From: Lama guanicoe
Lineage: Eukaryota
Reading direction: 5' to 3'
Length of the DNA stretch: 64,000 bases
Assembly: GCA_013239625.1 (NCBI GenBank)
Contig: MU055657.1
Coordinates: 12,197,689-12,261,688, forward strand
The position numbers were made by a program, and so were the translations under genes. Numbering within the stretch: position 1 is the stretch's first letter; every line of letters starts with the position of its first letter. The notes below the pieces were generated by a model that saw nothing but the letters and a program-made list of their open reading frames with translations, had not been told where the DNA came from and searched no databases. Positions 1 to 64,000 of the stretch are shown one piece after another.

Positions 1-1504
1 ATTTCCAGTTATATGAACTGCCAAGTATGGATTATATTTCTGATTTAAAACCTTCTTTCCCCTCAGGCTGTGTTTAGATATTTCTCCATGAATGATACCC
101 TTCATGGAGCTACCTAAGTGGGAAAATACTAACTATGGGTTCTGCTAGTTACATTGTTCCCTCAGCACTGTAAGTTTCATCCAATTTTGACATGATAGAA
201 AGTAACATACTTAGAAATACTTATTTCCAAAATAACTTCTTATTTTTATCTTCTATTCATTATTCCATTATTAATGTAAATTATCATTATAATAAGCAAC
301 TGGTTACATAACTGTATGGAGATATGGAAAGATTATTCATGAGTTAACATCTCATGCATTCAGCACCCATCAAGCTGTGGATCTCTGTTTGCACAGAATT
401 GATAGTGTTTGGCTGTGTGCCCTTAAAATTTATGCATAGCTGGGTTGATTTACATGGAAGATAAAATAAGTTACAATGCTCCTATTTCTGATTCCTGGAT
501 CAGATCCATAGCCCCGGAACTAAGGGAAAGAGACTGTTGGACAAGGTTGATGAATTTAGTACCCATTCCTTTTTTAGAGTCACAGATTATTAACATAATG
601 GCTAAACTAAAAGACTTCTTTTTGGGGATCAGAGCTACTGTCATGCCAAGCTTTCAGGGGAAGGAGAGAATAGTAACAATATAGCAGTGCCTTTGATTTC
701 TAAAGTGCTTTTCTTTGGAAAGGCTCAAAGTACAGCTCTATTTCTCACCTTGAATGCCAGTGCATTCTCAGGATGGAGAAATAGCCTTTTGAGTAAAAGC
801 TGAAAAACAGAAGCAATTATTAAATGATGAAAGGAAACAAAGGCTTCAAAAAGAGATCTTTGTCCCCAGAAGAACACAAAGAAAGTGAAAATAGGTCAAA
901 ACCAGATAAAAATGGAGGACTGCGATTGTTTAATACTGGCTATTAGCGCAATGCTAACCTTATGGTCCTTCATCCTTAACTTATTCACTGGTCTTCTCCC
1001 TTTCTCTCCCCTCCTGTCTTCTGCAAAAGAATTTCCCCTTAATACTAACACTCGCTCTCATTTCTTTTCTTCATTTTGTGACCCTTCATTTTTCCATCAC
1101 CTTCCCTTTCCCAGGGATTTCATTTTCTCCCCCACACCCCTGTTGGTGGAGCACATTTGGAAAGACCACCAGACTTCCCAGCCATTACAGGATTGGGTCG
1201 TTTTCCTAAATATTTTTTTCCCCTTGACCTCTCCATGGTCTTTTACACCATTGTCCACCCCGTCCCTCAGTTTTTCATTTCTTGACTTCCATAGTGTGGA
1301 AGAACCAAACTGAGTTGTGTTTGGGTTGATAACTTGTGGTGGTGTGGTGTTTGGATTAAAATATATTACAGGCACCGGATAAGCTGCACCCAAAGGGTCT
1401 CAAGCTTTTTTATCAACAGAAGAACCCATGGTATCACATTTTTGTCGGTATTTACATGTATATCTATTCCTATGACTCTAAAAGTCTCAGTTTATATCTA
1501 TTTC

Positions 1505-1611
1505 AATCAACCTATCTATCTATCTATCTATCTAATGGATGTACTGGGGATTGAACCCAGGACCTCATGCATGCTAAGCATGTGCTCTACCACTGAGCTA
1601 TACTCTCCCCC
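1505..1611 (-). mobile_element. tRNA-derived camelid SINE (Vic-1 type) with (TATC)n-converted tail
   Basis: Reverse complement reads GGGGGAGAGTATAGCTCAGTGGTAGAGCACATGCTTAGCATGCATGAGGTCCTGGGTTCAATCCCCAGTAC (A and B boxes); flanking direct repeat tatatctatttc. Confidence 0.9.
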
Positions 1612-2610
1612 TCTATATCTATTTCTATATCTATGTCTAGAACTATGTCTACATATAATTCTCTCTGTATAATTAACATAAGATTGGGGAGTTCAGTTAG
1701 AGCTTTAATGAGCAAATTAAATTTTCTAAAATAACTATATTTTATAGCTAAAGAAGAAAAAGCAATTTCTTAAAACAAGTATCATTTGATGTATAATATA
1801 CATAAGGGTTAAGACCTCAATGAGTGAACACAATTTTGGAGTTGAGTTGAGGATCGTTGAAAGCCTCTTGCCCCCTTGTTGATCAAACAAGATTAAAGAG
1901 AGAAGCTGTAATTCATGATGGTAAGACATAGCAGATAAAGTTCTGAACTTAAATGAAGCTTTTTCTAGTTGATTTCTAAGATAGCTCCTTGGTCATCGGA
2001 TGTAAATGTTCTCTGATCTCTTCCTTCTCCTGCTGAGAAGCAAACCACAAGCGTAGTGTTTTGAATGACCAACCTATGTCAACAAGATTGTTTCCTCTGA
2101 AATCTTCTTTTCAGGTGCCATGAGAACCTGCGATTTCTTTTCACTTTAGTCAGGACCATGTCAAGTTTTAGCTTTATAATCACTGTTCCTCATTATACTG
2201 ATCTGTCTCTCCTCCCAGCTCTGTAATCAAACGCCTGCTTCATTGATTTCCCCTCCTTTCCATGTTCAAATCCCTTGTATCTTAAAAAATTAGGCTCCTA
2301 AAAGTTGATAGCCTAACCACCCAAGTCCATTTAACTGGTACCCTATCTTGCCGTCACGGCCAAAGTTCTTCAAAGAACTGATGACACTTGCCATCTTCAT
2401 TTCCTTGTTCCTGCCATTAGTTCATGGAAACAGCTCTCCTCAAGGTCACTAATGACCTTGCTGATAAATTCTTGTTGACATATCAGTCCCTATGAATAAT
2501 TGACCTTTCATGTGGTGCCACTGGCTATTCATGCCTTTAAAAGTCTTCTCTCTCATTGTCTTTTGAACCACTCCCCACCCCACCCCAACACACTCCTGAA
2601 TTTTCTTTTA

Positions 2611-3096
2611 CAGGCATACCTTGTTTAATTGTTCTTTGCTTCATTGTGCTCTGCAGATATTGTGTTTTTTTTTTCAACAAATCGAAGTTTTTGTGGTAGC
2701 CCTGTGAATCAATGCCATTTTTCCAACAGCATTTGCTCACTTCATGTCTCTGTGTCACATTTTTATAATTTGCACAATGTTTNNNNNNNNNNNNNNNNNN
2801 NNNNNNNNNNNNNNNNNNNNNNNNNNNNNNNNNNNNNNNNNNNNNNNNNNNNNNNNNNNNNNNNNNNNNNNNNNNNNNNNNNNNNNNNNNNNNNNNNNNN
2901 NNNNNNNNNNNNNNNNNNNNNNNNNNNNNNNNNNNNNNNNNNNNNNNNNNNNNNNNNNNNNNNNNNNNNNNNNNNNNNNNNNNNNNNNNNNNNNNNNNNN
3001 NNNNNNNNNNNNNNNNNNNNNNNNNNNNNNNNNNNNNNNNNNNNNNNNNNNNNNNNNNNNNNNAATCAAACCCACAATATCTATGAGGTATTCCTG
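2611..3096 (+). mobile_element. Internally deleted Tigger1-type DNA transposon (TcMar), spanning the first assembly gap
   Basis: Left end ta|caggcatacct..., right end ...aatatctatgaggtattcctg, forming inverted termini. Confidence 0.8.
2783..3063. other. Assembly gap (N run)
   Basis: N bases. Confidence 1.
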
Positions 3097-4583
3097 TGTT
3101 TCTCTAAACATTTTATCTCAACCTCCTTTACTACCTCGCCATGCTCTACCAAGCAATTAATAAATGTTAATGCTTCTAAAAGCTCAGTGTCCCTCTTCTC
3201 TTCTTGTTCTGTGCTCTGCCTTTCGACAAGTCATCCATGCCCATGGCTTCAAGGGCCATTTGTATTGTCCTAACTCCTTTACTTAGATCCACGCCACATG
3301 TCTTCTCTGAGTTACCTTTGGATAGCCAGCTGCCTGCTTGACACCTTCACTTAAATGTCTCAGAAGCATTGCAGACCCAACATGTTCAAGATGCCATTCA
3401 TATTTCTCTACACTAACCTTGTCCTGTATCTCATAACTTAATAACACTATCCTCCAGCCAATTGACATCCTTGAAATCTTGAAGTTATTTTTCACACCTT
3501 TCTCTCATTAACCACTGATACCCAATCCATCAGTAAATCTTGCCAATCTACCTCCCAAATGCCTCTTCATCTCCCTTCATTCACCCTGATACCCACTTTC
3601 CTAATCTTTTCCCTTCACAGTTGCCAGACTGATGTTTTTATAAGGATAATTGAAATATTTCACCCTCTTAAATAAAAACATGACTTTTCGTTGTTCTTAG
3701 AATAAAGACCCAAATCCTTCACATTGACTGCCCTTACTTCCTTTCCATCCCTCTTACCTCCCCTTTGCCCTCTGTTCCTCTCACTTTGTCTGTTTTAAAT
3801 GTGCTCTACTCCCACCGTCTACAGACCCTTAGCATATAAGGCCCTCTCTGCCTGGAACACCGTCCTCTCCCCCATCCAGTGCACCCATGTCCTTGTGGCC
3901 ATTGTTTCTATCAATTTCTCTTCAGATTGTCCCTGCTCACTGATCTCTGTTCTATTCTGTTCTTTCTGCTCCACACTAACTCAGACATCGAAGGTGGCAA
4001 CTTCTTTTCCTGGATTTGAACAAATACCACTTACATGAGGTTTTCATAAAGATTTGGGATGATGGGAGTGGCAGCAATGCATTGTAGAAGCCCAGACCAA
4101 ACGAGGTAAAACGTAATGTTAGAAATTCCTGTTTGTACATCCTTTGGTGACTCCTGTTATTGGCCATTTCTCATGGGTTGACGATTCTCTGCAGGCCTGA
4201 CTCTGTGGCTGTTTTGCTCAGCAGTATCTCCCACCCCCAACCCCCGCCACGCCTGCTTTCTTCCATGTCTCTTTTTCTCTTTTCCTGCTCCTTTCTTCTC
4301 CTGTCCCCTCTAGCCTCCATCCCCTAAATTCGTATTAATTACTAATGCTGGGTAGTTTAGTTTTCTCTTTGCTGTCCCAGGCTCTCTGCAGAGAATCTCA
4401 TCCTCACAGCCAAACGTGATGATTTATTCACTCTTTGGGAGGTACTCTGTGCCACCTTTCAAAATGACCTTATTTTCTTGTGTTACGATAATATAAAGAT
4501 TCAGTCATTCAGTCATCCCCACTCAAAATATCAAAACTATCTTCGACCTTTCTTTCTCCCTTACCCTCTTATTCAGTAGTCAC

Positions 4584-5090
4584 TGTAATGAATTCAAGGG
4601 ACTTGGGTGCTGGGGGACAGTACAAACTAAAAGCTTTATTTTGATAGTGCTTTGCGGGGTTTGCATGGGGAGGGAGTCACTCCCAGCAAGAAACCTTCCG
4701 AAGACGACAGCACAGGGGTCATGATCCAAAAGGAAGGAGGGTGAGGGAACTCCTGAGGGAGACTGGGGTCAGAGAGGGAGCTGACGTGTCCAGATGAGGA
4801 CGCTTAGAGCCTGGTGGGCAGTTCCCGGGTTAGAGAACTCTGCAGGTCAGCAGCAGCTGGAGCCTTTTATAGCTCCAGAAGTTGGACCATATGGATGGAC
4901 AAGTAACCATCACACAAGATCAGAGACAAGACCAACAGTCTCTGGGAGCTCTGAAGTGGTAGGGAGAGCATCGAACAGGCAATTCAGGGGAGAGATCCTG
5001 AAAGAGGGGATTTGGGGGAAGGAGAGGAATTTCACAATGCTAGGTTTTCAAGCCCAGGGTGACTTTAAGCACAGAGATGCCACCAATCAT
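4584..5090 (-). mobile_element. Probable solo ERV LTR
   Basis: TG at the left edge, minus-strand AATAAA (~4634-4639) and TATAAAA (~4865-4871) in LTR order; right boundary approximate. Confidence 0.5.
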
Positions 5091-5856
5091 TGTAGGAAGA
5101 AATAGAAGTAGAATGGGGAGTACATAGTTGTTCTTAAGCTGAATGTGCATTGATTTGAGCAGGTAGCCTAGCATACTGAAAGCATCTTTGTGGAGGTTAA
5201 TTTACAAGCAGTAAAAAATAGGGGAAGTGCTTAAGGTAAGAAGTTTGTGCCTAAGATCCAGATTTGGGACTGATCCCAAAGATTTTAATTTTATGTCTTC
5301 TGAGGGAAGTTACCTATAGAGAAAATATTAAATGAGAAGAAAATGAAACTGGAAGCTTGATGTGTCTACACATCAGGTGGCTAAGGAGGAACCAGAAAAT
5401 AACTAGGGCAATTACATGGTAAGATGAGGTGCAGTGAGCGGTAGGCGGGGCGGAAGCAGAGCAGGTGAGTGTGTTCCACCAACCCAAACAGCCCATCCTT
5501 CAAAGTCTGGTGTAAATCTTTCTCCCTCCACATAGCTTTCTCAGCCCAAAAGCTTATTTTTGTCAACAGAACTCAGAAAGTTTATTGTCTGCAATCCTCA
5601 CTTGGCAATTAACTGTGCATTACCTTGAAACATTTCTTTTTTGGGGTATACTCAGCAGTTAGATGGCACATCTTATAACCTTTTGAATCATCCATATATT
5701 TACCCATAGTAATTTATCAATAAATACGTATCGATTGATTAATTTTAGTATTTCTTGGTATTTACAAGATAAGGAATTTCCCTCAACTTATCGTTGTATT
5801 TGTCTCTTTGTAATTAGGCTTCATTCTGTGCTTAAGTTATAATGACTGTTTAAACA

Positions 5857-5883
<27 letters not shown>
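5857..5883. repeat. (CT)n microsatellite
   Basis: Read directly from the sequence. Confidence 0.93.
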
Positions 5884-5887
<4 letters not shown>

Positions 5888-8650
5888 AAAACATTTGTTG
5901 CAATCTGACTATGTGCTAAGAATGCACTTTGCTAGAGGCCAGGAATACAGAGATGTAAGATCCAGTCCCTATTTCAAGATACCTGGAGTCTATGAGGGAG
6001 TCATTTTGAGCCAGGAGTGCTAAACATGAAGGCTGGCCCTGACCGAGATCGGGTCCCTGGGCGTATGATGAAGACCAAGGTTGGGATAGTCACAAAACAT
6101 GGAGAGTAGAGAGGGAGGCAACAGAGGCTGCATTTGGGGGACACTGGGGCCAAAAGAGGAGATGCCTGAGGTGAACCTTAAAGAGTGAAATGAGAGTCAG
6201 CCAGGTGCAGACGTGAGTGGGGATGGAGCCATTCCAAGCAGAAAGGCTAAGAAGAACAGAGGATCTAATACGGAGACCATGGGCTGTGTGCATGTGGTGT
6301 CTGTTTGTGTGTGTGGAACCATGGGATTTCTATCTATGGCACATTGTCTGCATTCATCTTTTATCTGGTATGCACAGTGGTAGCAAAAAGTCCAGTAATT
6401 CCAAATGCAATGCCATGTAGAAAAATGCCTTTTAAGAAGGACGTTATGTGTAGGTATCTGTCATTTGTGACATGCTTATGTACCTTTTTAGAATATCGTT
6501 TCTATTTTGAGAGTTAATGCTTTGTTGTTACGTAATTTGAGCTCTACATACTAAAGGTTCTGAAATATATATAAGAAAATATACATGTCATCAATATGGA
6601 AGATTATTAGGCCAGTGAAAGTTTTTCCTTTCCCACTGGTTTCGTTCTAAGATTTATCAGAAAGCCTGATGCAAAGCAGTTTGTCAGCAATCACTGGTGT
6701 ATGTCAATTGTTCACGTTCTTAAAGCTTTTTCTCATCTTTGCATCTTTCAAAAAAAAAAAAAAAAGAATAGTAACATTCTCCAGGGCTTTAGCCAATGGT
6801 GTGGCTAAAAGGTGTCATTCATGAGAAATATTCAGTCAAATCACGTTAAAATATGGCCCCATCATTTCTGGGAAGTTGATATTAAAGTTTTTTCTGATTT
6901 CAGAACCCACCTTTAAATCTTGATATTCTGTTTATGGCAAATTCAAGTGCTTCTGACTGTATATTTAGGTGACTTAGAGATTCAGTGCTTAAATGGTGTG
7001 TGAAGCTCATTTAAGAAACTCACTGAAGCCCAATTTAGGCAGTTGTTTAACAGACAATATAACTGTTTATGACGTTACCCGTTAAAGTGATTTAAGAGCA
7101 ACAGTGAAGCCATCACCACCACCACTCGCTCCTCCAACAAAAAACCAGTGTGTGTTTTTCTGGAATCATTTCCAAAGACAGAAAAGAAACTATATAACAT
7201 CCGATAAAATTAAAAGAGTGGAAACACACCTAGGAAATTATCATGTTAAGTGCTTGCTACATACTTTCAGAATCCCTCAGCCATATTTGTTTCAACCTCT
7301 TCTCTTTCAGTGATTTTCATTTCCAGTTAGCTGATTGGTAGTTTTGAAGGAGGAAAAAAAATCCTGATTAAGAAGTGAGTTGCCACGGCAACCTTGCACT
7401 ACAGTTACATTTTTCTGTCTGTAACTATAAATGGTAAAATGTAGCCTTTCTAATTATGTTGCCACATTTTTAACTCTATTAGTACCAAACCCTCTACAAA
7501 GTTTGCTGACACCCTGAATTAAATCAATGCATTTAATTTTTATCTCAACAAAAATCTTTTATTAACTAGGATCTGTTTTTGTAAAAATTAAGAATCTAAG
7601 ACTGTCAGTAAAATGTCAAAGTAAAGTGATTTTAAAATCTTATCTGAATGCCTAGAATACCCGTTCTGGACATTGAAAATAATTAGAACATTAATAAGTC
7701 AAGGTTTATTATTTTTGAAAAGTGTTGTGTGAGTGGAATGAGGAGAAAGCTTATTCAGAATGTGTAAATGAAGGTCTTAACCTTTAGCAGTGAGTAGCTG
7801 TTTCCTCAGTCCTGTGAGGTCAGTCAGCATAGTCTCTAATCTTTTAACACTAGTTTTAAGAAATTCATTCATTCATTCATTCATTCATGCATTAAATTCA
7901 TACATTCAAGCAACAACCAACAGAAAACATTCCTGCCCTACCCCCCCATCCAGATTTCCCTGCCATCCCCCCGGGAACCCCAGTTGCCTCTGTTGCTGCC
8001 AAGGGCCCCCCAAAGTGTGATGAAGGAGAGGATCTTCAGGTTGAGAAGCAGGGGAGCGGGCGAAGCTGTGAAAACCAGGATACCTGGGGCAAGTGGACTG
8101 CCCAACACACCACCCTCCAAGCCGCCCGCTGCCCCAACCATGAAAAGCAGCTTAATTTTTAAAACGTTTATTTCACCGTTTAGTAGTAGTGCCTGAAGGT
8201 CTATCAGCTGGAGATGGCAAGTTTCACCTCAGTTAAAAGCATGAAAACTGTGACAGGTTAAAGGGATTGTCTCTGGTCGTTCAAGTCTCAGCGTCAGTCA
8301 CATAACTCAGGTTTCTTTCCTGCTAGAAGTGGGCAGAATGGGAGCACAGGGAGAGAATATTGGTTTGGATTTTGTGGAGAGGAGATGGCTGTGGAGCAAG
8401 AAGACTCTACGAGGCACGGAGGTCCCACCCGGGTGGTGTAGGGTGGTGACAGGAGCATATTGTGACACAGGGACTGGGCTTCCAAGAGCTGCGGGGGGGA
8501 GGGCAGTGAGAGTGGCGGGTGGGGGGTGTGCAGGGACCAACGTGTTACTTAGGACGGTCCGCGTACTCTGGGGCGCTTCTTTGTCCTCAGGTCTTCTTCA
8601 TCTCTCAGATACACACAGAACGTTATGTAAGTGGAATCACACAGTCTATG

Positions 8651-8890
8651 CAGGCAGACCTCCTTTTATTGCACTTCGCTTAGTCGCACTTGGCAGACAC
8701 TGAGTGTTTTGCAAATTGAAGGTTTGTGGCAACCCTGCGTCAGGCAAGTCTATTGGTAGCATTTTTGCCAAAAACATTTGCTCATTTCTTGTCTCTGTGT
8801 CACATTTTGATAACTCTTGCAATATTTCAAACCCTCTACCAGCCAAAAGAGCACATCTCACCGAAGGCTCAGGTGATGGTTAGCATGTTC
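8651..8890 (+). mobile_element. Tigger1-type deletion derivative, partial
   Basis: caggcagacctcc...aaattgaaggtttgtggcaaccctg...; alignable by eye to 2611-2782. Confidence 0.8.
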
Positions 8891-11800
8891 TTACTTACTA
8901 TGTCTTTGAGAAAACATCTCAGGACCAGAGCTGCTATGAATTCTGCAGTGCTTGAAAATTTCTGTCCCTTTGTGTCTGTTGTCAGCTAAAGTGTATTTAT
9001 GCTCTTGTAGATCCATCCTAAATTACACTAACTTAAATTGTATTAACCACAACTGCATCTACATACATTTGGAAAGTGCAGTATATGCACACGCAAGGTA
9101 CTTAGTCGACAGCAGGTGCTCGGGGCTCTGTGCCGTGGAGGGTTCCTTGCAATCACACTTCCCTCTCATGGTCACATAGTGGTTTGCCAGCCACAGATCT
9201 GGACCGGTCTCACCCTTTTGTAAATAAAGAAGCAGATTCTTCAGAGAGGATCAGTGCTCTTTCCAGGATCAAACTGAAAGTTAGTGGCAAAACTAGTCTA
9301 AAAGCTAGGTCTCTGGAATTTCAGTCCAGAGCCAGCACCACTGCTGTGGTGTGGTTCTTTGAAATGGTCCCTGGCCACTGCAAGTAAGACTCCATTACAG
9401 CGATCGTTCTTTTGAATGAAGAATCGAAAGATTCTTTTGATTCTTTAGAATGCCTCACATGGTACAGGCTCTTTGAGACCATGGACCACCCCACACCTCT
9501 TCTAGTCTTGGAATGCCCGACTTTACCTCATATGTTGTTATGTATCCAAATATTTTAACTAGGGCAATTGTGGCATGCATGCTTGTGGAGCTAATGATGC
9601 CTTCCTTGGGCAAGGAAGTAATGCAGGACCACCTGTAGTTATTAGATTTTCATTGGAAATACCTGGAAGAGTATTGGTTTGATACAGGATGACATTTCTC
9701 TATATCATAACATATCGAAGAATGGGATTTGACATCAGAAAGACTAGGTTAAAAACCTGGCTGGGTCACTTACTAGCAGTGCAACCCAGGACAAATTGCT
9801 CACCTTTTTTGAAACTCAGTAAAACAAACAAACAAGCAAAAAAAACCACTCCACAGGACAGATATATGGATTGAATAAAATAAAGTTATGAGAATTTGGC
9901 CAAGTTGGCATGTTACTGAAACTCAGAAAATACAAGTTCCATCTCCTTTGCCAGTTGTGAAATAAAAATTCTGCTTATGAGGTACAAAAGCGAAGCACAA
10001 TGGAAAGTGAAAACAAAACCCACAGTCCACTCGTAGGGTCAGTTATTCTTTCAGCCTTGACCTGTGCTGAGTAACAGAAATGTCACAAAATGTCACAAAG
10101 TCAGTGTTGAAGAGAAGGCCCAGAGTCAAGTATGTTTTCCCAAAAGGCATAATGCAAAGCAGTGATCTTCGCTGCAGCATGAAAATGAAGTAATATAAAC
10201 AGCTTGGCAACGTTATTTCTATTGGCTCTGGCCCTTGGGCTACAATCTGCAAGTATTCACGTGTTGCTTGTGAAAGCTGCCTTTTGATTCCTGAAAGTTA
10301 TTCTTTACAATTATAGTCACTAATGTGGTATCATGGACCCTGCAAAGGTCTTACGATGTTGAGGGAAGGACAGAGAGGAGAACCAGGGTCAGCATATCCA
10401 AGCTTAAACAGTGCATCTCGAAGTGGCATTCAGACAGGATTATTCCACGTGAATATCTCATGTTTTTATCTCTTCGAAACACCCCAGGCCACAGCTTCCG
10501 GCCTCACTCTTACATTTTAATCCCCCTGCTTGGCATGGCCTCAAGCTCCTGGCAAAGCGTGAATGACTTCTCTCATTGCCCCTTCTGTCATCTGTGGCTG
10601 TGACTGCAGATCTGCAAATAAAAGCTCCTTGGAGGTGGATTGCAGTCAGTGTGGCTGAGCGGGCCCCAGCCCACAGGAGTATAAATGCAACACCCTCGGG
10701 GATAGGTATGCTCCTCTGCTTTTCTTGGCCTTCACAGCAGCACGCCTACCTTTTCTTTCCCCAAACTGTCTCCTCACTGTACCCAGATCTCCTTCTCTCC
10801 TCTTCTCTGCCTCTCAGACACACCCAGTCAATATTTACCCGCCTGTCGGAGGACTTAGTCATTCTACATGGAAGAAATTAAGCTTTTCATCAATGTGATT
10901 CTGGTATAAGCAAAAGCTGGACACCATCCCAGGTTTCCTTTTTTGTAATCCTCCTTTCCATCTTGTTACCTCCCTTCTGCCTATTTTCAGATATCCAGTG
11001 CCTTGTGCAGACCTGTTGTTACCTGGGACTACCTTCTTACCCTTTTTCTCCATCCCTGGGAGGAAGGCATATAATCAGCTAATCAACACAAATACATGAA
11101 AGTCACATTATCATTTGAATGATATCACATTATCCCCAACTCAGGGATATGTTTTGAAAAGAGAAGATGATGGCAATACAAATAAAATAATATCTAATAG
11201 TAAAATCTAACCTTAGGTGAGAAAGGGGAGACTGTCTTCATGTAAATTGTTTTTCCAGGCATATCACATAACATAATAACTCATCTGAGCACCGAGCACC
11301 TACTGGGTATTCAGTAGTGGAATCAACAATGGACTTCTATAGGTCAGCTAACCTTGAACAAATTTCTAAAATTTTAGGCCTCTCTTCAGTACCCATTTTC
11401 CTCCTCACCAAACAGAAATTCAGCCAATCACTCCCTTTTTTCAATACGTCTTTATTGGGCACCAACTTCATCTATAATACAATTATTCTTTTAGGGGCTT
11501 TCAGTCCAAAGTTGAGACAAAAAAATACGTGTAATTCAGAGGAGCATGATACGAGCTGTGAAGGAGCTGTGCTTTGGGGAGACCTAGGACATATTCAGCA
11601 CAGCTTTGGGAACCACTATAGACCGTGGCACCCAAGCCAAAGTCTGAAGGGCAAGGAGGGGTGTCCAGGAGAAAGGGAGAAGGAGGCACCCCAGAGGGGT
11701 GGGAGACTGTGGTGTGGGGGTTGGGATGGGTGTAGGAAGAGCAAGTGGTTTGGCTCAGCTGCAGCACTGGTTCACGTGGTCTGGAAACAACCACCACAGC

Positions 11801-12379
11801 ACTTACACAGAGCCAGGCAGTGCTCTGAAGCTTTGCACGCCCTTCTGTTGGCTTCAGTGCCACTATCAGCACAAGAACCAGGAGACCCGCCATACTGCAT
11901 GTCCACTGCTCCACTTGCCATCACCCAGGGACTCGCTACCACACTTTGCCAAAAAGGCTTCAGGACTCTCCATCATGCTCTCCATCCCTGTGGCCAAGGA
12001 CTCCTGTGGGAACCTCAGTCAGATCATTTCTTATACTTGGACCGTCCCCACAGGGCTCTGTGCAGTGCTGAACCTGGCCCAACTTACAGCATCCTAGCCC
12101 CTCAAATCCTTCCCCTAAACAACCCTAGATGTGTCACTCATTATCGTCAAAACTCGCTCCTCTTTGGTCTGTCTCTGACTGAGTGATCTCTTACTTCTTT
12201 GTTGGGTTCTGCCGGAGGACCCTTCTCCCACAACCTCCTCATTGAAGGCTGCTCTTCTAATCTCATGTATCACAGGGTTTGAAGGAAGAGGAGGGTCCTG
12301 TTTGCTCCTGGTTGCTACTTCCTATCAATTTTAACTCCCTCCTCCCTATAACTCCTCATCTTCCTTGAAGCCATGACAT

Positions 12380-14172
12380 CGTGAGCTTCTTTTGCACACT
12401 GGAGTCATCTGAAAGTCTCTGAGTCACTCACCCTCGCTCCGTGGACACTTTGGCACTGGGGTCATTGTCTCTCACAGACACCCCCCCACCGCTTCGTAAT
12501 GCTTGGTGATTTCCAAATCCATGTAGCGGTCCTTCCCCATCCTGGCCTTTCACTTTCGTGATCTCCCCTCCAGTGACCTTGTCCATTGCCCTACCTCAGC
12601 CACCCGTAAATCTAGCTTTTATAACTAACTACACACACTACAAAATTTTCATTTCAAAGCTTTCTTTCTCTGGCTTCCGTTTTCTATCTACCCCCTTTCT
12701 ATCTACTCTATCCAGCTCATTCCCTCTAGTCCTCTGATTCCAGAAATTCCCTAGCCCTTCCACAACCACCAATCCATTGATTCCATCATCTTTTCACAGC
12801 CCCTCTCCCCTCATATCCTCGTTTCCCTCCATGTCCATCTCAGATCCCACGGTCCCTCACTGTAATCCCTTCCTTGCACACCCCTCCCCATCCCATGTCA
12901 TCATTCTCTCTGTTGCACTCACATGGATAAACTTAGTTAAATTCAACTCTCTGTGTGGTCTGTTCCTGCCCCTGAAGCAGCTGAACGTGGCGAGAGAAAA
13001 CAATGGCAACTAGCCTTATGTCAATTCCACGAGTACTAACCTCACCTGAGCTGGTGGTGTTGCATAAGGATCCCTTGAGAGACAGCATAGCTTGGGGAGG
13101 GCTTACAAAGCCAGACTTCCTGGTTTGGATTTTTCCCTCTGCTTCTTACCAGCTATAGATCATCATGGGACATTTATTTTCACTTTCTGGGCCTCAGTAT
13201 TTTCATCTGTAAAACAGGAAGAAGAACATGTACCTCTGGGACTGAAGTAAAGATTAAATGCGTGAGTTCTCTGTTCTTCCATCCAAGACCAACCATCTCA
13301 CCTGTGCCCTAGGTCCCCTTGCTTCTCTAGTCTAGCAATTTTCTGCTCACTTCTCTGCACCATCAAATTTACTCTCTTCACTGGAGCATTCCTAGAATCA
13401 TATCTACATACTCTAGCAACCTTCCTTGACCCATCAACCTTCAGGTAGTACCCCTTTTTCTCTTCCATCTTCACTGCAAGAGAAGTATCTACGTCAATGC
13501 CTCTGCTTCCCATTTTGCCTTAAATCTACTCCGATAAGTTTTTTTCACCACTGCCCCATCAAAACTGCTCTTATCAGGGTTATTGATGACCACTTTATTT
13601 GCCGAAACCATGGTAACTCCCCATCCTTGTATTATTTGATATATCAGTAGCAGTTGACATGGTCAGTTACTCTTTCCTCGGAACAGTTTCCTCACTTGAC
13701 TTCCAGGAAACCACACCCTCACGTTTCTTTTCTTTTCCCCTTGGCCACGTGTCTTCAGACTTTTTTGCTGTTTCTTCTCATATTCTTGACATCTAAATAT
13801 TGCAAGTTTCAGGGGTCAGCTATTGGCTCTCTTTTCGTCTCTACTGACACTGACTTCCTAGGTGATCTCATCCAGTTTCACATGTTAGATGCCATCGCCA
13901 AGCTGATGATGCCCAGATTTCAGTGCTCGTCCTCTGAGGTCCTCGTGCCTCATCTTATCACTTCCTTCATGTCTTGGCTCAAGTTGCACCTCACAGACAG
14001 GTGTTCCCTCACCATTGCTCTATAATCGCTTATTCTGTTTAATTTTCTTCATAGTACTTTCCTTCGTCTGTCATGTATTTGTATATTGAAAGCCTTTTGA
14101 GAACAGGGAAACTATCCCCTCTGTAGAGTGCTTTGTGCATAGAAAGCTACTAATAAATGTTTGTTAAATAAA
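12380..14172 (+). mobile_element. Ancient L2 LINE remnant interrupted by a MIR (~13085-13262)
   Basis: Pyrimidine-rich L2 texture, degenerate LDLSAAFD-like RT codons at ~13636-13663, typical 3' end taataaatgtttgttaaat; boundaries approximate. Confidence 0.65.
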
Positions 14173-15032
14173 AGCATGACTTCATTCAGTCCTGACAACA
14201 CCCCAACAATCCTATTGGAAGGGTTATTATGGATGGAGAAATGGAATCAGTTTAGTTCATTGTCACACAGCTGGCAATTCAGGCAGCCTGACTCCAGAGC
14301 CCACATGCTTGCTAGCCTGCTGCAGAAGCCAGAGGGGTACAGAGAGTCTAGATCACAAGGATAACAGGGAACCACTGGGGTGGTAGTGTTGTGGTGGGGG
14401 AGTAACATCCCAAATATGTCCATAATTGCCCATCTGCTGTTCCTGGGTGAGCAAATCATGCCAGCTTAGAGGCTGCCTTGGCACTTTGTTGCAGGGTTTA
14501 GGCTGACAGCGGATGTGTGCTTTGCTGGCGTCCAACTGGCCTGTGCTGACAATATTTAAGTCAGATTAGTTAAGAGCTTCAAATCAACTTTACCTTGAGG
14601 TCTGTGGAATTGAAAACCTTTCTTCCTGTTTCCATAGCAACCTGATAGTTGACATAATTCCTAAAGAAGCTTATATGTTGATGCCCAAGAACCATTTATT
14701 ATGCTCATGTGCTGTGGACCCCAAATGTCATAACTTGGGTGATGTGGTCTAGTAAAATATTAAGCTGTTTATAGAACACATTCTGTTTCAAACGATAGAG
14801 GACAGAGTTTTGAAAAATCTCATTAAATGAACCTTTAAAGTACCTGTAATTTAAGTATTTGACTTCTTTGAAGTTTAGTGCAGCAGAGATCCTGGCCTTT
14901 CAGGTAGCTCATGCATGGGGATTGTAACACACATTAAATGTTTCCTTCCAGACAATAAATGCATTTGGTGAATAGATGCTAAAATTTACCATGTTTCCAT
15001 GGTGAAATGAACTGCTGCTTTCTGTTTCAAAG

Positions 15033-15113
15033 GGAACCAACTGTTCACCCTCCAATACCTCCCAAACCCAGTTCTCTTGTTTCATCTCCTAACCAGCTGA
15101 GGCAGGATAACAG
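15033..15113 (+). CDS. SCEL: SCEL Pro-rich exon, EPTVHPPIPPKPSSLVSSPNQLRQDN (81 nt, phase 2-2)
   Basis: caaag|G...AACAG|gtaaga; matches recalled human EPGVHPPIPPKPSSPVSSPNQLRQDN. Confidence 0.95.
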
Positions 15114-17188
15114 GTAAGACTTAGCACTCCAGAATGTATTGCAAAATGAAGAAGTTCAAGGGAATGAAAGCAAATGACTTGTGACTTGTTTTGTGCAAAG
15201 CGTGGGTATGTTTTGTGTGCACACTCACCGAAGAAGCACTTGGAAAGCTTTTCTAATTCTGTTTGCCCACACAAATGTGTATTGATGTTGGCCTTTGGAT
15301 GCACATGGCCATGAATTGTCTTATAGAAATACACCTTCAAGATAGAAACTGAGCAATAGCCATGTCTGGGAAGTGTTCCATGTCGGGCTTCCTCCAATTT
15401 ATGTGTTAAGAACCAATGTATAAGGAACCCCCCCCATATATAAATATACATGTATACATATGTGTACTTGACATATATGTAATATAAATAGAAACTATGT
15501 ATGTGTTTATGGTTTATATTTACTCCTAGTTAAGATTCCTATGAAGAGCTACATTTTCTGTTAAAAGATATTCTTGAAACTTAGTGTTACCGCTCAGCCC
15601 CTCCCTTATGTTAGAAATACCTTTGGGTAGTTCTTTAGTCTTGTCTTAATAGAGGCACTTGTAATGTATTTCAAACCTATCACAAAATTTGACAAATGTT
15701 CTAATTCACTTGTCTCTGAATCAAGAAAAGAGACAGCCTTGCATTTCCACTTGGAATTTCCAATACTCTACGATTAATACTTGGAAACAAAATCAGAGAT
15801 CTGAAAATCTTCCTTGTGTTCCTGTCAAACTGTTTAATAATCTCGAACTGTCTTTCAAGAGGTACACGGCACATTTCCCTTGTTATTGAAGGATGTAAAG
15901 AATGGTATCTCAATGAAGGCTGAAAACATGAGGTCCGCTTGATGGCCTGCCTTTGATTCTTTTGTATTTTTACTTTTTGGTGGTGACTTTTTTTTGACCA
16001 CATGTAAGACAATTCCAGAGCTATTCTTCATTAAGAGGGTAACTTCAGCTTGAAAATGCTGATTGGGTGGCAGGGCTGTGAAGCTCTGGGCGTTCAACCT
16101 AATGAGTTAAAAAGCCAGGTCTGAATTTCTGCTGAGTGAAACTTTACAGTATCTTTGAAATTTTGTCCTTACGAGAAGAGGCTAACTTTTTTTTTTTAAT
16201 GTTAAGAGAATACGTCTTCATTGAATTAATTAAAAATATAAGCCAGATTTATGACTTTTTATTTGTGCAGTGGCTATAATTACTACTCTTAAAAATAACT
16301 TCTCAGGCCTTTCTATCTTACATTATTTCTCCTTTTACTTTTATAGTGTTAAGCAATTAAATCTTAATTTGAATAGAATTTTGTTAGGGGGCTAAAAAAA
16401 TTGGTGTTAGTACCACCTAAATTCTAATCTAAAACTAGCAACTATACAGCAGTGAGCTCTTATAGATTCAAAAGAAGCTAAATTTCATGGGAATTGGTTT
16501 AATCCATTTTTACTACTCCAATTTCTTTCTTTCACGAATTATCTTAAATATAAAATGAGGACAACTTGCATGTTTTAAACCCTGATTAGTTTAATCACAG
16601 CAAGATGATTTTAATGAAAGAATATGAAAGGGAAGTGTTTTCTATGTAATTAACATATGTCCTCAGGAGTACAAAAAATAGTTGAATATAATTTCTTGAG
16701 AACAAGCAAGAATGTATAAGTAGGTCAACCAGATATTTAGAAAAAGATCAGAGAAAAGCCTTATATCACAACTGATAACAGAACCTAACCTTGTACAATT
16801 TAATTCTATCAACACAATGTGGTTGTTCTCAGTGTGGAGGGTGTGCTGGAAATATGAAAATGTTTCCTGTCTTATCTGAGCAAGTATATTTCTTGATAGG
16901 GTTCAAATGAGATACGTCTTTAAGAAAAAAACATCCTTCTGATGCCTAACAAAAAATGTTCTTAATATTTAAAAACATTGTGTTTATCTAATAGAGATAA
17001 ATGCTTTACTGATGACTGGTAGCTAAAATAAAATGAAGATAAACGTAGTTTGAAGTCTTTTATCTCAAGTAGTGCTATTGTTCTAAAACACTGATTTTTT
17101 TAATGTAAATGTTTTCTTATAAATTTAAATTTAACAGAGGAATATTTTCTTACCTAACAGACATTATCTTTTAACTTTAAAAATATAG

Positions 17189-17254
17189 GCAGATATGTCC
17201 ACCTAAACCACGCGTACATACACAAACCAACAGATCTACCGAAAGAAGTATGAG
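17189..17254 (+). CDS. SCEL: SCEL exon, QICPPKPRVHTQTNRSTERSM (66 nt)
   Basis: tatag|G...TGAG|gtacga; similar to recalled human QIHPPKPGVYTETNRSAERNI. Confidence 0.92.
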
Positions 17255-17873
17255 GTACGATGATCTATATCTATGTAATTATAGAAAAGATAAAGTATAC
17301 TTTATTGGAACACTTAAAGATACATAAGATTAATAATAAAATGGACAAAATCAGTTTTCCAATTGACTTCAGTATAGTGGGTAATAAATATTTTTATGTG
17401 TATCTACAGAATTTTATTCCTTTTATTTCTGTTCCAAGCATTACATTAAGAACAACCAAAATTGTCTGAACATGATGACAGAATAAGATCAAACCCCTTA
17501 AGACAGGAAAACGTCTCTTTATTCCCAGCACTTATTCCAAGAGCTGTGATGTAGTTGGTGTTGATGTATAAATGAATAGGTGGAAATATAGTCACTTGAT
17601 TGAACTTCTTCAAAAGCTTTACCCAGAATTGGCTGAGTGATAAGGTCAAATTCAGCTCCGCCTGCACCATCAGAAAAAAGCCTACAAATTTTATTGATGT
17701 TTTTGAGTAAATTTCCCCATGACAGTCCTCATTTATGCTGTTGTCTTCTGTATCCCATCTCATTTAAGTATTTGCTTGGGATTCATTTATTTATTAGGAA
17801 AAAATACTGTTTTTGAAATTTGCTTTTGAACAGTATTATTTCATAGATCTGTCAATATGATAAACCAATTTTT

Positions 17874-17923
17874 TAAAAATTATAATTAAAAAGGTAACCT
17901 TAAATTTACCATCTTAACCATTG
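17874..17923 (-). mobile_element. Extremely 5'-truncated L1 3' end (~50 bp)
   Basis: aaatttaccatcttaaccatt motif flanked by the perfect 16-bp direct repeat tgataaaccaattttt (17858-17873, 17924-17939). Confidence 0.65.
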
Positions 17924-18714
17924 TGATAAACCAATTTTTGACTGAAAACATTTTCCAAGTGCAAAACTTACACACTTTTCCTTTTTTATGATCTCCCTTG
18001 ACTATCTGAAGAGTCCCAGTTTTAAACGTATATCACACAGACACCTTACCTTTGGGGAGGGGAGAGCCATCTTTCTTTTGTACCTAGTAACAAAGTGCAG
18101 GTCTATCACAGCATTTCCCAAACTGTGTCCCAGGTGCCACAAGATGTCAATGCATGTTCTGCGAAAGAGCACACTTAGGAGAAACAGACTTCTCTACCAC
18201 CAGCACCTTCAGTGCACTTATATGCATTCCAAATCTCTAAAAGTCAGTTATGTTTCCCCAATGTACTTGACTACAACATTATTTTTTTCATGGAACTCTA
18301 TTAACCTCCTATAAGATATTGCTCATGAACCACAGGTCTTAACTACAGGTAAACCTCTAAGGACCTCCAGAATTATTTCTTTTCATTATCTAGGGAGGCC
18401 AGTATGGATTCAAGCCCATTATTGTGTCTACGGTTTTAAATGTACTTTCTTTTTTGGAAACCTAAGAAGACAGATACTTTCACCTCATATAAGGGACTAA
18501 TTAATCATCTGTATATGTTGCTTGATGTTCCCTGGTTGGTAGAAAAAATTCTGAATATACTCTGTGTTTACTTGTGCAGTTAATGGAATTTTCTTTTCCA
18601 TATCCTTTTTTAAGTATGTAAGTTGAGAGCAGCTGATACAAGTCTTTGGGAGACACTGTAGTTATTTCAGTGAGCACTAGATGGCAGAGCCAATGCCCAA
18701 GTGGAGTGACTGGC

Positions 18715-18753
18715 ATGTGCGTGTGTGCGTGTGCGTGTGTGTGTGTGTGTGTG
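18715..18753. repeat. Compound (GT/GC)n dinucleotide microsatellite
   Basis: atgtgcgtgtgtgcgtgtgcgtgtgtgtgtgtgtgtgt. Confidence 0.93.
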
Positions 18754-18923
18754 TTTGTTTGCATGTTGATATGATAGAACTATTTTGTTATTCAGTTAAA
18801 CTCATAATTTCTGAACAACACATGGACGATTACTTTCTTCACTGAGAACAGGTAAGAAATTTTAGCTACTTCAAAGATAGCTCTACTGTCATTGACTTTG
18901 TGTTTATTTTTCATTGTATGAAG

Positions 18924-18983
18924 GAGTCAGGATCTTGAGAACATCGTCACAGTGGCCACTTCACTTCAGAAAGCTGACAAGGG
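18924..18983 (+). CDS. SCEL: SCEL repeat exon, SQDLENIVTVATSLQKADK (60 nt)
   Basis: gaag|G...AAGGG|gtgaga; open frame, phase 2-2. Confidence 0.92.
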
Positions 18984-20450
18984 GTGAGAGCTTGGAGCTT
19001 TTGAGCTTGAGTTTTGAGATTTTTGTTTCAAAAATGCTTAACCAGTACCTTTAAACGTACCAAAAGTGAACAAAATCCCAATGCTGTTGTATTATTTATA
19101 ATTTGAGAGAAGACAGACTCAGTCTCTCTAGCTTAGTGTCCCTGGAAAATGAGCAGCACTGCCATTTATGCACCTTCCTCTTCCTCTGCTTTCTCTTCTG
19201 GTGACTGATGCTCATCCCAGTCTCCTCAGCTGTCCATGGTTTTGATTTTGTTCTGAATCCCCAGTCCTGTATTTACATTGCTGGCTCAGATCTCTATTTA
19301 TCCATCTTCCCAGCACCCCCATTTAGAATGTCCTAGGCTGTTTCCAGCTTCCTTTCAACTTTTCAAATTCCCAAATGTGCTATTTCCTGACTTCTCTCTG
19401 TTCTTTAATTCAGACAAGCTCACCTTTCTGGAATCATTTTTTATTCTTCCACATCTTGTCCCCTCTATATAGTATCAAGCATGTATGGATTAAATATCTA
19501 AAATACCCCAGATGCCCACATGCCCACATGGCCTCACCCCAGTTCGTACTCTCATTGCTTCCATCACAGGTTATTAGAGTAGCCATCCAGATTGACTTAC
19601 ACTCCTTCAACTAAACCATTACTATCCATCACTACCAGATTGTTCTTTCTATATTTCTGCTTAAAAAAATCACTGCACTGGCTCCCCATTGCCCATTCAA
19701 TTACATATAACCTCATTCAAGGTTTTTGTTAACCTGGCTCCCACCTGACATTCCTTTGCTATTTCTGACTTTATCCTTATATTTCCCTACATGAAATACC
19801 AAATTAAACCACTTATTTTCTATAGTTTCCAGAGCCTCTGCCTTTGTTTATACTATTCCACCCACATGGTGGCCTTTTCCAGCCTCAAGGCTATCATATC
19901 AATCCACCCACATCCTACCCACTTTTCAAGTTCCAGATCAAATACCACCTTCTCTGTGAGGCCTTCCCTGAGTGACCCTGTGAGATGTGGCTTCTGCCTT
20001 TCTGAGCTATTAGAGCCCCATCATTCACAACTAATCACATTTGATACTGTTTCATGGTATTTATGTACATGTCTCATCTTCTCTGTTATCTCTTTAATCT
20101 CTCAGAGCAGATAGTTTGTCTTATTCGCCAGGATCGGACACAATGCTTTGTGCAAAGTAGAAGTGTCTATGAGTAGTGAGAAAACCCTGAGTATAAATAT
20201 CCTGTAGTTTCAGTCCCACGCCTACGAGAATTTCCCTTGCTCAGTGGAATTTCGCAGCGCTGAGAGTGTTATTAGGGACTGCAGTCTCAATCAAAAGGAC
20301 TGAAGAGAAGAAACAAGAAGTGACATTTAGCTCTTCTCTGCAAATTCAGGCACAAAATAAAGGCTCTAAATCCATGACAGAGATGGTAGAAATTATCCCG
20401 AATGTTTCATTTTCATTTCTTCTGTTGTCTAAGGGCCTAGATCTCTCATT

Positions 20451-20451
<1 letters not shown>

Positions 20452-20521
<70 letters not shown>

Positions 20522-20530
20522 CCTATCTAT
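20452..20530. repeat. (TATC)n tetranucleotide microsatellite, ~17 perfect units plus variants
   Basis: Read directly from the sequence. Confidence 0.97.
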
Positions 20531-21080
20531 TTATGTTTGAAAGAATGTTTTCTTTTTAATAGAGACTAGATAGTTTTTTGGTGGGTGATAAGGCTCTTTA
20601 AGGGAGAGGTAGGTGAGTGATGCTGAAGGACAGTTATGGTTTGGCATCCATCAAACAAAACCAGTGAGAGCTGCAGCTGGTTTAACTTTCCTGTCCCCTC
20701 TCCCTCACCGATGATGCACGAATTCCACAGCCACATCGATTCTTCATGGGGAGAAGTTGTTGCTTTGACAGGGGCCAGGGGATATGTCTGTTGCATCATT
20801 GATAGCTGAGTATTGTTACTGTGGGCTGTCTGTTGGGACTAAAAATAGCTTTATTTACCCAAGTCACTCTTTGTGATACTCCTTTGGGAAATGGACTATT
20901 ACTTCTATCTGACTAAAAGCATTTAATTTATTGTAAATGCAGTGGTGAAACTTAATATCCAAAGCTTTCATCAGTTTCAGGTCATTTGAAAAGCTCAGCT
21001 TCTTTGTTCAGAATGCAATTTCCATTTTACTTAATTTCCCACAGAGTGTCTTCTCCTGACTTGTGCTAATTTTTTTGTGG

Positions 21081-21130
21081 AACCCCAAATCCTGATAATC
21101 TTATCATTGTGGCTCATACCAGTCAGAAAG
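21081..21130 (+). pseudogene. Decayed SCEL repeat pseudo-exon (TPNPDNLIIVAHTSQK)
   Basis: Repeat-like codons in the usual register, but the acceptor reads ttttttgtGG (no AG) and the length is 50 nt to AAG|gtatgg. Confidence 0.6.
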
Positions 21131-21669
21131 GTATGGGGCTAAAATTTACAAGATTCTTGGGTTTGCTCTTTGTCTTGGGGACGTGGACATTTGCAGCCTC
21201 AGAGTTGGAAGGCAGAAATTCAAGCAAGAAGTAACAGTGCAGCACTGTGTCAAGGGGCTGGGTAGTGTTGGTCCCACACGAGGATAGAATGTTAATCAAT
21301 TTTTCATCAGAGTCAGCAAATTTTATGTTTCAATATTTATTCCCAGCCTTCAACCCTATCATTGACTACGCAGTGTTACTTTAAAGGATTCATCTCTGTG
21401 ATGGCTGTTGATTGAATGTGCTTTTAGGATCCTTAAGAGGACTGTCCCAGCAGCTATTCTGGTGATCTCTTGTGCCAGGCATCTTCCAAGCACATAAGTG
21501 ACTCAGAGACCTTACCGCTCTAAGGCTGAGCCAAAATCTTGGTGCCTCTAAATTCAGCTTAAAAATAAATGTAGCAAGCATTTATTAAATGCAAAAGTTA
21601 ATACTGACTGGGAACTGTTTATTATAATGGCCAAAATTAATTAAATGAAAGTTTGACTTGCCAGGTGTC

Positions 21670-21860
21670 AATGTTAATCACTTTATATTCATTAACTTAA
21701 ACTGGTTCTCTTCTGAAGTGTATACAATGAGTATTCTTATTTTACAGATGAAAAAAACTGGCAGCAAGAGGTTAGGTAACTCACCCAGAGTCACCAACTT
21801 AATAAGCAGTGAATCCTGGATTGGAATCCAGGTGTCCTCGACTTGGGAACTTGAGTGTCT
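21670..21860 (-). mobile_element. MIR SINE (one of many in the window)
   Basis: Core ttttacagatgaaaaaaactggcagcaagaggttaggtaactcacccagagtcac. Confidence 0.7.
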
Positions 21861-22841
21861 AACTCCTGAGTACCTTGGCCTCGTGTCCTCTGGTCAACAC
21901 CAGTGATGACTCATGAAGAAAGGGGAACATTGAGAAAGTGTGGAAATGTGTGATTCTAGAGGACGGATCAGGGAGAAGTGAGACTGAGAACTGGACAGCT
22001 GATGAGGAAGGCGAGAGAATTGGGGGCGATGGGGATGGAGAATTGAGGAGAGACGTGCTCTGAGGAGCCAACAGGAACAAGAAGCCCCTGTGGCTGCCTT
22101 CTCTGGGGAGCCAGTTGAGCTCATGGGGTTCTAATGAATATTCTGGAACCCAGGGGTTTAGCTTGAACAGGTGACTCCTGAGGAAGCAGCCAACAGTCTT
22201 CAGAGTTCCCAAATACGGAAACAGGAGAGGAAATTTAGCTGACCTGGAATGAAGGAGAGTAGGATTCAGGAAGGAAGCCAGATTTACAGGTAAATGACTG
22301 TTTTCCATTAACAGCTTTGTGCAAGTACATTCTACAAAGCTAGAATCTATAATTGGTCAATGTATGTATATTTGTTGATACAATTAAAACCGGTATTAAG
22401 CATCTACTCTGTGAAAAACACTGTATTAAATACTGAAAAGGATCCAATATAAAATACAGTTCTAAATTTTAAGTGGGGGTATGTGTGCGTTTGTGTGCAT
22501 AGTATGTGTAGGAGCAAGAACATTAATGTGAGACAAGTGTGTAATTACAACATTACAAAGTACAGGTATGTAAGTACCATAAAGGAGATACAAAAATCCA
22601 AAATGCTGCCAGGCTTCCAAAAAGGTAGAGGACTCTGTTCAGTTAAAGGACTGGGGAAGATTTCTTGGAGAAAAATGTGTTTGAGGAGGGCTTTGAAAGA
22701 TAGACAGGATTTTCACGGATGATAAGGTGGGATATATGTTGAGCTTCAGAGAACTCAGAAATAGTTATTTTAAGGTGAATCTGCCCCTTGAGCCTGGGCA
22801 GGCTTTTACTGATGTGAGATTATTTTTTCATTTCTCCAAAG

Positions 22842-22886
22842 TGAAGAATTGGATAATCTCATCAAAATGAACAAAAGCTTGAACAG
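22842..22886 (+). CDS. SCEL: SCEL short repeat exon, EELDNLIKMNKSLN (45 nt)
   Basis: ccaaag|T...AACAG|gtaaga; same peptide as recalled for human. Confidence 0.95.
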
Positions 22887-24033
22887 GTAAGATTTTAAAA
22901 CATTTATTTTTCACTTTATTACTGAATTTACTTTGTTACTTTTCAGTATGCAAGCATGAGGACCTACATACTGGGCTAAAGTGTTGTACAAATCTTGAAT
23001 AAAAAGCTTACAGAAATCAGCACCATTTCATCATTATTATGAATGGTTTACAATTGAAAGATAATAATATTAAAGTGTCTTTGATTTTTGTTCTCCATTG
23101 TTTAGTAAGGCAGTTATAAAAATAACCACGTTTCTGTTCCTGAAATACTAACATATTAGTAAGTAAACAGAGTCTGGTCACTAAATGCTTTTAGTTTAAC
23201 CACTACAAAAAACCCTCATTATCTTAGTTAACATTATCTCCTTATTTTAAGTCATTTATAATTGCATAATTTAAAAATCACGTTACTTGAAGTGTGTGTT
23301 AGAGGTTGTGCAGTTTTATTCTCTCTCTGTCACTTGGCTACTAACATATGAAAACAGGCAGGGACCAAAGAGAAGGAGGAACAAAGCAAATGTCAAATGC
23401 ACTCATGGATCTGAGGATCAAAAGATGTGATTTTCCCATACCCTGTTCTGACGATGATGATCTATATGATTGCCTGTCAACAACTCACTGCAATTTGCTG
23501 CCTTTCAGTTCTCTTATTGATAAAGAGAGGCAGTATTAAGACTCAGACTCTGCAGCCTGCTAAGGCCAGGCGGGTAGAAATAAGTGAAGGGAGCTGACTC
23601 TGGAACGTGAGGCAGTGCCCTGTCGGGGGTGCCCAGCTGTTTCTCAGCTCCAGCAGATGTTGCCACAGAGAATCTGAGCCCAGAGATGCAGGACAGTTTC
23701 AGGAGATCCTGAAATTCCAGGTGTTGTGGCCAGCTTTGTAAATATTGGCTCACATTAAAAACAAATCACTTCATGAATGCCAAAAGCACATCCATGGACC
23801 TTTTAGGCTTGTGGATCCCCAGTTTCTATCTTTTCTTTTCTCTAGGTCCACTGCAATTTAAATTTGAATCTGGGAAAAGCCTAGTTGGCATAAAATGATT
23901 TCAAAAATTGTGACTCGCCTTTCCTAACCAGCTTTCTGTTTCCTGTCTTAGATGTAAACTGATCTATGTTTTTGTAAGAGTTAAGTATCCTATATGACCA
24001 CTGACGAGGTTTTTTTATTCAATACATTTAAAG

Positions 24034-24093
24034 AAATCAAGGTCTTGATGGTCTCTTCAGAGGAAATCTTAAGGCAGAGCCAACAGAGAAAAG
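24034..24093 (+). CDS. SCEL: SCEL repeat exon, NQGLDGLFRGNLKAEPTEK (60 nt)
   Basis: ttaaag|A...AAAAG|gtaagt. Confidence 0.93.
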
Positions 24094-24393
24094 GTAAGTG
24101 CATCTGTCTCGAAACTGAAAATATTATCTCCCAGATTGCTTGTTTCATTCTTTCAGACATTAGCTGGGAGGGAGTTATATCCTCTGGCATAAAATGTACT
24201 AGCAGATGGGGCCATGCACTCAGTATTGTACATTTAGTTCAGACATAATTGCCCAGAAGGATTTCTGCTCTTCTATTCAGTAAGAGTAAATGAGCAATTC
24301 ATGACAAATTTTTACTGTATCTGACCTTTCAAGATACCAGACAATTTTATTTCAATATGCAATCTTTTATTTGAGTTTCTTTGTGTTTTATAG

Positions 24394-24453
24394 AGCCAAA
24401 AGCCTTGAAAATCTCATCTTTGGGAATCCCCAGACAGACAAAGATGGCAAAGG
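24394..24453 (+). CDS. SCEL: SCEL repeat exon, AKSLENLIFGNPQTDKDGK (60 nt)
   Basis: ttatag|A...AAAGG|gtaaga. Confidence 0.93.
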
Positions 24454-25119
24454 GTAAGATTTGACTGAGACTCTTACAGGCTTGTTTGATTGAGTCCTAA
24501 ACTGTATACCATTTCCTGGGGGAGACCTCCTGCTCAAGACAAAAGTCAGACAGGCTGGTGGAACAGGCCCTTGACCAGGGTCAGGGGGTGGGTGGATAGC
24601 TTGATGCTGGCTCTGCCACCAACATCAATCTGCAGAACCCTGGACAAGTTGCTCAACCCCTGGAGGACCTCTGTTTCCTCATTCCATAAAATGAAGGGTG
24701 CGCTCTAGATGATCTCCAAGTTCCCTTTTGTATCTAAAAGTGAAAGATGTCAAACTGGCTGTTACAAGTAGTGGGCAGTAGGTTGCTTTGAGAACTTAAT
24801 ATATTTACTATGAGACATTTTGATGCCGGGAGCATGGCTCCTCACCGCTGAAGTCTTCTTTTTCTAATAAGATACTAAGACCCTTTTCAATTGGAATCTT
24901 GATTGAGTCACTTCATATGTATATCTTGCCGATATATTTGTAAACATCTCAAGGTCAAGAGCCATGCTTTTATTTATTTTGTATCATAAAAAAGAGTGAG
25001 TTAATTAGCAATCAGTAACTGAATGGATAGCATTTGAAGAGGTTAACTTAGAGTTCTAGACTGATACTGATATACTGGAAAGTAAGCTACACTACTGATA
25101 TTATTTTTCATGTTGAAAG

Positions 25120-25179
25120 AAATCAAACTTTTGACAATTTAGTTAAAGAAAACTCCAGAACAATTAAGAATGACAGAGG
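25120..25179 (+). CDS. SCEL: Additional SCEL repeat exon, NQTFDNLVKENSRTIKNDR (60 nt); no counterpart in the recalled human protein
   Basis: ttatttttcatgttgaaag|A...AGAGG|gtaagg; exactly 60 nt, open, phase 2-2, repeat motif in register. Confidence 0.75.
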
Positions 25180-26457
25180 GTAAGGATTTATGAGTCTCTA
25201 CTGCTTTTTCTCCAGATTGGCCGTTTACCTTGTATTCAGTTAGTCATTAAATTTGCCTTCCTAACATAATTGTCTCTATTGTCCTGGTTATCTTTAAAAA
25301 CCATTGATCTGTGCCAATCTGTACACAGACGGGTATTCTAGCTTTCCAAGTCAATCTTGGCAGCATGCCTTCTTAACATTCTCGGATTTAAAACACTGAA
25401 CAAAGTCCGTTTAATGAAAAGCGTTGGCGATCACAATCTCCATTCAGACATTGAATGCGTATTGACAACATGTTACTATAATGTGAATGTGCAAGCATTA
25501 TTACAGGTGATTTTTTTTCAAATGGAGAACAGATGAAATGGGAAAGCAGTCAGTTCTCTGTAAGTGGTTATATGAGTTTTGTAGGAAAAGATGAGATTTC
25601 AAAATTTTAAGAAATGAAGTTGAGAAAGTTCCACAAAAGTGTTGGAAATTAGGAAAAGTGGGATGAGCGTCACAAGTAAATTTCTGTGTGGGCTCGGAAG
25701 GAGAAAAGAGAAGCGATGTGTAATCTGGGCTAATTTGACAGCAACTGGCATTTGATGCAGAAATGAGGGGTCCCATTGGTATAGTAGGGAGAGCCCACAG
25801 TCCCTGTCTCTTCTTCCCTCCCTCTCTCCCATCTTTCTTTCTTATATGGAAGGAACCTCAAATGTTAACAGCCTTATTGCAGTGAGAGACAGATGAAAAT
25901 GGCATTGAACTATTGGGGAATTTAGAGAGATTCTCTTTCATGTTCCCTAATTGCTTTAAGCTGTTGATGTGTGAAAGTTTTACTGGCTGTGGTCAACTCA
26001 TATAAAGTACTAAGGTCATCATAAAGTTATCTCTAACATGACTTGTCTAAATCTTCAAAGTGTTTAGATTTTAAATGTTGATCCTCTTATTTCTACTCCT
26101 GATGTGAATGATTTCCACGTTTAAAAAAGTCAGTATTTCAACACACGTGTTGAAATTAGTTTCTCACCAACCCACCCTCAAAGGACAAAGAAAGCAAGAT
26201 CTGAGGCCTGGAGGGAACTTTTACTTGTAAACTGATGTAATCACGGCTGAGTAATGGATGGGTCCTTACTATGAGGGTAGTTAGCACATCAGCATTTTAC
26301 ATGAGAAGAGCCGCTTGAATTAGACATTTTTAAAGGCTTCTGATGCTTTAGGTACTGCTTAGCCCTGTTATGAGAAATCTGCTGCTGTCAGAAGAAATTG
26401 AATTGTTGTCTTTCTTTCTCTCTCTCTGCCCTCCCGGCCCCCTCCAATGTTACAAAG

Positions 26458-26517
26458 AAACCAAGACCTTGGGAGTCTTATTAAAGTTAATCAGAGGACT
26501 GACAAAAATGGAAAAGT
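26458..26517 (+). CDS. SCEL: SCEL repeat exon, NQDLGSLIKVNQRTDKNGK (60 nt; weak donor)
   Basis: acaaag|A...AAAGT|gtccgt; matches recalled human IQSLGSPIKVNQRTDKNEK. Confidence 0.8.
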
Positions 26518-27042
26518 GTCCGTAAAGCTCCTAACGTGATGCGGCTCCCTTTTTCCATGGTAACGTTTCACACCTCGTTAGAAACGGGTGTGTTATGCTT
26601 TCCTCTGCCACAGATGAACTGTTGTGCTTTGGGGCCAATCAGAGATAGCAGGCAAAGGAATAGGGTGGATCCTGTTTCCACAGGACCACACGTTTGAGAT
26701 GCATTGAAGTAAGTGCAGGAACGCCTGTTGCATAATCTCCAGCATTATATTTTCTTAAATAATTAAAAAATGAGACAAAGTTCATATTTAAACTAAGAAA
26801 TATAAAGGACAAAATTGCAAAGTGAGAAATGTGTTGGTGAAGCTTTTCTGAACTGATTTAAACCAATTACTGCTGTGGAAATTAATCAAAATATGCTAAG
26901 GGATTATTACATCAAAGTTTTCAGATTATTTGGCCCTGGAAACATCTGATACCCTTTCAGGAACATTCTTATTTATACGGATTTCAGAGAAAATTGAGTG
27001 TATCCTAACTGACATAAGGTTTTCGTGTTTTTTTTTCCAAAG

Positions 27043-27102
27043 AAGCCAAGATCTCAAAATGATTATCAAAGCAAACGCCAGGGCAGATAAAACCATCAGA
27101 AG
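27043..27102 (+). pseudogene. SCEL: SCEL repeat exon SQDLKMIIKANARADKTIR with a non-canonical (GG) donor, probably skipped
   Basis: Acceptor ttttccaaag intact, 60 nt open, but followed by gggagagc instead of gtgagagc; read-through reaches TGA at 27116-27118. Confidence 0.7.
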
Positions 27103-27254
27103 GGGAGAGCTGCCTTGATGTTTCTGAATCTTGGTAGTTTTCTCCTGGGTTAACTGTGAACTTCTCAGTATGTTGAGGGGGATCACATCTTTGAGTTTGT
27201 CTTCTCTCTTCTGTGTCTGAACCCTTTCAGGGCAGATAGAATGTCTCTGTACAA

Positions 27255-27380
27255 GGGGGGAGGGTATAGTTCGGTGGTAGACTGCATGCTTAGCATGCAG
27301 GAGGTGATGGGTTCTATCCCAGTACCTCCATTAAATAAATAATAATCGTAAATAAACCTATACCTCCCCAAAAAACAAAA
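27255..27380 (+). mobile_element. tRNA-derived camelid SINE (Vic-1 type), long-tail form
   Basis: GGGGAGGGTATAGTTCGGTGGTAGACTGCATGCTTAGCATGCA...; tail aaataaacctatacctcccc(A)n; TSD agaatgtctctgtaca / agaatgtctacagtaca. Confidence 0.9.
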
Positions 27381-27633
27381 AGAATGTCTACAGTACAGTC
27401 TATCTAAATTTAAATTTACATAAAGCTCAATAGAATCCTAGAGATTAACTTAACTATATTATTAATAGGTCATTTTTATAATAAAAATGAATTTAATACT
27501 GGTATAATTGAATTAATTAATATCATCAATAATATAGAATTATATTGGATTAATTAATAACATCACTAATATGGAATGTGTTTGTAAAAATACTGTGGGG
27601 ATACTTTGAAACTTATCTAAACTTTTTTTAAAG

Positions 27634-27693
27634 GAGTGAAGACCTTGATAATATTATCAAAGTGAATTCCAGAGAAAGTGAAAACACCACTGG
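27634..27693 (+). CDS. SCEL: SCEL repeat exon, SEDLDNIIKVNSRESENTT (60 nt)
   Basis: ttaaag|G...ACTGG|gtaaga. Confidence 0.93.
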
Positions 27694-27960
27694 GTAAGAC
27701 TTCTGAGTATCTTTAAATCTCATTTCTGTAAATGACAATAAGATAAAATGATTTGGCATTTTAATTTCACAAATATATTTTACTAACAAAGAACTGGATA
27801 ATAATGATGGGCCACATGATCTTCCCTCCTTGCTCCCAATAAAACTGCTTATTTTTGAAGAATTGTTCCAATGTTTAATAGTAAGTTGCCTTTTCTCTGA
27901 GATTTTGATTTAGTTTTAGGGATGAGGTCCTGAATTGAATTTCTTTGTATCTAAAGAAAG

Positions 27961-28017
27961 ACACAGTCTTGACAACATTTTAAAAGTGGATCTCCAAAAT
28001 GACAGAGATAGCCAGGA
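27961..28017 (+). CDS. SCEL: Candidate additional SCEL repeat exon, HSLDNILKVDLQNDRDSQ (57 nt via the distal AG)
   Basis: ctaaag aaag|A...CAGGA|gtgagg; in frame only from the second AG; the first AG gives 61 nt with an early TGA. Confidence 0.5.
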
Positions 28018-28863
28018 GTGAGGCTTGACTGAAACTCTCGAAAATCAACTTCTCAGAAGGCAGCAGGGGAGGGGCTGGGCAGGTACACACCCTGGGAGTA
28101 AGAATATTCCACCACTCCTCTGCCCCAGGGCTGGGTCCACATGGCAGCAGTGCCCAGTCGTGATACAACTGCCCTCCTCTACTGCCTTCTTTGGGTCCGG
28201 GTTATGCCTCTGTTGGTATTACACAGTGCATTTCAATGGGGGCAATATATATCTCCCTGAGAAGTGAGTCATTAACTTTCCTACCATGTAAGGTGTTTTT
28301 CTGTTGCTCCTTATAACTCACTATAATCTAATTATATTTTTAAAGGCCTGGATTGGGTGAATGGTTGAATTTATATGAAGACATATATTCTTCTTATCCT
28401 CATTTTTAATATTGTTAAACTACTATTATTCTTAACATTATTCTTATTATTTAAAAAGAAAATCAGCAAGTATATCTGATTTGTTAGATGGAAATTTATA
28501 TTCTATCTGGATCCAGGATAGAACTGTACCTACCTTACATCTCTTCAGTGCTACCCATCTGGGGTGTTCTGACAAGACGTGTCTCAGGGCCAAGCTGATT
28601 TTGTTAAATAGCAAGTTTCACATATACTTACGTGTTTAGAGAACAAAACAAAAATCATATGTTTCTTGTTGATAAATAAGGAGACATAAACGATCTTCAG
28701 CTCAAAATGTAAGAGAAGAATTTTCATTTGCATTTAGAGCTATAAAAATTACATTTGATGAAGAACTGGTATATTTACCACTTCTTAATTTTTCCAATCA
28801 TTGTTCACTTGATTAGTGTTTTATTTTAACGACATTCATTAAAACTCATTTCCTTATTCAAAG

Positions 28864-28923
28864 GAAACAAGATCTCAATGGGCTTATTAAAGTGAATCCT
28901 GAAACAAATAAAAATATCAAGAG
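28864..28923 (+). CDS. SCEL: SCEL repeat exon, KQDLNGLIKVNPETNKNIK (60 nt)
   Basis: tcaaag|G...AAGAG|gtaagt. Confidence 0.94.
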
Positions 28924-29294
28924 GTAAGTAATTTAAAGCTTTTTATTTTCCCTTTGACATTTATAAACACATTGGAATTCTGAGTGCTTATATTCAGGAA
29001 AGTAAATCGAAATTCAAACCAAATTGAGATCTTTTACCCCCAAATACACCATGTTAAGCAGTTCTATATGAGTGATACACTTGCATTTTTTTCTCTGGTG
29101 TTTACTATAAGGTAGATTTTGAGGAATTAAATGGGAATTTGATTACCCTTCTCTAGTGGGCTAAATGATTTATTTCTTTGTGTGTATGTTTGTGTAAGTG
29201 CATATGTGCATGTGTAAGTAGCATGTTATGTATAAATGTATGTGTGTATATGTTAGTGTGTATGTAGAAGTGTGCTGGTATAAGTGTATGTGTG

Positions 29295-29546
29295 TGTATT
29301 AATCAGGGTTCTCCAGAGAAACAGAAACAATAGAATACATATTTTTAGAGAAAAAGAGACTTATCATAAGGAATTAGCATGTGCCCTTTGGAGGCTGAGA
29401 AGTCCCAAGATCTATAGTTGGCAAGCCGGAGACCTCAGAGAGCCAGTAGTGTGGCTCCAGTCCAAGTTTGAAGACCTAGAAACCAAGAAAGCCCACGGTT
29501 AAATTCCAGTCCAAGGGCAAGAGAAGAATGACTCAGGTCAAGCAGT
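29295..29546 (-). mobile_element. MLT2-type (ERVL) LTR running into the second assembly gap
   Basis: tgtattaatcagggttctccagagaaacaga...ggaggctgagaagtcccaagatct...; embedded in a degenerate TG-rich tract. Confidence 0.8.
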
Positions 29547-29770
29547 NNNNNNNNNNNNNNNNNNNNNNNNNNNNNNNNNNNNNNNNNNNNNNNNNNNNNN
29601 NNNNNNNNNNNNNNNNNNNNNNNNNNNNNNNNNNNNNNNNNNNNNNNNNNNNNNNNNNNNNNNNNNNNNNNNNNNNNNNNNNNNNNNNNNNNNNNNNNNN
29701 NNNNNNNNNNNNNNNNNNNNNNNNNNNNNNNNNNNNNNNNNNNNNNNNNNNNNNNNNNNNNNNNNNNNNN
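29547..29770. other. Assembly gap (N run)
   Basis: N bases. Confidence 1.
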
Positions 29771-31677
29771 TATGTATAGGTAGTGTGTGTGTGTAAGTGT
29801 ACGTGTATTATGTATAACAAGTGTATGTCTGTGGTTGTGTCAGTAGTACATGTGGATATACATGGATGTGTTTATGTGAAAACTGCGTGTGTACATGTGT
29901 AGCACATTTGTGTGTAGCATGTGTATGTGTATGTCGTGTAGTGCACGTTTAAAGATGAAGAGCTTAACAAAGTGTTCTTTGTTAAAAGAATTGCCCTACC
30001 CATGACTTGTCAAGTAAATCTGGAAAGCTTATGTCCTCTTGCTTTTAATTTTTTAAAAAACAGATGGAACATATCTGAAACTGAGCTTCTCAGCATCTTG
30101 CTGAAAACAGCGTACCAGATAATTCCATGTGGTTCCTTTTGAACTCTGTTCCATTCAGTTCGCTCAGTACATTTTATTCTGAGTTGATTCTAAAATGTGT
30201 CACTGATGCCTTCGGGCCCACTCAGTGGAGCAGGGGCTCCTCTCACTGAAAGCTGGTGCGCACTGTCAGGCTCTCCTGTTCCCAGCGGCACAGTGTGGTT
30301 GCAGGCCCAGCCACCCAGTGAGTTAGAGTCTTGTGCAGTTCTGAGACAAAATCACTGTTGTCCTTGGCTACCCGGGTGTTCCAGGCAGGTAACCTGAGGC
30401 AGTGAATGTGAGTAGGGAGTCCGAAGGACCTGGGTTGAAATTCTGGCTCTGTCACTTGCTAGCTGTGTTCCCATGCTCCAATTTATGGTTTGGTTTGGTT
30501 TTTTGAGCACTCAAATCTGGAAACAGAATTCTGGGAGTTTTTTTTCTTAGTCACTGACATTCAAATTCCACATATTTTGTTTAGGCAAAAATCACCAAAA
30601 TCAACAAAAGGTATTCTGGGGTTAACAGTTTGATTATTTGCATGAAAAAGGTCCAAATTTTTTTTTTGAAAAAAGTCCAAAATTTTTATTGCTGCTTTTA
30701 GCATGGGTACCACATTCTCAGACATCTGGATACAAATAAAAACTTGAGTCAACATCCAGCTGTTCCAAATATCTATATCTTTGATGTTGCATAGACACAA
30801 TCTCAGAGATTTTGTGATTGTATCTTAGCAGGGCCACAGGGCATGGGAGTGCATGGTGTAAAAGTATCTTCTGTGGGCATTTTTTACCCACGTGGCACCC
30901 TCCATAGATCAGAAGAGCATTGGCTGGTATGGTGTATGTGGGAAAACACATGTAGAAGCTGTAGGAAAAACAAAATTCTATCAAGATCAGAAGCAGACAT
31001 ATTAGCAGGTAACCATCAAATACTGACGTGTTTGCAGTGACTACACAGAGTTTTATATCACAGGAAATATGGCTTACATTTCATAAGTATAGATTTTAAT
31101 CCTTCTATTGATTCTTGTCAACAACAACTAGTCAAACTTTGTAGTTTTAACACACAGAAGTACCAGAAACAGATACCAGATTTGTATATCATGGATTTGA
31201 ACAAGTTGGTGTATTTATCTTAATCCAGTGTCATAAACAGAAAATCTGCCAATGAATAACAATTTTGCAAAATATGGATTCTCCAAAGTTCAGAAGTCCT
31301 ACAGCATGTTGGAAGTTAATGTGCTGAGGATGTGCTTTCTGGAATGTTCCATGAAATGTGTATACAGACTCTTAGAAAGTGTTTAGTGCACCTGGCAAAG
31401 GCTAAAATTGTAGCATTAAATGAATCAAAATTAAGTCCTAGTTCAGCATTTGCTAGTGGTCTAATGGCTCCAGGAAGAAAATACTGTCTCGCTGAGTCTC
31501 AGTGAGTTTCAGAGATGTGTAAATCCCTACATGCTTCTGCATGGTCACCTTTAACAGCCTTCAACTCTTAAGCGTGATCTCAATGAGGGTTTAGGCTTTT
31601 TCAGAGTTTCAATGAATAGTCTTATCCACTTGGTGCTAATCTATCATTAACCTCATCATTTTTTCTATGTTTTAAAG

Positions 31678-31737
31678 GGGCCAGAGCCTTGACAATCTCA
31701 TCAAAGTGAGTCCTGAAGTAAACAGAGGTAACCCAGG
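31678..31737 (+). CDS. SCEL: SCEL repeat exon, GQSLDNLIKVSPEVNRGNP (60 nt)
   Basis: ttaaag|G...CCAGG|gtgagg. Confidence 0.94.
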
Positions 31738-32377
31738 GTGAGGATTATGTCTTATCTTCCTTCCCATCAAAATCTGCATTAATTTATGGCTCTCATTAGA
31801 GAAACTGTTTTGAAAAATCTGGATTGGAATCAGAAAGTCTGAACTCCATGACTTACCAGCTGGGTGCCTTTGAGCAAGTCCCTTGAACACTGAGCTGAGG
31901 CTTCTTTAGTTATAAAATGAGGCTCATAGTGTCTGTTCTATCTTTGTCATTTGATTTTCATAAGAATTAAGTGAAACAATGGATATAAAATCCCTTTAAA
32001 GCAAAAAGACACTACAAATGGAATTATTAACAAAACATAGTTTAGTTTTATCTACAGCATTAGATGGAATACTGAAAAGTGCCAGCCAGGTGAGAATTTT
32101 CAGCAACTAGTTCCTGAATTTATTTTTTTTTAACTCAGTCTTGCTCTGATTTAATGATTTTATTTTGAAGGTAAATGGGAAACTGAGCTAGTATACCAAT
32201 GATTTGTATGGAGGTCAAATTTTTTACTCTTTACATGAGGGCATAGACTGGGATTGATTTCTCTCAAAACTTAATAATAAAATTCATCTTGAGCACATGT
32301 ATCTTTAATTTAAAGTACTTACTTGACTTAATTCCATTTTCATTTATTATGTTTTTGTTTGTCTTTTTTGTTTAAAG

Positions 32378-32437
32378 TTCCAAAGACCTCGACAATCTCA
32401 TCAAAGCGAATCCAAGAACAGGAAACAACGGGCAAGG
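32378..32437 (+). CDS. SCEL: SCEL repeat exon, SKDLDNLIKANPRTGNNGQ (60 nt)
   Basis: ttaaag|T...CAAGG|gtaagg. Confidence 0.94.
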
Positions 32438-33077
32438 GTAAGGCAATACGCATCTCTTTTTTTGTTTCACGTTAACCAATGCGTAAAAACATAATCTAAT
32501 CATCGTTTCAGCAGACAGACGCTGCTAGAGTGCCAATGTATCAATGGTAGTTCAAGAAGAGCCATGAAGCCTCCATGACCTCATATGTAAAATGTTTAAG
32601 GTTTTGGTCAGTTAATTTCAAATATAACGGAGGTCACTCTGATTCATGCAGTGCACAGTTCTTTTCCCAGGATGGTTGGGACACTTACTCATTGATTTGT
32701 TTATTTTTCTTAAGTAGATGGATGGCATAGGGGAGAGGAAAGGGAATCAGACCAGAGTCCAGAGATGTGGGTCCTGGCCTGGCTCTGCCCTCACTAACTG
32801 TGTGAAGTGGGCCTGGCTACTCCCCATGTTTGGACTTCAGTTTTCTCACTCTCACAGTGAAGAAATTGGCCCGTGTGCTCCCTGGTCACTTCCAATGTCA
32901 GTTCAGCCACTATGTTCCAATAAGGTGGTTGGTGTTATGGAAAGTGCACACATTCTGGACTTAAGATTATTCAGCTTTAAATTCCTCCATGGCCACTACT
33001 AGACATGTGGGAAAAACTTAAATCTTCATGTGTCTCAGTTTTTCCCTTTGTGAAAATGGGATGATAATACTTCCTGC

Positions 33078-33406
33078 TGTTGACCTGAAACAGACTGCCA
33101 GATACTTCTCCTGCCCAGCATTTATTCAGGATCAGCAGAGAATTGCCATTTGCGATCTGCAACCATTACAAGCCACATGCAAGTCCCTGAAGGGCAAGGG
33201 AAGAACACTTTTATAGAGGACAAGGAAGTTGGGAGGGGATAGAAAACAAAGAGTCCACAGGGTTTTCAATGGCTGAGTCCTGGCAGGGGAGAAGAGGAGC
33301 CTGTCTTCCTTTTGGGCTCCGCTATCATGGCAGCAAGTGAGAGCTCCCCCTGCTGGTCTCCTAACTCTATTTCATTGTGGTTTCTGTTTTATTAATTTTT
33401 TTTACA
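33078..33406 (-). mobile_element. Solo ERV LTR (ERV1-like) inserted into a MIR
   Basis: TG...CA ends, minus-strand AATAAA (~33121) and TATAAAA (~33208), degenerate 4-bp TSD ctgc/ctat; MIR sequence resumes on both sides. Confidence 0.7.
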
Positions 33407-33720
33407 CTATTTCATAAATTGATGTGAGGATTAAATTATGTAAATCATGTAAATCACTTAGAACAGTGCCTGGCACATCATGAGGCTTCTAAAACCATTG
33501 ATTATTATTTATTATTTTTATGCAGTTATAGTTATATCCAAATATATATGTTCAGAGTCAAAACTGAAAAAAACTCCAACCCTTTGAGATGATCTCTATT
33601 TTAATAAATATTTTATAGTTAAATATTTTTAGAATAAAATGTTTCTCAGTTTTAATAAACATCTGCAACCAGTTGCTATAAACTGACCATTGATTTGATC
33701 ATTTCTTCAATGTTTTAAAG

Positions 33721-33780
33721 GGGCCAAAGTCTTGACAGCCTCATCAAAGTGGCTCCTGAAACAAACAGAACTAACCAAGG
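33721..33780 (+). CDS. SCEL: SCEL repeat exon, GQSLDSLIKVAPETNRTNQ (60 nt)
   Basis: ttaaag|G...CAAGG|gtgaga. Confidence 0.94.
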
Positions 33781-34213
33781 GTGAGATTTATGGAACTCTT
33801 CTGTTTCTCCATTCTTTTCTATTCAGCTCAAATAATTGTGATGAAATTCATTGTCTCACCACAGAGACAGCCAATAATGGGACCCCAAATCAACAGCTCT
33901 GTGTCAGAAACCTTGTGTTAAAGGCCTTATTCAGGGCTCCTGGTTGTGAATATTAGTGGAGGAATTCTTTAAAATATGGGAGTCATCTCTTATCAGTGTG
34001 GGATATGTGTTCCATGCTTGGGATTTCCCCAGAAAGAATCAAAATTTTCCATGAGATGAAACATCTTCCCCCAACAACTTCCCAGAGATAAGCAACCAAG
34101 AGGTCTTTATGTAAAGAAAAATCTTCCTTCATCCTTCGTTTTTACCCTGTCCTCTTACTGTTTATACTCAAACAATTCCTAAAGTTGGGAGGTCATTTTT
34201 AAAAATTATACTT

Positions 34214-34305
34214 GGTGGGGGTGAGTATAGATCAGTGGTAGAACGTATGCTTAGCATGCACAAGGTCCTGGGTTCGATTCCCATGTCCTCCATTAAAAAA
34301 TAAAA
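34214..34305 (+). mobile_element. tRNA-derived camelid SINE
   Basis: Same tRNA-like head, A-rich tail, TSD taaaaattatact. Confidence 0.88.
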
Positions 34306-34589
34306 TAAAAATTATACTCAGTTCATTGAAATAATAAAGAATACAAAGAGTGACATTTGTCTTTTATAGAGAGAATTTTCTTTAAGGCACATGATTTTGT
34401 GTAAACAAAGAGATATAACAAAACCGTAAGTCTATTAAACATATATTGTTATGCTAGTTTGAACATGAATTAAATGCAAAAGATGCCAAAGTATATGTCT
34501 TCTTTGTGACAGATTTTCTATCTTACTTTATACATAGGAATTTTATTTTTACAGTAGGTAGCTAGTATATAAAGTTTATTAGCCTCGAT

Positions 34590-34796
34590 CAGGAGTCAGA
34601 AACTTCTGCTTAAAGGCTAGAGAGTAAATATTTCAGGCTAGGGTCGCTGAAATAGTCTCTATTTTAACTAGTCAACTAGCTACCATAGATAATACATTGT
34701 AAGTGAATGGGCATGATTGTGTTCCAATAAAATTTTATTTATAAAACCAGCCTATAGACTGGGTTTAGCTTGAGGGTCATAGATTGCTGACTCCTG
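34590..34796. mobile_element. MER58-like hAT-Charlie MITE
   Basis: Inverted ends caggagtcag...ctgactcctg; internal tgtgttccaataaaattttatttataaaa. Confidence 0.7.
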
Positions 34797-36116
34797 GACT
34801 AAGCAGTATTTCACCTGAGTGGGTGAAAAGGATCAACTCTGAACATACTTAGGGTGGCCTTCGAAGCACAGCCTCCCTTGTGTATATTGTTTCATTTGCT
34901 TTATGTTTAGACCACAGATTTCACCATTCTTTTATCTGAATATTTAGTGCTAAATCATCTTAGATTTTGTTTACTAAATAAGAACAAAACATTATTGTCA
35001 CTGTCTGAGGGTCAGATACTGAATCCAGAGACCATGTAATACTTTGCATTGCAGATTAAGATTCAGTGAAAGACAGGTATCCCTTGTCCCTCTTCCAAGA
35101 TGACTTAGTTTGTAAAGGTGAAATTGGCCTTGATGATATGACCCTTCCCCTGTAGTGTGTGAGCCTCTGTTTTAGTACCCACACTCTGCCATGTAATGCG
35201 TTAGGTCACATATCCATCTCTTCCCCTTAGCAGTGAAAAGTTTGTGTTCAGAGAACATTATTAGCTATGCAGTCTTGTACAAATCATTTAACCTCCCTTA
35301 AACCTCATCTTCTTTATCTGTAAAGTGGGGATTGTAAAAGTTACCTTCTTCATGAATTTTCTAGGAAGATTAGGTGAGGACACACTTCTGAAGCACTTAA
35401 TCGCTCAAGTACTTATTAGACATTATCTGTGGATATTATTATTACTGTTACTGTTTTTCTTCATCCTTGGGCCCCCATTGTACCACTTAGTGCTTAACTC
35501 AAAGAAGATACCAAAGAAATTATCCTATTAAGTTGAACAATGTAAAATTTTTAACATTCAACCATTTTTGACCCACAAAACGACAATTTCACATCATTCA
35601 GCGTAATAGACTGCAGTAATTTATGTGGAGGGGTATGTACATGACAAAATTAGTTTATAGGTTAATCCTAAAGGTTAGTTAAGTGATGTAAGCCTTTCTG
35701 TCTTTTTTCTCTTGAGGATATACTACGAATTGTCCAATAAGAAGGTACATCAAATTAGGCGTCTTGTTCAGGCTTTTTGCTATTAGAGTTGGTATGAAGA
35801 CCCAGTGTGATAACAGAAATGTCCTTTTAAAGCTATTATTGCCTACTTACGTATTTAAGATAAAAGAAAAGAAAGTTACATAATCTAAAGTCTTCCTTGT
35901 TCTGATTTAGCATTGCATGAAGCTGATTCTAAATTAATATATCAATGTAGCCTCAATGTTAAATATTCATATTATGTGTATTCCGCCATACCTTAGAATC
36001 AGGAAATAAACCCTTAAAAAAAAAAAGTCCCAGGCTTTTGTTTTGTTTTGTCTTGTCTTGAGGGAAGGGAAACAAGGAATACATGGAAATGATGAACAAT
36101 TTAAATTTTTCTCTTT

Positions 36117-36226
36117 AAAAAATTTTTTTCTTAAACCTTTTTTTAAATGGAGGTCCTGGTTATTGAACCCAGGACCTTGTGCATATACTAAGAATGTGCT
36201 CTACCATTGAGCTATAACCCACCCCC
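36117..36226 (-). mobile_element. tRNA-derived camelid SINE
   Basis: aatggaggtcctggttattgaacccaggacc...gctctaccattgagctata; flanking repeat aatttttctctt. Confidence 0.85.
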
Positions 36227-36566
36227 TTTAATTTTTCTCTTGTTCATTGCAACCTTCAAAAATATTCTAAATGCTCATTCTAGTACAAAATGTAATATGG
36301 AAAATAAAGAGTTTAAGAGCAATTTAAATTTGAGGTTGTCTTGAAAGAAATCAAGAATAAAACTAAATTAAATTCTCATATATACATTGTGTAAGAAGTG
36401 AATTGATAGTAACCACCTGCTTTTACAGAGGGCTAAAAAGAGAAGTAATGATGAAGTTTTGAATTAGCAACAATCCCTTAATTCAATCTTAAAATAGAAA
36501 CGAGGTACAAATTATAATCAATTTTCTTGATTTTTATAAGCTATTGAAACTTACAACATTTTTTAG

Positions 36567-36617
36567 GAACCAAGACCTGGACAATCTTATCAAAGTGATT
36601 CCCTCAGCAAATAAAAG
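36567..36617 (+). CDS. SCEL: SCEL repeat exon, NQDLDNLIKVIPSANK (51 nt)
   Basis: ttttag|G...AAAAG|gtaagc. Confidence 0.94.
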
Positions 36618-37549
36618 GTAAGCTTATTGAGATTATTGGAAGCTCATGAGTAAGTCTTCAATTTATGCCCCCAAATATGATTAGTTATTTGACTAAGGAC
36701 ATTTGAAAGGAGACATGAAAAAAAAAATGAGAACAGATTGATTTGTTGATGTGTAATAATGCTAGATAGATTTTTCTGTTATTGTTGCTTCAATTTATTA
36801 CATTACAATATTGTTTACATTGTAATATTGAAGCAAAATATTGAAGTATAATGACTGAGAAATTCATTTAACACAGTAATAGCATAAGTAGATTATTACT
36901 GTGAATTTATAGTTAATAAATTGTAAGTTCATAAAACTGAATAAACCAAAGAATATTGACTTTCTTCTCTTTCACAAACCCAAGGATTGATTTTTAAATG
37001 ACTTCAGAAAACTGGCAACATAACATTCTTATATGTGATTAGAATATTTTTGCATGACTTTGAATATACTCCTATCTTCTTGAGAAGTTAAGACCCATTA
37101 TTCACTGGAGCAGAAGTTAAGAAAAGTATGACAGCGTAACTCCAAGCTACCTCTTGAAATTATTGTGATGGTAATGTTTGTGAAAAGCATTGTGCAAATG
37201 TAAGGAATTACTGCAAACAGAGAGAGGAAGGATGTTAGCGGGAAGGAGCTTGCGGTTTGGGATCCAGTTGCTATAGTCCCAATCCTGGTTCACCCGCAGT
37301 CATTTCTTAGGTATCTGGCCCAAGGAGGGTCTTAACTTCCTTGAAACTCAATTTATTCATAAACAGAGAATGGTAATATTTAACTCATGTAGTTGTTTTG
37401 AGGTTTTAAAAAAGATAACTAACGTACATATAGTAGAAACTCAGTAAATGTATCACTTTTTGTGTAGGATTCTGTCCAAAGAAAAACTGCCAGTCATAAA
37501 ATTTACTGATTTCCAACTGAATTTGACTTTTTATTTTATTTTGATTCAG

Positions 37550-37612
37550 CAGTGAACAAGGTCTTGATAGACTTATTAATGTAAGCCTCAAAGCTGTCAA
37601 AGACACGACTGG
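37550..37612 (+). CDS. SCEL: SCEL repeat exon, SEQGLDRLINVSLKAVKDTT (63 nt; NAGNAG alternative start at 37553)
   Basis: attcag|CAG...ACTGG|gtaaga. Confidence 0.92.
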
Positions 37613-40600
37613 GTAAGAGAAAGATACTATTTATTTACTTTGTTTTGTTTCTCCTTAACTAAACACAATATGAATATAAGTGACTTATAATCATTCTTTG
37701 GGCAAATTGAATATAAATCTTGAAATAATCATCACCATCCTTATATGTCCCTGGAAACTTAGCTATCTACTTGCTGAGAGACAGAAGGCAGCTCAGGTAA
37801 AGCAGTAGAAGGGAGTGAGTGGGGTAGGCATAGTGCTAGTCTATGCCCTGTCTATGCTTTGTAGTATTGATGCTAACACTTTTGTCTCTGAATTTGGTTA
37901 AAATTTATTAATGATAGTTAAGTTTTTTAAAAAGCTGACACATCATTAGATTCATTGCCAGCAATATCCTTCATCTTGTTTTCGCAGAGCGTTTTCTGAT
38001 GGTCAGTGGAAATTTTATGAGATTCATTGATTCTTAGATTCATTGTTTGCTGCTTCCACCAAAGAAATGGACCCAAAACTTGATAATGCTTTAGGTAGTA
38101 GTGATTTCACCTTTTTGAGTTTTGTTGGGACATTAAAAAAAGGCAAAATTTTGGAGATGGCAGGAAGGAACCTCAGAGAACTTGTAGCCCAATTAGTTTG
38201 AACAATTTTGCAAACCACTGTTCTGTTTGAATGTATTCAATTTACAGAAGAGGAAATTAAGACTCAGAAAGGTTAAGTGATTTGACCAGGATCAGAGAGA
38301 AAACTAGTGGAAGACTAATAGTAGTTCTGTGATCTGTTAGGCAGTGAATAATTACTGAGCACCTACTGGGTTTGAAGCTTACAACTAGGTATCATTAGTT
38401 GTGCGTCAGGTGTAATTATAGGCTGTGGATGCCAGAAAGAGAATTCAGTAGACATACTCAATCTTATTAACAGCAGGCAATTATCATAGATTAAAGCTAA
38501 TTATGAACTGGGGGCACAGGGATGTGACTCCAAGACAATAATAGGTTGTCAATTTAATATATTACATTTTAGGATACTCCTGTGCCGCTTGCTGAATATA
38601 GAATGTATTGCCAGCTAGTTGCATTTAAAAGAAAAAGAGACATTAAGAAGCTAATTTAATAAAAATGACAGGCAGTGAAATTCATATTCACGGATTCCTA
38701 GGAGTAGAAGCTGTTAGACATGAGCAGAGGCTTAGAGATGACCCAGTCCAATCTCCTCATTTTACAGATGAGAATACTGAGGCCAGGGGCAGGATCCCAC
38801 AGTCTTCTGTGAGTTCTTCTAACTCCCAGCCCAACTCCTGGTCTTTAAACCATAACACATGGGCTTTGATCTTAAAATAAATGAAAGTTGATTCAGCACC
38901 TTGGGAAACGGTGGAGACTCTGCAGCTGGGATTGCTGCTCTTGCCATGGGGCAGCCGAGGGTGTTCTTTACCGCTTCCACAGGGTCACTTCAAGTGACCA
39001 TGGCACAATTATGCCAATGAGTGCAAAACACATTACAGCTTTTGAACTACATGAAAGTAATAATAGCTAAGTATTCCAATGTAGCCCTCTATCCTTAAAG
39101 CAGTAACTTGAGTGGGAAAAATGTTGCATTTTTCCTAGATAAAATTTAGGTTGAAGATTCCTGTGTTTGTAGACTCCAGGGCCTGTAAAAAGTGTCTATA
39201 GATTTGTTGTTTTCAGTTTGTTGAGATGAGTTGCATGATGCTATCAATCAAGGCAACTCAGGACTATTACTGAGATCGCTGTTGTATTAACGCACAGTAT
39301 TGTCTTTTTAGGAGAAGTGGTAAAACATAGCAGGCGTTCATATGTTTTCTAAGCTAGTGTTTCTGAAATTGTGGGTCACAACCCATTAAATGGTCTTGTA
39401 ATTAATTTAGAGAGTGGCAGTCAGCCTCCCCCCCCCCAATTAACTAGAATAAAAGAGTAGAGAATACAAGAGTTCTTATACAGTTAGGGCATAATTTCAT
39501 GAAATTTATGTTTTATTGTGTGTCTGTTGACTGAAAAGAGAAAGTATTGGGCAGTGATGTAAAATGTATTTTTTAATGAGCTTTATGAAATAGTGGTTGT
39601 GAATATTACAGTTCTAAGGTTTTAGGTGAACCAAGTTTTCTGTACCAGGCAGAACAGGGAAAACAGAAGTTCTCATGTTTGTGTTTGCATTTTTAAAATA
39701 AAGCTTACTCTTTTTTCTAAGCTTACTCTTAATTTTGCTGGTAGGTGAGTATTATATGTAGTGACACTAAAAACATAGTGACTGATTTTATGTATTAAAG
39801 GATTGTAGCCTTTGAGCATATTATTTCCTCTACAAAGTTTTATTCTTTGTGTTTTTTCTTTTAATATATGAAGTTAACCTCATTTTAAAGATTGTCTTTC
39901 AGGCATGTTTAATTTTAGATTGTGCAATCAATGTATACAGGAAAATTATGTTTTGGATAGTTTTCATATGCTTTATTATTCCTTTAATAGTATTTGTAGA
40001 CACCAGCTGATTATCTTTAATTGAGAATGTTATTCTTAAAGATAATTCAAAACAGTGAAAATTTATTTAGAGGCTTTCTGTATACCAGGGAGATCTGAGA
40101 AAAGGGATGAAGAGATAAAATTTAGTGAAGCCATGAACTGGGAAGCACATTCTATGGAAAGGCTTAGGGTTCAGGGAGTGAAATGCAGAACTTTTCTCAG
40201 ACTTTTTGATGATTAACCTCTAAGTGCCTCCCCTTCAGTTCCTAACCTTGCATCAGTCTTTTCGAAGAATAAACTGTATTATATTATATTTTATTATATT
40301 TTATATAAAGGAAAAGCACTTTAGGAGAGAAGGAAGTACAGGCAGGTTGTGGTCCAAAATTTACTAGAAGCAGGTGTTATCAATCCTGAGATTTCCTGCC
40401 ATTGCGAGCTATTCTATTTCTTTGAATAAATATTATAAAGTGGTTTAGAGGAACACTTTGAAACATCACTACTCTCCAGCCATAAAAAGTAAAGTATTAT
40501 ACTGAGGCAGTGAATGACAGTAAACCTGTGGGAGGAAATAGTGTTCTCTGAATGAGGAAAGAAACTGGTAGGTTCAACTAGGAAGTGGACAGTTTTCAGA

Positions 40601-41119
40601 CTATGTCACTAATTTGATTATAAACAACTGAGTTTAATTCAGCTTTTTAAGTCATCTTAGAGGAGAGAAAAGTCAGTTTTGATGGATTACCAGATCTCTT
40701 TGCCAAGCCTCATGTTAAGTATAATCCCAGTTTTGAAGCTTATTTTTTTTTAAAAAAGAAATCTTTAGTTGGTGAATATGATTTTAAGAATAACAACATT
40801 CGACATTAGAATCAGTTTGTATCTTCATTCCAGAGTGAGAAGTGGTTAACTGCCAGATGTTGCTATGAACTCTTTGTCCACATGCCCTTGTAGATAGGCT
40901 CTGACAATGAAGTGTGTGAAGTCAGAGTAATTTTTCTTCTGATCCAGTATAATTCATCCTCCCTGGATTGGTTAGAAAATTTATTTCAAGACTATTCTAT
41001 GCCAAACCAATATGTCTCACACTAAATGTTAAAATAGCTAATCCTTTCTTCCAATTCCAACCATTTTAGACCTGTATTATCTCTAATACAAGCTGCTTTA
41101 ATTTTTTTTCTACTTAAAG

Positions 41120-41179
41120 GAGTCAAGATCTTGATAAGCTCATCAAAGTGAATCCGGAAACTCTCACCAACGACCGAAG
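41120..41179 (+). CDS. SCEL: SCEL repeat exon, SQDLDKLIKVNPETLTNDR (60 nt)
   Basis: ttaaag|G...CGAAG|gtaatg. Confidence 0.94.
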
Positions 41180-41318
41180 GTAATGGAACTGTTAATTTCT
41201 GTGCTTTGAGTGGGAAGAATATTTTGTTTCACTATTATTTCAAGCAGATTTATAACCTTAAGATCTTATCAAAAGAACTTTATAATTAACCTGCTTTCTT
41301 TTGTTTTTCTGTTTAAAG

Positions 41319-41378
41319 AAACCAGGATCTCGATAACCTCATCAAAGTGAACCCTGAAGTAATCAGAAGTAATCAAAG
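41319..41378 (+). CDS. SCEL: SCEL repeat exon, NQDLDNLIKVNPEVIRSNQ (60 nt)
   Basis: ttaaag|A...CAAAG|gtaatc. Confidence 0.94.
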
Positions 41379-41517
41379 GTAATCAAATAAAAACAACCAT
41401 TTCCTGTTCTTGCGTCTGTTGCCCCTGAGTGGAGTGGGTTTATATCGCTTTACTGACCCAGCACAAGCAAAAAAACCTGTCACTAATCTGAGTTTATGTT
41501 TTTTCTCTTTTGAATAG

Positions 41518-41574
41518 CAAAGCTTTGGACAGTCTTATTAAAGTGAAACCTTCAGCTCTCAGAGACACAAAGCG
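41518..41574 (+). CDS. SCEL: SCEL repeat exon, KALDSLIKVKPSALRDTK (57 nt)
   Basis: gaatag|C...AAGCG|gtaagt; branch-point-like cactaat at 41481. Confidence 0.94.
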
Positions 41575-44259
41575 GTAAGTGACTTTACCTAACTCTCTTT
41601 TCATGTTCCCAAAGTTCTAGGTTAGGAATTCCCCCCTCCCTCCCTCTCTTTCTCTCTTTCTTCTTTTTTTAAACAAGCCTTTTATTTTTCTTTAGTGTCT
41701 AAATGAGCACACATTTATAGCCCATGTGTTTCCTGCCAGCAGAGAACGTGCTGCAGTCTTCTGGAATCAACTGCACTCTCTTGGCCTCAGTTTGGTACTT
41801 CTTATTTGCACGAAGACAACTTAGTGTTTTGTTGTCTATTGGGAACAGAGTACTGGGACTGAAATGAAAAATTAGTGAAATTTAATTAGAGGAAAACATA
41901 TTTTGGAGAAGCTGAGCCAAACTGGTGATTGCATCTTCATATAGATGCTTACAGAGTGTTGGAAAGGATGTTCAGAGTCTTCAGAATTGCAGATCCACAA
42001 CTCACAAGGGCTCACAAAATATTCCAGCAGATTTTAACCTTGCATTTCCATTTTGAGTTCTGCAAATATCTTATAATTCACTATATGTCATATCTTTCAC
42101 TGAAAGAGCTTATTAATTGCTAACAGATAAATGCACCGGAGTGCACTGTATTAGAAGTCCACATTGTTCTGCTGACCTGAAATTTTGTCATAATAAATAT
42201 GTAGCTGGGAATCATAGTCTCAATATTCTGGGATGAAGAAAGCAAATTAACATATGGAAAAGTGCTTTGAAGCCACTAGGAGAAAGGACGGTGTGATAAC
42301 ACTCATTGGCAAAGGTCTTATGTCTTTTAGTTGGTTTTCTACATTAATGTTTTATTTTGCTTTTTCTGTTTGTGTGTTTTTATCATGAGCTGCTGGGGTG
42401 TCTGAGGTAGGAAGGTACCAAGGCAGTTAAAGAGCAGTTGCTGCTTAGAGAGCAGCATTTATTGAGCACCTCTGACATGCCTTTTTATACATTTAATCCT
42501 CACAACAACCAGCCCCATGAGAAATATATTCATGCAAGCTATTTTATAGAAAAGGAAACTAACTATAGCTAAAATATATTAAATAATCTTCTTCAGAAAG
42601 AAAACACATCCTGGACCTAAACTTGAATTCTTCCGACGTCCCTACTAGAGGAGAACAGGAGATCTGGGGCGAAACAGCTCAGACTCACTTCTCCTTCCCA
42701 TCCTTCATCTCCCTACGGTCCCTTCCTTTCTAATCCCCCTCCGCCACCAGCAGTTAAAGGACTACAGTTAGATACAGCTTTTCTAGAAAATTGTCGTTAA
42801 AATGACAGGAGAGAGAGAAAGTGCTTGTCTCCTAGAGATTTTCTAGTAACTGAAATAACAGCGGACTTTTGGTGTCGACCCTGCCACTGGAAATATCTTT
42901 GTTAAGTAGAACAATGTCTTCATAGTGGCATTGGTTGGGGCAGATTTTTCTTTTTATCAGTAACAGTTTCAGGAGGTTCCCAACCCATGTTGGAAGTGGC
43001 TAGACTTAACCACGTGTGGAATAGCCAACAGTGGCTACTGTAGCCAACTTCTCCCTTAGTGGCTGCTTCCATAAAATGTATCTCTCTCTCTCTCTCCTCC
43101 CCTGTCTCTTTCTCCCTCCCTCTCTCCTGTCCTCCCTCCCTTACTTTCCCCTTATTCTAACTTTCTCGTCTCTCCCTTCCTTCTTCTGGCAAATGTGCTA
43201 TATTGGCAGATAATGGTAACTTTCTCATGAGTTCTGTCTTTTGTTTACTAGAAGGGGCTAATCTTATAAAAAGTTCTTTGTGTTTCAGCAACTCCTAACA
43301 AAATATCTATAAAAAGAGGACATCTTCCTTATACAGACAGGATTACTATAAAGAAGAAATTTTCAAATGTTGACCATTATGTTGTTTTCAGATGGCAGCT
43401 TGATCTACAAATCTCATGTAAGCAGTGTCTGATTATTCTTTAGCATTTACACCAGATTTGATGATAATCAGCCAGGATATTCAAGAATTATTGCAGAACA
43501 AATAGGAACGACTAAGCTGCCCATTTAAAAAAGTGACTTCATTCAATATGTTCAGTCTCTTGTGTCTACAATGTATCTATGTGGCCCACTGGATTTTAAT
43601 GGGTACAGAGAGGGGGCATTTTAACATGCCTCCCTGTAGGAATAACAGCCACAAGGCACTTTTACATCCAATTCAATGTGACAGGAGCTCTGATTATTTA
43701 ATAGTGTAACAGTGGTGAATCAGAGTTCTTTTTATGTGACTTTGCTGACATTTCCAGCAGCTGTATATTTAATTCGCAGTTAGGGGCGGAATAAACTTTA
43801 GTCATTGATCAGAATGTAAGCAGGTGTCCCTGAGCTCCTTCTAGGAACACAACAACCTGAACAAATGTAGATGTGCACAGAATTTTCATTTATTCAGGGA
43901 GAAACTGCATGACTTTTAGCAGTAGCAGTTTCGTGTTTTCATGAGCCAACATTGAAGAGAAATATTCAACTATCTATAGCCTAAAACCAGCTGCTCCCAT
44001 ATGGAGATTGAAAAACATCTAGTGATATAGGTCTTTCCAGTCCATAAAGCATCCTTCATCAGAAGTAGAAAAATTATTCTGAACTATTTGTCCTATTATA
44101 CTTCCATTTATGCAAGAGCTTCGTATTTGCTAAGACATACCTTGTTAGTATTCCAGTAAGAGAATTCCTTCCTATCTTCCTATTGCATACTTCTCATATT
44201 TCTTCTCAAGACAGAAAGCTGGGGGTTGGGGTGGGGTGACCTTGACTGTTTCCATTGCT

Positions 44260-44955
44260 TTGTTCCCCATAATCAACAGGTGACTTTGGATGCTTCTCCT
44301 AGGAGTATCTCAAGAACCAAGACACTTCATCATCCCCACTATTACTGTAGCCCAGATTACTATTACATCTCCTCACCAGTCCCTCTGCTGTCAGTGATAC
44401 CTTCTGCCTGTCAATCCATCTGCCTCACTGTAGAGTGATCTTCTTAAAACACAAACCTGATCACATCTTTCTTCTGATGAAGGCCTTCTGTGGCTTCTCA
44501 TTGCCACCGGACAACAGCTGTACCCCTTAACCTGGTTTCCAAAGCCCACCATGATCTTACCTCCACAGGTCGTCCCACTCCTATTCCTTATTATGCTCCA
44601 CCCACAAGTAAAGCCCACCCACACACTCTCTGACCTGCAGGCGTCTCGCTCCTCCGTCATCGCCATTGCGTGGATAACTGCTACCCATCCATTAGGTGTC
44701 AGCTGAGGTGTCTTTGATTCAGGTTCTGGGAAGCCCAACCTGACCCACCACATCCACATCTGGTCCTTCTAGATGTTTTCAAGCTCTCAGTTTTCTGTCC
44801 CGTAGGTTTTGTCTCTTAAAGGGAATTATTATTTTATCATATCTCTTCAACAATTAGATTTTTAAGGGCAAGAAATGAGTCTGTCTTGTTCACTTCTTCA
44901 TCTACAGTGCATACCACAATGCATGGCACATGTTAGATGATAAATAAATATTCTG
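44260..44955 (+). mobile_element. L2 LINE 3' remnant
   Basis: gtctgtcttgttcact...cacaatgcatggcacat...taaataaatatt L2 terminus; boundaries approximate. Confidence 0.6.
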
Positions 44956-46736
44956 AGTTACAGGCTAAATCTCAAAACTGATCAAGACCCTATGATCATC
45001 CACCGAGGTACAGTCTAATCCTTCTGACACTAACATTCTGAGCCCTCATGAATGAAACCAGACTGGAGGGATCTGATATCTTATGACTGGTCTCCTTGCT
45101 TAAGCCAGCGACTCTGTTTTGAACCATAATCTCAATGAACCATGGTGAATTAGAGTCACTGAAATTCTTGGTCATTTCTTATATTTAAAATACCCAAATT
45201 GTTCACCTTTCTCTATGGACCTGTTAATTTCTTTAATGTAAAGTCTTTAAGATTCCTTCATTGAAACAAATTATAAAAATATCTAAAGCTGCGCCCATTT
45301 TTTTTCAAAGTCAAAAGAATTGAAGAATTATAACAGTGATCTCACTGTATTCTATGCTTCTTTCAGAGAGATAAAGATTCTTTTTGAACTAAAACTTAAA
45401 GCCTAAGATTTAGTTCTTGGCATAAACGAAGTACCATAGTAAATTTTTCAGATGGAGGCTTTTAATTTTGCAAATGTGTTTGATACTCTGCAAAAACAAT
45501 TTAAGTAAGCTGTAGAGAGAGAAACATATTGCAGCTTTTAATAAATACTTCCCACACCCTCACAGGAGAGAAAGAGCAGTTGGGAGAGAGCTGATAGAGT
45601 TCTCTCATGTTGAAAGGAAAAGCTGTATTATAAAGACATGGTAATACCTTGTTTCCCAGAATCTCTATTTTTTTCTTAATCTGCTCTGTAAGGGAGTGCC
45701 ATTCCTTGATGGGGCAGTGAAAAATAACTTACATGATTATAACATGGATAAGTGCTTCTATTCAAAATGTGTGCTATGACTCCACGTAACAGATAACTCA
45801 CATTTTCTCCCAAACATTTTTGAAGTCTACAGAAAGAAAAGCATTTGTAGTTGTTATGGTTAACAAAATTTCTTTTTAGCATTTCTCACCGTATCCACAG
45901 AGAATTGGTTTCTTGAAGTTAGTTCCAACTGCTCATAAAATCACAAAATTATAAGGTCTTCCTTCCACTGAACTGCCACAGAGGTTTGGAATCAAGCCTT
46001 TGTTCGACCCTGCAGCATTTGGCTGGGCTTCTATAAAAATCTATTTTTCACACTTTGACTCACAGCTCTTCATCTTCTGTCACAGTGTAAAAGACACGAT
46101 GCAATAGACATGGTCTTAATTAAGGAATGAAAATTTATTTCTTACTCTCTTCAACTCGGGAAGTTTCTGGGCAATCTGAGCTTCTTTTGTTGGGTCTCCA
46201 CATCTAGCTGATGACATCAGTCAGGGTGAACAACCAAAGCAAATACACATTTTGTACTTTTCATTATCTGAAACTTTGTATTTTACCTTAAATATTAGTA
46301 TAGAGTATTCAGAATAAAATCTTATAATCCATTCTGCCAAACTTGATATGTGACACTGTTTAATAAAAACAGCAAAAATTCTATGAAGCTATTAATGGCA
46401 TCATTTATTCCGTGATGCACAATTAAATTCCTTTGGGAGTGTGCCTCTTTGAAGGCAAGCATAGGTTCCAATTTTGCATTGTTTACCTGGAGTGGTTGGA
46501 TTTGTGAGATTCTGGCTTCTTCTCCTTGCTTAGGTCTAAGCCCATTGCCACTCTCCCTCATGGTAGCTAGGGTCCAAAAGACGTGAGTCCTGGAGGTGTG
46601 GCAGGGGGCAGGTGTAGGCAGATCAAAGAAGCAGCATCTGCGGCAGCCAAGAGTGGAAAGTGCCGAGCAGGTAAGGACATCCAGCATCAGGCTGAGAAAT
46701 TAAATGTAGTCATGCTGTGAGGGCAGAGGGAAATCG

Positions 46737-47138
46737 ATACTAGTTTGTAGGGCTGCCATCACAAGTACTGCAGCCTGGGAGGCTTAAAACAGAAATTTAT
46801 TTCTCACTATTTTGGAGGCTCAAAGTCCAAGATCAAAATGTCGGTAGAGTTGGTTCCTCCTGAAGGCCCAGAGGGAAGGGGCTATTCCAGACCTCTCTCC
46901 TTGGCTTATAGAGGGCTGTCTTTACCCTGTGTCTTCATTTTGTCTTCCATCTGTGAGTCTAAATTTCTTCTTCTGATAGAGATGCCAATCATATTGGATT
47001 AGGGCCCACCCTAATGATCTCATTTGAACTTGATTATCTCCGTAAAGACCCTATCTCCAAATAAAGTCCCATTTGGACATACTGGCATTAGGACTTCAGC
47101 ATATAAATTTGGTGGGGTGCCAAAATTCGACCCATAAG
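46737..47138 (-). mobile_element. MLT1B/C-type MaLR LTR
   Basis: gggctgccatcacaagtac...cagaaatttatttctcac...tggattagggcccaccctaatga...aggacttcagcatataaatttgg. Confidence 0.8.
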
Positions 47139-49463
47139 GAAATGTTCCAAAATAAGGAAACAAAGCCAGGGGTGGGAGCTGTGTTAAAAAGGAAAGAAAT
47201 GTGTGCAATTCAGAGGCGATGTAAGGCAGGTTCTGGGTGATGGACACAAATGGAGGTAAAGTGTCCATCACTGTCTCTACTGAGCTTTTCTGCCTGGTCA
47301 TGGTGCACACTGTGTAGCTCGATGTGGGCGGAGTTGACTGCCTTAAAGGTTTTGGAGATTAGTATCTTTCCCTTGGGTCCCTTTCATGTCTTTTCCCAGG
47401 GCCAGGTAAGGTAGCAATAGATTTCCACCAGAGAAGGAGAAAAAGAGAATTTGAATGGACTTAATGCCACAAGCATTTTTGGAGCAGCTACTGCAGGGCA
47501 AGGCCATGTTAGGCCACTAGTAATGTGATTGTACTCTCAAGTCATAAAGAAAAACACCAGCTTCTTTAAAAAATGTCACTCAGTTCATCCAAGGTTACCT
47601 TTGGAGGGAGAATCACTTTCTGGGACAGAACTCTAATTCCCCAAGATTCACGTTTCCTAGTGATCTCTCACCATTTCCCATGGTCAACCATCCCAGTCTG
47701 ACATTCCTAGAACACTGGATAACAGAAGACCATGATACTCCACTTAATTTTATTCCGTTATCCCCAAGTATTTGGTAAAGTATTATTTTAAAATGTTAAG
47801 GGGAGAATCATTTCATGCTGAGGCTGTTAAAATAGTATGGTGACCCCTGAGGCTAAGAAGTAATTAGGGAAGGACCGTCAGGGGTCAGGCAAATACAAAG
47901 CCTCCTGTTTCTGTTTCTCAGCTTGAAGGATGCCACCTGGGAGGTTTCCTCACCCAGTCCTAGCAGTTATGTTGAGGAAGTTAGTTTTGAATTTTATATC
48001 ATTCTGACTGCAGAATCAAACGATTTTGATACTCCTGAGCTGCTTCTGAAATCCTGTACTTTTTACATATATTAATTGGCATATTTTCTACTATCATTCA
48101 CATTAAAAAATAATTTAACTAATTTCTACATTTTTCAAAGATGTGCAGCTAGTATGTTAAATGTGAGGTTTAAGTGTAGCTGTGGAATGCTGTCTAATTA
48201 GCATATTTATCAATTATTGATGGTTTGGATATTATATAAAAAGAGTATTAAATCTCATTCCACATAAATATGAGGACTTTTAATATTAATTTTCATCCTT
48301 ATCAATATTAATTTTGTGAGAGTCCATACACTGATTCCATGTAAAACAGCCTTACTTGAAATCTATTCAGGATCAGAGAAGGGAGATTTATGAAAACCAG
48401 ATTTGATTCTGAAGATGTGAAAAGTTAGGGTAGAAATAAAAATGAAAATGTAGTCCCTCAAAATTTTGGAATCCATATTGCCTACTGCTGTGTCATTACA
48501 CTTCTGTTAACTATCACTTACTTATTTTTATTCAGTTCACTCACCACTGTGGTGATCGTGCCCACAAATTTTATTTACATGAAGTCATGTATTCTCACCG
48601 CAACCTTATAGGATTAGGTATTATTATCCTAGTTTGCAAAAGGAAACTGAGAAATGTCGACTAACTCGCCCAAGGAAATAGGAGAAGTCATGGCCTCACT
48701 CTGACTCTTAAACCATCCTCCGCACCAATAGAGTTTGTGACAAAGACTCTTCCAAACTCATGGGGAAGAAAAAAGAGCTACCAGTATTATAGCAAATATA
48801 TAAATAATAAATAAATAACATACCAGAGGACATTGTATCTCATGAAGATGTGTCAAACCATTATCATGGCACAAGATTTAAGAATCAAATTGTCCCATTT
48901 ATCCTCCACATGATGAATTGTTTGTTCACATTTTGAGTTGACTTCTCATGTTTCTATCATGCAAAAAGCTGGAATGAAGTCTCTAAACATTTAAGATTTG
49001 GTTTCAGATGGGCAGGTCGCTCAGCCTCAAATCTTGACTCTTTTACAAATTCACTAAGTGACCTTGGAAAATTCCCTTAGCCTGAGCCCCATATGCTGTC
49101 CTGCAAGATTTTGTGAGCTCTGAATGAGATAATCCATGTAGAAATACACAAGTTAGTACTTCGTGACACAAAGTTAGTATTCATTCAAAGTTAGCTGAAT
49201 GTGAATATCATTCAGTTGTTTCTTTTCAGACCAGATTTCACAAACCTTCCGAAAAATTAGTTCTTTATTTCTCTCTCACGAGGGTAATCCACCCTCATAC
49301 TTGAGTTGTATAGATCAAAAAATTCAATATCAGATTTTGTATGTCCCTTATTCTAAAAGATCACAAATGACTGCATCTAAGATTACGTACTGATCTTTTA
49401 AAATGTTATTCTAATGTTTATTTCCTAAAATTATATGTAACTAAATATTTTTTTTCCCTGTAG

Positions 49464-49526
49464 AGACCAGAACCTGGAAAATTTAACTGAAGTAAATTCA
49501 AACATGTCTAAGAATAAGAATGGAAA
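49464..49526 (+). CDS. SCEL: SCEL last repeat exon, DQNLENLTEVNSNMSKNKNG (63 nt)
   Basis: ccctgtag|A...GGAAA|gtaagg. Confidence 0.93.
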
Positions 49527-51029
49527 GTAAGGCTTATTATAATTTATGTTTTTCTTATGAATTCCATATGAACTTGCATAAATTATATAACCTTGGAAGA
49601 TTTTCTGAGAAGTTGAACTATACTATGATATTTAAGTATAAATATTTTCTGAATACAAAAAAAAACCAATGTACAGGGTGCTTAATAGCTGATTTGGGGA
49701 AAAGTTAACAAAATTTAAATGCTGTTAGAATTTCTGACTAAGGGCCTGCTGTTCAGTGGTTTAGTGTAAAAGGCATCATGGAAATTCAGTGCTCTGCACT
49801 TGGACTGTGAAGATTTATTTTTGCTCACTGTTGCTTGGTAGGTTTTCAGTGTGCAGAAAGCACTCTGGGAATCTTCCTTGGATACCTAGTGCTAAAAGAA
49901 TGCACAGACTCATCGCAGCCACAAAACAGGACCTAATTTTGGAATTTCTTGACACCACAAAGTATACTGGCTTTAAAACTGTTGTACTTTGTTTCTTCTA
50001 CAAGGAAGGTTAGGATAGAAGCTATACTTCATTGTTGTTACAGATTGTTTAAATTAGGAAAGAATTTTAAAAGCCTTCCATGTTTAACTGTTCTCCCCCC
50101 ACCTTCCTAAAAACAATGGCTTCTATTTTTAACCTTCTTAAGGTACGGCTGCCTTTTCTGTTAAAAAAAAAGTATGTAAAGAAATGATATTGTTGATATT
50201 GGGTGCAGAGAGTGGAAAAGCAGGAAAAGAGCTGGTTCACTGTTTGGTTGATTGTTCATGCCTCTAAGGGGATCTTGCGTATGTTTGGCTCTTCCCCAGA
50301 TCATCTGCTTTCATGTTATTGATCCCAGGCAAGCCTTTGATAGAATGAGGGAGGAAACGTTTTCAATAGGATCTATTGGAAAACATCTACTGTTTTGGAA
50401 ATAGTACCAGGCTTACAATTAACCACTCTCATTCAAATATTATTTGGAAGTGATCCAGGTTAAAAAAAAGACAAGTAAATGATTAAGTATACTCAAGGAA
50501 GTTCCCAGAGGATGTGATGTGAGAGGTGTTCCAACTTCAGTTGGGCTTGTTCATGAAACTGGGTTTTGTTGGAAGGATTAATGGGGAAATGGAAATTCAA
50601 AAGCAGGAATGGTAGCATGGCCAGGCTCCATAAGGCCTGAAACACTGTCCGTTCTTGACCAGGGGACACTCCATCAGGAATTCCTGGACATTATAACCTT
50701 CGTTCTTTGTCATTATTGTAGTTCAGCTACTTCCTGGGTGTTGTTGGCTTCTGCTGATTTTTCTCCTGCTCTTCCCTCTGCTTATTGGCTTCCTTATTCT
50801 CTATGCTGTAGCTGTTTGATAACCAAGAACTTTAGCTATCTCCCAGTTTCTCCTTCCTCATAACTCCACCTTCCTCTAGCTTGCCATGGTCTGTCTGATC
50901 TCCTTTGGTAAGGCAGTGTGGTTGTGGCCATCTGCACAGAAGAGGGTGTGTGGATGGAAAACACCACGGTTGACTTGGTTCACTCTTTGAATGTATTCAC
51001 TTTGTATAGTAATTGGAGGTCCACATAAA

Positions 51030-51612
51030 TATATGTTTTCTAATTAGTATATTCACAGAGTTGTACAACCATCACCACAATCAATTTCAGAACCTTTTCA
51101 TCACCTCAAAAAGAAACCCCATATCCACTAGCAGTCACACATCATTTTCCTCCAACCCTTGGGACCTTGGTGACTACTAATCTACTTTCTGCCTCTTTGA
51201 ATTTCCTATTCCGGACATTTCATATAAACAGAACCATGGAATAGGTTGTCCTTTGTGACTGGCTCTTTTCACTTAGCATAATGTGTTCCGGATTCACCCA
51301 TGTTGTAGCATGTATCAATATTTTATTTCCTTTTATTGTCAAATATTCCATTGAATGAATAAATCGAATTTTATTTGTTCATCAATTGGTAGGCATTTGG
51401 GTTGTTTCCATTATTGGACTATAATTCACCATTATTAACAATGCTGCTATAAACGTTCATATGTAAGTTTTTGGGTCGAAGTGTTTTCATTTATCTTATA
51501 CCTAGGAAGTGGAGTTGGTGGTTCCTGTAGTAACTCCATTTGAGGAACTGCCAGACTGTTGTTCAAATCAGCTGTACCATTTGATGTTCTTACCAGCCGT
51601 AGATGAAGGTGC
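51030..51612 (-). mobile_element. Old L1 (L1MB-like) 3' fragment
   Basis: tattcacagagttgtacaaccatcaccacaatc...tttcacttagcataatg...tgaggaactgccagactgtt. Confidence 0.8.
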
Positions 51613-52014
51613 GAGATAGTTAAATTTTCCAGGTGAACTTCCACTGCAGAAAACATTTTCTCAAATGTAATTCCATTTGGAATTTTGTAAGTTCCAACAC
51701 AATACTTGGATTTATAGTTTATGGAATTATTTAATTAAGAAACAAAACTGTAACCATTGAATGGAAGTTATAGTTCAGCAATTTGTTTCAATGAAAGAGA
51801 ACTTCTTAACAAGAAAGCTGTCAAACAGCAAACACTGTTAAGTCATGAGTTCTCTTTTATGTATATTATTCAAGGCATCTGAGAGGAGTACTTTGGGAGA
51901 GTCCTCTATTGTACTGCTTCCCAAATTGTTTTTATATCAGAATCACCTGCTGATCCAGGGACCACACTTCGAAAACCAGCGCTCTTTTGGGTAAGATGTT
52001 GGGCTGCCTTTAAG

Positions 52015-52177
52015 GCGGTGGCTCTCAACCTTGACATACACATGAGACTCACTGGAGAGGTTTAAAAGAATCCAAATGCTCAAGCCATACGCCAAACCAA
52101 TTAAGTCAGAATATCTGCCTGTGGGACCCAGTCATGTTTTAAAAAGCACTGCAGATTATTTCATTGGTTGCCAAAGT
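52015..52177. mobile_element. MER5A-like hAT element
   Basis: ggtggctctcaaccttg...ccaattaagtcagaat...ttttaaaaagc... Confidence 0.55.
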
Positions 52178-52279
52178 ATTGTTTCTCTAATGATTTTTAT
52201 GGTTCTAAATAATTTTTAAAAATTGTGTTACCACTTATTGGCATTAAGATAGGATTTCCTTTGTAAAACTTATCACCAT

Positions 52280-52600
52280 CTCATGAAAAACAAAGAAAGA
52301 CTTAGCAACCATTACAGACCTTACGGCAGTAAAGAGACATGGTGATTATGTGGAAGTAATATCCTGATTTGGATCTGAAATTAAGAGAGGACATTGATGG
52401 AAAAACTGATGAAATATGAATAAATTTGTAGTTTTGTTAATGGCATTGTACCAATGTTGATTCCTTAGTTTTGACAAATGTACCATAGTTGTATGAGATA
52501 CTAGCGTTAGGAGAAGCTGGGTGAAGGGTCTACTGGGATTCTCTGTACTGTCATGGCAACTATTCTATACCTTTAAAGTTATTCCAAAATAAAAGGTTTC
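52280..52600 (+). mobile_element. Old L1 (L1MC/ME-like) 3' UTR fragment
   Basis: tgtaccaatgttgattccttagttttgacaaatgtacca...agctgggtgaaggg...ttattccaaaataaaag. Confidence 0.65.
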
Positions 52601-52823
52601 TTTTTTTTTTTTAAGTCATCTTCCATACCTACATGAGAAGCAATAAATAAAAATCCAATGAAGAATTTGTTGTTCCATATTCTAAATTTATTTACTCACA
52701 TTTGACTTTCATTTACAGTTATAAAAATTATGTCTTTCTTAAAAGCATGGTCATTAATCTCATTGTAAACACAACTACTTGTGTTACTGTGTTAGTTGTG
52801 TTATTCCATTCCACAAGTGCTAC

Positions 52824-53212
52824 TTATGTTAGTCCATTCAGTCTGCCATAACAAAATACCACAGACCGGGTAGCTTAAATGACAGAAATTTATTTTTTCA
52901 CACTTCTGGAGGCTAAAGTCCATGATCAAGTTACCTTGGAGGTTGGTTTCTGGTTGAGAACTCACTTCTTGGCTTGCAGATGACTGTCTCCTGCTGTGTC
53001 CTCACATGGCCTTTCTTCTGCTGTGCACAGAGATAAAGAGGGATCTCTGGTATCTCCTCCTCTTCTTATAAGGTCACTAGTCCTATGGGATTAAAGCCCT
53101 ACCTTTAAGATCTTGCCTATCTTTTATTACCATTTTATAGGCTCTATCTCCAAATCACACTGGGAGTTAGGGTTTCAACATAAGAATTGTGTTGGAACAC
53201 AATTAAATCTTT
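52824..53212 (-). mobile_element. MLT1A/MST-type MaLR LTR
   Basis: ttagtccattcagtctgccataacaaaataccacagac...gctgtgtcctcacatggc...ttagggtttcaacata. Confidence 0.8.
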
Positions 53213-54291
53213 ATCAGGACTGTTAGCAAATGGTTTCCTTTTCCTATCTGCACATTTTGCAAACTGGTGATATTTGATTTTACCTTTCTGAGGACAATGC
53301 AAGCACATTTCACACTCACTGACAACCATTGTCCTTTGAAACTATTTGCTAAAATTGGGTTTTGTATTGTATATTATATGATTTGAATATTTCCAAATAA
53401 TTCCTTGCTAGCTTCGTTGTTCTGGAATGACATATTCTAATGATCACGTTAGAGAATCTTCCAATAATATTAATTCCACTTTTTCATTACTTAGTATCAT
53501 TTTAACTCAGTTGTATGTTTTGTGAAACATCTGTCTCCAAACTAGAAAATGGTTTTCTGTATGCCAGAGATGATAGTATGTGAACAAATGTTTTCCTCTT
53601 CTTTAAGAGCTGTCTGGAAATGGAAGGAAAAGGCCAGTCAAGAATGATAAATTATGTTTAAGATCTAAATTCTCTTGCTTTTTATGTCTCTCCTATGTCA
53701 GAGTATACTAACATGGGGGAGGAGAGAGAGCTAAAGCTTTCACTATTCCTGCATTAAAATATTCCTGTTTCACTGGAAAAAGCAAATATGCCTACACTTT
53801 GTTAAGCGTAAGTGACATTTTTAGATTAGCAGAAATCTAGGTCAAAGTTCTTTTGCAATCTTCAAAGTACTGCTTTCCGTTAAAAACAAAATGGAAACTG
53901 GAATTTCTCAAAGCAGCCCCTGGATGATTTTCATTAAATTGATAAACTCTCAGATATATTGTACATGAAAAGCTTTCTGAAAAGGCACTGCTGCTGTGGA
54001 AATGTCACTGGGACCAATTTCAGATGGTTCCTGCGCTTGGTAAAAGGCCTTCTATCCTAGTGTTAGATAATGTGACAATGCCGGTAGATTATTCTTAAAG
54101 GTGAGACAGTGGTCTCTGTGGAGGAGTAAAACAGTACATGTATTCTGTTTGTGTATCTGTGCAGAAACTGGGACAACATAAAGAGGTTCACTCTATGTAA
54201 AAAATGCCAATTGAACAGCATTTCAATAAAACCAATAAACTCCTAAATGGCCTTGATTTTAAGTGCTGAATATTTGCATTTGCTTTCTCAG

Positions 54292-54384
54292 GCAAGATGG
54301 CCAAGTCAATGGATCTACTGATGCTTTAAACAATCCGTCCACTAAAGCCATTGCCTATTCTTATGAAGCCAAGAAGACTCGCAG
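54292..54384 (+). CDS. SCEL: Candidate additional SCEL non-repeat exon, QDGQVNGSTDALNNPSTKAIAYSYEAKKTR (93 nt)
   Basis: tttgctttctcag|G...CGCAG|gtactg; open, phase 2-2, multiple of 3; same donor hexamer as the next exon. Confidence 0.65.
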
Positions 54385-55097
54385 GTACTGTGGTCAATTA
54401 TAAAACAAATGACACAACTATTCGCCTTCTGGATTTTTTCTTCCTTTTTTTTTTTTTAAACATTCGCATACAACCTGATCCTTCCTTTGAAATGCAGAAC
54501 TTTTAAAATGTATCAGTGACTAAACAGGCTTATACAAAAGTGTTGTGTAAGCAACTTGGTCATTGAGAAGTTGTGACTTTTGGATAGGAAAGTGTAAAAT
54601 GTGATTTTCCCTAAGAGATCTACAATTTCTTTTTGTAAAGAATGATTGTGACATTGACATTGATATTCTTTAGGTACGTTTAAAGGTTTCATTAAATCAG
54701 ATATTACCATGTTGGTTAATTAAGGTCCATTTTTGGCTTGAGATACATAGGGAAAGTTATGGTTTGGATATATGAATGAGATATCAGGGAAATGGACACT
54801 AAAACATATTACACAAATATTCCAAATAGTCATCATGCTCTACAGCAGACTTACTGAGTGACCAATTTTCATGATAGTAATCTGCAAGTAGGCCATGATA
54901 GTGGAAGTTGAGACAAAATGGGAGACATAAATTTTACAGAAGTAGACTAATAGCACTTTAATATTTATATTTCAAAGTTACAGTTTAGAAGGAATATATG
55001 AGCATTATTTTTTTCACTGAATTGGATAATTGCCTTCTTAATTTGACCATCCTTGTAAACAAACTTTAACCATAAAGTAAAATGGTTTGTGTTGCAG

Positions 55098-55169
55098 CTC
55101 CAACGCCGAAACTAGGCATGTGGGACCAAAGGACACTGTTGTGTACACAAGGACATACATGGAGAATAG
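55098..55169 (+). CDS. SCEL: SCEL exon, SNAETRHVGPKDTVVYTRTYMEN (72 nt)
   Basis: gttgcag|C...AATAG|gtactg; matches recalled human SNTGAKQAGPQDTVVYTRTYVEN. Confidence 0.94.
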
Positions 55170-55308
55170 GTACTGGAAATTGATTGAAGTGTTTTGCTAT
55201 ATATATTTTATAATTTTGAAATAGTCTATGTTTAAGAAGAATTGCCATTATTTTAGGGTATGCTTGCTTTTTTTCAAATAGCAGAACATTTAAGAGCACA
55301 TTAAGTTC

Positions 55309-56595
55309 CAAAATGGCTTAAAGACTTAAACATAAGACAAGACACTATAAACCTCCTGGAAGAAAACATAGGCAAAACATTCTCTGACATAAATCTTAAC
55401 AATGTTCTCTGAGGACAACCTAACCAGCTAACAGAAATAAAAGCAAAAATAAACAAATGGGACCTAATTAAACTTATAAGCTGTTGCGCAGCAAAGGAAA
55501 CTATATAAACACAACAAAAAGACAACCTATGGAATGGGAGAAAATATTTACAATAGATGAAGCTAAGAAGGGCTTACTTTCCAGAATATACAAACAGTTC
55601 ATACAACTTAATAGCAAAAAGACACACAACCCAATCCAAAAAAGGGCAGAAGACCTAAACAAGCAGTTCTCCAGTGAAGACATATAGATGGCCAATAAGT
55701 ACATGAAAAAATGCTCAATATCGCTAATTATCAGAGAAATGCAAATCAAAACTACAATGAGGTGTCACCTTACAACAGTCAGAATGGCCATCATTCAAAA
55801 GTCCACAAATGACAAATGCTGAAGAGACTGTGGAGAAAGGGGAACCCTCCTACACTGCTGGTGGGAATGCAGTTTGGTGCAGCCATTATGGAAAACAATA
55901 TGGAGAGTCCTTAAAAAGCTAGAAATAGACTTAACCACATGATCCAACAATCCCACTCCTGGGCATATATCCAGAGGAGGCTCTAGTTCAAAAAGACTCA
56001 TGCACCCCAATGTTCATAGCAGCACTACTTACAATAGCCAAGACATGGAAACAACCTAAATGTCCATCGACAGATGACTGGATACAGAAGTTGTGATATA
56101 TTTATATAATAGAATACTACTCAGCCCTAAAAATGAATAAAATAATGACATTTTCAGCAACATGGATGGGCCTAGAGGTTGTCATACTAAGTGAAATAAG
56201 CCAGAAAGAGAAAGAAAAATGCCATATGATATCACTCATATGTAGAAACTTAAAAAAATGACATAAATGAACTTATAAAACAGAAACAGACTCACAGACA
56301 TGAAAAACAAACTACAGTTACCAGGGAAGAATGGGGGTGGGGAGAGAGAAACTGGGAGTTTGAGATTTGCAGATACTATTATACATAAAATAGATAAACA
56401 ACAAGTTTATACTGTATAGCACAGGGAACTATGTTCAATACATTGTAGTAACCTATAATGAAAAGGAATATGAAAAAGAATATATATATACATGTATGAT
56501 TGAAACATTATGCTATACACCAGAAATTGGCATGACATTGCAAGCTGATTATACTTCAATTAATTAATTAATTAATTGATTGATTATTTTTAAAA
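55309..56595 (+). mobile_element. 5'-truncated L1 (ORF2 C-terminal remnant plus 3' UTR)
   Basis: Disrupted ORF2 peptides ([11 protein letters not shown]...), 3' UTR, A/T tail; TSD taagagcacattaagttc (55291) / taagagtatattgagttc (56596). Confidence 0.92.
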
Positions 56596-58234
56596 TAAGA
56601 GTATATTGAGTTCTAGGTATATAACTATAATCTTTCCAGTATTAAGTAGTTGTCAAATACTTATGCAAAGTAATTGATGGACCAAATAATATTTTAATAT
56701 AACACATGTATACATAATAGGGCAGTTATTTGAAAGTTGCCACATAAGCATACATGACCATAAATAAACTTTATAAAATCACACAACTATTCCCATGCTA
56801 ATTTGGAGTCACGCTTTAATTAAATAGTTCTGTCAACTGTTGCTTACCTCTAAACTGAAATAAAGGATATAACTTTTAGTAAATATGCTCTGGCCCACAA
56901 AACTGCTGCTTGATGTGATGGAAGTTGAGGAAAATGTCAACCAAAGTCAGGGATTCACAAGCCATTCAATTTTTAAGGAGCAGAAAAACAAGAATTAGCC
57001 TAATTGTGGGGGCCTTAATGGTGGGGCGTGCCTATGTGGGTATACGTACACATTTGTTAACCATAACCCACTTTAAAGAGCCCAGAAAACAGGGTATCTG
57101 GGGAGGGGGCTCCCAGAAATTTAGGGCGTATCAGGATTTCTCAAACCGACAAATAGGTTACCTTGTAAAATACAACCTCGAGTTTGATTTTTCTACTTAA
57201 TCCAATTCTCCCTAAAATTGACACTGACAGCTCAGTATGGTATAGAGGATCAAATATGGGACTGACTCTTAGCTTGTCATTTACTGACCAAGTAGTCTCG
57301 GCAAAGTTACTTAACCACAGTTTTCTGACCAATAAAATGAGAGTAATGGTATATGCATCATGCATGAATATGTGCAGATTCTTATTTAGCACTGTGAGCT
57401 ATGTGTTCCATAAAATGGGATTCTATTTCTGACAGCAGTCTGCCTACCGGCAGTTTAGAGGGAAAGATTTCTCATCAGGAAATCCCAAGTGAGGGCTGTG
57501 GAGTTATCACTCACTGTATGAAATAACAGGGACACACTGCTTCCAGTCCTAATATGCTCACAGGTAGCACAAGTACTAGGGAAGCAGTTGTGGGTTCACC
57601 AGCTAGTCAGTGCATCGCAGACCAGACTTCACTTGTCTCCAGGAGAGAGTGATGTTTACAAACTAGAGCAGTCTAAGGGAACAAACTGGATTTTTAAAAG
57701 TGACAATATTTTTGCTTTCATTCTAAAGTATTCTTAGATGTTTTCTAAGTAAAACTAAAAACTGCTATAGCTTTCTCTAAAAGTTCAAGAGTATTTCTCT
57801 ACATGAGTGGTGTCTGTCTGTTTGCTTGCACTGGCTCGTGCTTTGTGTATTTTTTTTTTATCTATGTTAGACTACAGAGAGCTTTCTTTTAGTAAAAATA
57901 AGGGCGGTGCTGGTATAAAGTTCACGAAAAATACTAACTGCTTTTCCTGCTTACACTTGTTCTTGCCTGCTCCTTGCCCCATTCTGTATTAACTTTGGTA
58001 GATATGTCAATTTATATTAACCTGGAGGTGGCTTGCATATCAGTAGTCTCCAGATTAAAAAGAGAAGTGTCAGTACATTGTCCTGGCTTGTGACATCACA
58101 AAGAATTCACAAAGAATAGTTAGAATGAGGCTGCGTGAGTGGGGGCATGTGTGCTTCCTCTCTTGCATGGGGGTATATACTTCAGGACCAGGGAAATAGC
58201 CCAATTCTCACATGTCCAACATGTCTGTTTCTAG

Positions 58235-58309
58235 TAAATCACCAAAGGATGGCTATCAGGAGAATATCTCTGGAAAATACATACAAACTGTTTATTCAAC
58301 TTCAGATAG
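58235..58309 (+). CDS. SCEL: SCEL exon, KSPKDGYQENISGKYIQTVYSTSD (75 nt)
   Basis: tttctag|T...GATAG|gtgagt; same peptide as recalled for human. Confidence 0.96.
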
Positions 58310-60589
58310 GTGAGTATGTCTTTATTTCCGTACATCAAAGTATCCACTTTTTAAAAAGTGTATCTATCCTTATATATTATATGTGTGTATATATTTCTAT
58401 AAATACTGTATCAGATATGTGTATATATACTATATATCATATGTAATATATATTTTAGTATATATATAGCATTGAAATATATGTTTATATTCTTCTCCAC
58501 TGAACTTGGAAATGACACTCTTGACAGTGATGGTTCTATTGGTGCGTGTATGAGTGGAGCGAAGTCCAGCAACCTCTGCATCCAGGAGTTTGTTCCTTGG
58601 TTTCCTGGCTGTTGTTCTTTAATTTTGATGCACTTGATTCCAATAGAGCTTTCTGGGCCTTTCAGCTGTCTCCCAGACCCGTGTCTCCGCTGTCAGTGAT
58701 CCCAGGAGTCCCCAGTACTGCCACATTATTAGCATCTAGGCTTCACTGCGTCCCTAGACTGTGGCCTCAGCCCTCGCTCCTTGTGGTTTTCTGAAGCCAG
58801 CGCACCTTGCAAACAGCTTGGTGGATATACTGCTGTGACCCACGTGGGCCCACGCGCAGTTCCCAGGAGGGGGTTACAATAAACCAATTTAGTGCTGGTA
58901 AACTGACCCCAGGCTTTTACTCTTGGTTATTCTCTTTTTCCATTTAATGTTCAGTGAGGCAAATATTTGATGCTCATGAGAGTGTGGTCTGCAGACTTCC
59001 AGCGGAGGGAATGAAGTAAATAATTAGCATTTCAACCCAATCACTGGAAACCAGCTGTAATGCCAATTTCCAGTGTTCTATTGATGGTGTTTCTTTATAG
59101 TGGGGCTGGAAATACGGCTCACTGCGGATAAGGACATAGCTCATTTTTATGCATAGCCCCAACTTGTAATGCAGTGCTTGGCATCTCAGTACTCAAAAAA
59201 CAATCCCTGAAAAAACAAACTAAGGGAAACATGGCCATCAAATTTATACCCCTTGGTCACTTTTTTAAAACCTTATATTACCAATGCTCTTCTGAGTGTC
59301 TTCCCTTTAAGTCATCTCTCTGGTGTGCCCATACAAGCACCAAATACCGTCTAGATAGCCAAAAAATCAGAGCTAGATTTTTCGTAGTGTTTTGAAAAGC
59401 TCTTTAACTTAAAGTATGCTCTTAATAAGGATGGCATTAACATCAGAGCTTTCCCTGGGCTCATATTTTTATTGTTAACCTAAGGAAGGAAAACATTCTT
59501 CATTGAAGTGTTGCTCTTAATATGAAGAATTTCAATCCTGTTCCTCATGTGATCCTGGAAATTTTTTTTAGTCATCAGAGCAGAAGTCAATTCTCTGATA
59601 AAACCAGTCAGTCAAGCAACTTTTTCTGTTGATTATTGTGTGAAATTAGCTGTGTCCCACCCCACACCCCCTAGTTCTTATCTGAACACGTCAATCCCAT
59701 TTAAAGTGGCCAGTGGCACTTTACAGGATAAAGAATGGACATGATTTATGGGCCTTTAAAGGGAAGCTGGTCCTGCAGAATACTGACTGATGCTCAGTGA
59801 CTCCAGCCACCCTCATTGTGTAGCTCCTTGGAACATCCCATTCACTCTGCTTGGAATCCCTCCGTTGCACCCCTCCTCTCCTCCCCGAGATCACCTTGAG
59901 AGCACCTCTCTCTCCTGGAGAGTGCCTTCACCTTCAAGCTTTAACTCACATGGCACTTGCGCTGACAAGTCTCTCCTGACTTCACCCTGGGGATTAGTTG
60001 CTCCGTTGGCTGTGCTCTCCTAACTCTTTCCCCACATCTGTAAATGTGGTGATCAATGAATCGTGCACCTGGCTACCCCAGTGGAAAGAAAGCTTCTCAT
60101 TGGCAGAGACCATCTCACGCTTCCTTATTTTCCCAGCTCCTATCTCAGTGTCTCTGGAAAGGAAGCATGCTGGAGAGCACCTGTTTTCTACTCCTCAAGT
60201 GCTCACAGTCTTACACGGGAAATTGAAGTATGTGTGTACATATGTACGTATGGGTATAAATAATGCCTAGGAGACTATCTGCCAGGAATATATAAGCAAG
60301 TAGCTAGAGAGATCATTGAAAGAGGGAAATATTTATCTATATACATAAGGGTTAGGAGAGGTTACCGGAAAGACTGAGAGTCTAAAACTAGTCAAGGTTT
60401 GTCTACTCCAATCCCTTTCCTCTCCCACCATCTCCTCCTGTCTACTTCCCCTGCTCTCTGCTTCTAGTCTTGAGCCGGATGATAGGATCCTGGTTTCTGG
60501 GCATGACTAGTTCTTTCTAACCCAGTGGGCCCAGTAGACCTCACAGGCAGGCCCAGAGGGAGCGCAGGACTCTGGGGCCGCTCTGCCTT

Positions 60590-60790
60590 CATTCACACTC
60601 TGCCTCTGCCGTGCTCTGGCTGCATGACAGGAACAACTTACTTACCCTTCAGTGCCTCTTCTGTAAAATAGAGATAAAAATAATAGTGCCTGCTTCTCAG
60701 AGATGTCGTGAAGAGTAAATGAGCTCATATAAGCAAAGTGCACAGGGGCTGCGCTGGACGTGTGACACTGTATTAGTGCTGTGTGAGTCT
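60590..60790 (+). mobile_element. MIR SINE
   Basis: tctgtaaaatagagataaaaataatagtgcctgcttctcagagatgtcgtgaagagtaaatgag. Confidence 0.65.
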
Positions 60791-61656
60791 TCACTATCAT
60801 TATTTCACCGCCCCATCGTGTGTCCTACTCTGGAAGTCTCAGGCATGTGTGCGAACGCCCCGAGACTCGTAAACTCTGCAAGGCGCTATTTAAGACAGTG
60901 CTAAGACCTTCCAGAAGGAAAAAAATCACACAGTTATTGACCTTTCTTAAGGCTTCGGAGTCACACAAGGTCTTTTGACTTGCTGATCATTTATGAACAG
61001 TACTAAACATTATTTTTCCAAAATAAATAACAAAACTCTTTTTCCCCATAACATTTGTGGTGAGGTTATGTCACGTTGGAGAATTTTTGTCATGAAAAGC
61101 ATTCCAATATTCTAAGTCTTACAATGACATTGAAAGAAATGTGTGGAGGAGCACCTTGGTGTCTAGACCCTAGCGTCTAGGACACCACAGGTACCAGCCA
61201 TCATTTGTGAATTTACCAACACATTCTTGAATAGATTTCTGTTTTTGTCCTATTGAATGTTTTAAGAGTTAAAATTTTATACTAATCTGCAGCATAATTT
61301 TTCTATGATATATGTACATTAATAATTCAAAACCCTCTTCTAGCTTCAAGGGGTACTTATGACCTAGTTCAATTAGGAAACTGTGAACATCTTTGCTCTG
61401 CCCAGATGCACTGTTGATTGCTAATGAATTAATAATTTGAGATTTTCCTTCATGTTAATTCTTTGATATCATTTTGAGGTAAGGAGAAGAATCAACTCTA
61501 TCACTAGGATAAGTAAGTCCTGAACTTTCCTTGATTTTTACACAATTTACTAAAGTATCAACAAAATTAACATATCATTTCCATATGACTTTATGGGGAA
61601 TACATCTGCCTTTTGCATGATGACAAATTTATTTTTAATTGCTTACGTCTCTATAG

Positions 61657-61765
61657 GTCTGTCATTGAAAGAGATATGTGCACTTACTGTCGAAAACCCT
61701 TGGGCACAGAAACTAAGATGATTTTAGATGAATTACAAATTTGCTGCCATTCCACTTGCTTCAAG
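61657..61765 (+). CDS. SCEL: SCEL first LIM-domain exon, SVIERDMCTYCRKPLGTETKMILDELQICCHSTCFK (109 nt, phase 2-0)
   Basis: ctatag|G...TCAAG|gtaagg; CxxC...HxxC first zinc finger of a LIM domain. Confidence 0.97.
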
Positions 61766-62486
61766 GTAAGGATATGTTTATTGCATTTAACTCAATATAA
61801 ATTGCATAATGACTGGAGTAAAAATAATTATTTAATGAAATATATGAGATGAAGTTAAGGCTTTCAGAAACACTCTCATGCACATTAATAATGCACTATT
61901 TAAACATTTCTCAGAGTTCTGCAGCCTCAGCCTCCAAGATTTATAATTACTCTCTTGGCTCTAGGCTTAGAATTGATTACTGACACATTTATAACTCTTA
62001 CTCTACAGATTTAAACCTGTAAAAAGATAAACACTTGTTCTCGTTACAGAAGTTTTCTGCAGCATTTTCATAAATCATACATTACATAAAATTGATAATG
62101 AAAACCAAAAAGGAAAAGAAAGTGTTACTAAGAAAGCTAACAGCTCCCTGTATCATGAATTAGGACTGATGGGCTTAACAATGGTTGAGACTCTGCTTTT
62201 GAGAGCATGATTAATTATAATTAATTGTGGCAGTATAGTAACAATACAGCTTCCATAGAGAATGCTTCACAGTATGTGTTTTCATGTCATGTCTTTTCTT
62301 CTCACAAAAGCATTGGGTAGATCAACATTATGATTTTTGGTGTAGCTGGATGAGCAGTTGACTGGGAATCTGAAGAACTGAGTTGGCATTCTGACTGACA
62401 CTAATTGTGGCTGTGTGACTTTGGACAGTCACCTAAGTTAGTGTAGCCTCAGTTTCCTCATCTGTAAAATAAATAGCTGACTAGAT

Positions 62487-63251
62487 CAGTGGTTCTTCCC
62501 GAATGCACATTATAATCATCCGGGGGGATTAGAAGGAAAATAGAATGTTTGGTACTAGCCCCAATTAAATCAAGAATCTTAGAGATGATCCCTGGGAATT
62601 GGTTTTTGTTTTTAAAATTTTTTTACTTATTATTTTTTGGTGGGGGAAGGCAATTAGATTTATTTATTTTTCATCCTTTTTAAAATTGAAGTACAGTCAG
62701 TTATAATGTGTCAATTTCTGGTGTACAGCACAATGTCCCAGTCATGCGTATACATACATATATTCATTTTCATACTCTTTTTCATTAAAGGTTATTACAA
62801 GATATTGAATTGGTTCCCTGTGCTATACAGAGGAAATTTGTTTTTTAAATCTATTTTTATGTATAGTGGCTAACACTTGCAAATCTCAAACTCCCAAATT
62901 TATCCCTTCCCACCCCCCTTCCCCGGTAACCATAAGATTGGTTACTATGTCTGTGTACTATGTTTCTGTTTTGTAGAGGAGTTCATGTCCTCTTTTTTCT
63001 TTTTTTTTAAGATTCCACATAGAAGTGATATCATACGGTATTTTTCTTTCTCTTTCTAGCTTACTTCACTTAGAATGACAATCCCTAGGTCCATCCATGT
63101 TGCTGAAAATGGCATTGTTTTATTCTATTTTATGGCTGAGTAGTATTCCATTGTATAAATACACCACAGCTTCTTTATCCAGTTATTTGTCATTGGTATT
63201 TTTAAAAGCTCCTTAGATAGATCCAATGGGCAGCCAGTTTGAGAACTGCAG
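62487..63251. mobile_element. MER5A-like hAT element split by an L1 insertion, itself inside a MIR (~62335-62486)
   Basis: cagtggttct...tgcacattataatca... left half; tatttttaaaagctcc...cagccagtttgagaactg right half. Confidence 0.7.
62618..63191 (-). mobile_element. 5'-truncated L1 3' UTR
   Basis: aattgaagtacagtcag...tcaatttctggtgtacagc...tttatggctgagtagtattccattgt; related to the reverse complement of the 3' part of the L1 at 55309-56595. Confidence 0.88.
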
Positions 63252-64000
63252 CTTAAATCTCTGGGTCCTTTCTAGTACTAATTTCTGTGGTTGATACAAA
63301 TTATCTAATTCAATCAAGTAGGTGTAATAACTAGACAGTTGATTGCTTCTCCTTCAGTTAGCTTCAGACAGTGGCACAAAGCAATCATAAATATGATGTC
63401 TCATTTTGAGCAAAAAATTTCCAATTTCAGGCCATTACAGATAGAATTCTATATAAAATATAATCTGAAAATTTTGTAAGTATTTAATTGTGAGAGTGAA
63501 ATTTCCTTTTAGTTATTAAAATATGCTCAATGAAACAAAAGCTAGTCTACAAATCTTTATTTAAAATTGTTAATCAGAAAACTTTTTAAAAGAAGAAAAT
63601 TCTCCTGATTATTGCTTTGGTATAAATAAGAATAATTTCCATTTATTATACTTTGGGTGATTTATTTCCATTTTCAATTTAATTGTAAAATACCACTAAC
63701 TGAGAATAAAAATATCCCCACACTCCTAGGAAAAGATGGATTATTCTATAGCCATAATAATAGAGAACCATCTGAACTGGTTTAAACATGTCGAATTGAT
63801 CAATGACCACTTGTGTCAGTGAACATGGAAGTCAGCCAGTTGGCAATTGACTTGCTTCAGTGAGCACAGGTCTAAGGCAGATGTCAATTCTTCCCTGCCT
63901 CCTTAACCAACACAGCTTAAAACAAACTTCCCCCTAAACACTGTGTAGAATCAGGAGTTCGTTTCGTTCAGTGAGGCTATACCTGGACAGCATAGCTCTC

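Follow-up and report, generated by a model that had tools for sequence, protein, structure and literature searches.

The array of repeats in the 64,000-nt stretch of Lama guanicoe DNA analysed here (the window) is the repeat core of camelid SCEL (sciellin), a known skin-barrier gene. The reading that we favour, with a probability of roughly three in four, is that its 20 slots were built by exon duplication before the placental radiation and have since been changed by the loss and skipping of units, not by births. Both the gene and the kind of array are known, and the loss or skipping of old units is an ordinary pattern among repeat proteins. The array reveals no new mechanism; it is a natural series of exon death, with constitutive exons, cassettes, silent exons with intact sites, a lost donor, a frameshift and outright decay (Table 1).

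Sciellin is cross-linked into the cornified envelope by transglutaminase, and a gene-structure paper from 2000 reportedly describes its exon layout. Peptides from the window are exact matches to the alpaca RefSeq sciellins XP_072832479.1 and XP_031540308.1, so the gene is the one that had been proposed from the sequence. When the first LIM exon (61657..61765) was used as a protein query, 352 matches were obtained, and the best 120 of these were mostly named sciellin or SCEL (85-100% identity), as expected of a sciellin-type LIM domain at the C-terminus. For human and other mammalian sciellin, PMC5041940 gives a LIM domain and 16 inexact repeats of 20 residues, and a role in the cornified envelope is described there and in PMC12081798. 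The camelid proteins similarly have 15-16 live units, inexact repeats of 20 residues that contain Gln and Lys (5.7% and 10.5% of the repeat region). From Pfam there was neither a call of the LIM half domain on the exon used as query nor a family for the two repeat units submitted; the ESM Atlas returned no usable match.

The 20 one-repeat exon units lie on the + strand from 18924 to 49526. A profile HMM based on these units recovers precisely the 20 at E <= 1.9e-6, a self-match by construction. The units score 13.6 to 49.0 in a leave-one-out PWM analysis, in which the reverse complement reaches 4.6 and the reversed window 6.2, and 18 of the 20 lie above the top (18.8) of the maxima from 60 Markov-null windows. 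The two that fall below it, units 3 and 20, are both reproduced without a mismatch in RefSeq proteins of alpaca. The next HMM matches in the window, candidates for further relics at ~14800 and ~25854, are at chance level (E 0.095 and 0.45; 35/60 and 15/60 null windows reach their scores). The predicted count of 20 units, mostly of 60 nt, is thus borne out: 14 have that length and 19 have a multiple of three. With the unit coordinates that we chose, no stop arises at a unit-to-unit junction in any of the 190 ordered pairs, and each symmetric exon carries one repeat, as in alternatively spliced one-exon-per-repeat arrays. The idea that any subset of units would splice in frame stands to this extent, but it does not extend to unit 2 or to the upstream acceptor of unit 10. 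Phase symmetry is no special trait of the repeats, because the flanking non-repeat exons are likewise phase 2-2.

Table 1. Repeat units of the SCEL array and neighbouring non-repeat exons, in window coordinates.
Feature	Position	Strand	Length and state	Evidence or remark
Non-repeat exon, proline-rich	15033..15113	+	81 nt, phase 2-2, AG/GT	Alpaca P0090 residues 182-209
Non-repeat exon upstream of array	17189..17254	+	66 nt	P0090 residues 210-231; GT directly after 17254
Unit 1	18924..18983	+	60 nt, live	Most frequently variable slot within species (10/28 species)
Unit 2	21081..21130	+	Dead relic; acceptor AG missing, nearest strong donor at 50 nt, out of frame	In 0/198 proteins listed
Unit 3	22842..22886	+	45 nt, live; short form common to placentals	Alpaca protein match
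Unit 4	24034..24093	+	60 nt, live	Alpaca protein match; missing in 9/9 delphinid proteins
Unit 5	24394..24453	+	60 nt, live	In 80/80 named species (slot assignment); alpaca match
Unit 6	25120..25179	+	60 nt, GT/AG intact, likely silent in camelids	0/58 cetartiodactyl proteins (camelids included)
Unit 7	26458..26517	+	60 nt, weak donor	Only in older alpaca models P0044/P0122, which jump from unit 7 to 17
Unit 8	27043..27102	+	60 nt, GG for donor GT (window assembly)	0/5 camelid, 9/12 ruminant proteins
Unit 9	27634..27693	+	60 nt, live cassette	Alpaca match, slot assignment
Unit 10	27957..28017	+	Likely dead; 61 nt if spliced at upstream AG, 57 nt (in frame) if spliced at AG of 27961	In 0/198 proteins listed
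Unit 11	28864..28923	+	60 nt, live cassette	Alpaca match; dog-identical Logan proteins: present in 4, absent in 2
Unit 12	31678..31737	+	60 nt, live	Nearest paralogue unit 14 (83% identity over 48 nt, similar flanks)
Unit 13	32378..32437	+	60 nt, live	Alpaca match; missing in 9/9 delphinid proteins
Unit 14	33721..33780	+	60 nt, live	Alpaca match
Unit 15	36567..36617	+	51 nt, live in camelids	0/55 carnivoran, 0/2 pangolin proteins
Unit 16	37553..37612	+	60 nt, live; second acceptor in tandem at 37550, 3 nt upstream, gives one extra residue	Alpaca match
Unit 17	41120..41179	+	60 nt, live	Alpaca match
Unit 18	41319..41378	+	60 nt, live; flanked on each side by a 139-nt intron	Alpaca match
Unit 19	41518..41574	+	57 nt, live; shortened acceptor common to most placental proteins	Alpaca match
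Unit 20	49464..49526	+	63 nt, live	Dromedary X6 includes it, alpaca model X6 skips it
Non-repeat exon downstream of array	54292..54384	+	93 nt, phase 2-2	Alpaca protein match
Non-repeat exon	55098..55169	+	72 nt, phase 2-2	Alpaca protein match
Non-repeat exon	58235..58309	+	75 nt, phase 2-2	Alpaca protein match
First LIM-domain exon	61657..61765	+	109 nt	P0090 residues 584-619; top search matches named sciellin

To place the units across placental mammals, we have compared 198 proteins, with 2,674 array repeats between them and 80 named species among their sources, drawn from the best 120 of 352 and the best 120 of 343 matches; these are mostly computed gene models, and many species have a single protein. 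All but one of the repeats (2,673/2,674 in the proteins listed) could be assigned to the window slots in order, the exception lying inside the array, and the ordered assignment put 23 outside their own best-scoring slot. In a non-circular test, with the window units as the only reference and the order constraint off, the correct slot was found for 51/56 afrotherian, 36/39 xenarthran and 280/314 euarchontogliran repeats, and the ordered runs were 51, 36 and 283, respectively, against 20.6, 14.8 and 114 after shuffling. The slots are therefore orthologous, with their order kept, in Xenarthra, Afrotheria, Euarchontoglires and Laurasiatheria. Even the youngest-looking pair, units 12 and 14, already occurs in both armadillo and elephant. 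Since the same 20 units stand in the same order across placentals, the species are likely to differ by the loss or skipping of old units, not by gain. No new slot beyond the 20 of the window was found in the 198 placental proteins listed, an annotation-based result that a recent unannotated duplicate would escape. The named proteins include none from marsupials, monotremes or birds, so that the age of the array is bounded from below only.

Eighteen of the 20 slots are in use and, among the matches listed, slots 2 and 10 occur in none of the 80 named species. Other absences are clade-wide among these matches: slot 15 in carnivorans, slot 6 in cetartiodactyls, and slots 4 and 13 in delphinids (Table 1), where absence means absence from protein models and may differ from absence in the genome. 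They support the per-lineage loss of units that had been proposed. Between 9 and 17 units are used in 178 of the 180 full-length proteins.

We envisage that exon duplication before the placentals radiated gave rise to the 20 ordered slots. As every exon here is phase 2-2, a single weakened splice site would remove 15-21 residues with the frame intact, and a unit could thus drift cheaply from constitutive to cassette, silent and finally decayed. Units 2 and 10 would then have been lost either ahead of the placental radiation or in its early phase; unit 6 would have been silenced in the cetartiodactyl line and unit 8 would have died in the camelid line. For the protein, the consequence would probably be slightly more or slightly fewer Q-x-L-D-x-L-I-K-V motifs (cross-linking or binding sites) in a region predicted to be disordered, and such changes may be mostly tolerated, not tuned. 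In the original proposal, the number of units would set how long the spacer ahead of the LIM domain is.

Several splice-site states foreseen in the original prediction are indeed present in the sequence: the weak donor of the unit at 26458, the GG for GT in that at 27043 and the decay of that at 21081. The shifted acceptor at 27961 does have its AG, but unit 10 is better read as a frameshifted dead exon, since the exon from the upstream AG has a stop at its fifth codon. Unit 6, with 61% identity to its slot consensus, is more diverged than all 19 orthologues, and a targeted search for proteins carrying it yielded no candidate, which is weak evidence. Unit 7 is as close to its consensus as the median orthologue. 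The peptide of unit 8 is likewise conserved to the median degree, and its sequence points to a likely recent loss in camelids. Low-level inclusion of units 6, 7 and 10 is possible, because the camelid proteins number five and isoforms X1-X5 of the current annotations are not among them.

Two or more unit sets are found in 21 of the 28 species having more than one protein. It is unlikely that this variety stems mostly from noise in splicing and artefacts of annotation around one dominant form per species, with the lesions in units 7 and 8 perhaps being assembly errors or polymorphisms. The isoforms are admittedly mostly 'X' models, and the alpaca models P0044/P0122 lose nine units at once; however, the absences are clade-wide rather than scattered, and Logan-derived proteins of one species can carry differing unit sets (the dog-identical set varies in unit 11, and three eulipotyphlan-like proteins vary in units 13-16). 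In human, moreover, two 60-nt SCEL exons are skipped (PMC6471577, PMC7919445), and a SNP at the last base of such an exon alters skipping in a minigene, confirming that it is allele-specific (PMC7919445). Together, the human papers and the Logan-derived proteins of other mammals appear to support per-transcript skipping of repeats, as originally suggested. Twenty sequencing runs contain part of the array, six of them recorded as RNA with shares of 0.05-0.06, and they count neither for nor against skipping. Unit 1 is likely the orthologue of the human placenta cassette exon; its introns are 1669/3858 nt, compared with 2053/3971 nt in a table of PMC6471577. By-eye comparison with a primer row of PMC7919445 suggests that unit 11 is likely the orthologue of the human exon with the splice SNP rs2274016.

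An unlikely alternative to loss and skipping with mostly tolerated change is a regulated dial of valency, in which tissues choose the number of motifs and lineages fix the set by selection, altering the number of partners or cross-links, for example through paxillin-LD-like docking motifs ahead of the LIM domain. Each unit has a conserved hydrophobic head (L 89%, I 77%, V 74%) that is more similar across superorders than the tail (77% vs 66% identity), which suggests selection on each motif and fits less well with mostly tolerated change. Moreover, 12 of the window's 15 live units fit the pattern L[DE]x[LI][LIF], and slots 7-9 are omitted by 12/15 Logan-derived proteins although gene models include them. 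A mouse knockout of sciellin is, however, said to be normal, which counts against such a dial. The human unit-1-like exon does differ by 0.36 PSI between placenta groups (PMC6471577), but the strongest published SCEL switch, an 80% PSI change in lung adenocarcinoma (PMC4446417), can be ruled out as a repeat event from the length (70 nt) and position (exon_5 of its transcripts) of the exon concerned. Similarly, while the first five positions of the paxillin LD consensus LDxLLxxL (PMC3305314) fit 465 of 852 distinct placental repeats, the final leucine is found in 0/852. If the repeats were nevertheless binding motifs, their number would set valency in adhesion and in the epithelial barrier, and the clade-wide losses in carnivorans and dolphins would become testable for function.

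The paxillin family also resembles sciellin in its short Leu-Asp motifs, which lie in a region that is likely disordered, ahead of C-terminal LIM (PMC3305314), but paxillin has four LIM domains and SCEL one; that study assigned SCEL to no class. Charge-hydropathy analysis puts the repeat region on the disordered side and the LIM region on the folded side. An AlphaFold model from a 24-sequence alignment (mean pLDDT 34) is uninformative on the repeats, because it failed on the LIM domain as well. Our literature search found nothing linking sciellin to LD motifs. It is distinctly unlikely that the repeat arose in tetrapods as an LD-like docking motif, took the place of the Ser/Thr-rich spacer found in fish sciellin and expanded independently in frogs, squamates and mammals, with splicing and single splice-site variants setting the number of adhesion or cytoskeletal partners per LIM protein in stress-bearing epithelia.

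Finally, ongoing birth and death in mammals, with the camelid line gaining units, is highly improbable: duplicates do arise in the gene family and none of the proteins listed has an orthologue of unit 2 or 10, but these two have <= 40% identity to any slot consensus, unlike young copies, and the top within-protein unit identity in placentals has a median of 68% and a maximum of 84%. Judged by their sequences, recent unit duplicates do occur in frog and skink models, with units that are identical in Rana and in a skink model (100% each) and near-identical in Bombina (89%) and Xenopus (84%); young duplicates and lineage-specific extra units of this kind are a feature of these models and not of the placental proteins listed. 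The original contrast between 20 units here and 17 in human mixes genomic units with live ones, and the live units of camelids (n=5 proteins) are in fact fewer than the 17 of orangutan and capuchin.

Within mammalian SCEL, where skipping of 60-nt exons is known in human (PMC6471577, PMC7919445), the camelid live set is distinguished by the lack of slot 8 and probably of slots 6 and 7. ASPRING (bioRxiv 10.1101/2023.04.29.538821) has catalogued > 5,000 alternatively spliced repeats, among them those of nebulin and matrilin 2, whose exon-borne units are likewise taken in or skipped in frame; SCEL has 0 occurrences in its main text, although the supplement may list it. As in the deeply conserved tandem repeats of Schaper et al. 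(PMC3995336), unit order has been kept since distant speciation, but in SCEL the number of used units varies by loss and skipping. We found no literature on SCEL repeat evolution, on a 20-slot map with two relics or on the clade-wide losses, parts of which the original sciellin gene papers may contain. The slot map makes the series of exon deaths easily dated across mammals, and a human splice SNP falls in the likely orthologue of one slot.

Two minor observations concern the 3' half of the array. The highest apparent flank homology, seen among units 17-19, is artefactual, because the 139-nt introns bring neighbouring exons into the flank windows. The spacing at unit 16, which has a tandem acceptor, is 21 in 62 proteins and 20 in 17.

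The repeat search of the window returned families of 58-83 nt, irregularly spaced over 18.9-49.5 kb, and iteration of a position matrix settled on 20 units, every one on the + strand. Leave-one-out unit scores ranged from 13.6 to 49.0, against maxima of 4.6 in the reverse complement and 6.2 in the reversed window. The best scores of 60 order-3 Markov windows averaged 8.9 and reached 18.8; 18 of the 20 units exceed all of these null windows, and the two below the null maximum are confirmed by protein matches. The 20 units of the original prediction are thus borne out. Fourteen are 60 nt long and the others 45, 50, 51, 57, 57 and 63 nt. As had also been claimed, joining units creates no stop codon (0 of 190 ordered junctions), the split codon encoding G, R, S, V, E or D. 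The five non-repeat exons flanking the array are phase 2-2 too, with lengths that are multiples of three, so this frame symmetry is a property of the whole gene part. The splice-site defects predicted for units 2, 7 and 8 are present (Table). Unit 10, by contrast, had been read as having a shifted acceptor, but an AG survives 4 bases upstream of the one then chosen; the resulting unit would be explained by insertion of a single base into a dead exon.

Table. Features of the SCEL array and its surroundings (window positions)
Feature	Position	Observation
Array	18924..49526	20 units, + strand
Unit 2	21081 (start)	no AG
Unit 6	25120 (start)	splice sites intact
Unit 7	26458 (start)	weak donor
Unit 8	27043 (start)	no GT
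Unit 10	27957 (start)	61 nt from upstream AG; stop at fifth codon
Unit 11	28864 (start)	
Unit 16, tandem acceptors	37550-37553	3 bases apart; +/- one residue
Unit 17, tandem acceptors	41120-41123	3 bases apart; +/- one residue
Faint unit-like stretch	14800-14845	upstream of array; not above chance
Faint unit-like stretch	25854-25913	between units 6 and 7; not above chance
Repeat-head-like stretch	32058-32089	32 nt, between units 12 and 13; AG and GT ends
N run	2783-3063	
N run	29547-29770	inside array, between units 11 and 12
Short interspersed repeat copies (presumed; repeat search)	1534-1626, 27256-27342, 34217-34303, 36146-36240	
LINE-like stretch (presumed)	55300-56500	3' of 55098 exon
LIM exon	61657-61765	

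Both tandem-acceptor forms of unit 16 occur in proteins of other mammals. The two faint stretches could emerge as older relics from cross-species DNA. The translation of the 32-nt stretch loosely resembles a repeat head, but it is out of frame and missed by the HMM, and the resemblance is probably due to chance. The N run inside the array could hide sequence; no listed protein requires a slot there.

With the LIM exon as query, 352 protein matches were obtained, most of the best 120 being named sciellin. Past the junction-adjacent first residue, the window peptides have no mismatch in any unit with alpaca XP_072832479.1 and XP_031540308.1, and at most one per unit with dromedary. The five listed camelid proteins jointly use units 1, 3, 4, 5, 7, 9 and 11-20, and none of them uses units 2, 6, 8 or 10. 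Unit 7 is confined, among these five, to two older alpaca models in which unit 17 directly follows it, which puts the live count at 15 or 16. Proteins of orangutan and capuchin have 17 units each, and 16 repeats are given for human sciellin in PMC5041940. The predicted contrast of 20 units here with 17 in human therefore set all genomic units against live ones.

Treating each window unit as an orthologous slot, we aligned 198 proteins from 80 named species to the 20 slots in order (189 had at least four repeats and 180 were close to full length; they include proteins from the best 120 of the 352 LIM-exon matches and the best 120 of 343 matches in a second search). All but one of 2,674 repeats found a slot, 23 of them outside their own best-scoring one; the exception, from a pig model, is a truncated unit resembling slot 7. 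Of the 20 slots, 18 are in use, with at most 17 per protein; none of the 198 proteins uses slot 2 or slot 10. Because the slot profiles were trained on these same data, we retested without any order constraint, using only the units of the window. Afrotherian repeats fell into the correct slot in 51 of 56 cases, xenarthran ones in 36 of 39 and euarchontogliran ones in 280 of 314; the ordered runs were 51, 36 and 283 long, respectively, against 20.6, 14.8 and 114 after shuffling. Judged from these sequences, the array's slots are thus older than the placental radiation. Units 12 and 14, the most similar two in the window (83% over 48 nt, flanks similar), are both already present in armadillo and elephant.

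Absences, counted in proteins (mostly gene models) and not in genomes, track clades among those listed. No carnivoran (n = 55) or pangolin (n = 2) protein uses slot 15. Slot 6 is missing from all 58 cetartiodactyl and all 50 caniform proteins, yet is used by 3 of 3 felid ones, all three of which lack slots 8 and 15. Slots 4 and 13 are absent from all nine delphinid proteins. Within the window, unit 6 is 61% identical to its slot consensus, more distant than all 19 orthologues, as would be expected of a silent, drifting exon. Unit 8 is conserved to the same degree as the median orthologue, which would suit either recent loss or an error in the assembly. The Delphinidae (P0170-P0175, P0181, P0182, P0192) lack slots 4, 6, 7, 8 and 13 in 9 of 9 proteins, among the shorter unit sets seen, with possible relevance to cetacean skin evolution.

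A deeper search covered 1.84 billion representatives, with twenty proteins individually looked up. The repeat motif is present in newt, caecilian, frogs, turtle, anole, snakes and a skink, with 3-10 copies in full-length non-mammalian examples, and these units do not map onto the placental slots. None of the proteins named was assigned to a marsupial, monotreme or bird. Units within a protein are 84-100% identical in Rana, Bombina, Xenopus and the skink (a single gene model); for placentals the median is 68% and the maximum 84%. Births do therefore occur in the family, with the evidence for recent ones lying outside placentals. Of the predicted birth and death of units, death is seen in relics and clade-wide absences, whereas birth is supported in frogs and the skink model but not in placentals (no new slot among the listed proteins). 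The motif was undetected in reedfish, bowfin, gar and denticle herring sciellin (P0220, P0221, P0222, P0246), which have an unrelated, Ser/Thr-rich middle where tetrapods have the repeats. In bowfin, gar and denticle herring this middle contains near-identical tandem copies, which suggests repeated independent expansion at this site.

SCEL is a known gene whose repeat-exon skipping has been published before, and similar arrays have been catalogued as a class (ASPRING preprint; Schaper et al., PMC3995336). A map of 20 slots, with two ancient relics and losses shared by whole clades, did not turn up in searches of open-access literature, and is useful, if modest. Of 28 species represented by two or more proteins, 21 show at least two unit sets, mostly as computed models. 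Less model-dependent support comes from Logan-derived proteins, from 2-3 kb contigs that we take to be transcript assemblies: unit 11 is present in four dog-identical ones and missing in two, units 13-16 are present in one eulipotyphlan-like protein and missing in two, and 12 of 15 omit slots 7-9. In human placenta one 60-nt SCEL exon, between introns of 2053 and 3971 nt, is skipped (PMC6471577); by intron size it would correspond to window unit 1 (1669 and 3858 nt). A second, with rs2274016 at its last base, shows minigene-confirmed allele-specific skipping (PMC7919445), and a primer row there looks, by eye, like the end of window unit 11. The predicted step to skipping by a single substitution thus has direct published support in human. 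Adjustment per transcript is supported by the published human exons and by differing unit sets in other mammals, and is predicted for camelids. The large lung-cancer SCEL splice switch is not a repeat-exon event, as it concerns a 70-nt exon outside the array (PMC4446417). Annotated isoform numbers are very high, up to X49 in Bombina (P0205) and X33 in chimpanzee (P0118/P0119).

Relative to the charge-hydropathy boundary, the repeat region classifies as disordered (0.388 vs 0.419) and the LIM region as folded. The unit head is conserved (Q 68%, L 89%, D/E 81%, L 68%, I 77%, K 63%, V 74%) and could be a short binding motif or a source of Gln and Lys for cross-links. At five positions it is similar to the paxillin LD motif; the final leucine of the consensus (as given in PMC3305314), however, is missing in all 852 distinct repeats, and the head is therefore not classed as an LD motif.
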